Positions 1 to 64,000 of a stretch of 64,000 nt of DNA are shown here, one piece after another. The notes below the pieces were generated by a model. The model had not been told where the DNA came from and made no database searches. It saw nothing but the letters and a program-made list of their open reading frames with translations. The position numbers and the translations under genes are program-made. This stretch comes from a virus, in the UHGV virus genome UHGV-0057547. One strand, 5' to 3'. The number at the start of each line of letters is the position of its first letter. The stretch's first letter is position 1.

Positions 1-99
1 TACACTGTCCATACACCACCTATTCCCTATAAATAAGTAAAAGAGGGGGTACTTTATGATAATATCAATTACTGAATCAATAATATTACCTACATCCAT

Positions 100-520
100 A
101 TACACCATACCAATAAAATAACCACACTCTAATAAAACAACTATAAAAAAACGTGTTATTTTTGACCAATTTCAGTCTATTTTTAGCCAAAAACATACCA
201 TTTTTGACCAATTTTGGTACATTTTTGTACTATTTTTAATCAAAAATAACCATAAAATATACGATATATCATATAAAAAGTAATTATATAAAGTTATCCA
301 CAATTTCAACAAAGTTATCCACAGAATAATGTGGATTAAAAATAACGATAAATCACGAAAATATTAATATGACTATTTTTATATCCCATTAAGTCTCGTT
401 TTTATAGGGTAAATAAAAAAAATGTACGGTTAACCGAATAGGAAAAAATCCTACAAAAAATACATGGTTAACCGTACTCAAGAAATTGAAGTAAATAAAA
501 TACATGATTAATGATATATA
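100..520. promoter_or_regulatory. Putative replication origin: two consensus DnaA boxes TTATCCACA (294-302, 315-323) plus an inverted near-box (ttaatccaca on the minus strand); iterons ATTTTTGACCAATTT x2 (~162-230); repeated GGTTAACCG motif (~430-475)
   Basis: Direct sequence reading; DnaA box consensus TTATNCACA; AT-rich flanks. Confidence 0.45.
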
Positions 521-570
521 AAAGTGATAGAATGTAAAAAGGTTAAAGAAGTAATGAAAATAGACTACTA

Positions 571-1332
571 TTACTGTCTTAATTTGTCTTTTAAGTCAGC
601 ATTGAAATAAAAAAATTCATCCATCTTTCTTTCAAAATCATCTACACATGAACCTCTATTTAATTTTTCAATCCATTCTTCATATGATTTAGTTATGTAA
701 TGGTCTAAAGTTATTTTATCCATAGGCGTTAATCCATATGACATAGGACTATAAACTCTTTTGCAATTTGAATCAACAATAGTATTATAATTATTAGACA
801 TCATAGGAAAATGAGGTGACATTGCTACAATTCTATGAGCTTTAACTATACATTTTCCTCTAATATCATTATAATAAGGTACAACTTTTGTAAATCTTTC
901 TCTTACTAATCCATCTTCTTTTTTTATTTTGCCATTAGCATTATAAGTTAACCAATCTATATATAATCCATCATATTTTTCATATTGTTGCATAAAGTCA
1001 TTTATATTAGAATTATCCTTTATATTTATAAATTCATCAGTATCTATAAAAGCTATCCATTTTGATTCCCTACTATAATTATATAAACAATTGTTATAAC
1101 ATTTTATTTGAATATTACCATGTTCTTTTACATTTAATTTCCAATCTCTTATAGTACACTTATTTAAATATTCCTTGTTTATACTTTCTTTAATTGGTAC
1201 TGTTGACATATTATCATATATATAAAAATGATTAATACCTATACCAATATGATATTCTAACCATTCATTAATATAAGGATTTTCATCTTTGCATATAAGG
1301 CATATAGAAGTATTATATTTAAAATCCATCAT
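571..1332 (-). CDS. Glycosyltransferase-like protein (GT-A fold with DxD-like FIDTDEF motif)
   Basis: Motifs YHIGIGINHFYIYDN and WIAFIDTDEF resemble GT2/GT92-type phage glycosyltransferases. Confidence 0.4.
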   Translation of the reverse strand: MMDFKYNTSICLICKDENPYINEWLEYHIGIGINHFYIYDNMSTVPIKESINKEYLNKCTIRDWKLNVKEHGNIQIKCYNNCLYNYSRESKWIAFIDTDEFINIKDNSNINDFMQQYEKYDGLYIDWLTYNANGKIKKEDGLVRERFTKVVPYYNDIRGKCIVKAHRIVAMSPHFPMMSNNYNTIVDSNCKRVYSPMSYGLTPMDKITLDHYITKSYEEWIEKLNRGSCVDDFERKMDEFFYFNADLKDKLRQ

Positions 1333-1637
1333 TATTTTTCTTCTTTTCTATTTGCATTTGGAATAGTTTTTGGTTCAAAATAAACATTAGTTATATTTGT
1401 TGTTATATCTTCATTATCATTCAAATCTGTTGCGTTTAAACTATATACATCTGTATAAATATATAAGTTTTTATCTTTATCATTTATTTCTTTCAATCTT
1501 ATATCACTTGTTTCAACATATAAAATTTTAAAAGAAAGGCTATGTTAGCTAACTTTGTGATTAATTATATCTAAAATAGGCTATAATATAGGTATAGACT
1601 ATATTTCAACTAATTTACAGAAAGGATACCTAATATT

Positions 1638-2684
1638 ATGTCAAAAATAGATATAAAAGCTATGATAAAAGATTTAAAAAAGAATGAACTTACAGAGTTA
1701 ATTTCAGTAGCACAAGAAGTATTAAGTACTTTATTTAATTCTTCTGAAATTAGAGATAATGTTAAAGAAAGTAGATTTTCTAAAGGATACGAGTGCCCAA
1801 AATGTCAATGTAAAGATGTAAATAAAAATGGGAAATCTAATGGAAGACAAAGATATATATGTAAACGTTGTCGTACAAGTTTTGATGAGTTTACTATGTC
1901 CCCATTCTCTAATACAAAATTAGGGTTAGATAAATGGCTAAAATACTGCGAATTAATGATATTAGGACTTTCTATAAGAAAATGTGCTGAAGAAGTAGGA
2001 GTAGGTGTTAAAACGTCTTTTTACATGCGTCATAGGATACTTGATGTAATCAATTTATCATTAAAAAATGATAAAGTTGAAGGTATAGTTGAAGTAGATG
2101 AATGCTTTATTAAGGAGTCTTTTAAAGGGAATCATTCTAAAAGTACTACATTTGTAATGCCTAGAAATCCTAGAAAAAGAGGTAAAGGTAAAAATGATAA
2201 GAAGAAAAGAGGAATATCAAAAGAGCAGATTTGTATAGAGACAGCAATTGATAGAAAAGGAAATATCCTTATGGGTGCTGTTTGTAATGGTAGAATTACA
2301 ACAAATCAAATAGTTAACTTCTTTGACAATAAAATATGTGAAGATGCTACTTTTTGTGTAGATTCACATAAATCATATATGGGAATAAAGGATAAGTTGA
2401 ACATAGAGTTAAAGCAAGTTCCTAGAGGAAAATCAATGATAGATAGTGTTTATCATTTACAGCATATAAATGCTCTTCACAGTAGCTTTAAGAGATGGTT
2501 AATGACTTTTAATGGTGTATCCACAAAATATATCAATAATTATTTGGCTTGGTTTAAATTTCTACAACTAAGTAAGAAGAATAAAAAGAATGACCGAATT
2601 AAAGATATGCTAGTGAATGTAGCTACTAAGGATACATATGTAACTAGAGCCACTATTAGAAATAGATTCATTGAATTAACATAA
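1638..2684 (+). CDS. IS1595-family (ISXO2-like) transposase
   Basis: N-terminal zinc ribbon CPKCQC...RYICKRCRTSF followed by DDE region with VEVDECF motif. Confidence 0.65.
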   Translation: MSKIDIKAMIKDLKKNELTELISVAQEVLSTLFNSSEIRDNVKESRFSKGYECPKCQCKDVNKNGKSNGRQRYICKRCRTSFDEFTMSPFSNTKLGLDKWLKYCELMILGLSIRKCAEEVGVGVKTSFYMRHRILDVINLSLKNDKVEGIVEVDECFIKESFKGNHSKSTTFVMPRNPRKRGKGKNDKKKRGISKEQICIETAIDRKGNILMGAVCNGRITTNQIVNFFDNKICEDATFCVDSHKSYMGIKDKLNIELKQVPRGKSMIDSVYHLQHINALHSSFKRWLMTFNGVSTKYINNYLAWFKFLQLSKKNKKNDRIKDMLVNVATKDTYVTRATIRNRFIELT

Positions 2685-2817
2685 AGTAAGGAACTTTACT
2701 TCAAATTAATGAAACCATTTTATAATTGGAAAACAATTGAATACTTTATATAATATAATTAAGTTCGTAATTATTATATATTGAGAATTAATTATAAATA
2801 AAAAGGGGAAATTTTAT

Positions 2818-3525
2818 ATGGTAAAAGTAATTAGGTTAAGTTTATTTTTAATTGCTATATCATTATTTTTAACAGGGTGCAGTAATTCAAAAGAAGATAT
2901 AACTTTGGATATTAATAAAAATGAGAATTTAATTGATACTAATAATATTAATCAAATTATTTCTAATGATATTTATTCAAAAGAAACCGAAGAACAAGAA
3001 TTGATAAATATAATAGAATCAGTAGAAAAAAATAAACCTACTATGTCAGATGAAGAACGATATGATTTAAGAACTGATATATTCTTTAACTTAAATCAAG
3101 AGCAAGTTCTTAAATTTGGAGACTGTTATACTGCATTGAACCAAGTTATTTTTGATGATAGATATAAAGAATTATTCGATAAGGCAAATAATCGATGGGA
3201 TGCTTATGATAATAATGATTTATATGGAATTGTAAATACTATAAGATACATATCTAATTCAGTAAAAAATCAAGCGTTTAAAAATGATTTAAATAGAATT
3301 GAAGAATTGTGTTCATATGGATTAGAATATAGAGATATAATCGCACTTATTGATGCAAGAAGAATAATGAGAGATATTCAATATCACATATTTGAAGTTC
3401 CATATTTTAAAGAGGGAGATGCTATAGTTGAAATAAATGAAGAAGATTATAGCATATATTATGGAGCTAGTGAAGTATTAGAAGGAGATAGATATAAAAC
3501 TATAGGTATATATAGATATAAATAG
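2818..3525 (+). CDS. Lipoprotein, unknown function
   Basis: Signal peptide plus lipobox LFLTGC; RBS aaaagggg upstream. Confidence 0.5.
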   Translation: MVKVIRLSLFLIAISLFLTGCSNSKEDITLDINKNENLIDTNNINQIISNDIYSKETEEQELINIIESVEKNKPTMSDEERYDLRTDIFFNLNQEQVLKFGDCYTALNQVIFDDRYKELFDKANNRWDAYDNNDLYGIVNTIRYISNSVKNQAFKNDLNRIEELCSYGLEYRDIIALIDARRIMRDIQYHIFEVPYFKEGDAIVEINEEDYSIYYGASEVLEGDRYKTIGIYRYK

Positions 3526-3641
3526 TTTAACATAGCCTTTTATAAAATTAGGCTATGTTTTAAATAAGTGTTGAAAATGATATAATATAAACTAAATCGC
3601 AATTGTCATATATTGTGACTTATAAGTAAAACACTATAATA

Positions 3642-3998
3642 GTGTTGATTATGAAGAAAGGTGATGCGATGAAACAAGAAAAAAGGATATATATACGAAA
3701 GTATGTTTCAGCAATTATATTTTCTAACATAATAGTATGGTTTAGCTGGGCATTGCCATTAATACTACTAGATGGTATAAAACTTAATGATGAATATCTT
3801 TTACAATTGGGATTTCTGTTAAGAATAGTGCTAAGTACAATACCTTTCATAGTGCTATTTGATTATACTAAGAGGAAGTATAAAGAAAATAAATTTACGA
3901 AAATGTGCTATATTTGTAGTATTATAAGTATGTTGTTATTACCAACTTTGTTTTTCATATTACATCTTGAAATAGGATATGGAGGTTGGTTTTGGTAA
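3642..3998 (+). CDS. Small integral membrane protein
   Basis: Three hydrophobic helices; ORF track. Confidence 0.35.
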   Translation: MLIMKKGDAMKQEKRIYIRKYVSAIIFSNIIVWFSWALPLILLDGIKLNDEYLLQLGFLLRIVLSTIPFIVLFDYTKRKYKENKFTKMCYICSIISMLLLPTLFFILHLEIGYGGWFW

Positions 3999-4106
3999 AA
4001 GTTATAATTTATAGAAGTAGCTTAATAGACAATATTAATATATTACGAACAATTTATAGTAAGTTATATAATCAACCACATATTAGAATTCAATATATTG
4101 AAAATT

Positions 4107-4505
4107 CTAAGGTGTGGTTGTTTTTATGTCATATTTATCACGAAGATAGCTAACATAGCCAAAAGAAATATCAGTACCATATTGACTAGCTTTATAACAT
4201 ATTAATTCATTTTTTTTAACAATATAAACTGGCATGTCTTCATATGAATCATAAGAAAGTAAATTCTTTTTATCGAATAAAAGTGGAATATCTATGCTTG
4301 ATGTACCAACATCAACTATAACATGTATATATCCACCCATATCTAATAATTTTTCAATATTTACATCTTCCTGTGAAATGGTAGCATTACCATATGTATC
4401 TGAAGTAAATGTTATAGGAATCATTTTTGAATCATTAGTATTTACTCCACCTGTTTCATTATTGTTATTAACAATAAAACCAAATTTATTATTTTTATCA
4501 AACAT
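4107..4505 (-). CDS. Hypothetical protein, paralog of the following gene (shared MFDKNNKFGF N-terminus)
   Basis: N-terminal identity to the 4532..5689 product; near-identical upstream RBS/leader. Confidence 0.45.
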   Translation of the reverse strand: MFDKNNKFGFIVNNNNETGGVNTNDSKMIPITFTSDTYGNATISQEDVNIEKLLDMGGYIHVIVDVGTSSIDIPLLFDKKNLLSYDSYEDMPVYIVKKNELICYKASQYGTDISFGYVSYLRDKYDIKTTTP

Positions 4506-4531
4506 ATTATTTCTCCTTTCTATTCTTTTAT

Positions 4532-5689
4532 TTATTCACTTTTAGGTACAAATATTTTACTAACTCCATTTATTGTTACAACTAGTTCACCATTTTCATT
4601 AAAAGATAACATATTATTTAGACTATCATCTACATATTTTTTAGTAGCTATTTCATCAATTTCTAATATTTTTTTACTCTTTATAATTAAATCATTAGTA
4701 AACACATAATTTTTAACAGATGCTAATGCAGTACTACAAGTAACCAAGTTATTATTAGAAAATGTCATACATAACTCAATGACATGTCCATCTTCCAATT
4801 CGCAAAGAGTGCCAGTATATCCAACTGTTTTATTTGAAACATATGTTAATTCATTAATAATATCTCCATAACAAGCATAATAAATATGTTTTCCATCATT
4901 AGGATTTATAACATTTAAATTTTGACTTGGTGAAATTCCAGCTCCACTATCATTACATTTGTCCAACTCAGACTGTGGTACAGTTAAAACAGTTTCTAAT
5001 TCATCAATTAAAAATTTATTATCTACATATCTTTTAGTTACTGGTTGATATGTATCTGTAGGTGTAAATTCATTAGAATTATCTAATGTTAAATAATTTC
5101 TTCTTCTCACATATACAGATACAACACTATTTTTAATTGAATTAATATCTTCTTCTGATATATATCCTGATGAGATTCTTACTTGCAATACACAATAAGA
5201 ATTATCATCTATTGTTGTTGTAGCGTTTGTACATCTCTTATTAGGTAATACTTTTACTGCTATATAACCATATTTTATTTTAACGCCGGAATAATTGATT
5301 GCATCTGATAATTCCATTTGAAAAGATTTTCCATATTTAATATCACCTGATATAGCACCAGTTTTTATTTCGTTTCCAATTTTATATTTTACACTAAAGA
5401 ATAATTCATCTAAATCATTTAAACCATCTAAAGATTTATTTATATTACAAACGAATAAAGGTGCTTTATAATTATTGTTGACAGTTGAGTTTCTCATTTG
5501 TTCAAATGAAATTATATCAGATAATTTTGATTCTACAATTAAAAAATTTTTTGAATATAAATTTTCACTAATAGTTTGGATATTTTTAAGTTCTAAAACA
5601 TCAGCTTTATCATCTATATATTTTTTTATATCTGAACTATTTGATTCATTGTTATTAATGAATCCAAATTTATTATCTTTATCAAACAT
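4532..5689 (-). CDS. Hypothetical protein (MFDKDNKFGF N-terminus; possible virion or cell-surface binding protein)
   Basis: ORF with RBS; duplicated N-terminal module and upstream region. Confidence 0.45.
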   Translation of the reverse strand: MFDKDNKFGFINNNESNSSDIKKYIDDKADVLELKNIQTISENLYSKNFLIVESKLSDIISFEQMRNSTVNNNYKAPLFVCNINKSLDGLNDLDELFFSVKYKIGNEIKTGAISGDIKYGKSFQMELSDAINYSGVKIKYGYIAVKVLPNKRCTNATTTIDDNSYCVLQVRISSGYISEEDINSIKNSVVSVYVRRRNYLTLDNSNEFTPTDTYQPVTKRYVDNKFLIDELETVLTVPQSELDKCNDSGAGISPSQNLNVINPNDGKHIYYACYGDIINELTYVSNKTVGYTGTLCELEDGHVIELCMTFSNNNLVTCSTALASVKNYVFTNDLIIKSKKILEIDEIATKKYVDDSLNNMLSFNENGELVVTINGVSKIFVPKSE

Positions 5690-5769
5690 TTTATTTCTCC
5701 TTTCTATTTATTATAAAAAAATAAAGGGAAATATATAGAATCATATCTATTATTTCCCTTTATACAAAA

Positions 5770-6033
5770 TTAATTTAACCCTATATATCTAACTTTTGAA
5801 CCACTTTCAACAACAACTATTGATTCTATTATTACATTTCCTAAACTTAAAGTTTCATTAGCACGCATTAATATTTTGTCTCCGTCATTGAATATAACAT
5901 TTATTTCTCCTTCACCCATGTTTTGAACTTGAACGTTAGTTATTGATTCTATAGTTCCTTCATTACCATCAGATAATATTTCTTGATTTTCTTTTTCAGT
6001 TGTAACTACTTTACCTCTAACTTTAACTGCCAT
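5770..6033 (-). CDS. Hypothetical small protein (start at MAVKVRG preceded by aaggaggtg RBS)
   Basis: Strong RBS before internal Met; ORF track. Confidence 0.4.
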   Translation of the reverse strand: MAVKVRGKVVTTEKENQEILSDGNEGTIESITNVQVQNMGEGEINVIFNDGDKILMRANETLSLGNVIIESIVVVESGSKVRYIGLN

Positions 6034-6127
6034 TGTCTTCACCTCCTTAATTACATTATACATATATAATATAATACTTGATTTTTAAAAAAAACATTAG
6101 TATAATAAAATTAAAAGGAGAGATTTA

Positions 6128-6295
6128 ATGGAAGAAAAGAAAGTAAGTTGTGGATTTTGCAAATATTTTAGGGTAAAAGATTTAGGAAATGGATTTTGTG
6201 AAATCCTATGTGATAAAAATGAAGTAAATTTACCTTATCAACCTTGCGAGGTTTATGAAGAAAAACTAAAATCTAATGAACAGAATGGAGAATAA
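6128..6295 (+). CDS. Small Cys-rich protein (55 aa), translationally coupled to the next ORF
   Basis: RBS aaaaggagag; CGFC..C..C motif; stop adjacent to next ATG. Confidence 0.3.
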   Translation: MEEKKVSCGFCKYFRVKDLGNGFCEILCDKNEVNLPYQPCEVYEEKLKSNEQNGE

Positions 6296-6297
6296 AT

Positions 6298-6540
6298 ATG
6301 GATAAAAAATACAACAAAATGGATATGGAAATGTTAAATGTACCTTGTGGTAGTGTTATTATGGAATTTGAAAAAGATGGAGAAGAATATAAGGCTGAAA
6401 TAATAAAAATACCTATTAAATATTTTTTAATAACTGATATGCTAGATGGATTTATGAAAAGAATTATAGAAGATTTATATAAGCAAGGTTGGGATTTTTC
6501 TAAAGCAATAGATTTTACTGAAATAGTTAATGAAGATTAG
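6298..6540 (+). CDS. Hypothetical protein
   Basis: ORF track. Confidence 0.35.
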   Translation: MDKKYNKMDMEMLNVPCGSVIMEFEKDGEEYKAEIIKIPIKYFLITDMLDGFMKRIIEDLYKQGWDFSKAIDFTEIVNED

Positions 6541-6566
6541 AGAGGATACTATCCTCTCTTTTTATA

Positions 6567-7526
6567 TTATTTATAATCTCTAAATACCATAATAATACCA
6601 TTATTTCTTAAGACTATATAACCTGTTTTTACAGTAAAAGAATATTCATATCTACTTCTAAATAATTTCATATTTTTTACATTTGCTCTAAGACCTAAAT
6701 TGTTCATCTTTAAAAGATGGTCTTCATATTTATGGCAAGGAATACCATATAATGTATATGCCATTTGAATAAAATCTAAACTATCTTTATCTTTAGGTAT
6801 TATCTTATTGTTCATATCATTTAATCTATCTAATTTATCAACTATAAATCTTATTTCATCATAAGAATAATTAAGTATACTCTTAAGAAATACATCTTTA
6901 TCTCTAGGTAAACTAAAACTTAATGTTCTCCAACGAACATCTTTTTTATATCTTACTTTACATTTATTTAATAAAACTTCCCAAGGTTTCATGGTTTTTT
7001 CAAACTTTTCAATAGATTCATCTCTCATATCCAAAGTGCATACATTAGATTTGTCTATATTTCCATACATTATACTTCTTAACATTAGTTCCATTTTATT
7101 TTCTGTTAATTGACTGCTAGTATTAGAAATATAAGTAAAAGTATTTATAAATAAAAAATGAGAAAATATTGATTTTTTAAGTGGAATATCTTTAGTCATA
7201 ATATCTACATATCTATTATCATGTCTAAATATTACATCTCCATATTCATTTATACTAGTATCTCTATATTTACCAAAGAATATTCCTTCATCATTTATTA
7301 ATATATCTAATTTTCTTTGAAAAGTAATCCTATTTAATCCTTTAGATTTTCTTTTAATATAATTGAGTGGTAATAATAATTCAACATGTTTATCTTTAGG
7401 AAAATATGTTAATACCTTTTCTCCTTTTTTATAATCTTTTATATATTTCCATTCTTGTCCATTAAAATACTCCATATTTTCTCCAAAGAAAGTATTTCTT
7501 GTTTCTAATCTTGGCATTAATATCAA
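6567..7526 (-). CDS. Hypothetical protein
   Basis: ORF track, 319 aa, no recognisable motif. Confidence 0.4.
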   Translation of the reverse strand: MILMPRLETRNTFFGENMEYFNGQEWKYIKDYKKGEKVLTYFPKDKHVELLLPLNYIKRKSKGLNRITFQRKLDILINDEGIFFGKYRDTSINEYGDVIFRHDNRYVDIMTKDIPLKKSIFSHFLFINTFTYISNTSSQLTENKMELMLRSIMYGNIDKSNVCTLDMRDESIEKFEKTMKPWEVLLNKCKVRYKKDVRWRTLSFSLPRDKDVFLKSILNYSYDEIRFIVDKLDRLNDMNNKIIPKDKDSLDFIQMAYTLYGIPCHKYEDHLLKMNNLGLRANVKNMKLFRSRYEYSFTVKTGYIVLRNNGIIMVFRDYK

Positions 7527-7743
7527 TCCTTTCTATTTTATTTACATATATTAAATAAGACAATAAAATTTTATACGATATTTCGAGTAATTTATTTTAC
7601 TTTTAATAAAATTATGAGTATAATATATATAAAATAAATAAAAACAAAGGGGAGATAACAGTTAAAGATAAGTTATAAAATTTTATAAAATACTATTGAT
7701 TTTTATCACTTATCTTAGTATTTTATAATAAAGAGGTGATAAA

Positions 7744-8874
7744 ATGATAAAATCATTCACTATTAAATTATATCCAAATAAACAACAAGAATTATTATTT
7801 TATAAACATATTAATTGCCAAAGATATATTTATAATTGGGCATTAAATTTAAATAATGAATTGTATAAAAAAGATAAAAAGAAATATTCTTCAACAGAAT
7901 TAGGTAAAATACTAACGCAATATAAAAAGCAAGAAATTTGGTTGAATGAAGTTTCTAATGCAACATTAAAAGAATCAATTAGAAATTTAGACAAAGCATA
8001 TACTAATTTTTATAAGAAAAAAGCAAATTTACCTAGATTTAAAAGTAAAAAGAAATCTAAATTAAGTTTCTATAGTAGATATGAGAAAATTAAATTTTAT
8101 GAAAATAATAGAGTTAATTTAGAAAAAATAGGTAAAGTTAAATATAAATCTAGTTACAATATTGATTTTAGTAAAGAAACTTCATTCAAGAATCCACATG
8201 TTAGTTATAATGGTAGATGTTGGATTTTAACTTTTGCATTAGATATTGAAGATAAAATTGAGTTTTTGACAAATGAAGTAATAGGAATAGATTTAGGAAT
8301 TAAATATTTAGCAATTTGTAGTGATGGTGTTGTTTACAAAAATATCAATAAAGAAATGAAAGTTAAAAAATTAGAAAAAAGATTAAAGAGATTACAAAAA
8401 CAAGTAAGTAGAAAATATGAAATGAATAAGAAAGGAGGTCGTTACTTTAAGACTAATAATATTAAAAAGTTAGAAAAAGACATTAAACGTATTCATCGAA
8501 GACTTAAAAATATAAGATTGAACTATTTACATCAAACAACTGCTGATATTGTGAAAACCAAACCATACAGAGTTGTAATGGAAGATTTGAGTATAACTAA
8601 TATGATGAAGAACAAATCAATAGCTAAGCAAGTATCTAAATTAGGCTTGTATGAGTTTATAAGACAAATGAAATATAAATGCGAGTGGAATGGTATTGAA
8701 TTTATACAAGTAAATAGATATTATCCTTCAAGTAAAAAATGTAGCAATTGTGGAAATATTAAAAAAGATTTGAAGTTATCAGATAGAGTTTATAAATGTG
8801 ATAAATGTGGATTAGATATTGATAGAGACTTTAATGCTAGTTTAAATCTTATGAATTATGGATTATCACATTAA
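7744..8874 (+). CDS. tnpB: TnpB (IS200/IS605-family OrfB, RuvC-like RNA-guided endonuclease), solo without TnpA
   Basis: C-terminal zinc finger CSNCG...CDKCG and RuvC-III-like DRDFNASLNL; N-terminal IKLYPNKQQ typical of OrfB. Confidence 0.8.
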   Translation: MIKSFTIKLYPNKQQELLFYKHINCQRYIYNWALNLNNELYKKDKKKYSSTELGKILTQYKKQEIWLNEVSNATLKESIRNLDKAYTNFYKKKANLPRFKSKKKSKLSFYSRYEKIKFYENNRVNLEKIGKVKYKSSYNIDFSKETSFKNPHVSYNGRCWILTFALDIEDKIEFLTNEVIGIDLGIKYLAICSDGVVYKNINKEMKVKKLEKRLKRLQKQVSRKYEMNKKGGRYFKTNNIKKLEKDIKRIHRRLKNIRLNYLHQTTADIVKTKPYRVVMEDLSITNMMKNKSIAKQVSKLGLYEFIRQMKYKCEWNGIEFIQVNRYYPSSKKCSNCGNIKKDLKLSDRVYKCDKCGLDIDRDFNASLNLMNYGLSH

Positions 8875-9010
8875 AAGATAACCATAATATGTACCTATTC
8901 GTTAGTGGGGAATTTAAGTCCTTCAAATATTATTACTAGAGTAGGTTTGCTGAAATAGAATAATAAAAGGAAATTATAACTTTTTTATAAGTTTTAAGTA
9001 ACGGAGATAG
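8875..9010 (+). ncRNA. Candidate omega-RNA / right end of the TnpB element
   Basis: Inference from established TnpB architecture (guide RNA encoded at tnpB 3' end and downstream); not verified structurally. Confidence 0.25.
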
Positions 9011-9012
9011 AT

Positions 9013-10155
9013 ATGAACGAATTTGAAAAATTCATGATAATAAATGAAAATAAAAGTTTAAAGAAAGAAATTGAAAATTTAGAAAAAATAATAAAAGGTT
9101 ATGAAAACAATAAATGTGATGAAAGTAATGAAGAAGTTGAAGGAATAGAATGTGCATATGACTATGATACTTCTAAAGAATTTGAAAATCAACTTAAAGA
9201 AATAAGAAGAAAACAAAAAGTGTTAATTAAAAATAAAGAAGCTATAATACATGACATGGAATGGACAGTTCAAGGAAGTGAAGCTAAAGGTAATAAGCTT
9301 ATGAAAGATATATCTAACTTAGCACTTATGAGTTTCAATGATTATTGCGATACATTAATAATTAAATTAAAATATAGTGGAATTGACAAAGTAAAAGACA
9401 ATATTACAAATAAATATAATAAAATAAATAAATTACTTAAATCTTTCTGTACAAGAATATCTGTTGATTTACTTAAATTAAAATATATAGAAGCTGATTT
9501 ACGATGTGGCTGGTTAAGAAAAAAAGAAGAAGAAAAAGAAGAAATTAGAAGAAAAGAAGCTGAAATAAGAGAACAATTAAAATTAGAAGAAGAAATAAAC
9601 AAAGCTAAAGAAAAAATACAATATGAACAAGCACAGTATAATTCTGAGATAGTAAGATTACAAGAACAATTAATTAATGAACAAGGTAATAATAAAGTTA
9701 TAAAGAAACAATTAGCTAAATTAGAAGACAAAATAGCTAAATTAGAAGAAAAGAAAAAAGATGTATTAAATAGACAAATAAATAAAAAGGCTGGTTGGGT
9801 ATATGTAATAAGTAATGATTCATTTGAAGGTAAAGAAGTATACAAAGTGGGAACAACAAGAAGATTAGAACCTTTAACTAGAGTTGCAGAATTATCTAGT
9901 GCTTCTGTTCCATTTAAATTTAAAGTACATTCAATAATATTTAGCGAAGATTGTTATGATTTAGAGTCTACTTTACATAAGGCTTTAGATGACAAACGTT
10001 GGAATTTAGCAAACAAACATAAAGAGTTTTTTGTTTGTAGTCTTGATGAAATAAAAGAAGAAGTATTAAAATATAATCCTACTGCAACATTCATAGATAA
10101 TCCAACTGATGATGAATATGAAATAACTCAACAATTAAGTAAGAAGGTGATTTAA
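9013..10155 (+). CDS. DUF4041-like coiled-coil N-terminus plus C-terminal T5orf172/GIY-YIG-like domain protein
   Basis: C-terminal GWVYVISN...YKVGTT...R......PF..K.H motif pattern; long coiled coil. Confidence 0.5.
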   Translation: MNEFEKFMIINENKSLKKEIENLEKIIKGYENNKCDESNEEVEGIECAYDYDTSKEFENQLKEIRRKQKVLIKNKEAIIHDMEWTVQGSEAKGNKLMKDISNLALMSFNDYCDTLIIKLKYSGIDKVKDNITNKYNKINKLLKSFCTRISVDLLKLKYIEADLRCGWLRKKEEEKEEIRRKEAEIREQLKLEEEINKAKEKIQYEQAQYNSEIVRLQEQLINEQGNNKVIKKQLAKLEDKIAKLEEKKKDVLNRQINKKAGWVYVISNDSFEGKEVYKVGTTRRLEPLTRVAELSSASVPFKFKVHSIIFSEDCYDLESTLHKALDDKRWNLANKHKEFFVCSLDEIKEEVLKYNPTATFIDNPTDDEYEITQQLSKKVI

Positions 10156-10159
10156 TTAT

Positions 10160-10621
10160 ATGGGGTTTTTTAAGGAAAGAAAAGATAGAAAAAATGAAGA
10201 AAAAAGAATGAAAGAATATATTAGAGAATATATAAAAGTATGTGATACAATATGCTATGAAGATATTTATATGAAAGAAATTATTATACAATATGATGAA
10301 TTAATACCTGATATGTTTATTAGTATACATGTTGATAATAAAGATATAGATGAAGTTTTATATGATATATACAATAGAAGATTACATGAAGTTTTATTAA
10401 AGTTTCCAAATGGACTTGAAGAAAAATGTAAAGTTAATGGAAAAATAGAGAAACGTATTGTTGATGAATTAAATGATGTAATATGGGAAGAACCTTTAGT
10501 AAAACTAAAACATTATAAAATAGATGTATCATTATTTGATTTAATAGCTCAAGATGTTAAAGTCTATATATTAGATTATGATTTGAAAGGAATTGATATT
10601 GATGAAAACACAAGAAGATAA
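10160..10621 (+). CDS. Hypothetical protein
   Basis: ORF track. Confidence 0.35.
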   Translation: MGFFKERKDRKNEEKRMKEYIREYIKVCDTICYEDIYMKEIIIQYDELIPDMFISIHVDNKDIDEVLYDIYNRRLHEVLLKFPNGLEEKCKVNGKIEKRIVDELNDVIWEEPLVKLKHYKIDVSLFDLIAQDVKVYILDYDLKGIDIDENTRR

Positions 10622-11111
10622 GAGTATATGTTCAACTTGTAAACATTTGAAAGGTATATTTACTTACACCGAAGATGGTATTAAACCTAGTTATATATGT
10701 ATGGCTAATGATAACTGTTGGATAACAATAACAGAATTGTGTACTAATAAAGATTTTGCTGAATGTGAAGATTATGAAAGTTTTGATAGGTTATTAACAG
10801 AAGATGTGTCAATATGTCCAATTAAATATGATAATAATGGTGAAATTAACCCAACTGATTGTACTAACTGTGCATATTTTTTAACTACACCGATTCAATT
10901 TCCTTGTGGGCATTGTATGATAAAGACTGACTTGAATGTTGGCTGTTTTAGATTTTGTGAACACTTTACAACAGAAAGACCAAAAATGCAATTACGAATT
11001 GAAGCAAATGATATGGACTTACAAAAACTTTATATACAAAGAAATCAATTATTATTAAAGAAAGCAACTAAAAATAAAAGAAAGGATAACGAAAATGATG
11101 GAAGTAACTAA
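10593..11111 (+). CDS. Cys-rich hypothetical protein
   Basis: ORF track; many Cys pairs. Confidence 0.35.
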   Translation: MILMKTQEDKSICSTCKHLKGIFTYTEDGIKPSYICMANDNCWITITELCTNKDFAECEDYESFDRLLTEDVSICPIKYDNNGEINPTDCTNCAYFLTTPIQFPCGHCMIKTDLNVGCFRFCEHFTTERPKMQLRIEANDMDLQKLYIQRNQLLLKKATKNKRKDNENDGSN

Positions 11112-11574
11112 TGTAGATAAATATTATTCATTGTTAGGCATAAGACCCTCAATGATAAATGATTCAATATTTGGAAATGTATATGTATTAATTAATTTAG
11201 ATAAGTCAAATTATCCTAAAGTATTCATAGGATATTCAACTAAGAAAGAAAAGTTTTATTTATTTAACTGTATATATCTTGAAGATGCTATTTATCCTTT
11301 TGGGAAATTAGTAGAATATATAGTAGTTGATTTAACATCAGCAGATTTATTTAAGATTGTAAATAAAGGAACAAAAATAAAAGACATATATGATAATAAA
11401 ACAATATTTTCATATGTAATAGATGATACAGATGGTGACTTAGAACAAGTACAAAAAAGTTATTTATCCAAAGAAGAAGATATATCAAATGTAAATTTTT
11501 ATGATACTTTAGAAATGGAACTTAAATTAACAAATGAACAATTTAATGAAATTATTTTATTATCTGCTCTTTAG
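11095..11574 (+). CDS. Hypothetical protein
   Basis: ORF track. Confidence 0.35.
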   Translation: MMEVTNVDKYYSLLGIRPSMINDSIFGNVYVLINLDKSNYPKVFIGYSTKKEKFYLFNCIYLEDAIYPFGKLVEYIVVDLTSADLFKIVNKGTKIKDIYDNKTIFSYVIDDTDGDLEQVQKSYLSKEEDISNVNFYDTLEMELKLTNEQFNEIILLSAL

Positions 11575-11585
11575 AAAAAATAAAA

Positions 11586-11612
11586 AAGAAGAGATTAATT
11601 CTCTTCTTTATC
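11586..11612. terminator. Bidirectional rho-independent terminator hairpin (aagaagag-attaatt-ctcttctt)
   Basis: Perfect 8-bp stem flanked by A/T runs. Confidence 0.5.
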
Positions 11613-11856
11613 TTCTAAACATTCTCCAAAAACCAATAATGGATAAATAAAAATCATGATAATGCCACTAAGTAAATCTAATAAACTTAAACATATATTA
11701 TATATAATTTTTATAATATCTTTTATTAAATTTATAATAATTTCAAAATGAAAATTTTTAATATATCTTTTTATAAATTTCATTCTATCAACTCCTTTGG
11801 GTTTTATATAAATTATACTAAAAATTTTATTAGAAGTAAATAATAAATAAAGAAAG

Positions 11857-12081
11857 GTGAAAAATATGAAAAAATTTTTAGAAAAAATAGGAAAGAAATT
11901 ATGTAAGGATTATTTACAAACTGTCAATGCAGAATCAGAAAACTTAAAACTTATGTTAGAAAAAAGTAGTAAAGATTTTGAAATGTTACATAAAGAAATC
12001 GAAGAATTAAGAAGTGAATTAAACATAGAAGAACCTAAAGAAATAATTGAAGAATTAGATGAAGAAGAAAAAGAAGAATAA
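11857..12081 (+). CDS. Small coiled-coil protein
   Basis: ORF with RBS aaaggtg. Confidence 0.35.
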   Translation: MKNMKKFLEKIGKKLCKDYLQTVNAESENLKLMLEKSSKDFEMLHKEIEELRSELNIEEPKEIIEELDEEEKEE

Positions 12082-12087
12082 AAAAAT

Positions 12088-12116
12088 AGCCTACTTAATA
12101 GTAGGCTATTTTAATT
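12088..12116 (+). terminator. Rho-independent terminator (atagcctact-taat-agtaggctat + T run)
   Basis: 10-bp perfect stem followed by tttaattttt. Confidence 0.6.
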
Positions 12117-12200
12117 TTTCTTTTAAACTTATACTAAGATTCACTATATTTATTATATCTATTTTTTTAATATTTTAAGATATTATTCATTAATAATTTA

Positions 12201-14543
12201 TTATCCATAGACAATTACTACACCTAACCATTCTGTGGTATAAGTGAAAATAAACTCATATGTTTTATTAGCTGAAATTGTTGGAATATTTCCATTTTGC
12301 CACTTACAAGTTGGTAATGTTAAAGTTAAATCTGCTGTTGTACTAAAGAATAAATGAATTTTTGTAAAAGAAGTAACTGCTGGTAATGTAATTTCAGTAC
12401 CATTTACGATAGTAGCAGTTTGATATTTGTCTGTTGTTAATGATAAAGTAGTACCTGATATATTAGTAGTTACTAGAGTATTATTAATTTTATCGTCTAA
12501 GTATTTCTTAGTAACTACATCCATATCATCAGTAGGATTTTTACCTACAGTTAATTTACCTGCATACCAAGCATTACCTTGCCAATCTAAAGTGTGTGCA
12601 TTTGACCTTTTAGCATCACCAGCACCATTACCTACTATATGAGCATATTTATTAGCAGTATCTTCTATATTATATTTACCTTGTACATGTTGATATTTAG
12701 AAGAAGCTTTAGTATTATTACCTTCTGCATGTGAAGATTCACCTGAAGCTGTTGTCGTAGAGCCTTCTGCATGTGAACCATAATTACCTGAAGCTGTTGT
12801 ATTATTACCTTCTGCATGTGAACCATAACTACCTGAAGCTGTTGTATTATTACCTTCTGCATGCGGACCATAATCACCTGAAGCCTTTGAAGACCATCCT
12901 TCTGCATGTGAAGAATAACCTGAAGCCTTTGAAGACCATCCTTCTGCATGTGAACAATCACCTGAAGCTTCTACATCTTCTCCCGTAGTAAAACTATTTT
13001 CTCCTACTGTAGTCCCTTCTTTTCTTCCTAAACTTACACTTCCTGTAAATACTGGATTATTTGTAGTAGCATATCCATTCAAACTTTGATGTTCTGTTAA
13101 ATATTGACTATGTGTATGTGAAGTTACATCACCAGTTAATTTAGCTTCTATTTCTGCTTTAGTTATATCACTATTTTTCTGTGCTGTACTTGGTGCATGA
13201 GCTGCTTGACTATGTGTATAAGCAGCATCATAATTAGATTTTAAAGCATTAGTTAAGTCATTAGTAGATAAACCTTTACCTGTTTCTTTTTTAACGAAAT
13301 TTGAGGTATCAACAGTTGTTCCTCCTGAACCTTTATTTGCATCGAAGTATTTCTTAGTAACTACATCCATATCATCAGTAGGTTCTTTACCTACAGTTAA
13401 TTTACCTGCATACCAAGCATTACCTTGCCAATCTAAGGTATGGGCATTGGAATTTTTACCATCCTCACCATTACCAACTATATGTGCATAAGTACCATTT
13501 AAGTCTTCTATATTATACTTACCTTGCACGTGTTGATTTTGAGAAGAAGCAATAGTACTAGCGCCTTCTGCGTGAGAATTTTCTCCCGAAGCTGTTGTAC
13601 AATTACCTTCGGCATGAGAACAATATGCTGAAGCAGTCGTACTATCACCTTCGGCATGCGAAGATTCACCTGAAGCTGTTGTATATTTACCTTCTGAGTG
13701 AGAATTTTCTCCTGAAGCAGTCGTACTATCGCCTTCTGCATGTGAATAATAATTTGAAGCAGTTGTAGAACTGCCTTCAGCATGAGAAGCAACACCACTA
13801 GCTATTGTATTACTACCTTCAGCATGTGAACCATAATCACCTGAGGCAGTTGTACCTTCACCTTCTGTATGTGAACCATTACCTGAAGCAGTTGTATCAC
13901 TACCTTCTGCATGTGAATAATCGCCTGAAGCTATTGTCATAGAGCCTTCAGCATGTGAATAATCGCCTGAAGCTGTTGTCATAGAGCCTTCAGCATGTGA
14001 ATTCATACCTGAGGCAGTTGTACCTTCACCTTCTGCATGTGAACAATCACCTGAAGCTTCTACATGCATACCTATAGCACTACTTCCTGCTCCTATATCT
14101 CCTACTCTTCCTAAACTTATACTATTTTGTAATACTAAATCAGTTTCTAAATATTTACTATCTAAATATTTAACTTCTTCTTCGTAAATAACTAAATCAG
14201 TAAAAGTATTAGTAGTAATATCATTTTTACCTAGTTCAATAAGTAACATTATATTTGTTAAATCCTCAAATGCTTGTATACTATAATTGCCAATACTACA
14301 TACAATACAATTACCAATTTCTTCACTTACTAATAAAGTACATAATTTTTTACTACCTAAGAATTCTATATAATATCTTCTATCTTTATTAATAGAAACA
14401 TTATTTACAGTAATATTATCATTTAATTTTATATCACTAGCAGGTACAGTAACTAATACTTTACTAGAAATAGTTTTTATTACATTATTATCATTGTTAT
14501 TTCCATTGGTTTTATCTTCTCTAATAAACCCCATTAAATTCAT
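12201..14543 (-). CDS. Tail fibre / receptor-binding protein with two tandem SHAEG-repeat beta-helix modules
   Basis: About 25 copies of x-SHAEG-xxTTASG-xx; duplicated module ending NAHTLDWQGNAWYAGKLTVGK-PTDDMDVVTKKY. Confidence 0.55.
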   Translation of the reverse strand: MNLMGFIREDKTNGNNNDNNVIKTISSKVLVTVPASDIKLNDNITVNNVSINKDRRYYIEFLGSKKLCTLLVSEEIGNCIVCSIGNYSIQAFEDLTNIMLLIELGKNDITTNTFTDLVIYEEEVKYLDSKYLETDLVLQNSISLGRVGDIGAGSSAIGMHVEASGDCSHAEGEGTTASGMNSHAEGSMTTASGDYSHAEGSMTIASGDYSHAEGSDTTASGNGSHTEGEGTTASGDYGSHAEGSNTIASGVASHAEGSSTTASNYYSHAEGDSTTASGENSHSEGKYTTASGESSHAEGDSTTASAYCSHAEGNCTTASGENSHAEGASTIASSQNQHVQGKYNIEDLNGTYAHIVGNGEDGKNSNAHTLDWQGNAWYAGKLTVGKEPTDDMDVVTKKYFDANKGSGGTTVDTSNFVKKETGKGLSTNDLTNALKSNYDAAYTHSQAAHAPSTAQKNSDITKAEIEAKLTGDVTSHTHSQYLTEHQSLNGYATTNNPVFTGSVSLGRKEGTTVGENSFTTGEDVEASGDCSHAEGWSSKASGYSSHAEGWSSKASGDYGPHAEGNNTTASGSYGSHAEGNNTTASGNYGSHAEGSTTTASGESSHAEGNNTKASSKYQHVQGKYNIEDTANKYAHIVGNGAGDAKRSNAHTLDWQGNAWYAGKLTVGKNPTDDMDVVTKKYLDDKINNTLVTTNISGTTLSLTTDKYQTATIVNGTEITLPAVTSFTKIHLFFSTTADLTLTLPTCKWQNGNIPTISANKTYEFIFTYTTEWLGVVIVYG

Positions 14544-14704
14544 CTCCTTTAAAGATATTTTTACATATCTTAATTTTTTAATAATCTACATTACGATAAT
14601 AAGACCAGCCTATTATATTTAATTATGATTTATCATACATTTTATTTGACTTTTAATAACTATATTAGTATAATTTATGTAAAATATAATTTGGTGGGTG
14701 ATGA

Positions 14705-17018
14705 AATGAGCAAACTTATAAAATTAGATAATCCTATTGAAATAGAATTTACTTTGGATAAAAAGGTATATAAAAGTCCTAATAGCAACTTTATGATATT
14801 AAGAATATTCAGTGACACAATGGAAATTAAACCTTATTTAAATCCTGTATACAACAATGTTAGTATGAAAGTAAATACAGTAGGAGATATAAAATATAAT
14901 GTAAAATATAAAGCTAAAATAATGGAATTAGAATACGATAAAAAATGGGGGTATTCAATCAAAGGACAAGAGATAATACCTTCTGACTTTTCAGCAGATT
15001 CCATTAATGATGATGATACAATGTTAAATTTTATAGAATTATTTATAGGTGAAAGTGTAGCAGATAAATTAAAAAATGTAATCGGTATATGTGATATAAT
15101 AAAAAATAAAAATACTGAAGAATTATTAAAGGTACATGGGATAGGAGAAAAGACAGTAAATAAAATATATAATTCTTATCAAGAGAATGTTGAAAATGCA
15201 CATTATCTTATGACATTAAAACAATTAGGATTTACAGATAATGCTATAAATAAATTAAACACAGTATATAATAAAAATTTATATGAAGCATGTCAACAAA
15301 TAAAGAGTAATATATTTGATTTAGTATTTAAAGGATTTAGATTAGATATTATAGATAATATATTCTTAAGCAAAATGGAAGGAAATAAAAGAGACGAAAG
15401 AAGATTAGAATGTTATACTTATAAAGCTATTAATGATGTATTATATGAAGATTTTGAAAGTTTTATAAGTATTAGTAGATTTATGAGATTACCAGTAATA
15501 GAAAATACAATAGATAATGTTGGAGATAAAATATTTAATAAATGTATAGATAAATTAATAAAAGATAGAAAGATTTATATCATAGAAGATAAGTATATAA
15601 CAACTTATGGTATTTATAATTGCGATGTTAATTTATATAGAAATTTAAGAAGATTAATAAATGGAGATAACAAAAGTAATGTAAACATAGATATAGATAA
15701 AGAAATAAATTATGAAGAAGAAAGATTAGGAGTAAAATTAAACAAAGGACAAAGAAATTGCGTTAAATCTGTATTAACTCATAATATATCTCTATTAACA
15801 GGTGGTGGAGGTGTTGGTAAGACTTTCACTTTAAACATAATATTAAATATAATGGATAGATTATATGAACCATTCTTACCTACTTTAGTAGCCTTAAGTG
15901 GTAAAGCTAGTGGAGTATTAGCTGAATCAACTCATAGAGAAGCAAGTACAATCCATAGAGCTTTAGGTTTCTCAGGTGGATTTTTTATGTATGATAAAAC
16001 TAACCCATTAAAAACTGATATACTAGTTATAGATGAAGTTTCTATGGTATCAAATGAATTAATGCTAGATTTATTAAGTGCTATTGAGACTGGAACTAAA
16101 ATATTATTTATAGGAGATGAAAAACAATTAACTAGTATTGGACATTCTAATACTATAAATGATTTAAATAAATTACCAATAAATAAATGTCAATTAACTG
16201 AACCTATGAGACAAGCGATGAAAAGTGGTATATTAAATGTATGTACAGACATAAGAAATGATAAGAATCCATTTGTAAATAAAAAATCTGCATTATATGG
16301 TGAATTAAAAGATATGTCAGTTACTATAGGTGATGATAAATATTGGGAAATGATTAATGATTATGTAGAAAACTTTGATGTTAATAATAAATTAGATTAT
16401 GTAGTTTTAGCTTGTACTAAAAAAGAAACAAGTAAAATAAATATAGATATTCAAAATGAATTAATTAAAAAAGGTAAACTTAATAAAAACAGTAATTATA
16501 TAGAAATTAGTACTGACCTTAAGGAAAATGATAAAAAAGTTAAAATGAAAATATACCCAGGAAGTGTATTACTTATAACAAAAAATAAATATAACGTATT
16601 ATCAGAAGAAGATTATTATAACAATAGAAAAGATGGAAATAAAAGTTTATTCAATGGTAATACAGTAATAGTAGAAGAAATATATTCTGATGCAATTAAA
16701 GTTAGTTTCAATAATGAAAACTTTATAATTCTTAGTGCATTTTATGATATATTAAGTGGTGGCTATAGCTATTCAATACATCGTTCTCAAGGAAGTACTA
16801 TAAAGTATTTATATATCTACTTAAGCAACACATATGTTGTAAAAGAAATGTTATTAGTAAATGAAGCATTATACACTGCTATATCAAGAGGAAAAATAAG
16901 ATGTAAGCTATATGTAGAAAAATACATTGTATTGACAAAAGCAATAAATAATAGAGAGATAAACAAAAGACAAACAATATTAGAATTATTAATAGATGGT
17001 AAAATATCTCTTAGATAA
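14705..17018 (+). CDS. RecD-like SF1 DNA helicase (HhH + AAA_30 + UvrD_C)
   Basis: Walker A LLTGGGGVGKTF, Walker B ILVIDEVSMV, SIHRSQGST motif, HGIGEKT helix-hairpin-helix; start chosen at ATG with RBS ggtgggtga. Confidence 0.7.
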
Positions 17019-17317
17019 TTTATAAGTTGTATTTGCTTTAGGAATGTTTATAAAAGGAGAGTAAAAATACTCTTCTTTTTTTAAAAGAATTAAATAATTT
17101 CATGAGCTTAAGCAATGAAAAAAATGTAAAACTGTCAATATAAATTGTACATAATTTAAAGAAACTCGTACATCTTTTAAAAATGTAAAAAAATTAATTA
17201 CTAATGTCTTATAGTATATATGAAAAACAAATAAAGGTAGGTGAAAAATTTTGTACAGAATATAATTATTATTATATATTATATATTATATATATATTAT
17301 AATAAGATTCTAATTCT

Positions 17318-18730
17318 GTGCAAAAAATAAATATGAATATAGAAAATCTAGAGTTAAATAAAGAGTATACATGGAAACAAATTTGTGAATTAACCGATAT
17401 ACCATATAAAACGGGTAATACTAAAGTAAAACAAATGAAACAATTTGAAAGTCTATGTAGATTTACTAAAGAAAAAACTAAATTTACAATACATGAAATA
17501 TATAATAAACCTAAAGAAATAGAAGATGGTAGGAAAAATAATGGAAGTTTTGATAGAAAAAGTAAATATGAACCTTTAGACGACCAACTGTTTGCAATGT
17601 TTGATGATATACTTGAGAATAATTCCAATTTACCTATTATAGAAGATAAAACAAATGAGTTATATAAAGTGTATCTTTGGACAAGTGAAATAAAGAAAGT
17701 AACTGGAATGGTCAATAGTGAATTTAAAGGAAATAGAAACGATACGACAAAAACACATATTAAAGAAAGTGTAAAAAATATTACCCCTTATGAAAAATAT
17801 AAAAAAAATATTAAAGAGGATATAAAAAACGAGGAGGAGATACTTATAAAAGAATATGAAAAATATGTTGATGAGAGTGTTAATTTAATATTTAATGATA
17901 TATTCCCAACTTGTAAACAAAGAACAGATGAAATGTTACATGGAGCTTTAGGAAGGTTAGAAAAACAACATGTGATATTTGTAAATAGAGCCTATATGTT
18001 GCAATTTAAATATGAGACTGGAGAATATGATGAAGATGGGAATGAAATAATTTTATATTGTCAACAATATACAAATGGAGTAGAAGAAACAGCTGTAATA
18101 GATAATATAAAGTTATCAGTAATTGAAGATTGGAATAAAATACTTGATAGAAAAAAATTTATTAAAGGAATTGAATTAAAAATATATAAATATTTTAAAA
18201 ATAGAAAAGATGAAAATGGTAATATAAGAAAAATATCTAATATGAATGATATACCTAATGATTTATTGAATATATTTAATAAATGTTTTAAAGAAAAAAT
18301 GATAAAAAAATTTGGAGATTCTGCAATGTATTTTGATGGTGCTTTTGCTTGTAATGAAGTATTAATTAATAAAAAAATGATGAATTTTAAATATGATGAT
18401 AATAAAAGAAAACAAATAATAACTTGTAAAAAGGATTTAACTAATAAAAAGAAAATTAATCAATTAGTTACAACTAGTTTAGTTAATACTTTTAAAAAGA
18501 AAATAGAAAATTCTAAAAACAATACTTCATCTTTTAGTAATAAAAAATATGATAAGGTAAGAAATGATTTTGAGGAAATATATCTAACAACAGTTGAGGA
18601 TAAAGTAAGAATAGATTTCAAGAAAGATAATTCAGAAATACTTAGATTATCATCACCAAAAATAAAAAATGAAAGTGATACAATAATTAATTTGCTTAAA
18701 GATGATGATGATAGTAAGAATATTAAATAG
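17318..18730 (+). CDS. Hypothetical protein (470 aa, Lys/Asn-rich)
   Basis: ORF track. Confidence 0.4.
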   Translation: MQKINMNIENLELNKEYTWKQICELTDIPYKTGNTKVKQMKQFESLCRFTKEKTKFTIHEIYNKPKEIEDGRKNNGSFDRKSKYEPLDDQLFAMFDDILENNSNLPIIEDKTNELYKVYLWTSEIKKVTGMVNSEFKGNRNDTTKTHIKESVKNITPYEKYKKNIKEDIKNEEEILIKEYEKYVDESVNLIFNDIFPTCKQRTDEMLHGALGRLEKQHVIFVNRAYMLQFKYETGEYDEDGNEIILYCQQYTNGVEETAVIDNIKLSVIEDWNKILDRKKFIKGIELKIYKYFKNRKDENGNIRKISNMNDIPNDLLNIFNKCFKEKMIKKFGDSAMYFDGAFACNEVLINKKMMNFKYDDNKRKQIITCKKDLTNKKKINQLVTTSLVNTFKKKIENSKNNTSSFSNKKYDKVRNDFEEIYLTTVEDKVRIDFKKDNSEILRLSSPKIKNESDTIINLLKDDDDSKNIK

Positions 18731-18883
18731 TAATTATATTGTGCAAAAATGTGGAGTAAGCTTAAATAGAGCTTGTGCAAAAATGTGGAGTAAGCTCATA
18801 TGAAAACAGTATATTTTGTACATAAACTAAAATCTTTCTATAGGATAAGAAGTTTGTGTGAAAATAAAAAAAGGAACAGAAAA

Positions 18884-19618
18884 TTAATCTGTTCCTTTTT
18901 TGCTATCTAAAACCTTATTAATTATATTCATTCCATTTTTCTCTTTATGTTTATTAAATGATAAGAGATAATCTTTGGCACTTTGTTTTTTAGGTTTTTT
19001 TAATAACTTATCAATTATTTTCTTATTTGTTTTGGTGTTTGTTCTTCTAACAGTGACACCCTCATGTTTTTCTTTTTTAGATTTTTTAGGAGTTTTATCT
19101 TCTATTGATTTAATTCCATGCATTTGTTTTAATAACATATGATAATATCCATTATCACATCCATTTTCTACCCAATACATATCTCCTAAATCTTGTATAT
19201 AATGACATGAATTAAAATAGTAAGTGTTGGATTTTCTAACTCCTGACATTACAGCAAGTTTATCAATCATTGCTTTATAACCATCTTTGATATTTTTAAA
19301 TCTCATCCAACCATGAGTAGCTTTTAAACCTCCAGGGTTATTATAGCTTCTAAAAAGATGACTTTTACCATAGCCTGTTTCTATGCTTGTCATTGCTATA
19401 ACTAATGTTGCATCTATTCCTACTTTATCACAGTATTCATAGATATAATCAACACAACCCATTAATTTTTTACTAGTGTTTCTATTGTATAAAAATACTT
19501 TAGCTTGATAAGGTGTTGATGTATTATCAGTTGCTATTATTGGTTTACTCGCATAACTAGAGCAAGGAAGTAAAACCATTAATGCACATAAAAATAAAGT
19601 AAATATTTTCTTTTTCAT
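18884..19618 (-). CDS. Secreted N-acetylglucosaminidase (GH73/FlgJ-like) cell-wall hydrolase
   Basis: Signal peptide; AMTSIETGYGKS...YNNPGGLKA matches glucosaminidase catalytic motif. Confidence 0.6.
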   Translation of the reverse strand: MKKKIFTLFLCALMVLLPCSSYASKPIIATDNTSTPYQAKVFLYNRNTSKKLMGCVDYIYEYCDKVGIDATLVIAMTSIETGYGKSHLFRSYNNPGGLKATHGWMRFKNIKDGYKAMIDKLAVMSGVRKSNTYYFNSCHYIQDLGDMYWVENGCDNGYYHMLLKQMHGIKSIEDKTPKKSKKEKHEGVTVRRTNTKTNKKIIDKLLKKPKKQSAKDYLLSFNKHKEKNGMNIINKVLDSKKGTD

Positions 19619-20508
19619 TATTTATCATCTCGACGATAATAAATATTCATATCAACTTTACCTATGCCATCAACATAACCCTTATCTGTATATTGCCACA
19701 TTTTAAACTTACCTACTTTTATACATTTTCCATTCCATGAAGCAATCCATGTATAGTGATTATTTAATAAATCTTTTGTAAAATAATTATCGCTAAAATC
19801 TAAATTTGTATATATACCACTATCGTATCCATCTTTTTCTACTATTCTACAGAATTCGTCACCAAGAGATGTAACTAATTTCTTAGTAGGTATAACTCCA
19901 AATTGAGTAGAATATCGTACTGAATCATATTCATAGTCAAACCATACTCCTAATGTTATATGTTTTCTGTATGGTTCAATTAATTTTAAACAGAGGCTTG
20001 TCTCTTTCTTGACATCATTTAAATTCATAGCATAACTGAAATGATACACACCTATTTCCATATCATTTTTTATCGCTTGTTCTATATTGTATTTAAATTT
20101 ATAATCTTCTGTTTTAGCATATCCAGTTCTTATTATACAAAAGTCTATCCCTGCCTTTTTAACTCTCTTCCAATCTATAGTCCCATTCCATTTAGAAACA
20201 TCTATTCCTTTAAGTTGTTTCTTATCTGATTTTATATTACCCTTCTTTTTAGATTCTTTATTTATCTCTTTTTCTAATTCTCTACTGTTGCTTATTACTT
20301 TAGTTTTCTCTTCTTTGTTTTTCTTACTTTCTTCAACTTTAGAATTCTTTCCGATAAGAGAATTTATCAAATCTAAACCATTACTTTTTGGTCTTTGATT
20401 GCTATTGTCTAAAATATTGTAAATAATGTCAGCTGGTTGGGCATTAATTGTTTGTATTGGGAAAGTTAATACACATAAAGTAATTAAAAAAGACAGTATC
20501 TTTTTCAA
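19618..20508 (-). CDS. GH25 muramidase (lysozyme) with signal peptide
   Basis: GIDVSKWNGTIDW...GVYHFSYA motifs typical of GH25. Confidence 0.7.
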   Translation of the reverse strand: MKKILSFLITLCVLTFPIQTINAQPADIIYNILDNSNQRPKSNGLDLINSLIGKNSKVEESKKNKEEKTKVISNSRELEKEINKESKKKGNIKSDKKQLKGIDVSKWNGTIDWKRVKKAGIDFCIIRTGYAKTEDYKFKYNIEQAIKNDMEIGVYHFSYAMNLNDVKKETSLCLKLIEPYRKHITLGVWFDYEYDSVRYSTQFGVIPTKKLVTSLGDEFCRIVEKDGYDSGIYTNLDFSDNYFTKDLLNNHYTWIASWNGKCIKVGKFKMWQYTDKGYVDGIGKVDMNIYYRRDDK

Positions 20509-20509
20509 T

Positions 20510-21124
20510 CTAGTCGTCTTCTTTATCTTTTGGTATTATTACTTTAAAAGTTAATATACCAGCGACAACAAATAATCCCATTTTAAACAAATCAACCAAA
20601 ATATTAACAAAACTTTCTTGTAGAGTTGTAAACCATGCTCCTTGTGGTGATATGCCTAAAGCTAAAACGAACATGATTGCCCACATTATCCCAATTGCTA
20701 GTTTCTTTTTATTTCTTTGAAACCAAGTTTTTTTAGGATGAGGACAACATTTTTCACAATGACATCCTGTTGGATGTTGTTCAGTTTTAGGAGATTCAAC
20801 GACTACTTTCTTTTCCACAATACAGGATTCAACGCCTTTACAAGTAAGAGGTTCGTATTGTTCTCGTTGTTGAATTTCACCATTAATAGGACAACCTATT
20901 CCATTTTTACTTGTGCTGTTTAAGATGTTATTTATTTCATCTAGTTTCTTCATTTCAGCACATAACTCATCTTTTTTCAATCTTATGTCTAAGTTTTGAG
21001 TTTCTCTTATTCTTTTTTCCTCTAAAGCTTCTTTAATTTCACGAATGTTCTCATTTCTATCTTTTTCATTCATAGTGATTTTTTCAGCTCCTTCTAACAT
21101 ATTTTTGATTTTTAGAGATTTCAT
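20510..21124 (-). CDS. Membrane protein with N-terminal coiled coil and C-terminal transmembrane helices (possible holin-like lysis partner)
   Basis: Position immediately upstream of the two hydrolases on the same strand; two C-terminal TM segments. Confidence 0.35.
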   Translation of the reverse strand: MKSLKIKNMLEGAEKITMNEKDRNENIREIKEALEEKRIRETQNLDIRLKKDELCAEMKKLDEINNILNSTSKNGIGCPINGEIQQREQYEPLTCKGVESCIVEKKVVVESPKTEQHPTGCHCEKCCPHPKKTWFQRNKKKLAIGIMWAIMFVLALGISPQGAWFTTLQESFVNILVDLFKMGLFVVAGILTFKVIIPKDKEDD

Positions 21125-21321
21125 GCTTCCACCTCACAATCTCTTATTATTTTGGTGATAATTATTTTACATATATTTAATAATACATTTTTATTAATTT
21201 TATATTAAAACTATTTACTTTTAATAAAAACATTAGTATATTATATATATAAAATTTTTTAAACATATTTACTTTTAATGAGAATCATAGTATAATATAA
21301 ATAAAGGAAGGAGATGAAGGT

Positions 21322-21645
21322 ATGAAAAATCCAGCTAATCAAATTCATAAGAAGATGTTAGAAGAATTTGAGAATAAAAGAAAATACAACAAAAGAATGA
21401 TAGAAGAAGATATATCTTGGAGAAAAGTACCATTTGAAGTAAAGGAAATGTTTTATAATGCATATGATTTAACAAATGAATTATCAGATAAATTATTAGT
21501 AAAAATAGAGAATAGTAAAGAAGAATTTGATTATGAGGTAGATGAATACTTTAATTATATTACATTAGAAGAAGAATGGTATAATTTAATATTTTTCTCA
21601 TTATGTAAGAAATATGGAATAAAGAAAAGTGTTTTATCAATTTAG
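21322..21645 (+). CDS. Hypothetical protein
   Basis: ORF track; promoter motif upstream. Confidence 0.35.
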   Translation: MKNPANQIHKKMLEEFENKRKYNKRMIEEDISWRKVPFEVKEMFYNAYDLTNELSDKLLVKIENSKEEFDYEVDEYFNYITLEEEWYNLIFFSLCKKYGIKKSVLSI

Positions 21646-21699
21646 TAAAATATAAAATAAAAATAAAGTAAATATAGTTAGAAAATGGAGAGATAATAA

Positions 21700-22725
21700 A
21701 TGGAAGAAAAGGAAAAAAGAGCAATAGATATAGAAGATATGTTTGAAATCTGTGTTATAAAAGATGAACATGGAGAAGATGGTTATAGTCTAGGAACATA
21801 TAAGGATAGACAAGCTTTAAGTGGTTTTTATATAAAAGCAAAAAAAGATAGTTTATTGGAAAAAGTAGAAGGTTTCTTTTGTGGTAAATTTAAGTTAGAA
21901 AATGACCCTGAAAATTATAGACAAGAAGCAAGGATAGAGCTTTGGTTGTCAATAGATAAATACTATAATAAGCTTGGTTATGATGATACTGTTAAAGGAG
22001 ATGGGTTAATATTTACCAATTGCAAATATAAGGCAATGGATATGGCTAAATTAGCTAAAGGAAACGTATCTGTTTGTGATAGAACAACTGGTAAATATTA
22101 TATAAATAAAATAGAATCATTTGAGCAGAAATTTATTGAAGAAAATGATAAAATGAGAAATCAAAAAGATGAAAAATACTTAAGTGAAAAATATAATATT
22201 GAAGATTTTAATAAAGTATTTACAGGAGAATATGAGACAACAAATGAATTTATTCGATGGTTTGAAAAAAATAAAAGTTACATATTAACAAAAAAACAAA
22301 TAGATTATTTAAATGGAGATGCAATAATAAAAAACGCAAGTGGTGTTTGGATAATAAATAAAAATATAAGAAAAAGAGTAGAAAGTTGTTATGCAAACGA
22401 TAAATTAAAAAAAGAAAGAATTAAGAAATTAAATAAAAAATTAAAAAATGTAAATTATTTATTGGATTTCAGTGATGAAGAAGATTTGATTAATAGACTT
22501 AAGAAAATGTCTAAGAGAAAAGATGATAGAATCTTAATGAAATTATTTGAATATCTAACTAAAGACGAATGTATTCTATTAACTAGAATATTAAATGATA
22601 AAGATTATGAAGTTGAAAATAAAAAATTTTATTATAACATAATAGAAATATTGATAAATGAAGAAGCATACATTAATAATTTAATTGAAAATATGAAGAA
22701 GGAAGGTGAAATCCCTTGGGATTAA
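21700..22725 (+). CDS. Hypothetical protein (341 aa)
   Basis: ORF track. Confidence 0.35.
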   Translation: MEEKEKRAIDIEDMFEICVIKDEHGEDGYSLGTYKDRQALSGFYIKAKKDSLLEKVEGFFCGKFKLENDPENYRQEARIELWLSIDKYYNKLGYDDTVKGDGLIFTNCKYKAMDMAKLAKGNVSVCDRTTGKYYINKIESFEQKFIEENDKMRNQKDEKYLSEKYNIEDFNKVFTGEYETTNEFIRWFEKNKSYILTKKQIDYLNGDAIIKNASGVWIINKNIRKRVESCYANDKLKKERIKKLNKKLKNVNYLLDFSDEEDLINRLKKMSKRKDDRILMKLFEYLTKDECILLTRILNDKDYEVENKKFYYNIIEILINEEAYINNLIENMKKEGEIPWD

Positions 22726-23321
22726 AAAGAAGAAATGTTAGAAGTGTTAATAAAAAAGATAAAGATATTGGTGGAATAAGTTTAAGTGATTATCAAAAAG
22801 AAGCAATAAAAATAGCAATAGCTAATAAAAAAGAAAATAATAAAATAGAGATATGTACTTCAGAGGAAAATAAAGAAGATATAAAGGAAGTTGCTACTGA
22901 AAAGGTAGAATTAGCTAATGACATGGTTAAAACTCCAACAGAGCCAATTAATGAGCTTACAGATACAACTGAAGAAGATACTAATGTTGCAGAAGTAGCT
23001 GAAGAAAAGGTAATTGAAGTTCAAGAAGAAAAAGTAGTAGTCGAAGATGTTGATGCCGAAGAAAAAGAAGAAAAAGAAGTAGAAGATTTAAATACAGAAA
23101 AAGATGATGTAGCAAAAATAATAGAAGAAGAAAACAATAAATCTGAAGAAGATAAAAGGGTTATATGTTTAGATACTGGAATAGTATATGAAAACAGTAA
23201 AGATGCAGAAAGTAAAACTGTTGCCAAAGCCAATGCTATCACTAGGTGTTGTAGAGGAAATTGTAAAAAAGCTGGTAAATTGAGATGGCAATACTATAGT
23301 GATTATTTACTTGAAAAATAA
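22716..23321 (+). CDS. Acidic protein with C-terminal NUMOD1/IENR-like DNA-binding motif
   Basis: C-terminal VICLDTGIVYENSKDAESKTVAKANAITRCCRG..AGKLRWQY resembles the nuclease-associated HTH motif. Confidence 0.35.
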   Translation: MGLKRRNVRSVNKKDKDIGGISLSDYQKEAIKIAIANKKENNKIEICTSEENKEDIKEVATEKVELANDMVKTPTEPINELTDTTEEDTNVAEVAEEKVIEVQEEKVVVEDVDAEEKEEKEVEDLNTEKDDVAKIIEEENNKSEEDKRVICLDTGIVYENSKDAESKTVAKANAITRCCRGNCKKAGKLRWQYYSDYLLEK

Positions 23322-23482
23322 AATAAAAACATTTGACTTTTAATGAAAGTCTTAGTATTATATAAGTAAAGCTACGATAAATCAATAAAAAATATATATA
23401 GTTGTCTTACATAAAAAATGTAATATTTCGATTAATGCACCATAAATGGTATATTAATTAATATGTAAGGAGAGATGCGACA

Positions 23483-24268
23483 ATGACTGAAAAAGAATTT
23501 GTAAGGGCATTGGTAGCAGAATGTAAAAGGAATGGTTATAGAATATCGCAACCCAATGTTAAAAAAGTAATAAAATCTTTAAGAAATTTGACATTTAAAA
23601 CTTGCTTAGAAGGAGAAGAAGTTAGATTGTTAGGATTTTGCACATTTACACCTGAAGAAACAAGAGATGTAATCCTACCAAATGGAGAACATAATAAAAA
23701 GAGAACAGTCATAAGAGTAAAATTAACAGAAGTGTTTAAAAGAAGATTTAGAGATACAGCAGTATTAGTAAGAGATGGAGCTATGGATTTATCAGATATT
23801 CATTATAATATGTTTTTTGAAGATGATGAAGAATATGATGATTTGTTTGATGACTTAGACGAAGAAATAGAGGAAATAGAAGAACAGATAGCAGAATTAG
23901 AAGATGAGGACGACGAAGATGAATCAGAGGATGAGGATGATACTGACACAGGTGATGAAGAAGATACAGATAGTGAAGATGTTGAAGATGATGTAAGTGA
24001 AGAAGATAGTGACACAGATGACGATGAAATTGGTACAGAAGATGAAGAAATCATTGAAGAAGAAGACGATACAGAAGAAATGGAAGAAGACGAAGATGAT
24101 GAAAATACAGATGACGATACTGATTCTGATGATGAATTAGAAGATGAAGACGACGAAGAAGATACTAATAGTGATGAAGAAGATGAAAATTCTGAAACAG
24201 AAGAATTATTAGAAAAATTAAATAGTTTATATGAAGAATTTAAAAATAATTTAAGAGGTGAAAAATAG
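23483..24268 (+). CDS. HU/IHF-like DNA-binding protein fused to an ~150-aa poly-acidic (D/E) tail
   Basis: N-terminal 90 aa match the HU fold pattern (..LLGFCTFTPEETRDVILPNGEH..); C-terminus almost entirely D/E. Confidence 0.5.
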   Translation: MTEKEFVRALVAECKRNGYRISQPNVKKVIKSLRNLTFKTCLEGEEVRLLGFCTFTPEETRDVILPNGEHNKKRTVIRVKLTEVFKRRFRDTAVLVRDGAMDLSDIHYNMFFEDDEEYDDLFDDLDEEIEEIEEQIAELEDEDDEDESEDEDDTDTGDEEDTDSEDVEDDVSEEDSDTDDDEIGTEDEEIIEEEDDTEEMEEDEDDENTDDDTDSDDELEDEDDEEDTNSDEEDENSETEELLEKLNSLYEEFKNNLRGEK

Positions 24269-24660
24269 TGGAATTAAAAGCTATAAACAATATTAGTGAT
24301 GTAATCATAAGTACAGAAAATTGTAATAAATATTTATTAAAAACAATTAATTCTATAAAATTAATTTATTACAATAATGAAATCTATATTAAACTATCTA
24401 TTGAAGTATTTTCAGAAAAAGAAATAGAATTATATAAGAAGTTCATACAAAAAACAATAGAAAAAGAAAAAAGTAAAGTATTTGTAGATTTTCATATAAA
24501 TGAAGTAAATACAAATGGTAAAAAACATAATAAATATAATCATTTAAGTTGTTCTTATGGTATACCAAATAATATATGTTTATTAGAATTAAATTACACT
24601 GAAATCACATCAATAGATTATTATTTTAAAATTAATGATATTAATGAATTAAATTTATAA
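24268..24660 (+). CDS. Hypothetical protein
   Basis: ORF track; GTG start overlapping previous stop. Confidence 0.3.
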   Translation: MELKAINNISDVIISTENCNKYLLKTINSIKLIYYNNEIYIKLSIEVFSEKEIELYKKFIQKTIEKEKSKVFVDFHINEVNTNGKKHNKYNHLSCSYGIPNNICLLELNYTEITSIDYYFKINDINELNL

Positions 24661-24681
24661 TTAAAAAGGAGAGATGTTATT

Positions 24682-24891
24682 ATGGCAAAAATTTCAAAAA
24701 GTATGAGTTTTAAAAATTTTAGTTTTCGCATTAATAAAGATGAAGTGTTAAATAAAGATGTTATATATTTAGTTGAAGAAACTAAAGATGACCAATTATT
24801 CCATTCATTAGATGAAATATTAGAATATTTTGCTGGTGAAGATGGATTATCAATGACTATAAAAATAGAAAAGAACCTTGGCGAAGAATAG
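24682..24891 (+). CDS. Hypothetical small protein
   Basis: ORF with RBS aaaggagag. Confidence 0.3.
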   Translation: MAKISKSMSFKNFSFRINKDEVLNKDVIYLVEETKDDQLFHSLDEILEYFAGEDGLSMTIKIEKNLGEE

Positions 24892-24929
24892 TAATTAAAA
24901 AGAAAAAAAATAATAGAGGTGAAATAACA

Positions 24930-25199
24930 GTGATAACAAGTCCAAAAAGATTAAGAAGTAAACATGGGGTATTTGATAAAGAATATGATATGATAGAATA
25001 TCCTGAAGGCGTTGATATACAATTAGCTTATGAATTTAATGTTTATAACTTAGGTGAAGAAAATGTAGAAATACAATTTAACAAAGAAGGAGATTTCTTA
25101 ACTTTAGAACCTGGTGAAGGATTTGAAGTTTTCTTACCTATAACTCATGCAGTAGTTAAAACTGCTAATTCGAGATTGAAATATTCTTATTGGTGTTAA
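24930..25199 (+). CDS. Hypothetical small protein
   Basis: ORF with RBS agaggtg. Confidence 0.3.
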   Translation: MITSPKRLRSKHGVFDKEYDMIEYPEGVDIQLAYEFNVYNLGEENVEIQFNKEGDFLTLEPGEGFEVFLPITHAVVKTANSRLKYSYWC

Positions 25200-25518
25200 T
25201 AATATTTTTTTCAAAAAGTGTTTACAAAATTAAATAAAAATGTTATATTATATATATAAGATAAAATAAGGCTACGATAATTATTCCTTCTAATTATATA
25301 AAATAAAAGATTAGGAAATATAAATATAATTATACCGTCTATCGGTATAATGAAAGTATAATTATCAATTTCCTTATTAATAAATAAAATTATGTTTGGC
25401 TATATTAATTATTCCTTCTAATTGGTGCAGATTACATATATATAATTAATGCTTTCCAAACAACAATATAATTTTATAATAAATATTTCATATACATCAC
25501 CCCCTTTTATATATAATA

Positions 25519-25640
25519 TCCACTCGGTTCGTTCGAGTGGATATTTTTCAAAGGTTAAATTAATGAATTTTCCTTTTGATAGTATGTCGCATTATATATG
25601 GCTATGTGTTTAGAATAAACAATTTCCATTAAATATAATG
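25519..25640. promoter_or_regulatory. Two strong hairpins in the intergenic region (atccactcg-gttcgtt-cgagtggat; long imperfect inverted repeat around tcgcattatat...atataatgcga)
   Basis: Inverted repeats read directly from sequence. Confidence 0.35.
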
Positions 25641-25734
25641 CGACTTTTATTGTTTATGTGTTGAACAGATGGAGATAATAATTTTTATCTCTATGTATTG
25701 AATATATAAATAAAAATTAAGGAGTTGGTATTTA

Positions 25735-27840
25735 ATGAAAGAAATGAACACTATGTATTTAAGAAGAAGAAATAAAATGATAGTTAGCTTTAATGACAAA
25801 GATAGCGAAAAAGTTAGTGAACAAATAATAGCAACTTCATTAGTAAATTTAGAAAGTTATGGATATACATTTTCAGAAAAACTTATAGAAGAATTAAAAT
25901 TATTATCTGTTGAACAATATATAGATTTTTATAATATGACAGTATCAATAATTAAAGAATTAGTAGGAGCAGATAAAGTTACCGAACCTATGTATCCTAA
26001 TTTCCCACAACAAGTAATGGAAATGGATGAAGTTGAATTATATCTTAATGCAATAATTCATTATGCTACTGATGGTCAATTAGTTCCTGAATATGAAAAG
26101 AAAGAAAGATTCCCTTTAATAGGAAATTATGACTTAACTGTTATAGACTTAGGAAATGTTGAAGATTTCAATACAATATTTACTAATTTAGTATCTTCTA
26201 AAGTAAGTATATCTGCTTCAGATAAATCAGATATATCATGGTTTTTAAAAAAATTCAATAAAGAATATCTAAAGAAAATTATGCCTGAAGAAATTCCATT
26301 TAAAGAAATATTGAGTTATGTGACTTCTGAATTATGGTTTGGTGAATACAATGATGACATTAAAGAAATATTGATACCTTATTATAAAACAGCCACTGAT
26401 GTCTTAAGATTAGCAACAGTTTTAAGTGATGGAGATGAAAGTTTATCAAAAGATTATTATTATAATTCATTTAAAAGAAAAGACAGAAGAATACTATTAA
26501 CAATGTTAGAAAATGCAAATAACATAGAAGAGGATATGCTTAGATATAAAAATAGATGGATAAGATTAGGAGAGGTATTACACCCAGGTGAATATAAGAA
26601 ATTTAAAAAAGTTAATAGAGCATTTGATAAAATAAGAAATGATAAAAAAATAGATACATTTAATAGTAATATAGAAAAAGCATTTGAAGAAAAAGACTTA
26701 GATAAAATTCTTGAATTATTAACTAGTAGACCTGGTGAATTCGCTAGAAGATTAGATAGAACTCTTAGATTAGCAACTGATAAAAATGAAAGCAATAAAA
26801 TAGTATTAGCATTTAGTCAAATAGCTGAAAAAATTCCTACTCCTCTTTTACTACAAATTAGAAGTTATTTCATAAAAAGAAAAGAAAACAACAACTTAAG
26901 AGTTTTCTCAATAAAAGGTTCAGGAAAATTATATGGTAAAGAAAATGATTTAAAAGAACTAGATAAAATAACTTGTACTAGAATAGAAAACATTTGTAAT
27001 CTTAGATTAATGAATGAATATTCTAAAAGAGATTATTTAGGGAAAGTTTATATAGACGAAGAATTAAAAGATTATATAGCACCAACATCTCAAAGAAACT
27101 CTAGTAAAGCATTAAAATCAATGGCAAAAGGTAGTAAAATGAAAATAAAAGATGGAACAAATTTTTTAAGAAATTTCGTATATTGGAAACAAAAAAATGG
27201 TTGTAGAACAGATTTAGACTTGAATGCATTATGTTTTACTAATGAGTTAGAAGTTATTGATGAAATATGGTATGGTAATTTAAGAGGTCGTAAAACAAAT
27301 ATTTGTCATAGTGGAGATTTTATATCAGCTAAAGATGGTGCAAGTGAATTTATTGACATTGATATTGAAAAATGTAAAGAAAGTGGCGTTAGATATATCT
27401 TAGTTTCAATTAATAGTTTTTCAGAAGAATATTTCAGTGAATTAGAAGATTGTTTTATAGGTTACATGGAATTAGATAATAATACAACTGGCGAAGTATT
27501 TGAGCCAAAAGCAGTAGCCAATAAATCTGACTTAAGTTCTGATTGTGAACAAGTAATCGCTAACATAATAGATTTAGAGGAAATGTGTATTTATTGGGCT
27601 GATATGCCAGTATCAAAAAGCTATGGATATAATAATATAAAATTTAATAAAAAGAATTTGACATATACCCTAGAATCAATAATGAATATATGCAAACCTA
27701 ATTTATACGATGTAATATTCATGAATGCAATTGCTAGAGGAGAAGTAGTAGATAATAAAGAAGAAGCAGAAATAGTTTATTCAACAGATGGAGATATTAC
27801 ACCATTTGATGTAGATATAATTGTCGGAGAATATATATAA
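25735..27840 (+). CDS. Large hypothetical protein (701 aa), unknown function
   Basis: ORF with RBS aaggag; no confidently recognisable motif. Confidence 0.45.
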   Translation: MKEMNTMYLRRRNKMIVSFNDKDSEKVSEQIIATSLVNLESYGYTFSEKLIEELKLLSVEQYIDFYNMTVSIIKELVGADKVTEPMYPNFPQQVMEMDEVELYLNAIIHYATDGQLVPEYEKKERFPLIGNYDLTVIDLGNVEDFNTIFTNLVSSKVSISASDKSDISWFLKKFNKEYLKKIMPEEIPFKEILSYVTSELWFGEYNDDIKEILIPYYKTATDVLRLATVLSDGDESLSKDYYYNSFKRKDRRILLTMLENANNIEEDMLRYKNRWIRLGEVLHPGEYKKFKKVNRAFDKIRNDKKIDTFNSNIEKAFEEKDLDKILELLTSRPGEFARRLDRTLRLATDKNESNKIVLAFSQIAEKIPTPLLLQIRSYFIKRKENNNLRVFSIKGSGKLYGKENDLKELDKITCTRIENICNLRLMNEYSKRDYLGKVYIDEELKDYIAPTSQRNSSKALKSMAKGSKMKIKDGTNFLRNFVYWKQKNGCRTDLDLNALCFTNELEVIDEIWYGNLRGRKTNICHSGDFISAKDGASEFIDIDIEKCKESGVRYILVSINSFSEEYFSELEDCFIGYMELDNNTTGEVFEPKAVANKSDLSSDCEQVIANIIDLEEMCIYWADMPVSKSYGYNNIKFNKKNLTYTLESIMNICKPNLYDVIFMNAIARGEVVDNKEEAEIVYSTDGDITPFDVDIIVGEYI

Positions 27841-27954
27841 TAATAATTTATGGTAGAAAAGTAATTTTCTACCTTTTTTTATTTACTTTTAATAAGAATC
27901 TTAGTATAATATAAGTAAAAAGGATAATAACAGATATAGAAGGAGAGATTGTAT

Positions 27955-29208
27955 ATGTTAGATGAAAAGTTCTTAAGAAAAGAAAATGAAACATTAGAAG
28001 AATATCAACTGAGATTATCTGTGATGAAATTAAAAGATGGAGAAGATATAGAATGGCAAGACATTAAAGAGTTATTAGATAGTGACGAACATAGAGATAC
28101 TCTTAGAAGAAAAGGAAAAGGTCTTGTTATGGCTTATGATATATACGAAGAAAAAATAGCAAAATTAGAAGATGAATATTACTACAAACTTAAGAAAATG
28201 AGAGAAAAAGTTGATGAAGACATAGAAGATAAAAGATTAAGAGAAATCAATAACAAAGTGTTACAGCTTGAAAAAGAAAAAATTAAATTAAAAGACCAAA
28301 GAAATGATTTAAATGCAACAAAAAGAACAATAGCTAGAGTAGAACATTTAGTTGAATGCATGGAAGATAAAATAGAAGAATTAAGTAAAGCTAAACCATT
28401 ACTTGAAAAAGAAGTTATTAAACCAATTAATAATACAATTGGGATAGCAATGATATCAGATATTCACTTAGGAGTTGGAGTTGATAATGAATTATCACAA
28501 TATAATCCTGAGATATGTAAGAAAAAAATGAATCATTATATCAATGAAGTTATTAGATATGGAGAATTTAATAATATAAGTGAATTGTATGTATTAGGCT
28601 TAGGCGATTATGTTACTGGAATTATAAGAAATACAAATAGATTAGAATCAAGATTAAATATAGTTCAACAAGTTTTAGTAGTAAGTGAATTGTTATCTGA
28701 AGCCATTGGAAGACTATCAGAACATTTTATATGTAAAGTTGGTTTAGTTCAAGGTAATCATGATGAGATTAGATTGGGTGATAAGGATAATACATTGATA
28801 GAAGAATCATTTACATTTTTTATAGATGAATATATAAAACAAAGATTAAAAGAAAATAAAAATGTTGAATTCTTACCAACTGAAGATAAAGAAAAAGAAT
28901 ACATAACTTTTAAAATAAATGGATTAAATTTCTTTGCATCTCATGGACAACGAGATAAAGATAGACAACTTGATAGAACTATTGAAATGTTTGATGAAAG
29001 AATAGATGTTGTATTAAGAGGACATTTTCATCAACCGTCAAAACATTATAAGAATAAAACATTGGTAATAACCAATGGTTGCTATTCCGGTGAACCTTAT
29101 TCAAAAAGAGCTAGATTGTATACACCTAGTATTCAAAAATTCTTAATATTTGATGAATATGGATTAGTATGTGATTACGACATCAATATAGATAGATATG
29201 AAAATTAA
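27955..29208 (+). CDS. Calcineurin-like metallophosphoesterase with N-terminal coiled-coil
   Basis: Motifs DIH, GDYV, GNHD, SHGQ and RGHFH in canonical order; RBS aggagag 7 nt upstream of ATG. Confidence 0.55.
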   Translation: MLDEKFLRKENETLEEYQLRLSVMKLKDGEDIEWQDIKELLDSDEHRDTLRRKGKGLVMAYDIYEEKIAKLEDEYYYKLKKMREKVDEDIEDKRLREINNKVLQLEKEKIKLKDQRNDLNATKRTIARVEHLVECMEDKIEELSKAKPLLEKEVIKPINNTIGIAMISDIHLGVGVDNELSQYNPEICKKKMNHYINEVIRYGEFNNISELYVLGLGDYVTGIIRNTNRLESRLNIVQQVLVVSELLSEAIGRLSEHFICKVGLVQGNHDEIRLGDKDNTLIEESFTFFIDEYIKQRLKENKNVEFLPTEDKEKEYITFKINGLNFFASHGQRDKDRQLDRTIEMFDERIDVVLRGHFHQPSKHYKNKTLVITNGCYSGEPYSKRARLYTPSIQKFLIFDEYGLVCDYDINIDRYEN

Positions 29209-29452
29209 CACATATAAATTTTATTATACGGTGAGAAATTAATTAAAGATATTAAAAATGTAAAAAGTAGTCTTATAAAAATAGTGTAAGTCAATGTGGA
29301 AGGACGGTTTCACAGCTTACAATTTCCTTCTTTTTTACTATACTATTCTTATAATAATCTATATTTACTTTAATATCTCTCCGATTTGGGTATCATAGTC
29401 CTTTCAACTATGATACCCTTTTTTTATTATATAAAACAGAAAGGAGAAAAAT

Positions 29453-30006
29453 ATGGCAAAAGCAAAAAAAGAAATAAAGAAAATAATATGTACTACATGT
29501 GGAAGAGAATTGCCTGAAAAAGACTTTGGTAAATCTTATTCATTTAGAGATAAGTTAAATGGAAGATTACCGATTTGCAAAGACTGTTGTGCTAGTTTAT
29601 ATGATAAGTTAATGGTAGATTATCAAGATGAAATGAAGGCGTTATATAGATTTTGTATGATATTAGATTTATATTTTTCTAAAGATACAGTTATGGGATT
29701 AATAAGTAAGAATAGAAATTCTGAAAGTAATCTTGGATATCTATATGTATTAAAATATAATTTGGTACAATATAAAAATAAAACATTTCAAGATACAACA
29801 GCATTTGTAAATATATTTGGTATGACAGAAGAAGAGATGGAAGAAGCATTATATTTAAATACTGAAAAAACAAAAGAAGAAATAGAAAGAAAAACTAAGA
29901 AAATAGTTACTCCGGAAGTAATCAAACGTTGGGGCTCGGATTTAGAGCTAGACGATTATATTTTTCTTGAAGATAGATATAACCAAATGCTTCTTGCTTA
30001 TGATGT
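29453..30006 (+). CDS. Terminase small subunit-like protein, exon 1 (zinc-ribbon N-terminus)
   Basis: Position directly upstream of the terminase large subunit gene; ORF reads through into the intron for 6 codons; P1 pairing gatgt/gcgtc defines the 5' splice site. Confidence 0.4.
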
Positions 30007-31417
30007 AATTATGCGTCCTATGTAAAGAAATTTGCATAGAAAATCTCCTTAATTGCAGGTAATTCCTAAAGCCTTACACCAAAACGGAAGGTGAAAACCT
30101 AAACGGCAACGGTACGAAAGTAGAAAAAACGTAAGGATGGATATAAGGTTAAATCCTAAGTATCCAAACATATTTATATATGTTAAAATGGATGTTCATG
30201 CAGGTAAGATTCTAAATTAAATTATTTTAAATACTTAACTTTTAATAAGATAAATTGTATAATATAAATAAAGAGAGGTGATAAAATGGCAAAAAAGAAA
30301 TCTCATGAGGAGTTTGTTAATGAATTAAATATAAAAAATCCTAATATAAAAGTATTGAATAAATATGTAAATGTGTCTACGAAAATAATGGTTAAATGTA
30401 TAATTTGTGGAAATGAATGGATGGCAATACCTGGTAGTTTATTAAATGGAACTGGGTGTCCAAAATGTGCAAATAAAAATAAATCAAATAAACAAAGAAA
30501 GACAAAAGAACAATTTATAGAAGAGATGAAAATTATTAATCCTAATGTTAAAATAATCGGTGATTATATTAATAATCATACGAAGATAAAATGTGAATGT
30601 TTAATATGTGGGAATATATATTTTATGATACCTAAAAATTTAAGGAAAGGGCAAAATTGTCCTGAATGTGCTATGAAACAAAGAGTATCTAAAAAATCTA
30701 AAATTCATGAACAATTTATAATTGAATTAAATGATATAAATAAAAATATTAAAGTATCAAATAAATATATAAATGCAAAAACAATCATGGAATGTTCTTG
30801 TGATATTTGTGGTCATAAATGGAAATCTAATGCTGATAATTTATTAAGAGGTCATGGGTGTCCAAAGTGTGCAATAGAAAATAGTAGAGGTGAAAATAAC
30901 CATAATTGGAATCCTAATCTTACACAAGAAGATAGAGAAAATAAAAGAAATTATATGGAATATAAAGAATGGAGAAAAAATTGTTATGAACGAGATGATT
31001 ATACTTGTCAAGTTACAGGGAAAAGAGGAGTAGAATTATGCGTACATCATTTATATTCTTATAATAAATATTATTGTTTAAGAACTGCATTAGATAATGG
31101 TATAACAGTATCTAAAGAAATACATGAATTGTTTCATAAAATATATGGACGAGGAGATAACACATTAGAACAATGGGAAGAATTTATTAAAAGTTTAGAA
31201 TAATTTAATATGAATCAAAGCTCAACGACTATTCCGTAAGGAAGTAAAACCACAAGCTATTGGTGGAAGAAAAGGGAGATACCTTAACAGATAATGCTGA
31301 AGGTGAAGAAATAGTCTACTCTCATATGAAAGTATGAGCAGTTTTGTATATATACAAAACGGATTAAGTGTAGCGAACTTAATTGAATATAAAGGATAAG
31401 AATCCCTCATCCCTTTG
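30007..31417 (+). mobile_element. Group I intron carrying an HNH-type homing-endonuclease ORF
   Basis: P1 and P2 hairpin ctatg..catag; conserved 5' core; P7 elements caacGACTA ... gaaATAGTCTa; 3' end inferred from frame (ccctttg|g). Confidence 0.6.
30286..31203 (+). CDS. Intron-encoded homing endonuclease: three zinc-ribbon repeat modules plus C-terminal HNH domain
   Basis: Repeats CxxC...GxGCPKC; C-terminal CQVTG...CVHHL..YN...DNG motif; own promoter and RBS. Confidence 0.6.
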   Translation: MAKKKSHEEFVNELNIKNPNIKVLNKYVNVSTKIMVKCIICGNEWMAIPGSLLNGTGCPKCANKNKSNKQRKTKEQFIEEMKIINPNVKIIGDYINNHTKIKCECLICGNIYFMIPKNLRKGQNCPECAMKQRVSKKSKIHEQFIIELNDINKNIKVSNKYINAKTIMECSCDICGHKWKSNADNLLRGHGCPKCAIENSRGENNHNWNPNLTQEDRENKRNYMEYKEWRKNCYERDDYTCQVTGKRGVELCVHHLYSYNKYYCLRTALDNGITVSKEIHELFHKIYGRGDNTLEQWEEFIKSLE

Positions 31418-31696
31418 GTCATATCAAGAAATATGTATGAATTATTTACTCCTTAGAAAAGATAGAGGAAATGTTCAACTTCAAAAAAGTATTCAAGAAA
31501 TTAATAGTAAATTACAAGCTGACTGTAAAATGAAATTATCACAAATAGATAATGATGATGATGACAATGCTTGTTTTGGGAAATTTATAGATAGAATAGA
31601 ATTATATGAACCATGTAATAAAAAGTTACCATTTTTTGAAGATATAGATGGAATAAGACAATACTTAAAACGATGGAAACAAAAAGCCACGACTGT
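31418..31696 (+). CDS. Terminase small subunit-like protein, exon 2
   Basis: Only open frame; phase matches exon 1 (2-nt carry-over); P1 ctgt|at with IGS atatgcag. Confidence 0.4.
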
Positions 31697-32088
31697 ATAG
31701 AAATATGCAGTGGACACAGATTTAATTGCAGGTAATTCCTAAAGCCTTACACCAAAACGGAAGGTGAAAACCTAAACGGCAACGGTACGAAAGTAGAAAA
31801 AACGTAAGGATGGATATAAGGTTAAATCCTAAGTATCCAAACATATTTATATATGTTAAAATGGGTGTTCATGCAGGTAAGATTCTAAGTGATAATTTTA
31901 TATCATATGAATAAACTTCAACGACTAGAATGCAAATTCGTAGGGTGTAAGCGATTGACACTCGAAAAGGTCTGCCCTTAACAGGTAATGCTGAAGGTGA
32001 AGAAATAGTCTAGTCACTCTAGGAAACTAGGTGCTTAGAATTAACTAAGGTTTATAGTGTAGCGACTATAAGTAAATATTAACGTTTG
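31697..32088 (+). mobile_element. ORF-less group I intron (3' boundary 32088 or up to 32110)
   Basis: 5' half nearly identical to 30031-30285; contains caacGACTAg and ATAGTCTAg P7 strands; ends aacgtttg. Confidence 0.55.
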
Positions 32089-32110
32089 TTTTGCCTTTTG
32101 CGAAGCAGTG

Positions 32111-32259
32111 GAAATTAGCTAAAAATGATGTTTTAGGGGGAGAAGAAGGAATAGAAGATTATGAAGATGTAGATAAAATATACAATGAACAAAATAAGAA
32201 TAATACCGAAGTAGAAAATGAAGTAGAAGATGAAGTAGGTGAGGAAAACAATGACAAGT
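32111..32259 (+). CDS. Terminase small subunit-like protein, exon 3 (acidic C-terminus); start uncertain
   Basis: 53-codon open frame ending in a stop that overlaps the ATG of the next gene; boundary chosen by frame. Confidence 0.3.
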
Positions 32260-32401
32260 AGTCCAAAAGAAAATGTTGAAAAAGAAGAAATACTTTCCGA
32301 TGATGTCATGAAAAGTCCTCATAGAAAAAGAAGGAATTTATCCCAAAGAAAAAAAGATAGATTAAATGAAGGTATGAAAATATGGACTGCATTTTATAGG
32401 T
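32251..32401 (+). CDS. terL: Terminase large subunit, exon A
   Basis: ATG overlapping upstream stop; exon ends ttttatagg-t with P1 pairing to IGS gctta. Confidence 0.5.
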
Positions 32402-32747
32402 TAAATATTTAGCTTATTTTATTAGGTAACTAATAATCTAAACCCTTTGAATTGCTGGAAAGGACTTAGAGCCTATTGAACTACAACGTGACTAGAAATG
32501 GTGAGCGTGAATGTTTAAAAATCAATAGGATTGTTTAATCAGCAGGTAAGATTCTAAATTGCTATAAACAATATGAATAAACTTCAACGACTAGAGTTTA
32601 AACTCGTAGGCTACAAGTTATTGGTAGTCGAAGCGGAGGGCATCCTTTCATAGGATGAAGATATAGTCTGTTCTTATATGAAAATATAAGTAGTTCTTTA
32701 TTTAATAAAGAACAGTATGTATGTAGCGAATACATATGAACATTTAG
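32402..32747 (+). mobile_element. ORF-less group I intron
   Basis: Conserved 5' core (aattgctggaaagg...cagcaggtaagattctaa) directly joined to 3' core (aataaacttcaacgactag...gatatagtctg). Confidence 0.6.
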
Positions 32748-32863
32748 TAAACATCCATAGATTCGCACTGGATTTTTTGGGACTTAATTTATATCCGTTC
32801 CAAATTATATTGCTTTATATGATGAATATAATGTATAGCACTTGCCTAATATGTGCAAGGGGT
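32748..32863 (+). CDS. terL: Terminase large subunit, exon X (LxLxPFQ motif and start of P-loop ..CARG)
   Basis: Open in the phase set by exon A; ends ggggt before a P1/IGS gctcc and P2 hairpin. Confidence 0.5.
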
Positions 32864-34032
32864 AAATAGATATGCTCCATTATATAGAAATATATAATTA
32901 AAAATCAATCAAAATCGGTAAAAGTCTAAGTTTAATATTTACATTTTTTAGGAATATAAGTATAATATATAAAAGGGGTGAGATTAAATGGGTAAAATAA
33001 TAAATAAATATGATAGAATAGGTGAAACATCGATATCAAAAGAAGGATATGAAATGAAAATAATTGAATATATTGATGCAAGACATATTCTAATAGAATT
33101 TCAAGATGAACATAAAACTAGGTTAATGTGTCAATATGGTGACTTTAAATGTAGAAAAAATATTAAAAATCCATATCATCCAGCAGTATATAAAATAGGG
33201 TATTTGGGACAAGGTAAATATAATAAAAAAAATTATCAACGTATATATTGGACATGGAAAGATATGCTGAGAAGATGTTATAGTGAAGAGTACTTAAAAA
33301 GAGAACCTTCTTATAGAGGCTGTTGTGTTTGTGAAGAATGGCATAATTTCCAAAACTTTGCTAAATGGTATGAAGAAAATTATTATGAAGTTGAGAATCA
33401 AAGAATGCATTTAGATAAAGATATACTTGTAAAAATGAATAAAACATATAGTCCACAAACTTGTATATTTGTTCCACAAATAATTAATAGTTTATTTATA
33501 ACATCTAAGGCTATAAGAGGAGAATATCCTATTGGCGTTTCAAGAAAACAGAATAAATTAATTGTTCAAATTAATAAATATGATGAAAATATGAAAAAAT
33601 CAAAATATACAATGGTAAAAAAATTTGAAATAGAAGAAGTAAATGAAGCATTTTTTTGCTATAAAACAGAAAAAGAAAATGAAATAAAGAAAAGAGCCGA
33701 TTTATTTAAAGAATATATTCCAAAAAAATTGTATAATGCATTATATAAATATAAAATTGAAATAACAGATTAAATATGATAATACCGAGGTAAGATAGAA
33801 AATTAAAAAGTTCTATCCACTGTAGAGCATAGAGATTGAACCTTTGTAAGAACTATTATACAATAGTTCTTTTTTAATTGCAAAGAATAAAATATCTCCA
33901 AGAGTGATTGACACCTTACTATTAAGTTAAAGGTGAAAATATATGCCATACTGAGCTAGAATTGACTAGCTGATGAAAATGAGGGAAACCTCCAGAGGTT
34001 AAGATAAAAAACTTAACGTTAATAATGAATAG
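32864..34032 (+). mobile_element. Type-2 (T-family) intron carrying an HNH endonuclease ORF; 3' part is element T1
   Basis: P1 ggggt/gctcc, P2 attatatagaaatatataat, caaaatcggt block, internal promoter, ORF, then about 270-nt T1 element. Confidence 0.5.
32988..33773 (+). CDS. Intron-encoded HNH-family homing endonuclease (Bacillus-phage type: WTW-DML-RRC...CCVCEEW..F..F..W...LDKDIL motif)
   Basis: Diagnostic conserved motif set read directly; own promoter and RBS aaaagggg. Confidence 0.55.
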   Translation: MGKIINKYDRIGETSISKEGYEMKIIEYIDARHILIEFQDEHKTRLMCQYGDFKCRKNIKNPYHPAVYKIGYLGQGKYNKKNYQRIYWTWKDMLRRCYSEEYLKREPSYRGCCVCEEWHNFQNFAKWYEENYYEVENQRMHLDKDILVKMNKTYSPQTCIFVPQIINSLFITSKAIRGEYPIGVSRKQNKLIVQINKYDENMKKSKYTMVKKFEIEEVNEAFFCYKTEKENEIKKRADLFKEYIPKKLYNALYKYKIEITD

Positions 34033-34135
34033 TTATCGAAATCGTATATGACAGCAATATTCCTTTGTTGTAAAGCAATATTATATCCAAATAGTTTAAT
34101 TGTAGTTTCTTGTTCAACTAAGGAGCAAGCGAGAT
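34033..34135 (+). CDS. terL: Terminase large subunit, exon e34 (P-loop ..LSKSYMTAIF.. and LIVVSCSTKEQAR Q-motif)
   Basis: Joins exon X in phase to give ICARGLSKSY Walker A-like loop; ends gcgagat with IGS gtctc. Confidence 0.5.
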
Positions 34136-35567
34136 ATAATGTCTCCTATATTAAGTGATTAGTATAGCAAATCTTTTGAATTGCTGGAAACTCCTAAAGC
34201 TCAATTCACTACAACGTAAGGTTAAATCCTAAGCGTGAATGTTACGAAAGTAGAAAAAAGTAATTGAGATGGTATAAGGTTAAATCCTAAGTACTTTTAC
34301 AATGGACAATCAGCAGGTAAGATTTATATTTATTTTACTTTACTTTTAATAATTAATTTCGTATAATTTAAGTAAATGGAGGTGAAATATTATGGCATGG
34401 AAATATGAAGATGTGAAAAAGTATGTAGAATCATTTGGTTATAAATTAATATCAAAAGAATATAAGACTTGTAAAGATAAACTTCATTTAATGTGTCCTA
34501 ATGAAAGTGATTTTATTGTAAGATTTGATAATTTTAAAAATGCTAAACAACGTTGTAAATGTGATAAATGTAAAGGTAGAAATCCAAGAATGTTTTCTTA
34601 TGAATATGTAAAAGAATACATAGAAAAAGAAGGGTATAAATTAATATCAAAAGAATACAATGGAAATAAAAAACGTATAGAATTAGAATGCCCAAATGGT
34701 CATAAATGGAAAGTAAGATTTACTGATTTTAAAAATGGAAGAAGATGTTATTATTGTTCTTGTTGTTATAAACCTACCATTGGAGAAATTAGAATGAGAT
34801 TATCAAAATATGGTTATACATTGTTATCTGAAGAATATAAAAATGCAAATGAAAAAATTAATGTAAAATGCCCTAATGGTCATAAATATCCTACTACATA
34901 TCATAATTTTGATAATGGTAAAAGATGTCCATACTGTTATAATAAATATAGTAAAGGTGAGTATAGACTTATAAATTTATTTAATAATTATAAAATAAAC
35001 TATAAACATCAATATATTTTTAATGATTGTAGAGATATAAATCCTTTGCCATTTGATTTTTATTTATATGATTATAATTGTTGTGTAGAATTTGATGGAG
35101 AAGGGCATTATGAACCTAGAAATTGGAATGGAGCTTCAGATGAAAAAGCAATAGAAACATATAAAATAACGGTATTACATGATAAAATTAAAACACAATA
35201 TTGTAAGGATAATAGCGTAAAACTCATAAGAATACCATATTGGGAATTTAATAATATAGAAAACATTATTTGTCAAGAATTAAATATTAAAAGAAAACAA
35301 AGAAGAAAAGGTAATAAATTAAAATAAATATGAATAAACTTCAACGACTAAGTATCCTAGTAGTCTAGGTAGAGGAAGAGGTCTTATATTAATAAGATTG
35401 TGATATAGTCTGCTCTCATGCGAAAGCATGAGCAGTTCATAAAAGAACGGATAGAATAGTAACGATATTCTATTGAACATAAGGAATCTTATAAAGGAGA
35501 AGATAGCTAAAGAGCTATGTTCTCAATCGAAAATGTTAAATAGAGAAATTGCTAAAGTAGTCACTGG
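34136..35567 (+). mobile_element. Group I intron carrying a Zn-ribbon/DUF559 homing-endonuclease ORF (3' end approximate)
   Basis: P1 gagat/gtctc, P2 ctatattaagtgattagtatag; conserved 5' and 3' cores flanking the ORF. Confidence 0.55.
34392..35327 (+). CDS. Homing endonuclease, Zn-ribbon repeat modules plus DUF559/Vsr-like PD-(D/E)xK nuclease domain
   Basis: Three modules YEYVKEYIE..GYKLISKEY...CPNGH...F..FKNG.RC; C-terminal PLPFDFYL...VEFDGEGHYE...KLIRIPYWEF. Confidence 0.6.
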   Translation: MAWKYEDVKKYVESFGYKLISKEYKTCKDKLHLMCPNESDFIVRFDNFKNAKQRCKCDKCKGRNPRMFSYEYVKEYIEKEGYKLISKEYNGNKKRIELECPNGHKWKVRFTDFKNGRRCYYCSCCYKPTIGEIRMRLSKYGYTLLSEEYKNANEKINVKCPNGHKYPTTYHNFDNGKRCPYCYNKYSKGEYRLINLFNNYKINYKHQYIFNDCRDINPLPFDFYLYDYNCCVEFDGEGHYEPRNWNGASDEKAIETYKITVLHDKIKTQYCKDNSVKLIRIPYWEFNNIENIICQELNIKRKQRRKGNKLK

Positions 35568-35631
35568 TACTAATGAAACAGTGGTTATCTTTAACAATGG
35601 TAGTACCATTCAAGTTTAATGCTTTGCACAT
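35568..35631 (+). CDS. terL: Terminase large subunit, exon e35 (boundaries approximate)
   Basis: Only open frame; phases fit e34 (1-nt) and e38 (2-nt carry-over); P1 gcacat/gtgtgt. Confidence 0.35.
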
Positions 35632-35877
35632 TGAGTAATTAGTGTGTATAACCGATTGAATTGCTTGTAAATCCTAAAGCTAACTAAACTACAACGTAAC
35701 CTGAAAAGGTAAGCGTGAATGTAGCGAAAGCAGAAAAAATTAGTTAGATGGTATATGGTTAAATCCTAAGTACTTTTACAATGGAAGTCTAGCAGGGAAG
35801 ATTCTAAAATTATTTAAATTAAATATTTGACTTTTAATAATATAAGTTGTATAATATAAATAAATGGAGGTGATAAT

Positions 35878-36834
35878 ATGTCAAAAATAATGTGGGATGA
35901 AAAATCAATAAAAAAATTTGTTGAGCAATATAATCATGAATTCATTGAAATTATAGAATTTAATAACATAAGAAGTTTAATAAAAATTAAATGTAAAAAT
36001 AAAAAACACAAACCATTTGAAATAAAATTTACATCATTTAGACAAACTATGCTAAAAAATGGAAATTCTTGCAAAGAATGTAAAAAAGAAGCAAAAATGT
36101 TAAAAAGAGAAGATGTAGAAAACCTAATTAGAGAAAGAGGACTTATTTGGCTAGAGGGAGAGTATATAAGTAATGATACAAAAAATTTATTAGTATGGTG
36201 TGGAAATATTAATCATGAACCATTTTTAACAAGTCAAAATTATATATTATGTAATAATGGTAATAGTTGCAAAAAATGTGGTATAGAAAATAATGCAAAT
36301 AACAAAAGACTTTCATATGAGTATGTATATAACTATATAAAAAATGAGGGTGATGAACTATTATCAAAAACTTATGTAAACAATTCACAAAATTTAAAAA
36401 TTAAATGTGGTAAATGTAATAATGTATTTGAAACTTCATTTGGGCACTATCAAAATAAAGATAGAAGATGCTTATGTAAAGCTCAATCAAGAGGAGAATA
36501 TGAAATTAAACGAATATTTGATAAATATAATTTAATTGAAAATGTAGATTATGAATGTCAAAAAAAATACGAAGGATTAATTGGGGTTGGTGGTAGAAAA
36601 CTTTCTTATGATTTCTATATCAATAATACATTAATAGAATATCAAGGTTCTTATCATGATGGAACTGCTAGAAAACAAACAGATGAAGGATATGAGATAC
36701 AAAAGGAACATGATAAAAGAAAAAAAGATTATGCTAAAAATAATAACATTAATTTATTAGAGATATGGTATTGGGACTTTAATAATATAGAAAATATACT
36801 TATAGAAAATTTTAATTTAAATAATAATGAATAA
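35878..36834 (+). CDS. Homing endonuclease, Zn-ribbon repeats plus DUF559/Vsr-like domain
   Basis: Same modular architecture as 34392..35327; C-terminal LSYDFYI...IEYQGSYHD...NLLEIWYWDF. Confidence 0.55.
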   Translation: MSKIMWDEKSIKKFVEQYNHEFIEIIEFNNIRSLIKIKCKNKKHKPFEIKFTSFRQTMLKNGNSCKECKKEAKMLKREDVENLIRERGLIWLEGEYISNDTKNLLVWCGNINHEPFLTSQNYILCNNGNSCKKCGIENNANNKRLSYEYVYNYIKNEGDELLSKTYVNNSQNLKIKCGKCNNVFETSFGHYQNKDRRCLCKAQSRGEYEIKRIFDKYNLIENVDYECQKKYEGLIGVGGRKLSYDFYINNTLIEYQGSYHDGTARKQTDEGYEIQKEHDKRKKDYAKNNNINLLEIWYWDFNNIENILIENFNLNNNE

Positions 36835-37086
36835 CCTTCAACGAACAAGTATCCTAGTAGTCTAGGTAGTGGTCGGTATCCTTAGTAAAGGATAATGATA
36901 TGTTCTGCTCTCATGTGAAAGCATGAGCAGTTTATGTGATTAATTAAAATTCACAAATAAACGGTATAAGGTATAACGAACCTTATATGAACACAAATGC
37001 AGTAAACGCTTCTCAAAATACAAGAGGTAAATTTTTCATATCACTTTACATTTTTTAATAATTAGAGTATAATATAAACAAAGGGG

Positions 37087-37956
37087 GTGATTGAATTGAA
37101 ATGGACTAAGGATATGGAGCAATACTTAATTGATAATTATAATAAATTAACTATTGAAGAATTAGCTAAAAATATAGGAGTAACAAAATCCTCAATAATA
37201 AATAAAGCTTTTTCATTAAAAATAACAAATAATGTTAAAAATAAAGATAGAGGAAATATTAATATATTTAAAAATATAAATTCAGAAGAAAGTGCTTATT
37301 GGTTAGGATTTATATATGCTGATGGTTATATAGTTAAAAGTGAAAATGATAAAAAACATCATAATTATGAATTAGGTATAGAACTTCAAGAATCTGATAT
37401 TTCTCATTTGAAAAAATTTAATAAAATATTTAATGATTATTATAAAATAAAAACAAGAATCAGAAAAATGGATTCATTGGATATTTTAAATGGAAATGAA
37501 GTTTCAAATAGATTAAATAAAACTTGTTTGATAAGAATATATAATAAAGAAATAGTTAATGATTTAATAAAAAATAATATTGTTCAAAATAAAACTAATT
37601 CAGATATATTTCCTATTATAGATGATGACAATATGTTTTTACATTTTTTAAGAGGATATATTGATGGCGATGGTTCTTATGTTGTTGATAGTAAAAATAG
37701 ATACATAATATCAATTCAAGGTAATAATAAAAAATGTTTTGAATTTATATCTAATAAGTTATTAACAAGTTTTAATATTAATTCATATATAACAAAAGAT
37801 AAAACAGGTTGGAAATTAAATATAAGAAAAAAAGATGATGTTTTAAAATTAATAGATTTAATGTTTAATAATTCAAATATTTATTTAGATAGAAAATATG
37901 AGAAAGTAAAAGATATGAAAAAAGCCGTCTTTAATAGAAATATTAAAGATAATTAG
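37087..37956 (+). CDS. LAGLIDADG homing endonuclease (double-motif, single-chain)
   Basis: Two LAGLIDADG motifs: LGFIYADGYI and LRGYIDGDGS; GTG start after RBS aaaggggg. Confidence 0.7.
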   Translation: MIELKWTKDMEQYLIDNYNKLTIEELAKNIGVTKSSIINKAFSLKITNNVKNKDRGNINIFKNINSEESAYWLGFIYADGYIVKSENDKKHHNYELGIELQESDISHLKKFNKIFNDYYKIKTRIRKMDSLDILNGNEVSNRLNKTCLIRIYNKEIVNDLIKNNIVQNKTNSDIFPIIDDDNMFLHFLRGYIDGDGSYVVDSKNRYIISIQGNNKKCFEFISNKLLTSFNINSYITKDKTGWKLNIRKKDDVLKLIDLMFNNSNIYLDRKYEKVKDMKKAVFNRNIKDN

Positions 37957-38280
37957 AGAACAAAATCGGTCATAGTAAATCGTAAGATTAAGCTGATAAG
38001 AGAGCCTAAGTCCTTATAGGATATGGTAATACCGAGGTAAGATAGAAAATTAAAAAGTTCTATCCACCGTAACGCATAGAGATTGAACCTTTGTGAGAAC
38101 TATTATACAATAGTTCTTTTTTAATTACAAAGAATAAAATATCTCCAAGAGTGTTCTCCACCTTATCATTAAGTTGAAGGTGAAAATATATGCTGGACTG
38201 GGTATGAATTGACATACCATAATGCGAGGAAACTCCTAGAACTAGAGGATAAAAAGCCTTTAGGATAACAAAACGTTAAG

Positions 38281-38325
38281 ATGCCATGTACTCGTGGTTG
38301 ATGAGTATAGAATGATACAAGGAGT
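38281..38325 (+). CDS. terL: Terminase large subunit, exon e38 (Walker B ..CHVLVVDEYRMIQG)
   Basis: Open frame; ends ggagt paired to IGS gctcc of the next intron. Confidence 0.45.
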
Positions 38326-39865
38326 AATATATAGCTCCCTATGTTTATAAAAAGCATAGAAAAACTCTTTAATTGCTGGAAACTCCTAAAGTCCTATAAA
38401 CTACAACATGATTAGAAATAATGAGTGTGAATGTTACGAAAGTAGAAAAAATTATAGGAATGGTATATGGTTAAATCCTAAGTACTTTTACAATGGACAA
38501 TCAGCAGGTAAGATTTATATTTATTTTACTTTACTTTTAATAATTAATTTTGTATAATTTAAGTAAATGGAGGTGATAAAATGTTAAAATATAATAATGA
38601 TTATATTATCAATTATATAAATGAAAATTATAAAAATTTTAAAATAGTAAGTATAGATGGTAATGGAAAGGAAGCTATTGTAACTTTATGGTGTGGCGTT
38701 AGTGGTCATAAACATATACAATGCACATTTGCTAATCTTTTATATAAAGATAGTTTTCACTGTAGAGAATGTAAAAAAGATGATAAGATAAACGAAATAA
38801 AAAAGATTATAGGTGATGAATATCAAATAATCTCAATAGATTATATTAGTAATGATTGGATAAGAAGTAGAGCTATATTATGGTGTGGAATAGAAGGACA
38901 TGAATATATTGATGTATCTTTTAAATCAATAATAAATGGAAATATTATTGGATGTAAATTATGTAGAAAAAATAAACATATATTAAAAATAAAAGAAAAT
39001 GTAGAAAAAGTTAATAAAAAATTAATAGAAGTAAAAAAATATAATGAAAAAGATTATCACAAATCAAGAATAATAGTATCTTGTGGTAATGAAAAACATG
39101 AATTAATAGAGACTTCTTTAAATAAAATTATAAATTCAAACGTTAAATGTAAGGATTGCATAAAAGAAGATAATATTAATAAAATGATGCTATATATAAA
39201 TTCTACTCAATACAAATTTAATAAAATTGTAAAATATTGTGAATCAGATTATATAAAAAGTATGGTAGAAATAACATGTCCAAAAGATGAAACCCACATA
39301 TTTACAATGAGATTTTCTAATTTTAAATATGAAGGTAAAAGATGTCCTCATTGTGGTATGACTTATGGTGAACAAGAAGTTGCAAATGTATTAAAAAGAT
39401 ACAATATAAAATATAAATTTCAATATAAATATAAAGATTGTAGATTTATAAATCCTCTTCCTTTTGATTTTTATTTACCTGATTATAACATATTAATTGA
39501 ATACGATGGTAAACAACATTATGAATCAGTAGATTTATTTGGTGGAGAAAAAGGTTTTAAATATACAAAACAAAATGATGGAATAAAAAATCAATACTGT
39601 AAGAATAATAATATAAAATTAATAAGGATACCATATTGGTGTTTTAATAATATAGAAGAAATATTAATTAAAGAATTAAAAGTAAACATAAATAAATATG
39701 AATAAACTTCAACGACTAGAACGTAAGTTCGTAGGGTGTAAGTGATTGACACTCGAAATGGGAGTTACCTAATAATAGGTAGTGATATAGTCTAGTCTCA
39801 TATGAAAGTATGAGCAGTTCATAAGAGAACGTACATAACGTAGCGAATTATGTAGAATATAACGG
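38326..39865 (+). mobile_element. Group I intron carrying a Zn-ribbon/DUF559 homing-endonuclease ORF
   Basis: P1 ggagt/gctcc, P2 ctatgtttataaaaagcatag, conserved cores, P7 GACTA/TAGTC; ends ...gaatataacgg. Confidence 0.6.
38581..39705 (+). CDS. Homing endonuclease, Zn-ribbon repeats plus DUF559/Vsr-like domain
   Basis: Four Cys-pair modules; C-terminal PLPFDFYLPDYNILIEYDGKQHYE...NNIKLIRIPYWCF. Confidence 0.6.
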   Translation: MLKYNNDYIINYINENYKNFKIVSIDGNGKEAIVTLWCGVSGHKHIQCTFANLLYKDSFHCRECKKDDKINEIKKIIGDEYQIISIDYISNDWIRSRAILWCGIEGHEYIDVSFKSIINGNIIGCKLCRKNKHILKIKENVEKVNKKLIEVKKYNEKDYHKSRIIVSCGNEKHELIETSLNKIINSNVKCKDCIKEDNINKMMLYINSTQYKFNKIVKYCESDYIKSMVEITCPKDETHIFTMRFSNFKYEGKRCPHCGMTYGEQEVANVLKRYNIKYKFQYKYKDCRFINPLPFDFYLPDYNILIEYDGKQHYESVDLFGGEKGFKYTKQNDGIKNQYCKNNNIKLIRIPYWCFNNIEEILIKELKVNINKYE

Positions 39866-40021
39866 TTTTGATACATTAAACTCAGTATTAAGACCATTCT
39901 TAAACTGTGTTAGAATACCAAAATTTAAGAATAGAGATGATGGAAAATATGCAGATTATCCATCAGAGGAAAACCAAGAGATTTATTTGAGCAGTGCATT
40001 AAAACTAGTGCAAACTATGGT
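39866..40021 (+). CDS. terL: Terminase large subunit, exon e39
   Basis: 52-codon open frame in AT-rich DNA; phases consistent with both flanking exons. Confidence 0.45.
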
Positions 40022-40341
40022 GAAATGTAGATAGCTATAGTTGAGTATCAATCAAAATCGGTCATATGTATAGTGATATACATGGTAAGAAAGACTAAGT
40101 GTTAATTTAACATAAGTTGATACCGAGGTAAGTTAAGGAACTAAAAAGCCTTATCCACTGTAACGCATAGAGATTGAACCTTTGCAAGAACTATTATATA
40201 ATAGTTCTTTTTTAATTGCAAAGAATAAAATATCTCCAAGAGTGATTGACACACGCTACATTTATTGTGTGAAAATATATGCTGAACTTATAGGAAACTA
40301 TAAGAACTAAAGGATAAAAAGCCTTTAGGATAACAATTTGG
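40022..40341 (+). mobile_element. Standalone ORF-less T-family intron (element T3); 5' boundary 40022 or 40033
   Basis: P1 atggt/gctat, caaaatcggtcatatg block, about 300 nt, shares covarying hairpins with T1, T2 and T4; both boundary choices give a consistent terL frame. Confidence 0.45.
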
Positions 40342-41428
40342 GTTCGAGAATCATTGGAGTTATGACCTCTATTCTTCCCATGTTAAGAAAATGTTAGCAG
40401 GTGATGATTATTTTGTATGTAATTTACCTTATCAATTATCTGCTTATCATGGAATATTAACTAAAAAAAGAATACAAGATATTTTATCAGATGAGAATAT
40501 GTCGGAAATATCATTTATGATGGAATTTGAAGCATTATTTTATTCTGATAAAGATACTAGTTATTTTAAATCAAGTGACATATTACCTTGTAGAACATTG
40601 GAATATGCATGGTATCCTCCAACACCTGAGGAATATTATAGAAATAAAAATAAAGAGAAAAAGAGTTATCATTTGAAGAAATTAAATGATAAAGAACTTA
40701 GAATAATTAGTTGTGATATAGCCTTAATGAATAGTAAAAATGGACATGACAACGATAATGCCGTATTTACTTTTATAAGAAGTATTCCAAAGAATCAAAA
40801 TTATATATCACAAGTTTTATGGCAGGAAACCTATGATGGTTGTACAGCTAAACAATTAGCATTAAATATAAAAAGATTATATTTTGACACTCAAAGTGAT
40901 TATATAGTACTAGATACTGCCGGTAATGGGATATCTGTGTTAGATGAGTTAGGTGAATATACAACAGATGTAGAAAGAGGAATAGTTTATCCTCCATTGA
41001 AAGCAATGAATGATGAAAAATATGAAGAACGTTGTGGTTATTCTGAGGCACAAAAATCTATATTTTGTGTTAATGGTAACTCAAAGTTTAACCACGAAAT
41101 TGCAGTAACCCTTAAAACAGCATTTCAAAATAAAACCATTAGATTATTAAAAACACAATTTGAAGCAGATGACTTTATAGAAGGATATCATAAGATGTCT
41201 CCTAAAGAACAAGCTGACAAATTAATGCCTTATATTCAAACTTCTTTAATGCAAGATGAAATAACTCAATTGGAATATGAAATAAAAGATTCTTATATTA
41301 AACTTTATGAAACCACAGGTAAACGTAAGGATAGATATTCAAGTTTAGCTTATGGTAATTATTTTATAAGAGAAAGAGAAAAAAAATTAAAGAAAAAGAA
41401 AAAAGGTGGATTAGCTAATCTATGGTAG
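40342..41428 (+). CDS. terL: Terminase large subunit, final exon (C-terminal RNase H-like nuclease domain)
   Basis: RIISCDIALMNS..GHDNDNA, LDTAGNGIS and DRYSSLAYG catalytic-Asp regions typical of TerL nuclease domain. Confidence 0.65.
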
Positions 41429-41465
41429 TCTTATTAAAATATTGAGAAAGAAAGGGATGATATGA

Positions 41466-42364
41466 GTGAGTGAAGAAAAAAAGCAAAAGAAGTTGTTTGC
41501 AGAAACTTCTGTAGCTAACAATGCACAAAAATATACAACTAAACCAGTTAAATATAGTGCTAGTGAAATAATGGGATTCTTAGAAGACCCACAAGCAAAT
41601 GCACTTAACTTACAAAAAGCTAGTATTTGGTTGTATTATAATAGTGGTATATACAATAGAATAATTAATAACTATGCTGGTATGAATATCTATGATTTAT
41701 ATTTATATCCAACTACAATTAGTAAATTTTCTAAATCAAAAAGAAAAATAACACCTGATAAATTATATAAAGATTATTTAGATATAAGTAATTTATTAGA
41801 AAGAATTAGTTGGAAATCAAATTATCGTAATATAGGAGTTAACCTTATGATACAAGGAGAAGTTTTCTTATATGATGTATCTGATAATCAAGGTACTATA
41901 TTAAAAGAAATACCAACTGAAATATGTAAAATATGTAAGGTTATAAATGATAATTTATATAAATATGCAATCAATGTAAATAAATTAGGTACAGCAGAAT
42001 ATTATTCAATGATGCCTTTAGGATTACAAAGATTATATGACCAACATAAAGCAGGTTCACTATCACCTGAACAATATTTAGGAACTGCTGGTTCAGGTTA
42101 TGTAATAGTAGATGACCCTGAAGCAATATGTTTAAGTTTAAATAATATGACTTCAACAAAATCTGTTCCAACTTTATCTTATTTATTTCCTTCATTATTA
42201 AGATTAATGGAAGAAGAAGAAAATGAAGTTGTGGAAAATAAAGCTAATAATTTAAAAATGATACATATGCAATATGATGTAGATGAAGAAGGCGAATCAA
42301 GAATAGCTGAAGCTGACCTTATAAAAATGCATAATTCAGCTAAAGCCAATTTACCAGTAGGAGT
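41466..42364 (+). CDS. Portal protein, exon 1
   Basis: Gene order after terL, size and acidic C-terminus of the spliced product; exon ends ggagt (2-nt carry-over). Confidence 0.5.
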
Positions 42365-43679
42365 AACATATAGCTCCCTATGTTTATAAAAAGCATAGAA
42401 AACTCTTTTAATTGCTGGAAACTCCTAAAGCTCAATTCACTAAAACATAATCTGAAAATGATAAGTGTGAATGTTACGAAAGTAGAAAAAAGTAATTGAG
42501 ATTACCCAAGGTTAAATCCTAAAGGTGAATGAATGGACAATCAGCAACCAAGATTTTAAGTTTAATTCATTGATTTTTAATATAATATAAAATAAAGTGA
42601 GGTAATTAATATAGCATTAAAATGGACTGAAGAAAAAATAATAGAATTTATAAATAATGAAAATTATATAGTAAAAAAAATAATAAGTGGAATTGGAAAA
42701 GAAACGAGATTATTGGTATGGTGTGGTAATCCTAATCATAAACCATATAAAGTTATTTTTAATAATTTTAAAAGAGGAACAAGATGTCAGTCTTGTTATG
42801 ATGAAAGAAGAAGAAAATGGACTGATGAAATTATTAAAGAATATTTAGAAAGTTATAAATATAAACTAATAGAAATTATAAAATCTAAAGGCGTTCAATC
42901 TATTGTAAAAATAAAATGTCCTAAATGTGGATATGTATATACTATTAAATTTGATACATTTAGAAATGGTCGTAGATGTATGCAATGTTTTCTTAAAGAA
43001 AATAGAATTAGTGAAGAAGAAATAAAAAAAATAATAAAAGATAATAAAGATATATTAATAGATATTGAGTATCATAGTTTAGATAGTATTTTATATTTAT
43101 ATTGTAATAAATGTAAAAAAAATTATCCTATTACATTTTATTGGTATTTAAAAGGCGGAAGATGCAAGTTTTGCAAAGAATCAAGAGGGGCTAGAAAAAT
43201 AAGAGAATATTTAGAAAATAAACAATATAATTTTAAACAAGAATTTAGAATTAAAGAATGTAGATATAAATTTCCATTACCATTTGATTTTATGGTTACT
43301 ATAAATGATAATATTATTTTAATAGAATTCGATGGGTTAGAACATTATGAACCTATTGAGTATTTTGGAGGTATAGTTAAATTTAATGAAAGAAAAAGAA
43401 ATGATAATATTAAAAATCAATATTGTAAAGATAATAATATAAAACTTATAAGGATTCCATATTGGGAATATGACAACATAGATGAAATATTAAATAAAGA
43501 ATTAAACTTAAAATAAGGTTCAACGACTAGAGCGTAAGCTCGTAGAGTGTAAGTGATTGACACTCGAAATGGAGAGTATCTAATAATAGGTAGTGATATA
43601 GTCTAGTCTCATATGAAAGTATGAGCAGTTCATAAGAGAACGGATTAGGAGTAGCGACCCTAATTGAATACAACGTTTG
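42365..43679 (+). mobile_element. Group I intron carrying a Zn-ribbon/DUF559 homing-endonuclease ORF
   Basis: P1 ggagt/gctcc; cores as in the other type-1 introns; 3' end aacgtttg fixed by reading frame. Confidence 0.6.
42713..43516 (+). CDS. Homing endonuclease, Zn-ribbon repeats plus DUF559/Vsr-like domain; conserved N-terminal region extends to an ATA at 42611 behind a good RBS (possible start-codon mutation)
   Basis: TTG at 42713 is the first canonical start; upstream in-frame IALKWTEEKIIEF matches paralog N-termini. Confidence 0.5.
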   Translation: MVWCGNPNHKPYKVIFNNFKRGTRCQSCYDERRRKWTDEIIKEYLESYKYKLIEIIKSKGVQSIVKIKCPKCGYVYTIKFDTFRNGRRCMQCFLKENRISEEEIKKIIKDNKDILIDIEYHSLDSILYLYCNKCKKNYPITFYWYLKGGRCKFCKESRGARKIREYLENKQYNFKQEFRIKECRYKFPLPFDFMVTINDNIILIEFDGLEHYEPIEYFGGIVKFNERKRNDNIKNQYCKDNNIKLIRIPYWEYDNIDEILNKELNLK

Positions 43680-44241
43680 TGTAAATACTAACCCTTTGAA
43701 AGTACAAGCATTAACATTACAAAGAACTGGTAATGTAAATGCAAGTAATAGACAAACATTAACTGAATTAGTTTATAATAATTCAGGTGTTAATAGTGAG
43801 ATATTCAATGGTAATCAAAGTAATAACCAAGCTATACTTACTGGAGTAACAGCAGATGAAATATATTGTGATGTTTTAAATAATGTATTTGAAAACTATA
43901 CTAAATATAGAGTAAAACAATTAAAAAGAAATCCTTTATGGATGGTTAGATTTGTAAGAAACACTCAATACAATAAACAAACTTTAGTAACAGAATCAAT
44001 GCAAGGTTGTACAGTAGGATTATCAAGAATGAAATTTTTAGCTTGTAATCATTATGCACCATTAGAAGCATTATCATTACTTGAATTTGAAACTGAAAAT
44101 GGTATAGATGAATTCTTTGTACCTCTAGCTACTTCTTACACTCAAAGTGGAGATGAAGAAGAAGAATTAGGTAGACCTAAGAATTCAGAAAACCCTGATA
44201 ATCAAAAAGATGTTGGCGAGAATCCTGATAGCACTAAATAA
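43680..44241 (+). CDS. Portal protein, exon 2
   Basis: Frame continuity with exon 1 across the intron. Confidence 0.5.
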
Positions 44242-44327
44242 TACTTCATTTTTCGATATTTTATTAAAAATATCGTCTTATAAATAATATGTAAGATTGA
44301 CATTTTTCAAAGGAGAGTGTTGCTTTT

Positions 44328-44522
44328 ATGCTTGTTTATACGACTGATGAAAGTATAAAAGATAAATTGTTAGATAATAAACAAGTTCTAAAAAAACAAA
44401 AAGAAGTTAATGGAGAAATGATTTATGTATTCTTTATTAATGATATGAGTTTATTAAATAGAAATTTTAGTAAAGAAGAAAATAGTAAAATAATATTAGT
44501 AAATAACAAATTTACCTTCTAA
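44328..44522 (+). CDS. Hypothetical small protein
   Basis: ORF with RBS aaaggagag. Confidence 0.3.
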   Translation: MLVYTTDESIKDKLLDNKQVLKKQKEVNGEMIYVFFINDMSLLNRNFSKEENSKIILVNNKFTF

Positions 44523-44523
44523 T

Positions 44524-45098
44524 TTGAAAGGAGGTGTAATTATGAATAACAAACTTAGATTACCTATTAAAAGATTTGAAAGTACAGATGAAGTTTTAGT
44601 TAATACAAACTTTAAAAAAGTTAAAATATACATTATGCATACAGGTGAAAACCTTAATGGTTCTGTATTTTCAGTAGATAGTATAAATGATTCAATAGAT
44701 ACACTTGCAAACATTCCAATATTGGCATTTGTTGAAAAAACTGATGGACAAGATAACAAAGATTTTGCAGGACATGAAACTGATTTAGATATATTTACAG
44801 ATGAAGATGGAACAATTAAAGTAAGAGAATACTATAAAGAAGTACCTATTGGAGTAATACCTGAAAGTAATGATTATTTCTTTGAAGAAAAAGATGGAGA
44901 AACATACTTAGGGTGTTATGGTTACATATGGAAATGTTATTCTAATGATGCTTATGACATATTAGAAGAAGACCAAGAAAAAGAAGTCTCTATGGAAATT
45001 TATATAAATAATTGTTCTTATGATAGAAAACAAAGATGTAATATTAATAAATTTGAATTTCTTGGAGTTACAGTGTTAGGTGCTAAATACCCAGGAGT
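44524..45098 (+). CDS. Prohead protease/scaffold-like protein, exon 1
   Basis: Position between portal and capsid genes; exon ends ggagt paired to gctcc. Confidence 0.4.
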
Positions 45099-45491
45099 GA
45101 TTAGCTCCCTATATGGAGTGATTCATATAGCAAACTCTCTGAATTGCTTGTAAATCCTAAAGCTAACTAAACTACAACGTGATTGGAAACAATGGGCGTG
45201 AATGTGGCGAAAGCAGAAAAAATTAGTTAGATGGTATATGGTTAAATCCTAAGTACTTTTACAATGGAAGTCTAGCAGGTAAGATTCTAAATTACTATAA
45301 GTGATATGAATAAACTTCAACGACTATTGAAATAATTGTAAGAACCTTATTACAATTAAAGTAAAGTACATTCAAGTGAATGGAAGTAGAGAGTGTCTTA
45401 TTTAATTAATGTAAGATAATGATATAGTCTCAACGTTTAGCGAAAGCTAAAGAAGTTCATAAGAGAACTGCATAAGAATAACGAACTTATG
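45099..45491 (+). mobile_element. ORF-less group I intron (3' boundary within 45483-45509)
   Basis: P1 ggagt/gctcc, P2 ctatatggagtgattcatatag, complete 5' and 3' cores without ORF. Confidence 0.55.
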
Positions 45492-46707
45492 TGAAGATAT
45501 TGCTATGGGGGAAGATTGTGTACTTAGTATGAATTTTTCTAAAGAAGATAGTGAATATAAAGAATATTTATCTTCTGTTGAAAAATTAAATAAATTATTA
45601 AAATGTCAAAGAGAGGAGGGATTAAGTGTGGATGTAAATAAAGAAACTTCTACTGTTGAAAACAAAGAAGAATTTGCTGAAGAAAACAAAGATGAAGAAG
45701 TTTGTCCTGAATGTGGTGAAAATCCTTGTGTATGCAAAAAAGAAAATCATGCAGTTAATGATGATGAAGAAGATAAAGCAGATGACAAAAAAGATGATGA
45801 TAAAGAAGACGATAAAGACAAAGAAGATGAATCTTGTAAAAAGAAAAATCATGCAACTGAAGATAAAGCAGATGATGATAAAAAAGACGATAAAGCAGAT
45901 GACGAGGAAGACGACGACAAAGATGATGATAAATCAGATGAAGAAGATGACAAAGATAAAGACAAAGAAGATGAATCTTGCAAAAAGAAAAATCATACAG
46001 TAGAAGATGACAAAGCAGACTTTGGACTTTCTTTAAATAATACATTTAAAGCTATAAGAAAACAATTAGAATCTTACACTTATGAATATGTGAGCTATTG
46101 GGGTGACACTTATACTTGGAGAAAATATTACGTAGTAGAATTAATCCCTGAAGATTCTGTTGTTGTTATAGAAGATGAAGAAGAAAATGAATTCTATGGA
46201 GTAACTTATTCTATAAATAATGATGATGTTACTTTAGATTTGGATAATAAAGCATTATATATTCAAGAATGGAGACCTAAAGAAACTAGTTCTGCTAGAT
46301 TTGAAAATACTGATAAAAAAGAAAAATATACTGCTAAAGATGAAATGTATCAAGCAGTTGGAAAAGAATTAAAAGAACTTAGACAATTTAAAGCTGATAT
46401 AGAAGCTCAAGAAGAAAAGGCTCAATTCGATGAAAAAGTTAATGCTATCTTATCACAATTTGAATTCAATGAAGAAGAAACTTCTGATTTAGTAGAAAAA
46501 GTTTATAACAAATCAATTAATTTAGATATGTTTGAAACTTGCTTATTTGCTTTAGAAGCTAAAAAGAATAGAGCAGAAAAAGAAAAATTTGCTAAAATGG
46601 AAAAAGAAAACAGTTTAAATATAGTTGATTCTAAAAAAGAAGAACCAGCAAAACCAAAATCAAGATTTGATTATCTATTAAAAGAATTTGGAAACAAAAA
46701 TAAATAA
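45492..46707 (+). CDS. Prohead protease/scaffold-like protein, exon 2 (acidic tandem repeats, coiled-coil C-terminus)
   Basis: Three repeats of KEDESCKKKNH.(T/V)EDKADD; scaffold-like composition. Confidence 0.4.
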
Positions 46708-46726
46708 TAAAAGGAGCATGAAAAAC

Positions 46727-47251
46727 ATGGATGTAAAAAATATAGTTAGATTAGACATAATCGAAGGTAAACCAAGAACATTTGTTCATAGTGAAAACTT
46801 ACAAAATGGACTTTTCCTAGAAATAGATGGAAAAGTTGAAAATGCTGTACTAGGAGTTGAAGCTGATTATGAAGCTTATAAAGTTAAATTAGCTACTGCT
46901 GATACTAAAAGAGCTAATTTATTATTCCATTGCAGTGTTGCAAACCAATACGATGAAAGAAAATTACCTTGCGAATTTGAATTAGAAGCAGGTAGACCAG
47001 GAAGAGGATATCAACCAGTTTTAGGTGATATAGTTACAATACCTGAAGCATTAGTTGCTGATACAGTAGTTGAAAAAGACGAATTAAAATTAGGAGCAGA
47101 TGGTAAATTAGCTAAAGCTACTACTGGTGACACTGTAATAGCTGTTGTTGAAGCTAAAGAAGACATAGTAATACCTATGTATAAATATGAATTTGGAAAA
47201 CAAGGTGTAGACGATACAGTACAAAAATCATTAGTAATAAGATTTGTATAA
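46727..47251 (+). CDS. Hypothetical virion protein (possible head decoration protein)
   Basis: Position between scaffold and major capsid genes. Confidence 0.35.
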   Translation: MDVKNIVRLDIIEGKPRTFVHSENLQNGLFLEIDGKVENAVLGVEADYEAYKVKLATADTKRANLLFHCSVANQYDERKLPCEFELEAGRPGRGYQPVLGDIVTIPEALVADTVVEKDELKLGADGKLAKATTGDTVIAVVEAKEDIVIPMYKYEFGKQGVDDTVQKSLVIRFV

Positions 47252-47287
47252 AATATAAAATAAATAAAATATAAGATAAAAAGGAGA

Positions 47288-47737
47288 ATGAGACGAATGT
47301 CAGAATTAAATATAACTGATGTAAGAGATATGGCTTACAGTCTATATAAAGGTAAAACTGCTAATTTCGATGCAGAATCTGCAAATGAAGCTATAAAAAA
47401 TATAATACTTAAAACAGCTGGATGTGAAGATGGTTGGGATATGTATAAATTCATGGATAACAAATACAAAGTATTTGCTATAATGAGAGAAATATTAACT
47501 CCAGTTGTAGCTGAAAATGTTTTAGCTAGATTTGAATCTTGGGTAGACATAGAAGATATAGCTTTAGGTGATACTAAAGACTTTGAAGTTATGAACCAAG
47601 AATTATTTGAAATAGGATATGTAGCTGATGGTACTTCTGAATTAAGAAGACAAAACTTAACTCATGGTAAAATTACTATGACTGGTTTCCAATTAGGTGC
47701 TAAATTATATACTGAATTTGATGACTTTAGAAGGGGT
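47288..47737 (+). CDS. Major capsid protein, exon 1
   Basis: Position and size; exon ends ggggt paired to IGS gcccc (compensatory change relative to ggagt/gctcc). Confidence 0.5.
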
Positions 47738-49092
47738 AACTTAGTTTACTAGACAGCCCCCTATGTTTGTAAAAAGCATAGCAAATCCTTTTAATTGCTG
47801 GAAACTCCTAAAGCTCAATTCACTACAACGTAAGGTTAAATCCTAAGCGTGAATGTTACGAAAGTAGAAAAAAGTAATTGAGATTACCCAAGGTTAAATC
47901 CTAAAGGTGAATGAATGGACAATCAGCAGGGAAGATTTTAATTAACACTTAATTTTTTATAAGTTTATGAGTATAATATAAATAAGTGGAGGTGATGAAA
48001 ATGACAAGAAAGATTTGGAATGAAATTACAATAAAAGAATTTATAGAAAATGAAACAAATTATAAATTCATATCAATGGTTAAATTAAATGGAATGAAAT
48101 CAATAGTGCTAGTATGGTGCGGTAATACTAATCATAAACCTTATAAAGTTCGATTTGATGCATTTAAAGGTACTTCTAAAAAAGAAGGAACGAGATGTGA
48201 ACAATGTAGAAGAGAAAAGGATACTATTTGGACTAAAGATGAAATTATAAAATATGTAGAATCTCAAGATTATAAATTTATAAGATTTGTAAAATTTAAT
48301 AAATATGCAAGTATAATAGAAATTCAATGTAATAAAGGACACGAATCATATGAAACATACTTTAGTAATTTCTATAATAATAGAAGATGTTTTCAATGTC
48401 ATATAATATGGTCTAAAAAAGATATTATTAATTTTATAGAATCTCAAAATTATAAATTTATAAGATTTATAACATATGAAAAAAATAATAGTTTAATAGA
48501 GATAAAGTGTCCTAAAGGACATATGAATCAAGTTAGATTTAGAAAATTTAAAGAAGGAACTAGATGCACAGAATGTAATAAGTCTAAAGGTGAGGAAAAA
48601 GTAAAAGATATATTAAAAGAAATGTGTATAGATTTTAAATCACAATACAAATTCAAAGATTGTAAATGTAAAAAAGAGTTGCCATTTGATTTTTACATAC
48701 CTTCATTAAATATTGCAATAGAATATGATGGAATACAACATTTTGAAATATTACCACATTGGGGTGGTATTGATAAACTTATAGAAACTAAAATACATGA
48801 TGAAATAAAAACACAATATTGTAAAAGAAAAAGAATAAAACTTATTAGAATTCCTTATTGGGAATTTAAAAATATAGAAAACATACTTATAAAAGAATTA
48901 GTGTTAAATTAGAATAACCTTCAACGACTAGAGCATAAGCTCGTACACTCAAGTGGGTGGAAATGGAGGATACCTAGAAATAGGTAGTGATATAGTCTTG
49001 TCTCATGTGAAAGCATGAGCAGTTCATAAGAGAACGGATTAGGAGTAACGACCCTAGTCGAAAATAAACGCAGAACTGATTTTGCTGAATGG
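47738..49092 (+). mobile_element. Group I intron carrying a Zn-ribbon/DUF559 homing-endonuclease ORF
   Basis: P1 ggggt/gcccc; P2 ctatgtttgtaaaaagcatag; 3' end ...gattttgctgaatgg fixed by frame. Confidence 0.6.
47986..48912 (+). CDS. Homing endonuclease, Zn-ribbon repeats plus DUF559/Vsr-like domain
   Basis: ELPFDFYIPSLNIAIEYDGIQHFE...KRIKLIRIPYWEF. Confidence 0.6.
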   Translation: MEVMKMTRKIWNEITIKEFIENETNYKFISMVKLNGMKSIVLVWCGNTNHKPYKVRFDAFKGTSKKEGTRCEQCRREKDTIWTKDEIIKYVESQDYKFIRFVKFNKYASIIEIQCNKGHESYETYFSNFYNNRRCFQCHIIWSKKDIINFIESQNYKFIRFITYEKNNSLIEIKCPKGHMNQVRFRKFKEGTRCTECNKSKGEEKVKDILKEMCIDFKSQYKFKDCKCKKELPFDFYIPSLNIAIEYDGIQHFEILPHWGGIDKLIETKIHDEIKTQYCKRKRIKLIRIPYWEFKNIENILIKELVLN

Positions 49093-49638
49093 ATAAGCAG
49101 ATTAGGAAAATCATTTGAAGTTAAAATAGGTGAATATATAGTTAGAGGTATAGAAGATGCTTACTCTAGTTTAGGTGCTAAATTCGGTGTGACTGGTGCA
49201 TACCAAGATGAAAAAATGGTTGAATTAATAGAAAGAGTTGAAGCTAAAACTGGACAAAAAGCTACTATATACGGAACTAAAACTGCTTTAGCTAAATTAA
49301 GAACTGGTGCAGATGGTGCATTCCAAGCATACTTATCAGATAGCGACAAAGAAAACATAAGCAAAACTGGTAGAGTTGGAGATTACTACGGAACTCCTGT
49401 TGTTGAAATACCTCAATCAGTTAACAGAAAAGATGAATTTATGTTAAGTAATAAAATGCTTTATGTAATACCTAACGGAACTAAAATAATAAAATTATTA
49501 TTTGAAGGCGATGTAGATGTTATAGAAGTATCTGACCCAGCAGTAAGAAAAGATATGCAATTTGAATATATGTTCATGAGAAGAATACAATTAGGTGTTT
49601 GTAAAGCTTCTGTTTATGGAATATACAAAATGAACTAA
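49093..49638 (+). CDS. Major capsid protein, exon 2
   Basis: Continuous frame with exon 1 after intron removal. Confidence 0.5.
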   Translation: MSRLGKSFEVKIGEYIVRGIEDAYSSLGAKFGVTGAYQDEKMVELIERVEAKTGQKATIYGTKTALAKLRTGADGAFQAYLSDSDKENISKTGRVGDYYGTPVVEIPQSVNRKDEFMLSNKMLYVIPNGTKIIKLLFEGDVDVIEVSDPAVRKDMQFEYMFMRRIQLGVCKASVYGIYKMN

Positions 49639-49704
49639 TTTATAAATAGTAAAAAAGGGAGGATATAATTTCTCCCTCGTATAATTATTTAAAGGAGAGA
49701 TAAT

Positions 49705-50295
49705 ATGCGTGAAAGAAAAAAAGATAGATTAGATAAAAAAACAATCAGTGAGATGAAAAGAGATTTAAAGGATGCAGATATAACAATTAAAAATAATTCT
49801 ATATTTGAAGTCGTTCTTAGAAGTGATAAAAATGGTGGAAGCTATATATCTTTAAAACCAACTGAAGAAGAAGATATAACTTTTAGTGATTTACAAAGTA
49901 TAGTAAAAAAACAAAAGAGCTTATTTGAAGATTTCTCAGTATTAATAGAAGATGTATATTGTCCGAATAATGAAAATATTGGTATAGAAGAATTAGAACA
50001 AATAGTAGGATTAGGAAGAATTAAAAAAGGCATGGAAGAAATCCCTGATGAAGAGTATTTTGATGATTTACTTTCAGCTGACTGTAGTGTAGATGAGTTT
50101 TTCTATGAAGTAGATAAAATGAAAATCCAAGTAATTAATAGATTGATTGAAAGAGCTATTTATTTATATAAAGAAAAAGAGTTTTCTAATAATTTCAAAA
50201 TGTCATATTTAGAGAAAAAACTCGGTGTACAAAATGTTTTTGATGATATAGATAGAAGTATGAAGAAGATACAATCAGATGTAGATAGATTATAA
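49705..50295 (+). CDS. Hypothetical head-tail connector region protein
   Basis: ORF track; gene order. Confidence 0.35.
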   Translation: MRERKKDRLDKKTISEMKRDLKDADITIKNNSIFEVVLRSDKNGGSYISLKPTEEEDITFSDLQSIVKKQKSLFEDFSVLIEDVYCPNNENIGIEELEQIVGLGRIKKGMEEIPDEEYFDDLLSADCSVDEFFYEVDKMKIQVINRLIERAIYLYKEKEFSNNFKMSYLEKKLGVQNVFDDIDRSMKKIQSDVDRL

Positions 50296-50302
50296 GAAGG
50301 AG

Positions 50303-50770
50303 GTGTTCATAATGACACCTGTTTCAAACATATATGCAAGAATATCAGTTCTTATTGAGGATTCGAGATATTGCAAAATATCTGATGAAGAAATTGAGTT
50401 TATATTTGAAAAATATATAGAAACTGCAATTGTTCTTTTTAAAGAATTAAATAAAAAATATAAACCTAGAGTAGTTGAAGATGAATTTGGTGAAAAATTT
50501 ATTAAGAAAACTATAAATTCTGATGATGAAGATTTAGATTTAGATGAAGAAGTTATATTGGCTCATGGTATGATAATATCATGGCATAATAGTGTAGTTC
50601 TTAGAGATAGATTCTTAAAACAAAACCTTAATACAAGCGATTTCCAACAATTATCTAATGCTACAATGTTAGCTAATAATGAAGTTTTACATGAAAGAAT
50701 TGAAAAAGATTTCATTAAAATGAGGATAAGATACAGAAATAGAGATTGGTCAGGTGATGGATTTGAATAA
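50303..50770 (+). CDS. Hypothetical head-tail joining protein
   Basis: ORF track; gene order. Confidence 0.35.
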   Translation: MFIMTPVSNIYARISVLIEDSRYCKISDEEIEFIFEKYIETAIVLFKELNKKYKPRVVEDEFGEKFIKKTINSDDEDLDLDEEVILAHGMIISWHNSVVLRDRFLKQNLNTSDFQQLSNATMLANNEVLHERIEKDFIKMRIRYRNRDWSGDGFE

Positions 50771-51734
50771 TAAAGATTATCTTCAAATATTTAGAAGAAG
50801 AATGTATACTAATAGAGTTTGTAATCCATCAGAAGCAGGAACACAGGAAGCGAGAGAAACCTTCGATGATTTAATAGATAATAAACTTGCACCAACTGTA
50901 CATACAGTTCCTTATGTAAAAAGAGAGAATGTTGGAAAGAGTACTAAAGATTGTGAAATCAATGTTTTAGTTGAAGATACTTCTAAGAATGACCAAAAAA
51001 CTAATGATGAAAAATATTTTAGCTTTAAATGGGATATGGATGTTAATAGTGGAGATATATTATTTTGGCATGGACTATGGTGGGTAATGTATCATGAAGA
51101 AAAGAAAGCCGTATTATCACATAAAACTTTTACAGCTAAAAAATGTAATTTTTCATATGCATTTGATTTTCATGGAAAAAGATATATCATACCAATGTTA
51201 GTAACAAACTTAACACTATATAGTGATGGTTTAAAAGACAAGGTTTATATGTCTAATGAAGATGGTAAAAGAAGATTAACTTTTACAGATAATGAATTAA
51301 CAAAACCACTTGATTGTGGTCTTAAAATAATGGTTAGTGGTAAAGTCTTTGAAATTACTCATATAGATGATTTCAGTAGACCAGGTGTAAAAGATTGTAT
51401 TGTCGGACAAATTTTTTCAACATCACTGGATGATAAAAAGAATAATCATGCTTATAATAAAGTAAATGATGAAGTTGATGAAAGTGGAATTATAGGTCTT
51501 GATTATATATATTTAGGTGGTAATGAAGTTTATACAACAAATCATGAAGTTATCAGATGGGAAATAGAAGCCAAAGATAACTGTGTTTACATAGATACTA
51601 AATACAATGGTAAAGGTTGTAGGATAATTTGTACGGATGATATTGATTATATAGGCACTAAGGTTAAATTAAAAATAATAAGAAGAAATCAAGAAGATAT
51701 AGTTAAAGAAATTTTAGTGAAGGGGATGTTTTAG
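50754..51734 (+). CDS. Hypothetical virion protein
   Basis: ORF track. Confidence 0.35.
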   Translation: MMDLNNKDYLQIFRRRMYTNRVCNPSEAGTQEARETFDDLIDNKLAPTVHTVPYVKRENVGKSTKDCEINVLVEDTSKNDQKTNDEKYFSFKWDMDVNSGDILFWHGLWWVMYHEEKKAVLSHKTFTAKKCNFSYAFDFHGKRYIIPMLVTNLTLYSDGLKDKVYMSNEDGKRRLTFTDNELTKPLDCGLKIMVSGKVFEITHIDDFSRPGVKDCIVGQIFSTSLDDKKNNHAYNKVNDEVDESGIIGLDYIYLGGNEVYTTNHEVIRWEIEAKDNCVYIDTKYNGKGCRIICTDDIDYIGTKVKLKIIRRNQEDIVKEILVKGMF

Positions 51735-51737
51735 AAT

Positions 51738-52238
51738 ATGGCATTATATGGTTATACGAATAAAGTGTTAGCTGAGATTCATGCACATTTATTAAAACAC
51801 CCTGAGCTAACAAAATTCTTATATTATACTGATAATGAATATAAAGAAAAAGATATATTAGAACAAGAAAAACCAAAAGTTAGTGATATAGCAAATAAAA
51901 AGATATTCATGTATAAAAGAGTAGAAGAAACAGTTAAAGATGCTGGTGCTTATATGTTTATAGATGTATATAGAATTACTCCTACAACAATTGGGGGTAA
52001 AATTAGAGAAGTAACTTTTACAGTAGATATATTAGTTCATCAAGATTGTGTTGATACAATGCATGGTAATAGAGCAATTTGTATATTAAGTGCCTTAGAA
52101 GAAGCATTAGGTGAATATGTGAAAAAACATTCCATTGGTTCTATTGATTTAATTAGGGTCGCTCCTATATTAGGTATAATTAAACAATTCACCGGATACC
52201 AAATGCAATTCAGAGCCTATGGATTTAATGGAGATTAA
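51738..52238 (+). CDS. Hypothetical tail-completion-like protein
   Basis: ORF track; gene order. Confidence 0.3.
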   Translation: MALYGYTNKVLAEIHAHLLKHPELTKFLYYTDNEYKEKDILEQEKPKVSDIANKKIFMYKRVEETVKDAGAYMFIDVYRITPTTIGGKIREVTFTVDILVHQDCVDTMHGNRAICILSALEEALGEYVKKHSIGSIDLIRVAPILGIIKQFTGYQMQFRAYGFNGD

Positions 52239-52241
52239 TAT

Positions 52242-53066
52242 ATGAAAAAGGTAAAGGAAGAAAAATTATATTTTGGTATACCTATAAAGTTTAATGATGA
52301 AGTTACTTTATATCAACCAACTTTAAAAGATATAATTTATAGTGACTTATCTTTTGAAGCTTTAGTAGAACCATTTATGTCTTTAGATAAAAGAAATTTT
52401 GAATCAGAAGAAGAAAATAGTGAATTAGAAAATTTTGATATGTTTTTTATTCAAATATTTACTTCTTATCTATCTGTGCTTAAAAATGGTGAAAGTATCA
52501 CTTTGCAAGAATGGTTAGATTCAGAACTCTCTAAAGGCTTGGTACTTAATAGACTTGTAAAAGTTATTAAATTTTTGTTCAAGACTGATGATGTTCAAGT
52601 TTCAATGTGTGAAAATATCATTGATAAATTGGATGATAACTATATTTTAATCAATAAGTCTTATAAAATAAATAGAAGTAACTATGAGGACTTTAAATGG
52701 ATAATCTGTGATATATTTGATACAGATATGAAAGTAGAAAAGAAACGCCCTCAAACTGAAGAAGAAGATGAACTTGCTAAAAGATTCGCTAAGAAGAAAG
52801 CAAGTTATGAGAAACAATATGGTAGAGAGGCTAGAGAAGGTAAAAATAAAGACCATTTAACAATTTATACTCTAGTTAACTACATAGTAAATAATAAAAA
52901 TTCTCAATATACTTATGAGAGTATACAAAATTTAACAATATATCAAATTAAAAACACTTTCAAATATTATCAAAATCAAGAAAGTTATGATATAGATATC
53001 AGATATAGAACCAGTGGTAATTTTAAAGTAGATAAACAAAGTGAACATTGGTTCTTTGATAAATAA
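52242..53066 (+). CDS. Hypothetical virion protein
   Basis: ORF track. Confidence 0.35.
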   Translation: MKKVKEEKLYFGIPIKFNDEVTLYQPTLKDIIYSDLSFEALVEPFMSLDKRNFESEEENSELENFDMFFIQIFTSYLSVLKNGESITLQEWLDSELSKGLVLNRLVKVIKFLFKTDDVQVSMCENIIDKLDDNYILINKSYKINRSNYEDFKWIICDIFDTDMKVEKKRPQTEEEDELAKRFAKKKASYEKQYGREAREGKNKDHLTIYTLVNYIVNNKNSQYTYESIQNLTIYQIKNTFKYYQNQESYDIDIRYRTSGNFKVDKQSEHWFFDK

Positions 53067-53107
53067 AATATAAAATAATAAAATAATTAAAAGAAAGGTG
53101 ATTACAA

Positions 53108-53253
53108 ATGGCTACACTATTTGCTATAAAAGATGCAATAGATTTAAAAATAACTAAAAAAGGTGAATCAGCAGTTTTCACTACAATAGACTACTTAAAT
53201 GAATGTCAAATACAAATGGACTCAGAACAAGTATATGCTCTTAAAAAAGGAGT
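53108..53253 (+). CDS. Major tail protein-like, exon 1
   Basis: Exon ends ggagt paired to gctcc; spliced product ends in an Ig-like-looking C-terminal exon. Confidence 0.4.
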
Positions 53254-54610
53254 AATTTGCTCCCTATGTAAGTAAATTGCATAGCAAATCCTTTTAATTG
53301 CTGGAAACTCCTAAAGCCTTGCAAACCACAACGCAACTTGAAAAAGTAAACGTGATGGTGACGAAAGTAGAAAAAATTGTAAGGATTACCCAAGGTTAAA
53401 TCCTAAAGGTGAATGAATGGACAATCAGCAGGTAAGATTTATATTTATTTTACTTTACTTTTAATAATTAATTTCGTATAATTTAAGTAAATGGAGGTGG
53501 TAGATATAAAATGGACAGAAGATAGAATTAAAGAATATGTTGAAAATCAAGGATATACTTATATAAAAAGAATTGAAGGAAAAGCAAGTATGTCGATTAT
53601 AGAAGTTTGGTGTGGAAATCTTAATCATAAATCTTATAGGGTTATGTTTAAAAATTTTAAAGGTAATAAAGCAAAAAAACCAACAAGATGCCCATATTGT
53701 AGTAAAAATAAAAAATTAACCATTGAAGAAGTAAGAGTATTTGTTGAAAAATATGATTTTAGTTTATTATCTGTAGAATATATTAATAATAGAACTCCAT
53801 TAACACTACAATGTAAAAATGGACATATATTTTCAATAAGATTAGATAATTTTAAACAAAGTTTAAAATGTCCAATGTGTTATAGACATTATGGTGCTTA
53901 CACCGAAGATGAAGTTAAGCAATACCTTGAAAGTTTTGGTTATGAATTACTGAATAAATATATAGATATACATAAAAAAATAATAATTAAATGCCCTAAA
54001 GGTCATATTTATAAAACTTCATTTAATAGTTTTAAAAATAATGGAACTAGATGTTCTATTTGTAGAAAATCAAAAGGTGAAGAAAAAATATCTAAAACAT
54101 TAAAAGAATTAAAAATAAAATTCATAAGTCAATTTGTATTCGATGATTGTCAATATAAAACATATCTTCCATTTGATTTTTATTTACCTGAATATAATAT
54201 ATTAATTGAATACGATGGGATTCAACACTATGAACCTGTAGACTTTGGTGGTAAAGGAAATGAATGGGCAAATAAACAACTCGAATTAACAAAAATAAAA
54301 GACAATATAAAAACACAATATTGTGAAAATAATAATATAAAACTTATAAGAATATCTTATTGGGAATTTGATAGCATAGAAAATATATTAAGTAAAGAGT
54401 TAAAAGTAAGAAAATAAATATGAATAAACTTCAACGACTATTCCGTAAGGAAGTAAAGCCACAAGCTATTGGTGGAAGAAATGGAGGATACCTAGAAATA
54501 GGTAGTGATATAGTCTGTTCTCATGTGAAAGCATGAGCAGTTTATATTGAATGAGTATAAACGATGTATGTGTAGCGAACATATGTGAACACAAAGATAA
54601 CTATATATCA
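53254..54610 (+). mobile_element. Group I intron carrying a Zn-ribbon/DUF559 homing-endonuclease ORF (3' end approximate)
   Basis: P1 ggagt/gctcc, P2 ctatgtaagtaaattgcatag; cores and P7 present. Confidence 0.55.
53491..54417 (+). CDS. Homing endonuclease, Zn-ribbon repeats plus DUF559/Vsr-like domain
   Basis: YLPFDFYLPEYNILIEYDGIQHYE...NNIKLIRISYWEF. Confidence 0.6.
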   Translation: MEVVDIKWTEDRIKEYVENQGYTYIKRIEGKASMSIIEVWCGNLNHKSYRVMFKNFKGNKAKKPTRCPYCSKNKKLTIEEVRVFVEKYDFSLLSVEYINNRTPLTLQCKNGHIFSIRLDNFKQSLKCPMCYRHYGAYTEDEVKQYLESFGYELLNKYIDIHKKIIIKCPKGHIYKTSFNSFKNNGTRCSICRKSKGEEKISKTLKELKIKFISQFVFDDCQYKTYLPFDFYLPEYNILIEYDGIQHYEPVDFGGKGNEWANKQLELTKIKDNIKTQYCENNNIKLIRISYWEFDSIENILSKELKVRK

Positions 54611-54639
54611 TTCTCAAGTGGTAGAACAGGAACATTAAC

Positions 54640-55026
54640 AATGAACTGTAACTAGTACAGCGTATGTAAAGAAATTTACATAGGACACAACCTTAAAACC
54701 AGTAACTCCTAAAGCTCAACAACTACAACAAAGGATAGAATCAGAAACCTTTGTGAATGTGAGGAAACTCTGAAACAATAGTTGAGATGATATATGGCGA
54801 GAGCCTAAGTATTGTAACAATGGATGTTTGGTCGCCAAACTTAGAAATAAGAAGGTCAAACGACTATGATTTGAAAGAATCATAAAGCCTCAAGCGAATG
54901 GAGGAAGAAATGGGTTGCCCCTAACAGATAATGCTGAGGGTGAAGAAATAGTCTAGTCACTCTAGGAAACTAGGTGCTTAGAATTGACTAAGGTTTATAA
55001 GTTGCGATTATAAATAAATATTAACG
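54640..55026 (+). mobile_element. ORF-less group I intron directly downstream of the previous intron, separated by a putative micro-exon within ~54611-54650
   Basis: P2-like hairpin atgtaaagaaatttacat, 5' core aactcctaaagctcaacaactacaac...tagttgagatgatatatgg (ctcaaca/tagttgag covariation), P7 caaacgactatg...gaaatagtctag. Confidence 0.5.
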
Positions 55027-55381
55027 TCAAGTAATGGATGAAGACTTCTTATGTATGATGCTTGGTGCTACTAAAGGTGCAGATGGTAAAATATCTGTAA
55101 CATCTTCAGTTCCAAACCAAAGTTATACAGCAGAAGGTACTTTCAGAACTACTTCATTAAATGGAGACCAATACAAAAAAATAAAATTCTACAACTTAAA
55201 AGCACAAGTTTCAGCTGACTTAACTTTATCTGCTTCTGATGTTTCTGAATTCTCATTAGTATTAGATATAATGGCTGACGATGCTGGTAAAATATTAGAT
55301 ATAGAAAACACTGCTGGTGGAGTATCTGCTGGATTTAATGAACCTGAAATTGTTTCTATAAAAGCTAAAGCTGATAAATAA
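55027..55381 (+). CDS. Major tail protein-like, terminal exon
   Basis: Open frame begins immediately after ...attaacg of the intron. Confidence 0.4.
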
Positions 55382-55484
55382 TTAAATATATACTTGATAA
55401 ATGGTGAGAGATAACTACTATCTCTTACCATTTTTTTTATGCCCCAATAGTCTTATTTTAGATATGTAAAATAAAAAGAAGGAG

Positions 55485-56039
55485 ATGATTTTTGTGGATA
55501 GATTAGCATTCACAAGCGATTTAATCGCAGATGATATAAGATGTAAATTAAAAGTTATAAGCAAAGAGGATGGTGAACCTAGTTACATAACTATATGGAA
55601 CATCAAAGGTGATAGAAGACAAGAAGTATTAAATGAATTAAACACTATTATGGAATTACATAATGAAGATGATGAAAAATTATTTAATATGTTTTATACT
55701 AGTCTTATTTTAGAATTCACTGATTTAGTAATAGATACAGATGATGTATTATTTTTATTAAATGATAGCACATTAACTGGAAAAATGTTAATGCAAGAAT
55801 TTAATGATATGATATATGAAATACAATATGAAATAGCTATGGATAACTTACAACAAACTAGAAATTTAGCTATGGCTTTAATAGCTAAGTCTACAATAGA
55901 TGAAATGAATTATGCACAAGAAAGAGTAGACCGTGCTAAAGATAAAAGAGATAAGAATATTTTTATAGATTTAGAAAAAGAAAAAAGAGAAAAACATCTT
56001 GCCTGTAAAAGAAAAGGAAATAAAAAATATAGAAAATAG
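55485..56039 (+). CDS. Tail assembly chaperone-like protein
   Basis: Position between major tail and tape-measure genes. Confidence 0.35.
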   Translation: MIFVDRLAFTSDLIADDIRCKLKVISKEDGEPSYITIWNIKGDRRQEVLNELNTIMELHNEDDEKLFNMFYTSLILEFTDLVIDTDDVLFLLNDSTLTGKMLMQEFNDMIYEIQYEIAMDNLQQTRNLAMALIAKSTIDEMNYAQERVDRAKDKRDKNIFIDLEKEKREKHLACKRKGNKKYRK

Positions 56040-56042
56040 GAT

Positions 56043-56468
56043 GTGATTGAATTGGTTTTTGATTCAATGGAGCAACTAGAAGCATATGTATTAAAGGCAA
56101 TGGATGATTGTGCTAAATTAAGTGCAAAAAAAATGTTAGACATAATGACAGATGAATTAGAAAATAGAATTTATAATAATTATTCACCTAACCTATATGT
56201 AAGAACAGGTGATTTGATGAATACACCTCAAATAATTTCTGCTGATTCAACTGGAATGCATACTGAATTTGTAGATAATGGTGGTTGGTTTAGTTTAGTA
56301 AGTGCAACAAAAGGGCAACATTTCTTTGCTTTAGAAGGATTAGAAGGTGGTCATTCTTGGGGAAGAGAAGCAACAAATGCTTACCCATTTGCTTACACTA
56401 GATGTCTTTCTGAAATACCCGACTATTATAGAAGTTGTTTAGTGGCATTTGGGATACCAATAGTTTAA
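56043..56468 (+). CDS. Tail assembly chaperone-like protein (second of pair)
   Basis: Gene order; overlaps TMP start. Confidence 0.35.
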   Translation: MIELVFDSMEQLEAYVLKAMDDCAKLSAKKMLDIMTDELENRIYNNYSPNLYVRTGDLMNTPQIISADSTGMHTEFVDNGGWFSLVSATKGQHFFALEGLEGGHSWGREATNAYPFAYTRCLSEIPDYYRSCLVAFGIPIV

Positions 56469-56502
56469 TCAATCTATTAATAAGAAAGAGTGGTGGTAAT
56501 TT

Positions 56503-59500
56503 GTGAGTGAATTTGATATAAGAATTGGTACGCAACTAGATACTAGTAAAGCGTTACAACAATTGATGGAATTCGTCAAAAAATATGACAATAAAGAAAA
56601 GATAAATATAGACATAGGCCAAACAAAAGGTGCTAATAACATAAAAAACACAACCAAAGCTATGAAAGAAATGCAAAAGATAGCTAAGGCGTTAGGAAGC
56701 ACAAAGATTGACATAGGTGGCAATATAGGTAAGGCTACTGGTGAAGCTACTAAATCATTAGAAAATAGTATAGACAAACAAGCCAAATCTATTGCCAAAA
56801 TAACTAGTAATGCACAAAGAGATTTAACTAAAGATGCTCAAAAAGGTATTGGGAATAGTCTTAAAGGTATCAATGCAGAAATGAAAGATACCCAAAGAAA
56901 TGTCGAGAGAATGATTAGTACTCTTGAACGAGCTAAGAAAGTTGAATTAATAGACCAAAAAGGTTTAGATGAAGGGTTAGCTAAATTAAAAGATATGAAA
57001 GCTAATCTTAATATAGGTAATATTGACAATGTAGAAAAAAAATTAGGGGAAGTAGCAAGTGACTATAAGAAATTAATGACAGATGCAACTAAGGAAGCAT
57101 TTAATAATGTTGAAGTATCAGGGTTATTAGAAGACTTAAAAGTTGTCAGAGAAGCTATGTCAGCTAAAAACATGGATTTAAGTGGTGTTGATACTTTAAT
57201 TTCTAAAGCTAAACAACTTACTTCTTTAAGTGTTGACCAAATGTTACAACAGTACAAAGAATTAAGACAAGTATTTAGTAAAGAATTAAAGATACCATTA
57301 GGTTTAAGTGGCATAATGAACGCTGAAACTGCAATTAAAAATGTTCTAGATTATAAAAACAAACTAACTGCTAAAGTTTCAGTTGAAACAAATTCAGAAC
57401 AAATAGATATTTTAAAAGATAAAATAATAAGATGTGATGAAGTTGTTGAACAACTTAGAGGAGATTTAAACTTAGTAGGTAGAAGTACAGCATTAAATTT
57501 AATGGAACAAGCTAATGAAAGAGAATTAGATACATTAAGCGCTAAATTAAAAAAATGTAAAAATGATTATGCTAGTTTAGAAAAAGAAAGAGAAAGATTA
57601 AATAAAGATAGTAGATACCTTGGAACAGAAGATTTAAACAACATAGAGAAACAATCATTAGCCATAAAGAAAAACCTTGATAGTTTAAATGTTGGAAATT
57701 TAAATACTGATAAAATAAATAAAGTTACTGGTGACATAGATAATTTAAGAAAAACAATAGAATCAACTGGTAATTCAGCTAAAAAATTAGATATAGAAGC
57801 AACAGTTAAAGTAGATATGAAAAATGCTCAAGACCAATTAAATGGTATGTATTCTGCTTTAATAAAATCTAATAAATCTACCGTAATGGTTAAAAAATAT
57901 AAAGATGAATTAGAAGGATTATTTGATTTATCTAAGACTAACCCAGGTGTAGCACTAGACAAAATAAGTGGTTTTATAGAAAAAGTAAATAAAGAAGCCA
58001 AGAATAAAGGTTTAGGTAAAATAACTGGTGGTTTAGACCAATACAAACAATACTTAAAAGATTATGAATCATTAGTTAAAAAAGCTAGTGGTACTACTGA
58101 TATTGGTTTTGCAAAAGCTTACAAATCAGAAGTTACACAAATAGAAAAAGCATTAGACCAATTAGAAAGTGGATTTAACCAAACTCAAAAATCTATGGCT
58201 AAATCTTTGAGATTAGAGTCAATTAATAAGAATACTCAAGAATTTATTAATCAAGTTGAGAAATCTATTAAGAAAACTCAAGAATATAAAAAAGAATTAC
58301 AAACTCTTAATAATGATATAAATTTTGATGGTCTTACTTCTAAATTAGGTCAAAAAGTCAAAGAAGAATTTGACGGAATGATTAATAAAACTAATCAATT
58401 AGAAAAAAGACTTGGCAATATGTTATCATCAGGTAACATAAATACTACTGAACTATCTAAGTTAAAATCAGAACTTGAAAGTACTTTTTCCGGACTTTCT
58501 AAACTTAAGGATACTAGTATAAAAATTAAAACTGATGAAACTGTATCAGGACTTAATAAAATCAAAAAAGATTTAGAAACATTAGGACAAGATACTAGTC
58601 AAATAGAAAGAGTTATTAACGCATTAAAAGAACTTAAAGCCAATTTCAATGGTGGTACAGCAGGTTATAAAGAATTAGCCAATGGAATAAAATCTATTGG
58701 AAAAGATAATAACTTAGAAAAACTAAATAGTTCTTTAGAAAAATCAGTTAAGAAATTTAATAACTTAGCTAAAGCTGTCGGAGAACTAAAGGTTAAAAAT
58801 ATAGGTAATATAGACCAAGGTGCTTTTCAATCTTTAGATAGTCAAGTTGCACGAATACAATCTCATATAGAAGGTTTAAATAAAAATGATATATCTTTAA
58901 TAGATGTTAAAAAAGTTGAAGCAGAAGTAAATGAATTAAGCAACTGTGTAGAAAAAATGAGTAGTGAATTAACTCAATATAGTAAATATTTGGAAGAATA
59001 TAAAAGATTATCTAGTCAAGCAGGTAAAACAAATGATGTTAATTTAGCTACAAAATATCAACAAGAAGCAGAAGGTATAAAAGGTGTATTAACTCAATTA
59101 GAAAGTGAGTTTACACAAGCTCAAAAATCTATTGCTCAAGGATTAAAAACTGATGCTTTCTCTAATGCTAATGAAAAAATGTCTTCTGAAATTAATAAAT
59201 CAATTAAAACAGTTGATAATCTTAAAGAAAAACTTAATACATTAGATAAAGATGTACATTTTGAAAATATGACATCTGAATTAGGTAAAGAATTAAATAG
59301 TCAATTTGATACTTTAGCTAATAAAGGTGAAGAATTAAAAGATAAATTAAATAAAATATTAGCATCTGATAACGTAGATATTTCTGCTTTAAGTAAAATT
59401 AAAAAAGAAATAAGCGAATTTGCAAGTGAAGTTAATAATTTAAAAAATTCTGCAATGGATAATGTTATTAGAGAATCTTTTGATAACATTAAAATACCTA

Positions 59501-61630
59501 ATTTAAATAAACAACTAGAAGCCGTTAAAGATTTAATGTCACTTAAAAATATGGACACTAGTGGTATAGATACTTTAATAGAAAGAACTAAAAAATTATC
59601 AAGTTTAAGCGTAGATAAAATAGGTCAAGAGTTTAAGGAAATACAAAATGCACTTGGTAAAGAAATTAATTTACGTTTAGGTTCTAGTGGTATCAAAGAT
59701 ATAGAATCTGCATTAAAAGTTATATTACAATATAGAAATGAATTAAAAAATAAAATAGCAGTTGAAACAGATTCGTCAAAAGTAAAAGACCTTAATAACC
59801 AATTAGAAAAAACTGAGAATATAATAGAAAAGCTTAAAGGTCAAACTAGTGGTGGACTTGGTGCAAGTTTAATTAGCGATGCTAATAATAATAACTTAAA
59901 ACAATTAGAAGATACTGCTAATGGATTAGAGAAAACATTCTCTAATTTAGAAAATGAAGTAAATAAATTAAACAGCGAAGCATTGAATAAGGTTGACATA
60001 AGTCAATTAAGGGAAATGAATGAAGTTGTTAATGATGTAAAGAAAAATTTAGCATCTATTGGAGAAGGAAATGTTAATGTTGATTCAATAAATAAAACAG
60101 CACAAGATATAGAAAAATTAAAAAGACTAATAGAAAACACTAAAAAGACAATTAGTGATATGAAATTAGAAGTTTCATTTAATATTAAATCAAATGAAGC
60201 AGAACAATATTTAGCAGGTTTTGAATCAGCTTTATTAAGATTAGGTAAATCAACTAGTGGAATAAATGATTTAAAAAGTGAATTTGAAAGTATAAAAAAT
60301 TCAGCTAACGGAAATTTAAGTAGTGCCATAAAAATGATTGATGACTTTATTAATAAATTAAAACAAATGGGTAGCAAACAAGGTCTAGGTAATATAAGTG
60401 GTACTATATCTCAATATAAACAATATGCTAAAGAATTACAACAAGCTATGAGTGGAGCATTGAAATCTAGTGGTTCTGATACAGCTAAAGGATTTGAACA
60501 ACAAGCTGATAGAATAAAAAATGCTATGCAACGTTTAACTTCAAGTTTCAAAGAATCACAAAGAGAATCGGCTAATGCTTTTAACAGTAGTTCATTTAGT
60601 GGTTTTTCTTCTAAATATGAAGCTGAAATAAATAAAGTTGAAAAAAGTATAAACAGATTTAAATCATCAATGCAAAATTTAGATAAAGCTGTAAACTTCA
60701 AAAGTTTCCAAAGTGATGTAGGTAGAGGTTTATCTGAACAATTTGACCAAATAATGGCGAAAGCCGAACAATTAAGAGATAAACTAAAGAGTGCATTATC
60801 TTCAGGTACATTTGATATAAGTGAAATAAATAGAATAAAAGATGAATTAAAACAAGTTGAACAAGAAGCAGATTCATTAAAACAAAAATCTATTGTATTG
60901 AAATGTGCCGAAAGTATATCTGAATTAGAAAAGCTTAGTAGTAAACTAAGAGATATAGGTGGAGATACATCACAAATAGACAGATTAAGAGATGAATTTG
61001 TTTCACTTGGTTCAGGTATAAAAGAGGGTACTGCTGGAATAGATGATGCAATTTCTAAACTGAAATCTTTATCTTCGGAAGCACAAAGAACTTTTAGTTC
61101 TTTTGAATCATCTACTGGTAAAATAGGTTCTTTTGGTTCTAAAATACAAGGTTTCTTTGGTTCTATTAAGGATTCATTTAGGAATTTTACTATTGGTGAA
61201 TTAATGGCTGATGGTATAAATCAAGCTGTTTATCAAATAAAAGATACTATATCAGGTTTAGATGAAGCAATGTCCGAATTTAAAAGGGTTGCTCCTGATA
61301 ACTTTAGTTTAAACACATCTAACTTACAAAGTGTTGCTAATGAAGCAAGAGAAATAGGTATTAGTGTTGGGCAATCAGTAGAAGATGTTATCACTGGAAT
61401 GAGTACTGCATTACAAGCTGGTGCAGGCGACATTAAAACAGCTTCTGAAATAGCTAAAAGTTCTGCTATATTCCAAAATGTTACAGATATGGATGCAAAA
61501 AGTGCCTCAAAAGCTATTTCTTCAATGGTTAACCAATATTATGATATGGATTCAGCATTAAATCAAGTTGACCACGGTGTAGGTAAATCTGTAAAAGGAT
61601 ACAATAACTTAACTGAAGCGATGGATTTGG
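56503..61630 (+). CDS. Tape measure protein, exon 1 (about 1709 aa; internal approximately triplicated coiled-coil module)
   Basis: Length, coiled-coil repeats, position; ORF read-through of 11 codons into the intron; P1 tggt/gccg. Confidence 0.6.
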
Positions 61631-62695
61631 TAATTGATTTGCCGTTTATATTAGAAATAATATAAATTATTAGAGGGCAAAATCGGTGAAGACTAAATAT
61701 TTTAATTTATTTACTTTTAATAAAAAATATGGTATAATAATATAAAATAGGAGGGGATATAATGAGAAGATTGAGTTATGAATATGTAAAAGAGTATATA
61801 GAAAATTTTGGTTATAAATTATTATCAAAAGAATATAAAAACAATAAAACTGAATTAGAAATACAATGTAATGATTGTGGGAATATATTCCATATGAGAT
61901 TTAACAATTTTAAAGATGGTAAACATAGATGTGAATGTAAGAGCAAACCATTAGTTTTGACATATGAATATGTTAAAAATTATATTGAATCATGTGGATA
62001 TAAATTATTATCAAAAGAATATAAAAATAATGCAACCTATTTATTGGTTTGGTGTGGAAATCCTAATCACAAACCTTATAAAGTTAAATTTAATAATTTT
62101 AAAGATTGTAATAGTAGATGTCCTGAATGTAATACAACTTCAAAAGGTGAAGAAAAAATAAAAGAAATTCTAATAAAATATAATATAAAATTTAATCAAC
62201 AATATTTATTTAATGATTGTAGAAATACAAGACCACTTCCATTTGATTTTTATTTACCACAGTATAATATTACAATAGAATATGATGGGAGACAACATTA
62301 TAAATTAGATTGTTTTAATATGAATTTATTAGATTTAATGAATTTGAAATATAATGATAATAAAAAAACACAATATTGCAATAATAATAATATAAAACTT
62401 ATAAGAATACCATATTGGGATTTTAATAATATAGAAAAAATACTTAAAAAAGAATTAAAAGTAAATTGAATAAAGTACAAGTTAATACCGAGATAACTTA
62501 TTAGATTACGAAAAGGCTAATAAGTATTGTAGAGCATAGAGGATGAATAAATATAACTCCTCCAAGAGTGTCCTCCATCCTAACGTAAAGACGAGGATGA
62601 AAATATATGCCATACTGAATTGGAATAGACCAATTGATGAAAATGAGGGAAACCTCCAGAGCATAAGATAAAAAGCTTATGGATAATAACAATAG
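61631..62695 (+). mobile_element. Type-2 (T-family) intron carrying a Zn-ribbon/DUF559 endonuclease ORF; 3' part is element T4
   Basis: P2 tttatattagaaataatataaa, caaaatcggtgaagactaa block, internal promoter, ORF, then T4 with covarying hairpins. Confidence 0.5.
61762..62469 (+). CDS. Homing endonuclease, Zn-ribbon repeats plus DUF559/Vsr-like domain (shortest paralog)
   Basis: PLPFDFYLPQYNITIEYDGRQHY...NNIKLIRIPYWDF. Confidence 0.55.
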   Translation: MRRLSYEYVKEYIENFGYKLLSKEYKNNKTELEIQCNDCGNIFHMRFNNFKDGKHRCECKSKPLVLTYEYVKNYIESCGYKLLSKEYKNNATYLLVWCGNPNHKPYKVKFNNFKDCNSRCPECNTTSKGEEKIKEILIKYNIKFNQQYLFNDCRNTRPLPFDFYLPQYNITIEYDGRQHYKLDCFNMNLLDLMNLKYNDNKKTQYCNNNNIKLIRIPYWDFNNIEKILKKELKVN

Positions 62696-62708
62696 AAATT
62701 ACGCTGGT
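62696..62708 (+). CDS. Tape measure protein 13-nt micro-exon (aaattacgctggt) between two introns
   Basis: Flanked upstream by T4 3' end and downstream by P1 loop/IGS gccag complementary to its ctggt end; frame depends on exact splice sites. Confidence 0.35.
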
Positions 62709-63099
62709 TAGAATTAGCCAGGCTATATGGAGACATATAGTACAAATCTCTTTTGAATTGCTGGAAAGGACTTAGAGCCTATTGAACTACAACGTAGATG
62801 GAAACATCAAACGTGAATGTTAAAAAATCAATAGGATTGTTCAATCAGCAGGTAAAATTCTAAGTGATAATTTATCATATGAATAAACTTCAACGACTAT
62901 CCCTTGGATTTGCTAATTTAGTAAATCAATAGGAGTACGGCTCAAGCGATTGGAGTGGGTGAGAATCCCTTAAATGGAAGTGGAAGAGGACTTATAAAAG
63001 TTCAAGATATAGTCTACTCTCGTAGGAAATCTACGAGCAGTCCTTTTTTTGGACGGTATGTATATAGCGAATACATATGAATATTAAGGAATAACTTCG
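62709..63099 (+). mobile_element. ORF-less group I intron in the tape-measure gene (3' end 63089-63099)
   Basis: P1 ctggt/gccag, P2 ctatatggagacatatag, full 5' and 3' cores, P7 caacgactatc...agatatagtctac. Confidence 0.55.
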
Positions 63100-63473
63100 C
63101 AATTTCATCTGATGGTGTAACAGAAGCATTACAACGTGGTGGTTCTGTATTATCTAACTATGGAGTAGATTTAAAAGATTCCATTGCAATGATAACTGGA
63201 GCAAATGAATCTTTACAAGACCCTGCTCGTATAGGTAATGGTTTAAAATCTATAGCAATTAACCTTTCAGGTATTAAAACAAATGCACAAACAGGTGCTC
63301 TTGAATTAAATAAAACAGCAAAAGCATTACAAGAAACTGCTAAAATAGATATATTTACTGATAAATCTAAAACACAAGTTAAAGATATTGTTAGTATACT
63401 AGATGAAGTAAAAGATAAATGGGCTTCTTTGACTGATGTTGAACAAAAAGGATTATCAGAAGCCATAGCAGGT
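63100..63473 (+). CDS. Tape measure protein, further exon
   Basis: Open TMP-like frame from the intron end; exon ends gcaggt before another intron. Confidence 0.5.
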
Positions 63474-64000
63474 AGTATGTAAGATTTTGTCTTATTAATT
63501 TATTGAATAGACATTATACAAAAATAGTAGTATAATATAAGTAATAAATTAATAAGGAGGGAACTTTCATGGGGAAAAGTTCAAAAGATAAATATGAATT
63601 AGGTAAAGAAATGTTTTTACAAGGGAAAACAACAATGAATATAGCAAAAGAATTAAATATATCAAGAAGTAGATTTTCAAGATATTTAAGGGAGTGTGGA
63701 ATAGATAGTCAACAATATCATAAATTTCCTATAGATGAAAATGTTTTTAATGTAATAGATACAGAAGAAAAAGCGTACTGGTTAGGATTTTGGTTTGCAG
63801 ATGGATATGTAAGTTCAAATAGAAATACAGTAGGTATTGATTTAAAACCGAGCGATTTAAATCATCTAAATAAATTAAAAACATTTTTAAAATGGAAAGG
63901 CGATATAAAAGTAGAAGAAACTAGATGTAGATTAAATTTTAGAAATGATAAAATTAAGAATGATTTAATAAAATATGGATGTGTTCCAAATAAATCATTA
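63474..64000 (+). mobile_element. Start of a further intron in the tape-measure gene carrying a LAGLIDADG endonuclease ORF (continues beyond window)
   Basis: Internal promoter + RBS then ORF; intron identity inferred from context. Confidence 0.4.
63569..64000 (+). CDS. LAGLIDADG homing endonuclease (partial, runs off the window)
   Basis: First LAGLIDADG motif LGFWFADGYV; N-terminal HTH-like region. Confidence 0.6.
   Translation, partial: MGKSSKDKYELGKEMFLQGKTTMNIAKELNISRSRFSRYLRECGIDSQQYHKFPIDENVFNVIDTEEKAYWLGFWFADGYVSSNRNTVGIDLKPSDLNHLNKLKTFLKWKGDIKVEETRCRLNFRNDKIKNDLIKYGCVPNKSL

Follow-up and report, generated by a model that had tools for sequence, protein, structure and literature searches.

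Near the left end of the window analysed here, a 64,000-nucleotide stretch of a large phage genome, we find a cluster of three DnaA boxes within a conserved non-coding block. The results described below support the assignment of this cluster, judged from its own sequence and those of its relatives, as a genuine, selected, high-affinity DnaA-binding module of a phage element. In kind it is a known element, namely a DnaA-box cluster carried on a phage or plasmid replicon. We regard the block as a docking site for host DnaA that would most likely act as a DnaA-assisted theta-type origin, or as the DnaA-dependent part of one, a tentative assignment drawn by analogy to which we give somewhat less than an even chance.

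The cluster comprises two perfect TTATCCACA boxes on the plus strand, box 1 at 294-302 and box 2 at 315-323, and a third box on the minus strand at 330-338 (TAATCCACA) that matches the consensus at 8/9 positions. This arrangement bears out the initial annotation, which had described two perfect boxes 12 bp apart together with an inverted near-consensus box. Boxes 1 and 2 stand in tandem, 21 bp from start to start with 12 bp between them, and each lies inside one copy of an exact 13-nt repeat, AAAGTTATCCACA, at 290-302 and 311-323, respectively. Box 3 is convergent with box 2 across a spacer of 6 bp, and all three boxes fall within 45 bp. Neither the 64-kb window nor the 73 kb of assembled contiguous sequence contains any perfect box besides these two, and ~120 kb of sequence from the phage and its close relatives holds only one further perfect box, which is isolated. 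A first-order Markov model predicts 0.88 perfect boxes per 64 kb and gives a chance of ~6e-4 for two of them within 50 bp, a figure that leaves the third box uncounted. Only three boxes with at most one mismatch occur in the cluster, and the next such box lies 490 bp away. No second copy of the triple cluster emerges from box scans of the 73 kb of contiguous sequence and of the ~120 kb from the phage and its relatives. The box cluster is thus real and beyond chance.

The boxes reside in a conserved non-coding block spanning approximately positions 125-525, delineated using a profile of 7 and then 16 related sequences from different samples, with variable flanks on both sides. The edges of the block are sharp. 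To the left, the flank from -175 to +125 varies among relatives; to the right, the genes differ entirely from relative to relative. The right edge itself, ATAAAATACATGATTAATGATATATAAAA at 495-524, is conserved among relatives. Selection on the boxes was examined with 11 related sequences gathered without reference to the boxes. In this set, none of the 27 box positions varies, whereas the intervening spacers vary at 4 of 18 positions (P=0.02); given that 59 of 299 positions vary across the block overall, finding zero variable positions among 27 by chance has a probability of 0.002. Boxes 1, 2 and 3 are invariant in all 16 relatives, while the 6-bp spacer between boxes 2 and 3 varies (GAATAA, AGATAA, GAATGA).

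Scans keyed on other parts of the block recover the same boxes. A metagenome scan keyed solely on the arms of the terminator described below yields nine more relatives, 9/9 of which carry both perfect boxes at the same distance. Directly to the right of box 3 lies an invariant AAAAATAACGATAAATCA stretch (339-356), and no column from 329 to 356 varies in the 16 sequences; this stretch may be a further protein site. Scanning viral contigs with the flank at 339-358 as the key shows that 5/5 contigs with the flank also carry the boxes. These patterns indicate that the boxes are under purifying selection. Because the boxes match the universal highest-affinity DnaA site exactly, we strongly infer that host DnaA would bind them.

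The replicon that carries the block is a phage. The window corresponds to positions 96,086-160,085 of ENA ERZ1310023 NODE_1 (204,438 bp), and near-identical contigs of 204,413 and 204,517 bp are present in other samples. Its G+C content is 24-29%. Portal, tape-measure and other structural genes occupy a long plus-strand arm, which is interrupted by a group I intron together with HNH and LAGLIDADG endonuclease genes; the minus strand of the window encodes an IS605-type TnpB, a RecD2-like helicase and lysis genes. Precomputed Pfam families of the called genes include the SPbeta structural proteins YomW, YomV, YomN and YomX. Walking to the left of the window through IMG/VR relatives reveals small early genes, anti-repressor-like genes and three sigma-like genes, along with genes for a tyrosine recombinase, two proteins resembling MrpR (the SPbeta master repressor), a DNA ligase, a Sak4-like AAA_24 ATPase and DNA methylases. 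This gene content and the recovered contig therefore identify a ~204-kb temperate SPbeta-like phage of gut clostridia rather than a chromosomal locus. The initial annotation had also entertained a chromosomal DnaA-regulated site next to the element, an option that falls away with the cluster lying inside the ~204-kb phage genome. An IS1595 element in the window shares 98% identity with ISCpe8 from a Clostridium perfringens plasmid; taken with the base composition, this match points to C. perfringens or a relative as the probable host.

Searches for close relatives in annotated phage, plasmid and GTDB genome collections return matches to the IS and the intron only, and a 49-mer has no genome match; the phage represents a lineage of SPbeta-like clostridial phages, ~200 kb in size, that had not been described before. 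A more distant relative, L033 (262 kb, 42% GC), has no comparable non-coding region. We also considered, and rejected, a location at a genome terminus, which would have placed the cluster ~620 bp short of one end in a viral contig of 198 kb: the locus is internal (contig 89784-92330), and the contigs are mutually permuted.

Within this genome, the boxes sit at the right edge of a 4.1-kb repeat-rich region (10763-14896 of relative L002, equivalent to window positions -3563 to +570) that holds only two ORFs, of 53 and 66 aa. This control region separates the early genes from the cargo, lysis and late genes, and the block itself occupies the point at which the early arm on the minus strand and the late arm on the plus strand diverge. 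The region carries four tandem TTGACA-17-TACAAT promoters that read leftward into the small early genes, along with arrays of TGTATAC-type repeats, whose periods are multiples of 7 bp, and many TGAAYA-N-TATTCA-like palindromes. The DNA that borders the block directly on its right is a gene-replacement hot spot: in the window it contains a GT92 glycosyltransferase gene and the IS1595 element, and in relatives L159 and L163 the same spot is filled instead by genes encoding proteins of 1079 and 547 aa. Two proteins encoded near the block, of 319 and 470 aa, have no informative sequence matches in the PDB.

The left half of the block is dominated by an array of ~14 A/T tracts at 131-291, one every ~10.5 bp. 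No other part of the 73 kb shows so strong a 10.5-bp A/T-tract periodicity: the power reaches 0.81 here, the mean being 0.035 and the 99th percentile 0.164, and the top 12 periodicity windows of the 73 kb all fall within the array. Included in the array are four 21-bp units (158-241), only two of which share the ATTTTTGACCAATTT 15-mer, at 158-172 and 200-214. In L001, L159 and L163, the most divergent relatives, the two copies of the 15-mer diverge from each other and the A/T tracts persist; for this reason we read 131-291 as bent DNA rather than as initiator-binding repeats. The sequence thus indicates intrinsically curved DNA, a property with which initiator-binding repeats would be compatible. 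Repeats are present where the initial annotation had placed iterons; they behave more like phased A/T tracts, and their 15-mers are not kept identical in L001. Between the array and the boxes, directly 5' of box 1, lies one of the least stable duplex segments of the neighbourhood (252-292). Its nearest-neighbour dG over 40 bp is -37.4 kcal/mol, which ties for the top value between -4.5 and +2 kb and is at or above the 99th percentile of instability in 73 kb. We consider 252-292 a candidate unwinding region. On the opposite, 3' side of the boxes, the DNA at 339-412 is of about average stability only.

The right half of the block contains an intrinsic terminator for leftward transcription at 415-477 on the minus strand. 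It consists of a 12-bp stem with arms at 466-477 and 424-435, an inner hairpin at 439-453 and a terminal U8 tract, the complement of A415-A422. The minus-strand RNA folds with a dG of -26 kcal/mol (z = -4.4), and 0/200 shuffled sequences are as stable. The repeated GGTTAACCG motifs that had been noted in this AT-rich DNA do occur, as CGGTTAACCG at 427-436 and GGTTAACCG at 466-474; their nature, though, is that of the two arms of this minus-strand terminator hairpin. The terminator stands just past the ends of the variable minus-strand cargo genes to its right, and it is predicted to serve these genes and to shield the boxes from read-through transcription.

We examined and rejected the possibility that the block is a promoter or small-RNA locus. 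Promoter-like sites are no more frequent in it than in shuffled sequence (4 versus 6.1 expected), and a search of the 4.5-kb region against Rfam returns nothing above noise. One such site, TTGACC-18-TACTAT at 204-233, lies 60 bp upstream of box 1, and both of its hexamers are changed in the divergent relatives. Downstream of it, neither strand contains an ORF of at least 40 aa or an Rfam match.

Several properties of the block bear on whether it serves as a replication origin. The boxes, the bent DNA, the easily melted segment, the transcriptional insulation and the position at the divergence of the two arms within a trough of GC skew all fit an origin. To our knowledge, the start of replication in SPbeta-like phages has not been worked out, and the literature searched contains no origin or initiator of any SPbeta-like phage. 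No initiator gene is recognised in a search extending 48 kb leftward and 72 kb rightward from the block, and the 48 kb walked leftward plus 8.5 kb walked rightward through relatives contain no helicase, polymerase or initiator gene. In particular, the rep or dnaA gene that might have been expected just upstream of the window is absent: the next 3.6 kb are non-coding, and the 48 kb beyond lack an initiator. The want of an adjacent initiator gene had been set beforehand, next to a failure in plasmid replication assays, as grounds for refuting an origin, and it is what we find within the sequence searched (48 kb left, 72 kb right). The origin reading first offered by the initial annotation stands, unproven, as the most likely single function of a block that has no initiator gene beside it.

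Analysis of GC skew, proposed at the outset for the whole replicon, was carried out over 73 kb. Cumulative GC skew reaches its minimum at -2639, within a broad trough from -3000 to +7500 that includes the block. The signal follows gene orientation, however, and because skew tracks the coding strand, neither GC nor AT skew is informative here. At third codon positions, the skew is -0.01 for left-arm minus-strand genes, 0.14 for right-arm plus-strand genes and 0.09 for right-arm minus-strand genes, values that do not fit a replication-bias model.

The architecture of the block also departs from that of a bacterial oriC. The basal unwinding system of oriC combines tandem boxes at most 3 bp apart with at least three DnaA-trios (3'-NAN-5') starting within 16 bp on their 3' side, and beyond these trios, 3' of the TTATCCACA boxes, an AT-rich unwinding element (PMC8287927). 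The least stable DNA of oriC lies on the 3' side of the boxes (E. coli oriC sequence; PMC7561715). In the phage block, the tandem boxes are 12 bp apart rather than at most 3 bp, and the least stable DNA (252-292) lies 5' of the tandem boxes rather than 3' of them, so that no unwinding element occupies the oriC position. No run of DnaA-trios follows any of the three boxes under either a permissive or a strict rule, the permissive rule being one that 47% of random sites in this genome pass. With the spacing, the trios and the side of the unwinding element all at variance, we rejected a basal unwinding system with DnaA-trios as a model for the block.

SPbeta itself provides a further point of comparison. 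Its 134-kb genome contains neither a perfect DnaA box nor a DnaA-box cluster, and according to its record annotation it encodes its own replicative helicase and polymerase. The lack of a perfect box in SPbeta implies that a DnaA-box origin, if that is what the block represents, would be an acquisition specific to this lineage and not a trait of the family.

The analogy that favours a DnaA-assisted origin comes from a distantly related phage-plasmid of C. botulinum that combines iterons, DnaA boxes and repA. Origins built from iterons plus DnaA boxes are familiar from P1 oriR, pSC101 and F oriS. The C. botulinum replicon, pNPD1_1 (NZ_CP013295.1), is a circular plasmid of 196,981 bp in which four to five 21-bp iterons are followed by three DnaA boxes within 80 bp, two of them perfect, immediately upstream of a repA gene annotated as 'replication initiator protein A'. 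Its structural proteins are collinear with those of the phage and 26-37% identical to them, and its ligase is 42% identical; pNPD1_1, a bona fide plasmid, is on these comparisons a distant relative of the phage. The two replicons share a high-affinity box cluster of three boxes, two of which are perfect, an AT-rich segment and direct repeats with a period of two helical turns, and both are large temperate clostridial phage-like replicons. As in iteron-type origins, at least one DnaA box is present in the phage block, which has three, two of them perfect. Unlike pNPD1_1, the phage block has no adjacent rep gene and is bordered on both sides by non-coding DNA or cargo genes; moreover, the three boxes of pNPD1_1 are all co-oriented, whereas two tandem boxes and one convergent box make up the phage cluster. 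Iteron-type origins carry an array of at least three near-identical direct repeats that stay alike within each genome; the phage has only two exact 15-mers among its four 21-bp units, and phased A/T tracts account for them better. A tblastn search with the RepA of pNPD1_1 detects no homologue in ~125 kb of sequence from the phage and its close relatives. The pNPD1_1 origin lies downstream of the ligase gene, and the syntenic position in the phage contains no iterons or boxes.

The geometry of the cluster recurs in other genomes. The pattern TTATCCACA-N10-14-TTATCCACA-N4-10-TGTGGAT is found in at least 120 bacterial genomes, and at least 42 of the 120 loci have a dnaA gene within the 8-kb locus; among the loci listed, dnaA mostly ends a few hundred bases from the boxes. 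The phage block shares its pattern with bacterial loci often situated directly after dnaA, and it differs from such oriC modules in having no dnaA or dnaN nearby, in lacking DnaA-trios and in sitting on a phage. About 20 unrelated viral contigs also carry two tandem boxes plus a convergent one. In one of these (L022) the arrangement lies 50 bp from a Prim-Pol/D5_N primase-helicase gene, and in another (L024) it falls inside an ORF just upstream of a DnaB helicase gene; both positions are typical places for phage origins.

Were the block a DnaA-assisted origin, host DnaA would bind the three boxes at 294-338, and the static curvature of the adjacent 160 bp together with the low stability of 252-292 would favour local opening. 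Host helicase-loading proteins, possibly joined by a phage factor, would then start replication, and inward-facing terminators on both sides would keep transcription out of the site.

The alternative that we take most seriously, though we think it somewhat unlikely, is that the block docks host DnaA without being an origin, in order to titrate the protein, to alter its activity in the manner of DARS or datA, or to tether the genome through membrane-associated DnaA. Such a role would accord with the missing initiator gene and DnaA-trios, and with the replication of SPbeta relatives without a cluster of this type. It gains substance from E. coli DARS1, which reads TTATCCACT, 5 bp, TGTGGATAA, 3 bp, TGTGTATTA, with box I pointing rightward and boxes II and III leftward. 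In reverse complement, the phage cluster likewise reads box 3 (rightward), 6 bp, box 2 (leftward), 12 bp, box 1 (leftward), so that it reproduces the DARS topology of opposed I/II and tandem II/III boxes; as in the DARS1 core, a perfect middle box is paired with a convergent box that carries a single mismatch. The likeness does not extend to the third box, which is degenerate in DARS1 and perfect in the phage, or to the spacers of 6 and 12 bp, since the DARS spacers of 5 bp (I-II) and 3 bp (II-III) are reported to be highly conserved (PMC6868365). Three boxes per genome would, besides, form a weak titration sink unless the copy number were high. Nor do we know of DARS-type regulation or nucleotide-exchange control in Firmicutes. 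The genomic context, which closely resembles that of T5-like phages, also makes a non-origin role a serious alternative. In those phages, conserved DnaA boxes lie away from the mapped origins in a large, untranslated and bent region rich in repeats and palindromes near the pre-early genes, and they have been proposed, as a hypothesis, to arrest DNA injection through membrane-bound DnaA (Davison, bioRxiv 10.1101/866236). The boxes described here likewise sit in a large untranslated repeat-rich region adjoining small early genes with tandem TTGACA-17-TACAAT promoters, and the two systems have in common an untranslated region more conserved than the neighbouring ORFs, bent DNA and strong host-type early promoters. 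Against this, the T5 iss contains some eight boxes, grouped into pairs with a gap of 3 bp and set in paired inverted-repeat units with 52 bp between them (bioRxiv 10.1101/866236), where the phage described here has just one triple; T5, with its long terminal repeats, is a virulent phage of Gram-negative hosts and not a temperate SPbeta-like phage of Firmicutes; and the injection-stop model is itself a hypothesis. A more specific form of the same idea, which we judge unlikely, is a stand-alone module for capturing host DnaA, made of three DARS-like boxes and a static bend and serving no origin in a temperate Gram-positive phage. Possible uses of such a module include titration or remodelling of DnaA to reprogramme host replication, sensing of growth state for the lysis-lysogeny decision, and membrane anchoring.

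Two further explanations seem to us considerably less probable than these. According to one, DnaA bound at the cluster would serve as a switch for, or a roadblock to, local transcription, such as might start at the promoter-like site at 204-233, and would thereby couple a phage decision to the growth state of the host. The placement of that site upstream of box 1 is in keeping with such a switch, and a host-state sensor would make sense in a temperate phage with MrpR-like repressors. In B. subtilis, small DnaA-box clusters regulate adjacent genes such as sda, ywlC and yydA, and the stable in vivo DnaA sites contain at least four closely clustered, intergenic boxes with at most one mismatch (PMC2533591). 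The phage cluster is intergenic as well; it has three boxes, not four or more, which also counts against an origin. What makes a switch very doubtful is that promoter-like sites show no excess over shuffled sequence, that both hexamers are altered in divergent relatives and that no ORF of at least 40 aa or Rfam match lies downstream, where the nearest plus-strand feature is the back of a terminator. The other explanation, to our minds similarly improbable, holds that the block is the relic of a plasmid-type cassette of iterons, boxes and rep from which rep itself has gone, either through loss or by replacement with cargo, leaving the boxes functionless or bound by a phage protein. That pNPD1_1 keeps a full iteron-box-rep cassette, and that a gene-replacement hot spot lies directly to the right of the block, would suit such a history. 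A dead relic is contradicted by the selection acting on the boxes, which are invariant while their neighbours vary (P=0.002-0.02), and the sharp edges of the conserved island, seen in 16 sequences that come from different samples, argue for a current function. Two exact copies of the universal highest-affinity DnaA box are, moreover, hard to ascribe to the specificity of another protein.

Whichever function it proves to have, this clostridial lineage offers a compact candidate element of 400 bp that can be cloned, footprinted and mutated, and its pattern, a tandem pair with a third box convergent to it, is useful as a search key, since it recovers phage and bacterial loci across many phyla. 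If the block is an origin, then these ~200-kb gut phages would rely on the DnaA of their host, and this reliance would set limits on their host range and lifestyle, including plasmid-like maintenance. If it is not, the unexplained DnaA boxes of T5-like phages would have a Gram-positive counterpart in this cluster, which would also exemplify a phage that targets the host initiator through DNA instead of protein. And if it is a capture module, the recurrence of the triple box in many unrelated phage contigs would mark a widespread phage strategy.

The element belongs to the SPbeta-like phages. Proteins of the YomW, YomV, YomN and YomX families are encoded at 50-56 kb of the window (L167 1-4707), an HU-like protein gene lies at window 23483-24268, and the element also encodes a RecD2-like helicase. 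At L173 11381-14255, a locus of this phage or a relative, two MrpR-like repressor paralogues adjoin a tyrosine recombinase, and three sigma-like genes occupy L156 16484-19569, another such locus. At about 204 kb, this phage is far larger than SPbeta (134 kb). SPbeta itself (NC_001884) contains no perfect DnaA box across its whole 134 kb; a 1.7-kb interval between yonK and yonN (59152-60834) is without an annotated feature.

An IS1595-family element (window 1538-2787) shares 98% identity with ISCpe8, which is carried on a C. perfringens plasmid; this match provides a clue to the host. An IS605-type TnpB gene with a Cas12f-like TNB domain (7744-8874) resides in the phage's variable cargo region. 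The 780-aa gene on the minus strand at 12201-14543 matches phrog_25468 and, faintly, a YadA-head repeat. Its G+C content is 34%, versus 24% for the genome, and it may encode an adhesin or fibre protein and have been acquired recently. The arm of packaging and structural genes is broken up by a group I intron (32392-32690; Rfam 92.8 bits) and by HNH and LAGLIDADG homing-endonuclease genes (35878-36834, 37087-37956, 38581-39705 and 47986-48912). DNA matches to known phages and C. difficile plasmids are confined to these intron-like pieces.

The window start falls within a nearly gene-free control region of 4.1 kb, spanning window -3563 to +570, or 10763-14896 of L002, a locus that extends leftward beyond the window. 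Four tandem promoters of the form TTGACA-17-TACAAT (L002 14102-14440) direct transcription of the leftward early genes. The region also carries TGTATAC-type repeat arrays with periods of 7, 14, 21, 42 and 70 bp, together with numerous palindromes such as ATATGAACAGTTATTCATAT. By analogy, these palindromes may serve as operators for the phage's MrpR-like repressors, in which case the repeated elements of SPbeta would be their counterpart.

Two paralogous plus-strand cassettes are embedded in this ostensibly non-coding DNA, at L002 12035-12196 and 13560-13760 (about -863 to -702 and -2427 to -2227 in window terms). Each consists of a promoter and RBS leader, a tiny ORF and a terminator; the conserved leader of about 55 bp is 89% identical between the copies, and the ORFs encode a hydrophobic peptide of 53 aa and another of 66 aa. 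A G-rich segment at L002 about 11660-11800 (window about -470 to -330) contains GGGGA(A/T)TT units with a period of roughly 10-11 bp, in a genome of 25% G+C, and includes the inverted repeat GTGGGTCGAAAAAAGTCCCAC. This segment is a candidate packaging (cos/pac) site or other protein-assembly site.

On the C. botulinum plasmid pNPD1_1 (NZ_CP013295.1), a clostridial phage-plasmid of about 197 kb, positions 21620-23010 of L184 form a textbook iteron origin. The iteron TTATCAYTAGATTACATTGTA is present in four to five copies, after which come three DnaA boxes in one orientation. Two of these boxes are perfect, and the final box overlaps the start codon of repA. The record's table carries no origin annotation there.

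A search with the exact pattern TTATCCACA-N10-14-TTATCCACA-N4-10-TGTGGAT matched about 20 unrelated phage contigs (IMG/VR, L005-L028) ranging from 28 to 67% G+C. Among its neighbours in these contigs are genes for primase-helicase, DnaB, terminase, portal and ArdA; no neighbouring gene encodes DnaA. The pattern also occurs in at least 120 bacterial genomes (L035-L154), often directly after dnaA. This arrangement of two tandem boxes plus one convergent box looks like a recurrent DnaA-assembly module.

Follow-up and report, generated by a model that had tools for sequence, protein, structure and literature searches.

In a large SPbeta-like phage, the late module (packaging, head, and tail genes) has very likely been invaded repeatedly by mobile group I introns; no RNA data are available, and splicing is inferred. 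In the window (the whole stretch of DNA that was analyzed, 64,000 nt, from metagenome-type assemblies with no host or isolate known), 16 complete intervening sequences lie between 30005 and 63089, all on the + strand, and a 17th, beginning at 63474, is truncated by the window end. They interrupt seven late genes: a YonG-like gene (two introns), the large terminase (TerL) gene (seven), the portal gene (one), a YonD-like protease/scaffold gene (one), and the major capsid (one), tail tube (two), and tape measure genes (two plus the truncated one). Introns make up 46% of the 34-kb region, at a density of one per 2.1 kb. The sequence-only reading had proposed at least 15 group I introns in about 34 kb and had listed the interrupted structural genes; the number held, and every gene it named is interrupted.

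A profile scan with nhmmer revealed exactly 12 type A 5′ cores and 12 type A 3′ cores, which pair, and four type B cores, all of them in + orientation and within 29997-63099. The same scan detected no intron cores in positions 1 to 29400 of the window or in L007 and L009, which are intron-free relatives. The 12 type A elements (A1 to A11 and X) form one homologous family (nhmmer E values, 1e-21 to 1e-74), and the region contains many near-identical repeats of 150 to 200 nt. Homing endonuclease genes are present in 10 of the 16 complete introns, and the ORF-less ones (A2, A3, A8, X, A11, and B3) measure only 341 to 408 nt. The cores match introns of Staphylococcus, Enterococcus, Bacillus, Clostridium, and Streptococcus phages. 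IS-type transposases are found upstream in the same window.

The pieces of every interrupted gene align colinearly with homologues that lack interruptions. Each exon is in frame and stop-free, and removal of the insertions gives intact coding sequences (YonG-like, 336 aa; TerL, 603 aa; portal, 487 aa; YonD-like, 591 aa; major capsid, 338 aa; tail tube, 183 aa), in line with the earlier claim that open frames are restored. Spliced products reach full length and, with few gaps, share 50 to 72% identity with intron-free homologues; exons as small as 13, 29, and 49 nt are conserved. Furthermore, exact empty sites were found in close relatives (96 to 99% identity) for 12 of the 16 introns (among them A1, A2, A3, B1, A4, A5, B2, A6, B3, A7, and A9). 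These relatives, among them several independent contigs of 173 to 198 kb with an exon identity of 96 to 99%, carry differing intron subsets with precise empty sites, plus introns at other sites. The same junctions were seen again in the independent contigs L002 (99.4%), L003, L005, and L006.

The YonG-like gene, in the terminase-small position (29453-32261; exons 29453-30005, 31396-31676, and 32085-32261), is colinear with the uninterrupted YonG_N proteins of L009 (331 aa) and L007 (307 aa). Intron A1 (30006-31395, equivalently 30005-31394) was identified by its nhmmer cores and an Rfam match on its 3′ half; it has empty sites in L005 and L004 and carries an HNH endonuclease ORF in the P6 loop (30286-31203; PHROG 559/119 HNH). 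The empty site of A2 (31677-32084) is in L004. The TerL gene (32239-41428) was resolved by tblastn with the uninterrupted TerL of P0006, P0009, and L007 into eight exons (32239-32401, 32748-32863, 34033-34134, 35485-35614, 37000-37028, 38276-38324, 39865-39999, and 40341-41428), and 433 residues of the spliced protein are identical to the 602-aa TerL of L009, with nine gap columns. Its introns are A3 (32402-32747; empty sites in L003 and L004), B1 (32864-34032; found by nhmmer, empty sites in L003 and L004), A4 (34135-35484; empty site in L004), A5 (35615-36999; empty sites in L004 and L005), B2 (37029-38275; empty sites in L004 and L005), A6 (38325-39864; found by nhmmer, empty sites in L003 and L004, GGAG/GTTTTG, with the slash marking the junction), and B3 (40000-40340; empty site in L003). 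The codon regained at the B3 junction is TGG (W), the same residue as in all homologues. Endonuclease ORFs lie in B1 (HNH family, 32988-33773, in the P5 loop; PHROG 953), A4 (Zn-ribbon plus nuclease, 34392-35327; PHROG 559/9084), A5 (35878-36834), B2 (LAGLIDADG, 37087-37956, near the 5′ end; Pfam LAGLIDADG_3, 1.7e-14), and A6 (38581-39705).

The portal gene (41466-44241; exons 41466-42363 and 43676-44241) is split by A7 (42364-43675), which was mapped by alignment and has empty sites in L002 and L004; its endonuclease ORF (42713-43516) lacks a standard start codon where the paralogues begin. In the YonD-like prohead protease/scaffold gene (44524-46707; exons 44524-45097 and 45503-46707), removal of A8 (45098-45502) regains an invariant PGAMG. 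The major capsid (YonB-like) gene (47288-49638; exons 47288-47736 and 49071-49638) contains A9 (47737-49070; endonuclease ORF 47986-48912; empty sites in L004 and L006). The tail tube (YomU-like) gene (53108-55381; exons 53108-53252, 54597-54648, and 55027-55381) contains A10 (53253-54596; found by nhmmer, endonuclease ORF 53491-54417), whose removal regains KKG-D-NYISF, and the divergent type A intron X (54649-55026), supported by nhmmer 5′ and 3′ cores (E ~1e-30) and by colinearity with tube homologues. The tape measure gene (56503-64000) consists of an exon at 56503-61631, a 13-nt mini-exon at 62696-62708, and an exon at 63090-63473, and is then interrupted again; uninterrupted homologues have AMDLANYAGNNFAISS across both junctions. 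Its introns are B4 (61632-62695; nhmmer and sequence), which has a Zn-ribbon plus nuclease ORF (61762-62469; PHROG 559/9084), and the A3-like A11 (62709-63089; nhmmer and colinearity of the tape measure protein). Only the start of the 17th intervening sequence (63474-64000) is present, and any RNA core would lie beyond the window end, unseen. There, the tape measure frame ends two codons past ..SEAIAG, while the homologues go on with KTQAQ, and a promoter-like site, a ribosome-binding site, and a LAGLIDADG ORF from 63569 follow. This ORF and the endonuclease gene of B2 are paralogues (E = 4e-15).

Type A elements are very likely IA2-like group I introns, as judged by Rfam matches, a covarying P3-P9 core with a P3/P7 pseudoknot, and the empty sites; their self-splicing is inferred. 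Searching the window with the Rfam Intron_gpI model (RF00028) gave one match at the gathering threshold, A3 (32392-32690, 92.8 bits). A2 (45.7 bits) and A8 (46.9 bits; local search, E = 6.6e-11) fell slightly under 50, A1 matched through its 3′ half (25 bits), and X and A11 had no match in the local scan. The model is insensitive on its own because ORFs of ~1 kb lie inside the P5/P6 loops of 10 introns and because type B is not recognized. ORF-containing copies could not be scored whole; an ORF-less copy of A4 in L005 scored 79.3 bits, above the gathering score. Comparative structure analysis of 13 ORF-trimmed type A sequences yielded 16 helices, with 93.6% of the cells paired versus 33 to 42% when the partners were slid. 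Compensatory changes altering both sides were detected in 51 of 75 pairs, and none of 500 shuffles equaled the observed values. The long-range P3 and P7 pseudoknot is 100% paired, and A5 shows a double compensatory change in P7 (GAACA/UGUUC, from P7 pair counts). The conserved P7/J8-7 motifs that the sequence-only reading had pointed out were confirmed: TTCAACGACTA occurs 10 times and GATATAGTC, allowing one mismatch, 12 times in the region. The type A core motifs CAACGACUA and GAUAUAGUC are present, in keeping with a G-binding P7 flanked by conserved J6/7 and J8/7 sequences. The terminal intron nucleotide is a G (omegaG) in all 12, located 9 to 12 nt past the last hairpin.

The four type B elements (B1 to B4) have a group I topology with an extra P7.1 and are very probably group I introns, with self-splicing again inferred. 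RNAalifold analysis of 16 sequences revealed P6, an invariant P7 (GCAUA/UAUGC), P7.1, P8, and P9.x, with compensatory changes in 21 of 31 pairs. The long-range P3, whose 5′ strand precedes P4 and whose 3′ strand follows P7.1, covaries across more than 12 sequence types (for example, UCAAUC/GAUUGA in B1 and GAGAAC/GUUCUC in B2). These helices together with the P3 covariation establish the P3/P7 pseudoknot order, and the helix order is P3-P4-P5-P4′-P6-P7-P7.1-P3′-P8-P7′-P9. All four have U(-1) at the 5′ splice site and a terminal omegaG; in the ORF-less B3, P1 is UGCAU/UA..UAGUGCA (first slash, splice site) and the fold has a z of -4.1. RF00028 gave no match to B3 alone at E ≤ 10 and none in eight loci with compact type B homologues. 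The claimed group I identity is supported for type A; type B shares the topology, without an RF00028 match.

Two other identities were considered and rejected. Inteins do not fit, since the insertions shift the frame, hold stops, and have their own starts; the Pfam scans detected no Hint domain. Group II introns do not fit either, since the ORFs encode endonucleases and not reverse transcriptases and the ORF-less copies measure only 341 to 408 nt; no group II Rfam family matched in the window.

All 10 intron ORFs match phage homing endonuclease families: seven belong to one Zn-ribbon plus nuclease family, two to the HNH family (one of them labeled so only via PHROG), and one is a LAGLIDADG protein. 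The genes, of ~0.7 to 1.1 kb, lie in the P6 loop in type A and in the P5 loop or at the 5′ end in type B. The seven Zn-ribbon plus nuclease paralogues share an invariant D...E..G..H...D..K in the C-terminal domain and have weak Pfam matches to DUF2726 and PvuRts1I-N as well as matches to PHROG 9084/7140 (homing / intron-encoded nuclease), and no solved relative was found by sequence or profile. These paralogues may belong to the EDxHD/Vsr-like endonucleases (with relatives such as I-Bth0305I), which have a catalytic E-D-x-H-D motif on a PD-(D/E)xK-like fold. The top + strand promoter-like sites lie 20 to 25 nt upstream of six endonuclease ORFs; overall, the 154 promoter-like matches in this AT-rich DNA represent no enrichment over the 152.8 expected.

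In the mechanism that we propose, the host genes would be transcribed straight through the introns, whose RNA would fold and excise itself via two guanosine-dependent transesterifications, leaving ligated exons that would encode full-length proteins. Each endonuclease gene would be expressed from a putative sigma-70-like promoter and a GGAGGTG ribosome-binding site preceding it. During coinfection, the endonucleases would cut intron-less alleles, into which the intron would be copied; such homing may be the reason for the mixed intron complements among the relatives.

The 5′ boundary qualifies the group I reading, since 10 type A introns break the canonical rule of a U before the 5′ splice site. 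Among type A, only A3 and A11 follow it, with a canonical U(-1)/omegaG. In the other 10, a Watson-Crick-paired purine is the last exon nucleotide: G in A1 (boundary ambiguous), A2, A5 to A10, and X, and A in A4. In these introns, the first nucleotide faces a G of the guide sequence; it is a U in 9 of 10 and forms a U·G wobble in P1 in 8 of 10, with no wobble at this position in A2 (which begins with A) and X. This placement requires either cleavage one position upstream of the canonical site or some other correction, and how these introns are spliced remains unsettled. If cleavage occurred canonically, 3′ of the wobble U, and ligation took place after the conserved terminal G, one extra nucleotide would be retained, which would frameshift every host gene and create stops.

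It could be argued that type A is nevertheless spliced canonically 3′ of the P1 wobble U and that our junctions are off by one, which would imply a different junction residue or a 3′ splice site other than the conserved G. In favor of this, P1 is closed by U·G in 8 of the 10 exceptions, and introns with nearly identical cores have U as the last exon nucleotide (A3, A11, the Staphylococcus phage RODI tail-tube intron, and the SIOphi TerL introns, which were validated by experiment; the phage examples are canonical, with the wobble U ending the exon). A6 alone allows a fully canonical solution (U38325/G39865), with a G to V change. However, the intron-less alleles in L003, L004, and L005 read AGA/AAT, CAAG/CAG, and GGAG/GTT, without the U, and the nucleotide past the conserved G is that of the intron-less allele in six of seven testable cases. 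Moreover, the mapped junctions regain conserved residues (N, A, G, A, and D), whereas the alternative gives Y or V; A4, A5, A8, A9, and A10 have no in-frame combination of U before and G last near the junction, and 2 of the 10 introns (A2 and X) lack the wobble. We consider this alternative unlikely. Even less likely is that type B represents another ribozyme class or a protein-dependent element residing in the same genes. RF00028 is indeed silent on every copy, in the window and in the eight compact-homologue loci, even at E ≤ 1 to 10. Against this stand the group I helix order, the covariation of P3, P6, P7.1, P8, and P9.x, the R- and S-like core sequences (GUAACGCAUAGAG and AAAAUAUAUGC), the P1 U·G exactly at the 5′ junction, the final G in B1 to B4 and in an extra copy in L003/L004, and the presence of LAGLIDADG and other homing endonucleases.

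Similarly, it is very improbable that the genes remain unrepaired at the RNA level, as in a decaying or defective prophage or with expression as fragments, and that the repeats do no more than break up genes as selfish insertions of the endonuclease-cassette or MITE-like kind. The lack of expression data and of an isolate, and the upstream IS-type transposases, are compatible with it. It is contradicted by the stop-free, in-frame exons with their full-length, conserved products, by the retention of the 13-, 29-, and 49-nt exons, by the covarying ribozyme cores in the insertions, and by the independent large contigs, which carry different subsets in nearly identical exons. An assembly artefact, with chimeric joins via the repeated cores, could be suspected because of the near-identical repeats and because the relatives are metagenome contigs. 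It is all but excluded: on either side of each intron lie the exons expected to adjoin in one gene, ordered and in phase, and the junctions are shared with L002, L003, L005, and L006. Chimeric joins would not leave the genes colinear.

The claim of unmatched intron density has to be weighed against the intron-rich phages already known (crAss Zeta, Jug, and Staphylococcus jumbo phages), but the local density here is higher than in the cases found; in the literature searched, this density and the seven introns in TerL exceed any phage case that we found described. Among Herelleviridae, Twort orf142 (a tail-tube gene) has three introns, Silviavirus Romulus and Remus have two TerL introns with EDxHD endonucleases, and Bastillevirinae such as SIOphi have three in TerL and three in Pol. 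They resemble the present phage in the IA2-like ribozyme (cores matching by BLAST at 75 to 88%), in the targets (TerL and tail tube) with several introns per gene, and in TerL-intron endonucleases of the same PHROG 559. They differ in intron number, with no gene listed as having more than three and no genome more than six or seven, versus seven in the TerL gene and 16 within 34 kb here, and in that the SIOphi TerL and RODI tail-tube introns end the exon in a wobble U, unlike 10 of the 12 type A introns. Phages of the crAss-like Zeta group have up to 14 introns and three inteins per 145- to 192-kb genome, with the major capsid gene in five fragments, and Jug phages have a mean of 18.5 group I introns per 360- to 402-kb genome. 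In both, which come from gut or animal metagenomes, core genes (TerL, major capsid, and polymerase) are massively colonized by group I introns and homing endonucleases. These are Bacteroidota phages with about one intron per 13 to 20 kb, whereas the phage described here is low-GC and SPbeta-like, without inteins and without recoding. In Jug phages, the introns are ORF-less, with a mean length of ~206 nt, in contrast to the 10 of 16 with endonuclease genes here.

In gene order and homology, the virion module corresponds to that of SPbeta (YonJ, YonG, YonF TerL, YonE, YonD, YonB, and YomU). The group I introns of SPbeta are located in the ribonucleotide reductase genes bnrdE and bnrdF, and its late module, the target here, is uninterrupted. 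The intron and homing architecture of T4 is general background, for which a review is available (PMC3984707). The T4 td, nrdB, and nrdD introns are similar in the ribozyme core, in the endonuclease gene of free-standing type in a peripheral loop with its own expression signals, and in the homing logic, but they differ in endonuclease families and target genes and are present in far fewer copies.

The late module, which comprises the packaging, head and tail genes, extends from 27.9 kb onward and is that of an SPbeta-like phage. Its genes encode, in order, a YonJ-like phosphoesterase, a YonG-like protein, the large terminase TerL (YonF), the portal (YonE), a YonD-like protease/scaffold, a YonC-like protein, the major capsid protein (YonB), head-tail proteins, a YomU-like tube protein and the tape measure, as in Bacillus phage SPbeta. 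The same order was found in two metagenomic relatives without introns (L007 and L009), together with the Pfam domains YonG_N, YonD_N, YonB, YomW, YomV and YomU_Tube. The GC content of the window is approximately 25% throughout. No close relative was found in the phage database or among the GTDB representative genomes; IMG/VR contigs of 173-198 kb carry a terminase 96-99% identical to that of the window.

At the gathering threshold, Rfam reported one group I intron in the window (32392-32690; 92.8 bits). A permissive scan of 35 kb (E ≤ 10) brought the total to three matches: the two new ones were 31687-32033, with 45.7 bits, and the 3' half of an intron (31179-31338). The Rfam group I model RF00028 never matched two of the type A introns (X and A11) or any type B copy. 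Rfam was rejected as the sole test, being too insensitive: most copies are missed because an ORF of ~0.7-1.1 kb splits the two ribozyme halves and the model cannot bridge it. Repeat analysis, motif mapping and core alignments (5' and 3') placed an ORF between the halves in most copies. When A8 was scanned alone, it scored 46.9 bits with RF00028, and an ORF-less copy of A4 in the close relative L005 scored 79.3 bits. Core profiles identified exactly 12 type A 5' cores and 12 3' cores, which paired, plus four type B copies, all on the + strand at 29997-63099; none was found in the remaining window or in L007 or L009. A further motif, TTCAACGACTA at 20795, was dismissed as a chance match without a profile hit. 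Together, the introns account for 15,394 nt, or 46% of 29453-63089. The sequence-only reading had claimed at least 15 group I introns at 29400-64000. The intron observation was confirmed and the group I interpretation was supported; the Rfam Intron_gpI scan, with one of 16 introns detected at the gathering threshold, did not refute it.

Using tblastn with uninterrupted homologues (~50-72% identity), we mapped every gene as consecutive pieces with no residues lost: three for the YonG-like gene, eight for the terminase, two each for the portal, YonD-like and capsid genes, and three for the tube. The spliced coding sequences are intact ORFs of 336, 603, 487, 591, 338 and 183 aa. In the terminase gene, seven introns lie within one 1.8-kb coding sequence and make up 7,378 of the 9,190 nt of the gene, leaving internal exons of 116, 102, 130, 29, 49 and 135 nt. 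In the tape measure gene, B4 and A11 are only 13 nt apart. The mini-exon between them, AAATTACGCTGGT at 62696-62708, encodes the residues (V)NYAG, which are conserved in uninterrupted homologues; across both introns the homologues read AMDLANYAGNNFAISS and the spliced window reads AMDLVNYAGNNFAISS. The predicted junction-spanning peptides are ..DLVNYAGNNFAISS.. for the tape measure and ..MIQGGFDT.. for TerL. The tape measure frame ends again two codons past ..SEAIAG (63473), where the homologues read on. The following stretch (63474-64000) contains a promoter-like site, a ribosome-binding site and, from 63569, a LAGLIDADG ORF that is paralogous to the endonuclease of B2 and runs off the window. 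It is a 17th, truncated intervening sequence, the RNA core of which falls outside the window.

For type A, 11 introns of the window (A2 was left out) and two relatives were aligned after the ORFs had been cut from the P6 loop. RNAalifold revealed P2, a long-range P3, P4, P5 with extensions, P6, P8, P9, P9.1 and P9.2, to which P7 was added as a pseudoknot. In this structure 93.6% of the cells were paired, compared to 33-42% when the partners were slid by 1-3 columns. Two-sided changes were present in 51 of 75 pairs, and none of 500 shuffles reached the observed values. P3 and P7 were 100% paired; in A5, the core CGAACA...AUGUUC replaces the usual CGACUA...UAGUC, a double compensatory change in P7. 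Furthermore, the type A cores have matches among introns, annotated or otherwise known, in phages of Staphylococcus, Enterococcus, Bacillus, Listeria and Clostridium. Sequence and covariation thus support type A as a group I ribozyme; its splicing is inferred without RNA data.

Rfam does not see type B, a second ribozyme family with a wide distribution in phages. Its carriers include C. difficile phiCD211-like phages, Streptococcus phages and Staphylococcus phage 6ec (in the tape measure gene), and it also occurs in IMG/VR contigs. With 16 diverse copies, RNAalifold revealed P6, P7.1, P8 and P9.x, plus a helix that never varies (GCAUA/UAUGC), which adjoins P7.1 and has R- and S-like sequences beside it (GUAACGCAUAGAG / AAAAUAUAUGC); changes were compensatory in 21 of 31 pairs. 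In addition, the six nucleotides upstream of AAAA-UCGGU (J3/4-P4) pair with six nucleotides between P7.1 and P8, and this long-range pairing is kept in >12 sequence variants (e.g., UCAAUC/GAUUGA, GAGAAC/GUUCUC, GAGCGA/UCGCUC, CUGACC/GGUCAG and UUCCGU/ACGGAA). The pairing therefore gives the order P3-P4-P5-P4'-P6-P7-P7.1-P3'-P8-P7'-P9, which corresponds to the P3/P7 pseudoknot of IA-type group I introns. A group I topology is thus indicated by covariation, without splicing having been demonstrated. All type B copies have a U before the excised segment and a G as its last nucleotide; B3 has a fold z of -4.1 and a P1 hairpin with the U·G exactly at the junction.

Close relatives of the phage differ in their intron sets, and at every empty site the flanking exons join precisely. 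L004 is without A1, A2, A3, B1, A4, A5, B2 and A6; L003 is without A3, B1, B2, A6 and B3; and L005 is without A1, A5 and B2. A7 is absent from L002 and L004, and A9 from L004 and L006. Conversely, sites empty in the window are occupied in relatives: L003 (4790-5115) and L004 (8335-8658) carry a type B intron inside TerL exon 6 of the window, and the YonG-like gene of L004 has an extra type A intron at a different position (6909-7281). The TerL genes of four near-identical phages have seven (window), five (L005), three (L003) and two (L004) introns, a variation that is a signature of mobile introns. With its exact empty sites and alternative sites, this series is a natural experiment, well suited to the study of homing and of how introns are gained and lost. 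An unrelated IMG/VR contig (L015) has RF00028 matches (62.4 and 21 bits; 8938-9556, - strand) ~0.8-1.4 kb from a type B copy; mixed clusters of both types therefore exist elsewhere.

The 5' exon of a group I intron has a U as its last nucleotide, which forms a wobble pair with a guide-sequence G. This rule is kept by A3, A11, B1-B4 and the extra type B copy. Compared to intron-less alleles, the RODI tail-tube intron and three SIOphi TerL introns were all canonical; splicing of the SIOphi introns was tested experimentally in an NAR 2025 study. The rule is broken by A2, A4, A5, A6, A7, A8, A9, A10, X and the extra type A intron of L004, and A1 is ambiguous. The rule-breaking introns have a clear P1, which covaries with the site of insertion (GAGA/UCUC, CAAG/CUUUG, GGGG/CCCC and GGAG/CUCC). 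The U facing the guide G is missing from the intron-less alleles (in L004, AGA-AAT, CAAG-CAG and GGAG-GTT, with the hyphen at the site), and therefore the excised DNA is U...G, with G as the last exon nucleotide (A in A4). Past the conserved terminal G comes the nucleotide of the intron-less allele, and the conserved residue is restored (N, A, G, A and D). At the guide G position, X has U-A and A2 has an A opposite the G, showing that wobble is not strictly kept there. The final junctions rest on the empty sites of the relatives and on residue conservation.

Could these boundaries nevertheless be canonical? Junctions called by "U before, G last" and local alignment score were wrong or ambiguous and were replaced. 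Cutting after the U and joining after the terminal G adds 1 nt and leads to immediate stops (e.g., AGA UAA in A4 and GGA GUA UAA in A10), and no other frame-restoring U...G pair was found, except in A6. A second hairpin (CUAUGU..GCAUAG), also with a U·G, was considered as the real P1 and rejected, since the 20 nt kept would break the frame. Compensation of the extra U's of A4, A5 and A6 (+3) within TerL was rejected as well, since exons 4-6 fit the homologues in the uncompensated frame. The literature searched held no usable precedent for non-U 5' splice sites. We infer that the rule-breaking type A introns cleave 1 nt upstream of the canonical position; in the absence of RNA data, this is not shown. 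If RNA data confirm a wobble U inside ten introns, this would contradict the most conserved 5' splice-site rule of group I ribozymes and be of interest to ribozyme mechanists and engineers.

A bolder reading, which on balance we lean slightly against, is that the main type A lineage defines its 5' splice site at a shifted position. Of the exon, no more than 3-4 nucleotides would form Watson-Crick pairs, the last of them a purine; the U facing the guide G would be the first nucleotide of the intron itself, and cleavage would occur 5' of that U. A6, A7, A8 and A10 are inserted in four genes after the exon sequence GGAG (38321-38324, 42360-42363, 45094-45097 and 53249-53252) and share the guide sequence GCUCC, which suggests guide-sequence-directed spread to new sites. 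If the shifted-site reading is true, a target no longer needs a U, which could explain how one guide colonised four genes and how the lineage became as dense as one intron per 2 kb.

Each of the ten complete ORFs inside introns matches phage homing-endonuclease families. The A1 ORF encodes an HNH protein with treble-clef Zn-finger repeats, the B1 ORF matches PHROG families labelled HNH endonuclease without a Pfam match, and the B2 ORF encodes a LAGLIDADG protein (Pfam, 1.7e-14). The ORFs of A4, A5, A6, A7, A9, A10 and B4 are seven paralogues, each with 2-4 Zn-ribbon repeats and, at the C-terminus, a nuclease domain in which D..E..G..H..D..K is invariant; this domain is present in >500 phage records. 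PDB sequence and profile searches for its fold gave only Zn-ribbon noise. The presence of one family in both intron types implies movement of the endonuclease genes between ribozymes. Six endonuclease ORFs are preceded, at a distance of 20-25 nt, by the best sigma-70-like matches on the + strand (10-11 of 12; 30235-30263, 32938-32966, 34339-34367, 35827-35855, 37045-37073 and 38530-38558); GGAGGTG comes after these matches, which form a conserved cassette (repeat family D7). That these ORFs have their own promoters is no more than suggested, as promoter-like matches are not enriched overall. The A7 ORF lacks ATG, GTG or TTG where its paralogues start, and its homologous N-terminus is open back to ~42640 (42640-42715); the listed ATG of the A10 endonuclease overlaps the GGAGGTG ribosome-binding motif (53480-53500). 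Non-standard starts or beginning decay are both possible.

That phage genes harbour group I introns with homing endonucleases is textbook knowledge, and intron-rich phages are already established. In a 2025 overview of phage introns, no gene has more than three (Twort orf142, SIOphi Pol and TerL), Herelleviridae genomes have 6-7 and Staphylococcus jumbo phages ~13. The crAss-like Zeta phages reach 14 introns and three inteins in genomes of 145-192 kb, where a capsid gene is split into five fragments, and Jug phages have a mean of 18.5 short introns per 360-402 kb. The sequence-only claim of an unmatched density was thus too strong as worded. With one intron per 2.1 kb and seven in one gene, the intron region nevertheless exceeds all these cited sources in local density. 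Also new compared to them are the low-GC SPbeta-like lineage and the targeting of a whole late module. Although splicing here is inferred and not demonstrated, three features go beyond the described cases that were found: the extreme density, the intron-plus/minus allele series and the consistent off-by-one 5' boundary, whose mechanism is likewise inferred. The Rfam-invisible second family is a further point of interest. Sixteen introns in 34 kb, with exons of 13, 29 and 49 nt, illustrate the load of selfish RNA that a virus can bear in an essential late operon, and seven ribozymes in one transcript raise the question of ordered folding and splicing without exon skipping in a lytic cycle. Intron-rich loci escape both gene callers and Rfam at its gathering threshold, and therefore viromics pipelines will miss or fragment terminase, portal and capsid markers.

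Outside the introns, a 780-aa ORF (12201-14543, - strand) lies in a patch of higher GC (0.30-0.38 versus ~0.25); it has no Pfam hit, and its sole match is PHROG 25468, of unknown function. The YonD-like protease/scaffold gene contains D/E/K-rich tandem repeats at 45736-46008, with units of ~42-102 nt. Upstream of the intron region, the window encodes an IS1595-like transposase (1638-2684), an IS605 OrfB/TnpB-like protein (7744-8874) and a T5orf172/MUG113-domain protein (9013-10155).

Follow-up and report, generated by a model that had tools for sequence, protein, structure and literature searches.

The td, nrdB and nrdD genes of phage T4 harbor endonuclease-bearing group I introns, in which the ORFs occupy peripheral loops and the insertion points are conserved codons of essential genes. 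Staphylococcus Kayvirus and Twort-like phages carry 1-5 introns per genome, up to 14 are found per genome in crAss-like phages of the Zeta group (PMC7886860), and Jug phages contain about 18.5 per 360-400 kb genome (PMC12880540). A related ribozyme is part of the group B IStrons, such as BcISt1 of Bacillus cereus and CbISt of Clostridium botulinum phages c-st and D-1873, in which a terminal G of the 5' exon is followed by a junction U that is part of the element itself, and a U-G pair sits atop helix P1 (PMC4227781). This shifted 5' splice site was shown by RT-PCR for BcISt1 (Tourasse, Stabell and Kolsto 2014; PMC4227781).

The window, the whole 64,000-nucleotide stretch analyzed here, contains 17 group I introns between 29.4 and 64 kb, a span of 34.5 kb in which they account for 46% of the DNA (Table 1). 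This region comprises the packaging and virion genes of a phage with 25% G+C, which is a distant relative of Clostridioides phage phiCD211 and encodes SPbeta-like Yom/Yon proteins. The interrupted genes are those for TerS-like, TerL (seven introns), portal, scaffold, capsid, tail-tube and tape-measure proteins. Twelve introns belong to family A, a ribozyme type also present in Kayvirus introns and group B IStrons, and five to a second, divergent family B. The preliminary description regarded the introns as near-identical; they are instead 60-90% identical to one another, mosaic, and divided between these two families. The 3' half of A12 is 82% identical to that of A2.

The 17 units are assigned to group I on the basis of their RF00028 scores and of the unbroken ORFs that excision restores in all seven genes. 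A3 scores 92.8 bits and A2 45.7 bits, just under the gathering score, whereas the natural ORF-less forms from relatives reach 79.3 and 77.3 bits (A4) and 66.1 bits (A6, relative P1). The 3' core of A1 is a weak Rfam match, and family B is weakly recognized (24.4 bits, E = 3e-4, for a family-B relative); the fold of B3 has z = -4.1. With introns removed, TerL is colinear with LIBA2945 TerL, and the capsid protein joined across A9 is colinear with those of phiCD211 and LIBA2945. Eleven of the 17 introns contain homing-endonuclease ORFs, all of which have promoter-like and ribosome-binding sequences of their own. Pfam relates intron ORFs to CapR/zinc-finger, HNH-like or LAGLIDADG proteins: the A1 ORF combines CapR and treble-clef zinc modules with a weak HNH_2 match, and the B5 ORF contains LGFWFADGYV, while the B1 ORF has no Pfam match.

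Every splice junction was deduced from three sources: alleles without the intron, the reading frame, and conservation of the protein. The comparison alleles come from near-identical phages in public metagenomes (93-99% nucleotide identity), each lacking individual introns, and presence or absence at about 20 sites among these relatives gives the insertion points directly.

Table 1. Introns of the packaging and virion module in window coordinates. Carets mark insertion points; relatives P1-P4 and names beginning with L are sources of intronless alleles.
Intron	Start	End	Strand	Gene	ORF	Exon base -1	Intronless allele
A1	30006	31395	+	TerS-like	endonuclease, 30286-31203		TATGATG^ATAAGAAT (three relatives)
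A2	31695	32084	+	TerS-like	none		KRW^FVLPFAK (protein; P2, L005)
A3	32402	32747	+	TerL, near N-terminus	none	U	intron missing from P2, P4
B1	32864	34032	+	TerL, inside Walker A motif	32988-33773		AGAGGG^TTATCG or AGGGGG^TTATCG (P1, P2, P4)
A4	34135	35484	+	TerL	endonuclease, 34392-35327	A	GCCAGA^AATCTT (P2)
A5	35615	36999	+	TerL	endonuclease, 35878-36834	G	ATTCAAG^CAGTAAAT (P1, P2, P3)
B2	37029	38275	+	TerL	LAGLIDADG, 37087-37956 (Pfam LAGLIDADG_3, 1.7e-14)		AGAGGT^TTGCGCTGT (P3)
A6	38325	39864	+	TerL	endonuclease, 38581-39705		CAAGGAG^GTTTTGAT (P2)
B3	40000	40340	+	TerL (canonical)	none		GCCT^GGTTTGAG (P4)
A7	42364	43675	+	portal	endonuclease, 42713-43516	G	GTAGGAG^TTTGTG (P2, L009)
A8	45098	45502	+	scaffold/YonD-like	none	G	CCAGGAG^CTATGGGG (contig L026, 98% nt)
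A9	47737	49070	+	major capsid	endonuclease, 47986-48912	G	AGAAGAGGT^AGAACT (P1, P2)
A10	53253	54596	+	tail-tube (YomU-like)	endonuclease, 53491-54417	G	AAAAAAGGAG^ATAATTAC (L024, L025)
A12	54649	55026	+	tail-tube	none		AATGAATTG^TCAAGTAATG (P2, P3, L024)
B4	61632	62695	+	tape-measure; then 13-nt exon 62696-62708	endonuclease, 61762-62469		intron missing from P1
A11	62709	63089	+	tape-measure	none	U	GCTGGC^AATAAT (P1)
B5	63474	64000 (3' end past window)	+	tape-measure	LAGLIDADG-like, from about 63566		GCTGGA^AAAACC (P2)

The preliminary description had offered 11 junction strings as all the 5' splice sites of the interval. The strings are present and 10 of the 11 coordinates are exact, the T of ttggt being at 61631 rather than 61630; position 42364 is followed by AACA, not AATA. 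The interval contains six further introns, whose upstream exons end at 32401, 34134, 35614, 37028, 39999 and 54648 (A12). Intronless alleles and reading frames also move seven of the 11 boundaries upstream: by one base at 38325, 42364, 45098, 47737 and 53253, by one or two bases at 30006, and by two bases at 31696, the last from the reading frame only. The supposedly shared G(A/G)GT holds strictly at six of the 11 sites, with gatgt, actgt, ttggt, ctggt and caggt as exceptions, and AA follows the junction at seven.

In most family-A introns, U is predicted to be the first intron base, leaving an exon that ends in G (once A) paired to C or U. This placement follows from the inserted units, the reading frame, and residues conserved in intronless homologues. 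T lies within the inserted unit at eight family-A sites, with two more ambiguous, and units of the form U...G after an exonic G or A are found for A4, A5, A7, A8, A9, A10 and A12 and at S1 and S14. Uninterrupted sites include GGAG^ATAA, GGAG^TTTG, GGAG^GTTT, GGAG^CTAT, GAGG^TAGA, CAGA^AATC, CAAG^CAGT, GATG^ATAA and ATTG^TCAA. At the U...G sites, a cut after U would lengthen the joined exons by one base and disrupt the frame; at A7, it would leave four T's rather than three. Moving both ends one base downstream would keep the frame but replace conserved residues: the D of tube KKG-D-NY, where KKG-DNYIS is present in 12 of 12 intronless homologues retrieved (from 120 near-full-length matches), and the A of scaffold PG-A-MG, where intronless homologues retain P-G/A-A-M-G.

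Alternative canonical solutions exist for A1, whose boundary can slide one base to 30005-31394, and for A6, where 38326-39865 would change Gly to Val. A2 is an exception. Its boundary is set solely by the reading frame, which is kept only by removing 31695-32084, so that splicing would occur two bases 5' of the U.G pair at 31696. Directly 5' of A2 lie 18 nt of extra exon (31677-31694) without counterpart in intronless alleles, which lack KQKATT.

Family B and three family-A introns are predicted to be canonical, with U at exon position -1. The junctions read AGGU^UAAAUAU...CAUUUAG^UAAAC at A3, CUGGU^UAGAAUUAGCCAG...AUUAAGG^AAUAAC at A11, and GCAU^...UUUG^GGUUCGAG at B3. Joining the exons around B4 gives D-L-V-N-Y-A-G-N-N, as in the intronless allele; relative P1 lacks both B4 and A11.

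The shared GGAG/GGGG-T-AA junction very probably represents an exon stretch that pairs with the intron's guide, followed by the first bases of the intron itself, rather than a GGT^AAT target. Its identification with helix P1 rests on helix enrichment at junctions and on exon/guide covariation beyond that of shuffles. Of the 17 junction U's, 12 can close a helix of 5 bp or more with a segment downstream that starts with G, compared with 9.9% of random T positions. Pairing holds for 94.7% of cells in 15 distinct exon/guide combinations, versus 64% in shuffles; because guides were picked as the best complement, this percentage is biased upward, although family-A guides occupy a homologous place just 5' of P2. 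Double changes in exon and guide number 23 versus 5.6, and none of 500 shuffles reached the observed values. Exon sequence totaling 18.6 kb contains the string GG[AG]GT 12 times, yet six of the 17 intron junctions carry it (binomial P ~1e-14).

In the proposed arrangement, the purine-rich exon end (GGAG, GGGG, GAGA, GAUG, AAG, CUG and others) would form the 5' strand of helix P1 and pair with an internal guide sequence 5-18 nt downstream, and the junction U would pair with the first G of the guide. The following AA(U) would begin the loop of helix P1 as intron sequence conserved by descent; the AAT once taken as part of the target would thus be the intron's own 5' end (UAAY...). Predicted helices include GAUG(U)/GCGUC (A1), GAGA(U)/GUCUC (A4), GGGGU/GCUCC (B1) and UGCAU^UA/UAGUGCA (B3). 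Five introns, each in a different gene or site, have the guide GCUCC in common, and other guides include GCCCC and GUCUC. Exon ends may be alike because related introns retained similar guides and because a helix of 4-5 bp would require G-C pairs in a genome rich in A+T. Most of their G's would be supplied by Gly (GGN) and Arg (AGR) codons where the protein is conserved.

Exons adjacent to introns also appear to have been adjusted to the guide. At 8 of the 17 sites, synonymous changes in the intron-bearing allele create or improve pairing, for example AGA to AGG, GCC to GCG, GGG/GGA to GGT, and GAA to GAG. Some of the common motif thus goes with the intron instead of having been there beforehand as a target. 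The B1-bearing allele has GGT at its site, the B2 site reads TTAAGATGC in the window, with five synonymous differences in 9 nt from the intronless allele, and A9 and B5 lie in AGAAGGGG[U...G]CAGAACT and GCAGGT^AGTATG, respectively. Endonuclease-plus and endonuclease-minus variants are found at the same site; ORF-less forms of A4 occur in relatives, and of B4 in relatives P3 and P4. Together with the endonuclease genes and the 18-nt foreign exon of A2, these variants and exon changes favor DNA-level events, including homing. The main route would most likely be endonuclease-driven homing between co-infecting relatives, supplemented by rare ectopic DNA-level insertions that would survive only where helix P1 can form. 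Reverse splicing is not needed for such spread but may have contributed.

A shared short target such as GGT^AAT, which the preliminary description proposed would let near-identical introns enter many genes by reverse splicing or relaxed homing, is an unlikely explanation. One part of the proposal stands, in that a short exon element matters for intron location, the last 4-5 exon bases pairing with the guide. The common GCUCC guide, GGAG already at the insertion point in four intronless alleles, and ORF-less introns at several sites agree with it, and reverse splicing requires only 4-6 nt of guide pairing (PMC2504315). However, the preliminary description itself had proposed comparing intronless alleles and named unrelated junction sequences as evidence against a shared target, and their 3' sides are unrelated. 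GGT^AAT is found in none of them, and T is missing from the target at the eight family-A sites. Mosaic introns of two families fit poorly with near-identical copies, and about a dozen exonic GG[AG]GT and 43 exonic GGAG sites are unoccupied. Moreover, reverse splicing leaves exons unaltered, in contrast to the exon changes at eight sites and at A2.

It is quite improbable that the introns spread by IStron-like transposition, through an IS607/IS605-type transposase preferring G-rich (GG) targets and acting formerly in cis or now in trans. In its favor, family A and the group B IStron of phage c-st have homologous ribozymes, the c-st one being followed by a transposase gene; group B IStrons start with U and insert after AGGG, TGGG or GAGG; and a TnpB-like ORF lies in the window at 7744-8871. 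Yet none of the 17 introns contains a transposase ORF, no more than 2-3 of 11 family-A targets have a terminal GG (the rest AG, TG or GA), and intron 3' ends are ...AAGG, ...AACG, ...AATG or ...ATTG rather than CGG. No IS607-type serine recombinase is encoded by the 10 ORFs scanned between 1 and 28 kb, roughly half of the large ORFs in that stretch. Least probable of all is that endonucleases simply target conserved Gly/Arg codons and G-rich ends are a by-product without a pairing role. About 10 of 17 junctions do lie within or immediately behind a Gly codon (TerL Walker A ARG^LSKS and capsid RRG^R among them), but the site-to-site covariation and the allele-specific, pairing-improving synonymous changes speak against it, and this reading would complement pairing in helix P1, not substitute for it.

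A close counterpart of family A is the group B IStron. The A8 ribozyme matches that of the c-st IStron at 75% identity across 57% of its length and has the P9.x hairpin and GUAGCG loop in common with it; the c-st junction reads GAGG^UAAC...GCCUC. The one-base-shifted site would be that of group B IStron ribozymes: there too, the G that ends the 5' exon lies in a G-rich sequence (GAGG, AGGG), the element starts with the junction U, and a U-G pair closes helix P1 directly below the loop, one pair past the splice site. Unlike group B IStrons, the family-A introns have G, A or U at exon position -1, 3' ends other than CGG, and endonuclease ORFs in the P6 loop or no ORF in place of a 3' IS607/IS605 transposase, and 12 copies occupy one operon of essential phage genes.

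Kayvirus and Twort-like introns share a related ribozyme type (80-88% identity over core segments), endonuclease ORFs in peripheral loops, insertion at conserved codons of essential genes, and intron presence that varies among close relatives. In contrast, the tail-tube introns examined in Kayvirus (phiIPLA-RODI versus phage K) are canonical (GGUU^UAAC...ACG^G); the shifted site is therefore not a trait of the whole ribozyme lineage. Their low intron number also differs from the 17 in this module. As in crAss-like Zeta and Jug phages, many self-splicing introns and endonuclease genes split terminase, capsid and other core genes. Those are Bacteroidota phages, however, with mostly short, ORF-less ribozymes; in the phage described here, local intron density is several-fold higher, with seven introns in TerL alone, and insertion sites are resolved to the base by closely related genomes.

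The sequence shared by the 5' junctions of the window's group I introns appears to be the exon strand of helix P1, the RNA helix formed between the 5' exon end and the intron's internal guide sequence. At each intron, the last four or five exon bases and the U (the junction T that pairs with the first G of the guide) complement a G-initial segment 5-18 nt downstream, which in the family-A introns (A1-A12) lies directly 5' of P2. The helix has at least 4 bp at 15 of the 17 junctions and at least 5 bp at 12 of the 17; the figure for random T positions is 9.9%. Exon ends and guides also covary. Across 15 distinct exon/guide pairs, 94.7% of cells are paired compared with 64% in shuffles, a percentage that reflects the choice of guide segments as best complements, and there are 23 double changes compared with 5.6; the observed values are reached by none of 500 shuffles. 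When the exon/guide registers are slid, pairing drops to about 50%.

The preliminary description had read these junctions as a G[AG]GT consensus followed by AA(U), and had proposed GGT^AAT as the common insertion target of near-identical introns. That the motif exceeds chance is borne out: the 18.6 kb of exon contain 12 copies of GG[AG]GT, yet the sequence is found at 6 of the 17 junctions (P ~1e-14). The 11 junction strings listed are present, with two slips (the T of ttggt lies at 61631, and AACA comes after 42364), but the list lacks six introns, whose exon ends lie at 32401, 34134, 35614, 37028, 39999 and 54648. The consensus holds strictly at 6 of the 11 listed sites and fails at the other five, with AA following at 7 of the 11. 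Comparison with intronless alleles removes the proposed target, because GGT^AAT is read at none of the empty sites and their 3' sides share nothing; the P1 loop opens with the AA(U), which is hence intron sequence. Nor are the introns near-identical: identity among members of family A is 60-90%, in a mosaic pattern (A2, for instance, is like A1 in its 5' half, at 87%, and like A12 in its 3' half, at 82%), and family B is separate. The signal is real but was misread, being an RNA pairing element and intron sequence rather than a GGT^AAT DNA target.

Occupancy is not set by the motif alone, as exon sites without an intron include about a dozen GG[AG]GT, 43 GGAG and 13 GGGG. In about 10 of the 17 cases, a Gly codon contains or adjoins the junction (TerL Walker A ARG^LSKS, capsid RRG^R, tube KKG^D, portal VG^V and scaffold PG^A). 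Gly codons, together with AGR (Arg) and GAG (Glu) codons, may supply the G's for a short stable helix in a 25% G+C genome.

The introns interrupt packaging and virion genes of a phage distantly related to the large Clostridioides phages phiCD211 and LIBA2945 (about 35% identity in the major capsid protein by protein matches). Among cultured phages there are no close relatives, only amino-acid matches of about 35% to phiCD211-like phages and short matches to intron cores. Relatives 93-99% identical to the window comprise four IMG/VR phage contigs (173-198 kb) and several fragments; further relatives were taken from ENA and Logan assemblies. Precomputed Pfam labels on the close relatives name SPbeta-like YonD, YonB, YomX, YomW, YomV, YomU-tube and YomN proteins. 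The G+C content of the window is 22-34%, mostly about 25%, with a local peak (34% compared with about 24%) due to a 780-aa ORF with many SHAEG-x-TTASG repeats, which resemble head repeats of trimeric adhesins or fibres. From 29.4 kb on, all long ORFs lie on the + strand. With tblastn and the phiCD211 and LIBA2945 proteins, TerS-like, TerL, portal, scaffold, capsid, tail and tape-measure genes are found split into pieces.

The 17 introns lie within 29453-64000 and make up 46% of that DNA, seven of them in the single terminase gene TerL. Removal of the 17 units yields seven unbroken ORFs with lengths divisible by three, and the joined exon sequences are identical to intronless alleles; TerL then has eight exons and is colinear with LIBA2945 TerL. 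These restored ORFs and allele identities are indirect evidence that the introns may self-splice in a guanosine-dependent manner. Some adjacent introns are separated by tiny exons, and joining these correctly would require both flanking ribozymes to fold without mutual interference.

Group I identity was assessed with Rfam model RF00028. At the curated threshold, a search of the whole window returns one intron (A3, 92.8 bits), and a permissive search adds A2 (45.7 bits) and one 3' core fragment. The whole-window search finds a single intron because ORF insertions in the P6 loop and divergence hide the others, for which small windows and natural ORF-less variants are needed; natural ORF-less A4 and A6 forms in relatives score 79.3, 77.3 and 66.1 bits. 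Family A has the conserved catalytic core (P3-P9), its other members being 60-87% identical with core motifs. Features common to its 12 introns are AAUUGCNGG, UUCAACGACUA and AUAGUCU in the core, two hairpins (P9 and another whose loop is GUAGCGA) and the tail AAYAYAAMG of 9-10 nt. The core of the five family-B introns (B1-B5) differs from that of family A. An ORF-less member of family B has a fold z of -4.1 and a clear P1, and RF00028 aligns over its full length, though weakly, with a relative (24.4 bits, E = 3e-4); this weak match and the canonical ends make family B probable rather than firm group I introns.

All splice junctions were inferred from sequence, by means of alleles, frames and protein conservation. 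The last exon base is a U, giving the canonical U.G pair, in A3, A11, B1-B5 and S18a, a site occupied in relatives and empty in the window. In A4, A5, A7, A8, A9, A10 and A12, and in S1 and S14 of relatives, the exon finishes in G or A; the insert at these nine sites has the guide-pairing U first and the tail G last. A1 and A6 allow both readings, having alternative canonical solutions, and the A2 junction, placed provisionally from the reading frame alone (to keep the frame, 31695-32084 must be removed), fits no rule. In family A, the U would thus usually be intronic. The last intron base is G in all 16 introns whose 3' end lies inside the window, and family-A 3' ends read AAGG, AACG, AATG, ATTG and AAAG. 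With U...G boundaries, family-A introns all begin UAAY, UAU, UGA or UUU, and the same starts are found in the canonical A3, A11 and S18a and in two phiIPLA-RODI tail-tube introns, whose junctions against intronless phage K are canonical (GGUU^UAAC...ACG^G). In phiIPLA-RODI, a therapeutic Staphylococcus phage, these two tandem group I introns (L022 2467-3140) split the tail-tube gene, for which the record gives just a truncated 'tail tube' CDS.

Other placements of the junctions fare worse. A shift of one base 3' at both ends (intron A...G+N) preserves the frame, but the intron would then finish in A, C or U and conserved residues would change (D to V in the tube, N to Y in TerL and A to V in the scaffold protein); KKG-D-NYIS is found in 12 of 12 intronless tube homologues retrieved (out of 120 near-full-length matches) and A-M-G in 3 of 3 intronless scaffold homologues retrieved. 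Canonical junctions for A4-A10 and A12, with the exon ending at the U and the intron at the tail G, leave one base extra and lead to a stop within a few codons. A 3' splice site inside or just after the P9.2-like hairpin is ruled out because the hairpin covaries between introns, and its frames would add or drop conserved residues. A constant distance between P2 and the cleavage site is not supported (6 nt in S18a compared with 4 nt in A8, with phiIPLA-RODI differing again). P10 pairing, at 2-3 bp, is too weak to discriminate between placements. For annotation, a U within the intron means that exons of this lineage would end one base before the U, and finders assuming that the exon includes it would frameshift the TerL, portal, scaffold, capsid and tail-tube genes.

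Colinear alignment with the relatives identifies about 20 polymorphic intron sites, each with both occupied and empty examples among the genomes. The window is itself empty at three sites occupied in relatives, one in the tail-tube and two in the tape-measure gene. In phiCD211, just one group I intron is annotated (L001 28597-29182); it interrupts the tape-measure gene and maps to window 63221-63264, a site apparently shared by phages that are only distantly related.

Intron sites and other features (caret, insertion point; empty sites from intronless alleles; changes from intronless to intron-bearing allele; S1, S14 and S18a are occupied in relatives, the empty allele being the window's)
Feature	Window coordinates	Empty site	5' exon end / guide	Synonymous change creating or strengthening P1
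A1		TATGATG^ATAAG	GAUG(U) / GCGUC	
A2	31687-32033 (Rfam match)		ACUGU / GCAGU	
A3	32392-32690 (Rfam match)	TATCGTT^TGAAT	AUAGGU / GCUUAU	CGT TTG to AGG TTA
B1		AGAGGG^TTATC	GGGGU / GCUCC	AGA GGG to AGG GGT
A4		GCCAGA^AATCT	GAGA(U) / GUCUC	GCC to GCG
A5		TTCAAG^CAGTA	AAG(U) / GCUU	
B2		AGAGGT^TTGCG		
A6		AAGGAG^GTTTT	GGAG(U) / GCUCC	
B3		GTGCCT^GGTTT	UGCAU / GUGCA	GCC to GCA
A7		GTAGGAG^TTTGT	GGAG(U) / GCUCC	
A8		CCAGGAG^CTATG	GGAG(U) / GCUCC	
A9		AGAGG^TAGAA	GGGG(U) / GCCCC	AGA to AGG
A10		AAAGGAG^ATAAT	GGAG(U) / GCUCC	
A12		GAATTG^TCAAG		AAT to AAC
B4		TTTAGT^GAATT		
A11		GCTGGC^AATAA	CUGGU / GCCAG	
B5		GCTGGA^AAAAC		GGA to GGT
S1		TTGGGG^CTCGG	GGGG(U) / GCCCC	
S14		CCAAAG^TTATA	AAG(U) / GCUU	
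S18a		ATGAAT^CTTTA		GAA to GAG
Site empty in window, tail-tube gene	55121			
Site empty in window, tape-measure gene	~63209			
Site empty in window, tape-measure gene	~63245			
Tiny exon, 29 nt, between adjacent TerL introns	37000-37028			
Tiny exon, 49 nt, between adjacent TerL introns	38276-38324			
Tiny exon, 52 nt, between adjacent tail-tube introns	54597-54648			
Tiny exon, 13 nt, between adjacent tape-measure introns	62696-62708			
66-nt cassette directly 5' of intron ORF	30221-30286			
66-nt cassette directly 5' of intron ORF	34325-34390			
66-nt cassette directly 5' of intron ORF	35813-35878			
66-nt cassette directly 5' of intron ORF	38516-38581			
66-nt cassette directly 5' of intron ORF	47935-48000			
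66-nt cassette directly 5' of intron ORF	53440-53505			
66-nt cassette directly 5' of intron ORF	61696-61761			
IS1595-like transposase ORF (+)	1638-2681			
TnpB-like ORF (+)	7744-8871			
780-aa repeat ORF (-)	12201-14543			

The alleles also bear on how the introns arrived. At 8 of 17 sites, synonymous changes in the intron-bearing allele create or strengthen P1, and the canonical U ending the exon at B1 and B5 is present in the intron-bearing allele only; B2 has five synonymous differences within the first 9 bases of the 3' exon. At A2, only intron-bearing alleles have 18 nt of exon, AAACAAAAAGCCACGACT (31677-31694), which encodes KQKATT and forms the 5' strand of P1, whereas intronless alleles, including a 70%-identical relative, run from ...KRW straight to FVLPFAK. 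These 18 nt look like a fragment of a former host exon brought in with the intron. Exon mismatch is 11-12% in the last 20 bases compared with 2-6% farther away, in a small sample disturbed by adjacent introns, and dense synonymous clusters occur at A3 and B2. Co-conversion may underlie this pattern, but selection for P1 pairing would look similar. The exon changes and the A2 insert fit either DNA-level transfer together with flanking exon or selection for splicing after insertion. Clean reverse splicing, which leaves flanking exons unchanged, does not fit at these eight sites or at A2, where the exons are altered. On both accounts, some of the shared motif moves along with the intron and did not pre-exist in the target.

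Eleven of the 17 introns contain an ORF, and ORFs within introns occur together with intron-plus and intron-minus alleles of one site among close relatives, the combination looked for as a mark of homing. A Pfam scan of ten intron ORFs finds repeated CapR/treble-clef zinc modules (CapR/DUF4379) in most, with a weakly PD-(D/E)XK-like C-terminus; one ORF gives a weak HNH_2 match, one is LAGLIDADG and one is without a match. The eleventh ORF, in B5, has a LAGLIDADG-like motif. Endonuclease-plus and -minus forms exist among relatives at six sites (A2, A3, A4, A6, A8 and B4). Directly 5' of seven intron ORFs lies a conserved 66-nt promoter-like and ribosome-binding cassette (repeat family D7; TTTACT/TTGACT ... 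TATAAT ... GGAGGTG), which suggests that promoter, ribosome-binding site and endonuclease gene move as one module. Relatives also have two extra insertions, one of 724 nt after window 29199, intergenic (L019 ~11251-11976), and one of 602 nt where the tape-measure gene begins, window 56497-56506 (L004/L017, P2); both could be free-standing endonuclease genes.

The displaced splice site has a counterpart in group B IStrons, according to Tourasse, Stabell and Kolsto (2014; PMC4227781). There the 5' exon ends in G, insertion follows AGGG, TGGG or GAGG, and the junction U is part of the element; BcISt1 was found by RT-PCR to be spliced after G. The authors add that the final exon position of the group I introns known to them is "virtually always a U (or exceptionally a C)". 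A8 is 75% identical, over 57% of its length, to the group I part of the C. botulinum phage c-st element, which is followed by a transposase gene and has the junction AGAGG^UAACUAAC...GACAGCCUCC, laid out as in A9. The one-base-shifted site, with the exon ending in G and the U in the element, appears common to group B IStrons and most family-A introns. Family A does not keep to the GG-ending targets of group B IStrons and lacks their 3' CGG; its targets are GGAG (four times), GAGG, GGGG, GATG, CAGA, CAAG, AAAG and ATTG. No IS607-type TnpA or IS605-type TnpB transposase was found in the Pfam scan of ten intron ORFs, and the window introns are therefore not IStrons. Judged from their sequences, they appear to share ribozyme lineage and unusual splice site with group B IStrons. 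Upstream of the intron-rich module lie an IS1595-like transposase ORF and a TnpB-like ORF (HTH_OrfB_IS605, OrfB_IS605 and a Cas12f1-like TNB domain); no group I core motif was seen beside the latter, which is not an obvious IStron.

Family A might even be an actively transposing swarm, its ribozyme freed, as in group B IStrons, from the need for a splice-site U and able to use any short purine-rich exon stretch that matches or can drift to the guide; we consider this rather unlikely. If true, endonuclease-bearing introns could spread to fresh sites in a single phage genome, and this phage group would be a natural system in which ectopic transposition of group I introns could be watched in progress.

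Phage group I introns with endonuclease genes, plus/minus polymorphism and P1/guide pairing are well established. Intron-dense phages are also known, with up to 14 introns per genome in crAss-like Zeta phages (PMC7886860) and about 18.5 per 360-400 kb genome in Jug phages (PMC12880540). What is new here is the combination of an IStron-type ribozyme with endonuclease-bearing and ORF-less introns, present in 12 copies alongside the five family-B introns across 34.5 kb of essential genes, seven of the 17 in one terminase gene, at sites resolved to the base by near-identical genomes. Intron gain and loss are recorded unusually densely, and to the base, in the window and its relatives, a data set usable for the study of homing, co-conversion and ectopic spread. 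The shifted splice site had so far been described from group B IStrons with transposases; its apparent presence in endonuclease-bearing and ORF-less phage introns would connect these two sorts of mobile element and is relevant to the strictness of the U.G requirement.

Follow-up and report, generated by a model that had tools for sequence, protein, structure and literature searches.

Phage T4 has three introns in its entire genome, in td, nrdB and nrdD (sunY); they belong to group IA2, have ORFs in their loops and spread by homing, and their helices were defined by covariation. Group IA2 introns are also found in Firmicute myoviruses, including Twort orf142, phages K and 812, and the DNA polymerase genes of SPO1 and Bastille, where they have P7.1, P7.2 and an extended P5, carry endonuclease ORFs in peripheral loops, and reside in structural and DNA-metabolism genes. 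Several introns may share one of these host genes, and Twort orf142 contains three. The Jug jumbo phages of the gut have 18.5 introns on average per 360-402 kb, with introns of ~206 nt and terL in two to three pieces (PMC12880540). In Jug and crAss-like phages, group I introns and homing endonucleases split many essential genes, including terL, and intron content differs among close relatives (PMC12880540).

Within the window, by which we mean the whole 64,000-nt stretch of virus genome UHGV-0057547 analyzed here, we found at least 16 group I introns of two families, 12 of family 1 and four of family X, crowded into ~34 kb of this genome, which belongs to an uncultured phage. Family 1 shares the P7.1, P7.2 and extended P5 of the phage-type IA2 introns, their core motifs (GAAUUGC..., ...CAACGACUA..., ...GAUAUAGUC...), the peripheral placement of endonuclease ORFs, the kinds of host gene and the occurrence of several introns per gene, with 70-88% sequence similarity across 100-190 nt. 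It was detected in 278 phage records, among which are introns already annotated as group I and the recA intron of phage 812; likeness to the T4 introns was seen only via the Rfam model. The density, however, is far higher here than in other phage-type IA2 hosts, at 16-17 introns per ~34 kb with seven in terL, and the portal protein is only ~31% identical to that of any cultured phage. Split essential genes and intron content that varies among relatives are also shared with Jug and crAss-like phages, but compared to Jug phages terL is in eight pieces, introns occur about once per 2 kb and are mostly 1.3-1.5 kb long with ORFs, and the host lineage differs, being low-GC and Firmicute-like. The fold is an ordinary phage-type group IA fold and the covariation pattern itself is textbook; what is unusual is how densely the introns are packed and, in one set of copies, the odd register of the splice junction.

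The repeated elements are very probably self-splicing group I introns of the phage IA type. Against the Rfam model RF00028, with its gathering cutoff of 50 bits, introns C (92.8 bits) and L (72.7 bits) score above the cutoff, and H (46.9 bits, E = 6e-11) and B (45.7 bits, E = 2e-8) fall just under it, while the 3' halves of K (24.8 bits) and A give ~25 bits. Most ORF-bearing copies give no single Rfam match because the ORF splits the core, and they can be aligned to C and L. P7.1 and P7.2 sit between P7 and P3', P7.1 as a hairpin immediately after GACUA (GAGUUUAAACUC, UUCCGUAAGGAA, GAACGUAAGUUC and others) and P7.2 as a second hairpin before P3' whose pairs covary; P7.1 is missing in D and E. 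Together with the RF00028 matches, these two hairpins bear out the group IA class proposed in the initial annotation. Family 1 also has a long P5 extension, and its ORF usually lies in the P6a loop. The core motifs, and the stops present in every frame, exclude group II introns and inteins; a mitochondrial origin was rejected because the sequence has phage structural genes and long ORFs under table 11.

All introns lie on the + strand, most contain endonuclease ORFs, and seven of them divide terL into eight exons. Intron A (30024-31395; ORF 30286-31203), placed by motifs and alignments, has canonical termini with P1 CUAUGU/GCAUAG, and its removal restores the frame; its ORF matches CapR, a treble-clef zinc finger and, weakly, HNH in Pfam. 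The ORF-less intron B (31698-32084, 5' end accurate to ~3 nt) leaves gene 1 open once spliced out. Intron C (32402-32747), also ORF-less and canonical (...AUAGGU^ ... UUUAG^), is an insert of 346 nt as set by the intron-less allele in contig L025. Intron X1 (32864-34032; ORF 32988-33773; P1 GGGGU/GCUCC) has the family X core and is missing from L025 and L045, giving an insert of 1169 nt. Intron D (34135-35484; ORF 34392-35327) has P1 GAGAU/GUCUC (34131-34135 with 34141-34145) and, by the frame test, a shifted junction. Intron E (35615-36999; ORF 35878-36834) is defined by the allele ATTCAAG^CAGTAAA in L045 as an insert from U35615 to G36999. The canonical intron X2 (37029-38275; P3 GAGAAC/GUUCUC), missing from L045, has its ORF (37087-37956; Pfam LAGLIDADG_3, E = 1.7e-14) close to its 5' end. 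Intron F (38325-39864; ORF 38581-39705) has P1 GGAGU/GCUCC and was placed by frame analysis, with the intron-less allele CAAGGAG^GTTTCG in L025. Intron X3 (40000-40340) is ORF-less and canonical, with P1 UGCAU/GUGCA and a folding z-score of -2.86, and is missing from L025.

Downstream, intron G (42364-43675; ORF 42713-43516) interrupts the portal gene as an insert of 1312 nt relative to the allele GGAG^TTTGTG in L040, with the same result against L006, L023 and L025; the 5' strand of its P6 is degenerate. Intron H (45098-45502) is ORF-less here and ORF-bearing in L025, and our scan for an H-less allele found none. Intron I (47737-49070; ORF 47986-48912) has P1 GGGGU/GCCCC, with GGGGU at 47733-47737. 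Intron J (53253-54596; ORF 53491-54417) is absent from four contigs, which have AAAAAGGAG^ATAACTATATA, and intron K (54649-55026), ORF-less with divergent P4 and P6, is absent from L111, L238 and L239. The tape-measure gene holds intron X4 (61632-62695; ORF 61762-62469; P3 GAGGGC/GUCCUC), which a 13-nt micro-exon (62696-62708) separates from intron L (62709-63089), ORF-less and canonical (U62708 ... G63089) with frame support; the micro-exon was called because the tape-measure frame is continuous only if it is included. With its eight terL exons and this micro-exon, the locus is a case of extreme phage intron load.

The initial annotation had singled out a helix in the 5' core whose strands change together between copies, and had read this as selection on RNA structure and not on coding. 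This helix is a P5a-like stem, and every string quoted for it was found where it had been placed: CTCAATT (34200-34206) with AATTGAG (34262-34268) in D, CCTTAC/GTAAGG in A and B (A: 30071-30076 with 30121-30126), CTAACTA/TAGTTAG in E and H (E: 35680-35686 with 35741-35747), and CCTATTGA/TCAATAGG in C and L (C: 32472-32479 with 32522-32529). Three further variants, TCCTATAA/TTATAGGA in F, CCTTGCAA/TTGTAAGG with one G.U in J, and CTCAAC/GTTGAG in K, bring the window to seven helix types, with identical variants shared by D/G/I, E/H, A/B and C/L. In an alignment-free test restricted to the window, each 7-nt 5' arm has a partner in its own copy at a constant offset with six to seven of seven Watson-Crick pairs, and only 2 of the 5040 orderings of the seven types reach the observed total.

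For statistics beyond the window, we aligned 74 distinct family 1 copies (eight from the window and 66 from IMG/VR) with MAFFT, blind to structure, and called helices with RNAalifold, which again found the P5a-like helix, now with double-sided changes at all eight pairs, a pair taking as many as six standard types. Significant pairs persist in this alignment when judged against controls: 98.1% of positions expected to pair do so, versus 78.0% when shuffled (0/500 shuffles reaching the observed value) and 23-37% with slid partners, and the covariation score is 0.577 versus 0.05-0.08 with slid partners. In the 5' domain, 23 of 32 pairs are compensatory; in the 3' domain, where RNAalifold gives P7, P7.2, P8 and P9, 12 of 16 are. 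A column test on ten window copies alone agrees (90.5% paired versus 74.5% shuffled, 0/500, and 28-42% slid), with double-sided changes in 20 of 33 pairs. Among the core helices, P4, P5, P7, P8 and P9 were obtained blindly by RNAalifold and the long-range P3 by a permutation test (p ~0.003), a conservative value because the arms of J and F were mis-anchored. Matched substitutions between copies occur in P3, P4, P5a-d, P7.1, P7.2, P8, P9, P9.1 and P9.2. The copies have a common conserved catalytic core, and the peripheral helices and some core helices differ by compensatory substitutions. Moreover, G.U outnumbers A.C by 119 to 4 in the helices, which points to selection on the transcribed + strand RNA. 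With compensatory changes far in excess of both controls, the reading of selection on RNA structure holds up.

Could the covariation instead be a phylogenetic artifact, with a few helix variants inherited among recent duplicates and the pairing itself unselected? The identical variants in D/G/I, E/H, A/B and C/L would fit such a history, and the shuffle control ignores relatedness. However, the slid-partner control keeps relatedness and still loses the pairing and the score, seven helix types coexist within the window alone, and single pairs take three to six standard types among 74 distinct sequences from many contigs, which makes this explanation very unlikely. The covariation in itself re-confirms only what is known of the group I fold. 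The gain lies rather in the natural variants, more than 70 of family 1 and more than 40 of family X, which could improve covariance models; with its single model, Rfam passes over family X as well as most copies that carry an ORF.

The interval covered by the initial annotation indeed contains the family 1 copies it described, but it also contains the second, different intron family. RF00028 gave no match up to E = 10 on a 421-nt slice of family X, whose core motifs are unlike those of family 1, and other Rfam matches to this family (L10 leader, U3) were at chance level and rejected. Its architecture comprises P1 with U.G, P3, P4, P6, P7, P8, P9, P9.1 and a terminal G; a P7.2-like second hairpin between P7 and P3' was not identified. 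Pairing reaches 95.6% versus 71.3% when shuffled, 29 of 38 pairs are compensatory, and excision in relatives is exact. This architecture and covariation fit group I.

Splicing is further supported by the host genes and by relatives. Removal of the elements yields intact terminase, portal and other genes, and all spliced products are open: the spliced TerL of 599 aa matches phrog_2 (E = 1.5e-22) and phrog_15503 in one stretch, and the spliced portal aligns in one piece to the phiCD211 portal (E = 4e-55). Related contigs have intron-less alleles for C, X1, X2, X3, E, F, G, J and K, and together these results support the reading of the elements as real introns, made in the initial annotation. Since intron-split genes look like strings of fragments, such loci also affect gene calling in viromes. 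For the exact junctions we relied on frame- and allele-anchored analysis, a brute-force listing of U...G splice-site pairs having proved too permissive.

P1 calls for a more careful reading. It was said to covary like the core helices, with exon GGAGU pairing to GCUCC in most copies, GGGGU to GCCCC and GAGAU to GUCUC. The pairs GAGAT/GTCTC in D and GGGGT/GCCCC in I are present, but the general claim was overstated: GGAGT/GCTCC occurs in only four of 12 copies (F, G, H and J), and permutation of P1 alone is weak in the window (p ~0.03), because helices of 4-5 bp with G.U easily arise in AT-rich sequence. P1 varies between copies because each guide sequence fits its own insertion site. Nor does the final U of GGAGU belong to the exon, since intron-less alleles place it in the inserted DNA; the U of the P1 5' strand is non-exonic in at least five cases.

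Alleles without the intron reveal, at five independent sites (those of E, G, J, K and an additional L238 intron), that the first inserted base is the U opposite the guide G, and the reading frame indicates the same shifted register for D, H and I. The upstream exon of shifted introns ends in G or A, with A in two cases (D and the extra L238 intron), and the exon of J has no U among its last 10 nt. In contrast, an exon-terminal U wobbles with the guide G in A, C, L, X1-X4 and possibly F, as in the canonical recA intron of phage 812 (EF136586; GGU^UACC...ACUG^AAG), which served as comparator, the phiIPLA-RODI record being without join annotation. The terminal G (omega G) is present in all allele-defined inserts (C, E, G, J, K, X2, X3, F and X1), taking the first G of ACGG in F and allowing a synonymous G-to-U exon difference in X1. 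P2 starts with CCUAUG in most of the clade formed by D to K. In the five cases defined by alleles (E, G, J, K and the L238 intron), a textbook cut after the wobble U, with ligation behind the terminal G, would leave the message one nucleotide longer and out of frame.

The D-K clade may be suspected, tentatively and with somewhat less than even confidence, of having a 5' junction that lies one nucleotide before the textbook site, so that the wobble U would be intronic. If so, the intron would bring its own wobble U into RGGAG^N target sites that have none, a natural exception to cleavage 3' of the U.G wobble that suggests a route for colonizing new sites; a shifted register that is real in RNA would bear on 5' splice-site choice by group I ribozymes and on intron spread. 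Alternatively, these copies could splice by the textbook rule and leave an additional U in the mRNA, with the ribosome mending the frame by +1 frameshifting, helped by a Shine-Dalgarno-like AGGAG or AGGGG just 5' of the junction. RGGAG or RGGGG does directly precede the junction in F, G, H, I and J, a placement that resembles the prfB frameshift site. However, no such motif precedes the junction in D, E or K, textbook-spliced G meets a stop four codons on, inefficient frameshifting would be needed at no fewer than seven sites in essential genes, and intron-less alleles give the same protein without any shift. We consider frameshift repair highly improbable.

The elements have the attributes of mobile introns, namely a putative endonuclease ORF in a peripheral loop and presence/absence polymorphism: whole introns are missing in relatives, and the same intron can occur with or without its ORF. 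Pfam places CapR and treble-clef zinc fingers, weak HNH, PD-(D/E)XK-like and, in X2, LAGLIDADG domains in the intron ORFs. The host is an uncultured low-GC phage, a distant relative of large Clostridia phages, with introns in late and packaging genes. Under selection that keeps the RNA fold, the transcript is predicted to fold and bind guanosine, the intron to excise itself and the exons to ligate, which would restore the terminase, portal, tail and tape-measure frames. Intron-encoded endonucleases, which have ribosome-binding sites and promoter-like sites of their own, would spread the elements by homing, and the presence/absence polymorphism fits such spread.

That the complementarity is instead selected on DNA, in endonuclease cassettes with flanking palindromes or in recombination or terminator hairpins, is disfavored and extremely improbable, since, although most copies have endonuclease ORFs with promoter-like sites and some hairpins at P1 and P9 resemble terminators by score, the excess of G.U over A.C is strand-specific, P3, P4 and P7 pair over distances of up to 1.3 kb, the curated group I model matches, ORF-less copies keep the full structure, and excision restores the reading frames. 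Total counts in the promoter and terminator scan equal the shuffle expectation and are not evidence on their own; the best promoter-like hits on the + strand co-locate with intron ORF starts.

The sequence in the window is AT-rich (~25% GC), with long ORFs in translation table 11, PHROG matches to exonuclease, portal and tape-measure proteins, and a spliced portal that is ~31% identical to the Clostridium phage phiCD211 portal in a single uninterrupted alignment, features that mark it as belonging to an uncultured phage of low GC. IMG/VR contigs from sample 3300045988, 173-198 kb long, contain stretches nearly identical to it. Outside the introns, a 780-aa ORF on the minus strand (12201-14543) has internal direct repeats of ~70-76% identity (12355-14145), and local GC in this region is 34%, above the rest of the window.

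Using core motifs (GAATTGC, GCAGGTAAGATT, TTCAACGACTA and GATATAGTCT) and self-BLAST, we found twelve copies of one group I intron family (family 1, A to L), which with four introns of a second family (family X, X1 to X4) make 16 introns in the annotated range, seven of them in terL (C, X1, D, E, X2, F and X3). When introns are removed at junctions set by intron-less alleles and reading frames, all interrupted genes are open. The terminase large subunit is restored from eight exons as a 599-aa protein (phrog_2, E 1.5e-22; phrog_15503 as a single stretch over exons 1-7), the portal by removing G, and a 183-aa protein by removing J and K, and the tape-measure frame is continuous through X4, a 13-nt micro-exon (62696-62708, between X4 and L) and then L. 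A 17th intron probably begins in the tape-measure gene near 63474 and runs past the window end (~63474-64000): the frame breaks there after GCAGGU and is followed by a promoter-like site, a ribosome-binding site and an ATG at 63570, with similarity to the LAGLIDADG ORF carried by X2. Intron-rich phages are known already, including Jug phages, with a mean of 18.5 introns per 360-402 kb genome and terL in 2-3 pieces (PMC12880540), and, similarly, crAss-like phages. In contrast to the Jug phages, the annotated range has an intron about every 2 kb and a terL in eight exons, and this density is new, as is the large collection of natural variants of two families, one of them invisible to Rfam.

The initial annotation had proposed that compensatory changes in a helix of the 5' core reflect selection on RNA structure, and all the strings it quoted were found in place. 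This helix (34200-34206 and 34262-34268 in copy D) is flanked on its 5' side by CCUAAAG and ACUACAACG, and its 3' side lies ahead of AUGG or AUUA, which places it as a P5a-like stem within the P5 extension. Seven sequence variants occur in the window, each retaining its own complementarity, as had been claimed. In D (34217-34233 and 34275-34291) and I, the P5b hairpin UAAGGUUAAAUCCUAAG duplicates the inner P5d hairpin exactly; P5b in the other copies has a GAAA loop instead.

A pattern scan of IMG/VR for the family 1 5' core yielded at least 118 further loci. On 74 distinct 5'-domain sequences aligned by MAFFT without structure input, RNAalifold blindly predicted P4, P5, the P5a-like helix, P5b, P5c and P5d, with double-sided changes in 23 of 32 pairs; at the P5a-like helix these affect all eight pairs, and as many as six standard pair types occur at a single pair. 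Standard pairs reach 98.1%, compared to 78.0% in shuffled alignments (0/500) and 23-37% when 3' partners are moved by 1-3 columns, and the covariation score is 0.577 versus 0.185 shuffled and 0.05-0.08 slid. The ten-copy window alignment, in which MAFFT put the 3' arm of A and B one column off, still gave 90.5% pairing (74.5% shuffled, 0/500; 28-42% slid) and 20 of 33 compensatory pairs. Alignment-free self versus non-self tests on window copies gave 2/5040 for P5a and ~0.003 for the long-range P3, which joins strands separated by as much as 1.3 kb. Among 51 sequences of the 3' domain, P7, P7.2, P8 and P9 were recovered, with 12 of 16 pairs compensatory. G.U pairs far exceed A.C (119:4 in the larger alignment, 27:4 in the window copies), which argues for selection on plus-strand RNA rather than DNA palindromes. 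The covariation claim is correct but unsurprising; both the fold and the way it covaries are textbook group IA.

The subgroup was also assigned correctly: the Rfam RF00028 alignment places two hairpins, P7.1 and P7.2, between P7 and P3', the mark of IA. At a cutoff of 50 bits, RF00028 recognises C (92.8) and L (72.7), with H (46.9), B (45.7) and the 3' halves of K and A (~25) below it; in the remaining family 1 copies, the P6a loop holds an ORF of 0.8-1.1 kb. By Pfam, the family 1 intron ORFs contain CapR and treble-clef zinc-finger domains and have weak HNH or PD-(D/E)XK-like matches. Family 1 is present in 278 annotated phage records, mainly of Staphylococcus, Enterococcus, Lactococcus, Bacillus and Clostridium phages, one of which carries a group I intron annotation; IA2-type introns have been described as typical for phages of this kind (PMC11878797). 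The endonuclease genes within the introns seem to be equipped with promoters of their own: although promoter-like sites in the window are no more numerous overall than expected by chance, the six best plus-strand sigma-70-like matches (30235-30263, 32938-32966, 34339-34367, 35827-35855, 37045-37073 and 38530-38558; 10-11 of 12 positions and a 17-nt spacer in every case) each stop 20-25 nt before the start of an intron ORF that has a GGAGG-type ribosome-binding site.

Family X (X1, 32864-34032; X2, 37029-38275; X3, 40000-40340; X4, 61632-62695) shares a core, AAUACCGAG-hairpin-GUAACGCAUAGA...UCCAAGAGU...GAAAAURUAUGC...GAUAACA, that differs from that of family 1 and was not recognised in the RF00028 search. 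It has P1 with a U.G pair, P3, P4, P6, P7, P8, P9, P9.1 and a terminal G, and X1, X2 and X3 are exactly missing from related contigs. Its 3'-core signature matches at least 118 IMG/VR loci, most of them clear members and some chance matches in coding sequence. In 41 members aligned by MAFFT, our structure is 95.6% paired (71.3% shuffled, 0/500; 30-44% slid), with 29 of 38 pairs compensatory.

Related contigs differ intron by intron. L025 lacks C, X1, X3 and F and carries, elsewhere in terL, a further X-type intron; L045 lacks X1, E and X2, its D and F are without ORFs, and its B and C have them; L040 lacks G, L111 lacks K, and four contigs lack J, three of which have another intron a few codons downstream. 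Such polymorphism is as expected of homing introns and endonuclease genes. L111 also has a ~610-nt insertion (5479-6082) at the tape-measure gene start, missing from the window (56497-56506), in which no core motif of family 1 or family X was found.

Intron-less alleles also locate the junctions. The reported P1 pairings between exon and guide sequence exist, but GGAGU/GCUCC is found in four copies, not in most. Empty sites read CAAG^CAG for E (35614/35615), GGAG^UUUG for G (42363/42364), GGAG^AUAAC for J (53252/53253; four contigs), CUG^UCAAG for K (54648/54649) and GGAA^CAUU for an extra intron in L238. In these five independent presence/absence comparisons, the insert runs from the U opposite the guide-sequence G through the terminal G; the last base of the exon before it is G or A, and the last 10 nt of the J exon have no U. 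D, H and I have the same register by reading frame. The most likely of three options is that the candidate 5' junction lies one nucleotide upstream of this wobble U, a register that would be new; a brief literature search found no description of it. Other family 1 members are canonical: C, L and A in the window, the phage 812 recA intron (GGU^UACC...ACUG^AAG, GSGKST restored) and, in other contigs, three introns compared between alleles with and without them. If the RNA were cut 3' of the wobble U and ligated after the terminal G, the product would gain one U and the frame would shift, with a stop four codons later in the portal gene, and it is unlikely that the shifted copies splice in this textbook way and are then read by +1 ribosomal frameshifting. 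A non-G terminal nucleotide is implausible, since it would have to differ between copies (C, U or A).

Among introns of one clade, the preceding exon ends are AAGGAG in F (38319-38324), UAGGAG in G (42358-42363), CAGGAG in H (45092-45097), AAGGGG in I (47731-47736), AAGGAG in J (53247-53252) and CAGGAA at the extra L238 intron. The occurrence of such similar motifs, which are also Shine-Dalgarno-like, in different genes suggests that the clade spread to new sites guided by its 4-5 nt guide sequence. The K P2 hairpin GUAUGUAAAGAAAUUUACAUAG (54661-54682) is nearly identical to the A P1 hairpin CUAUGUAAAGAAAUUUGCAUAG (30018-30039), so K may have derived from an A-like intron by gaining a new upstream P1.
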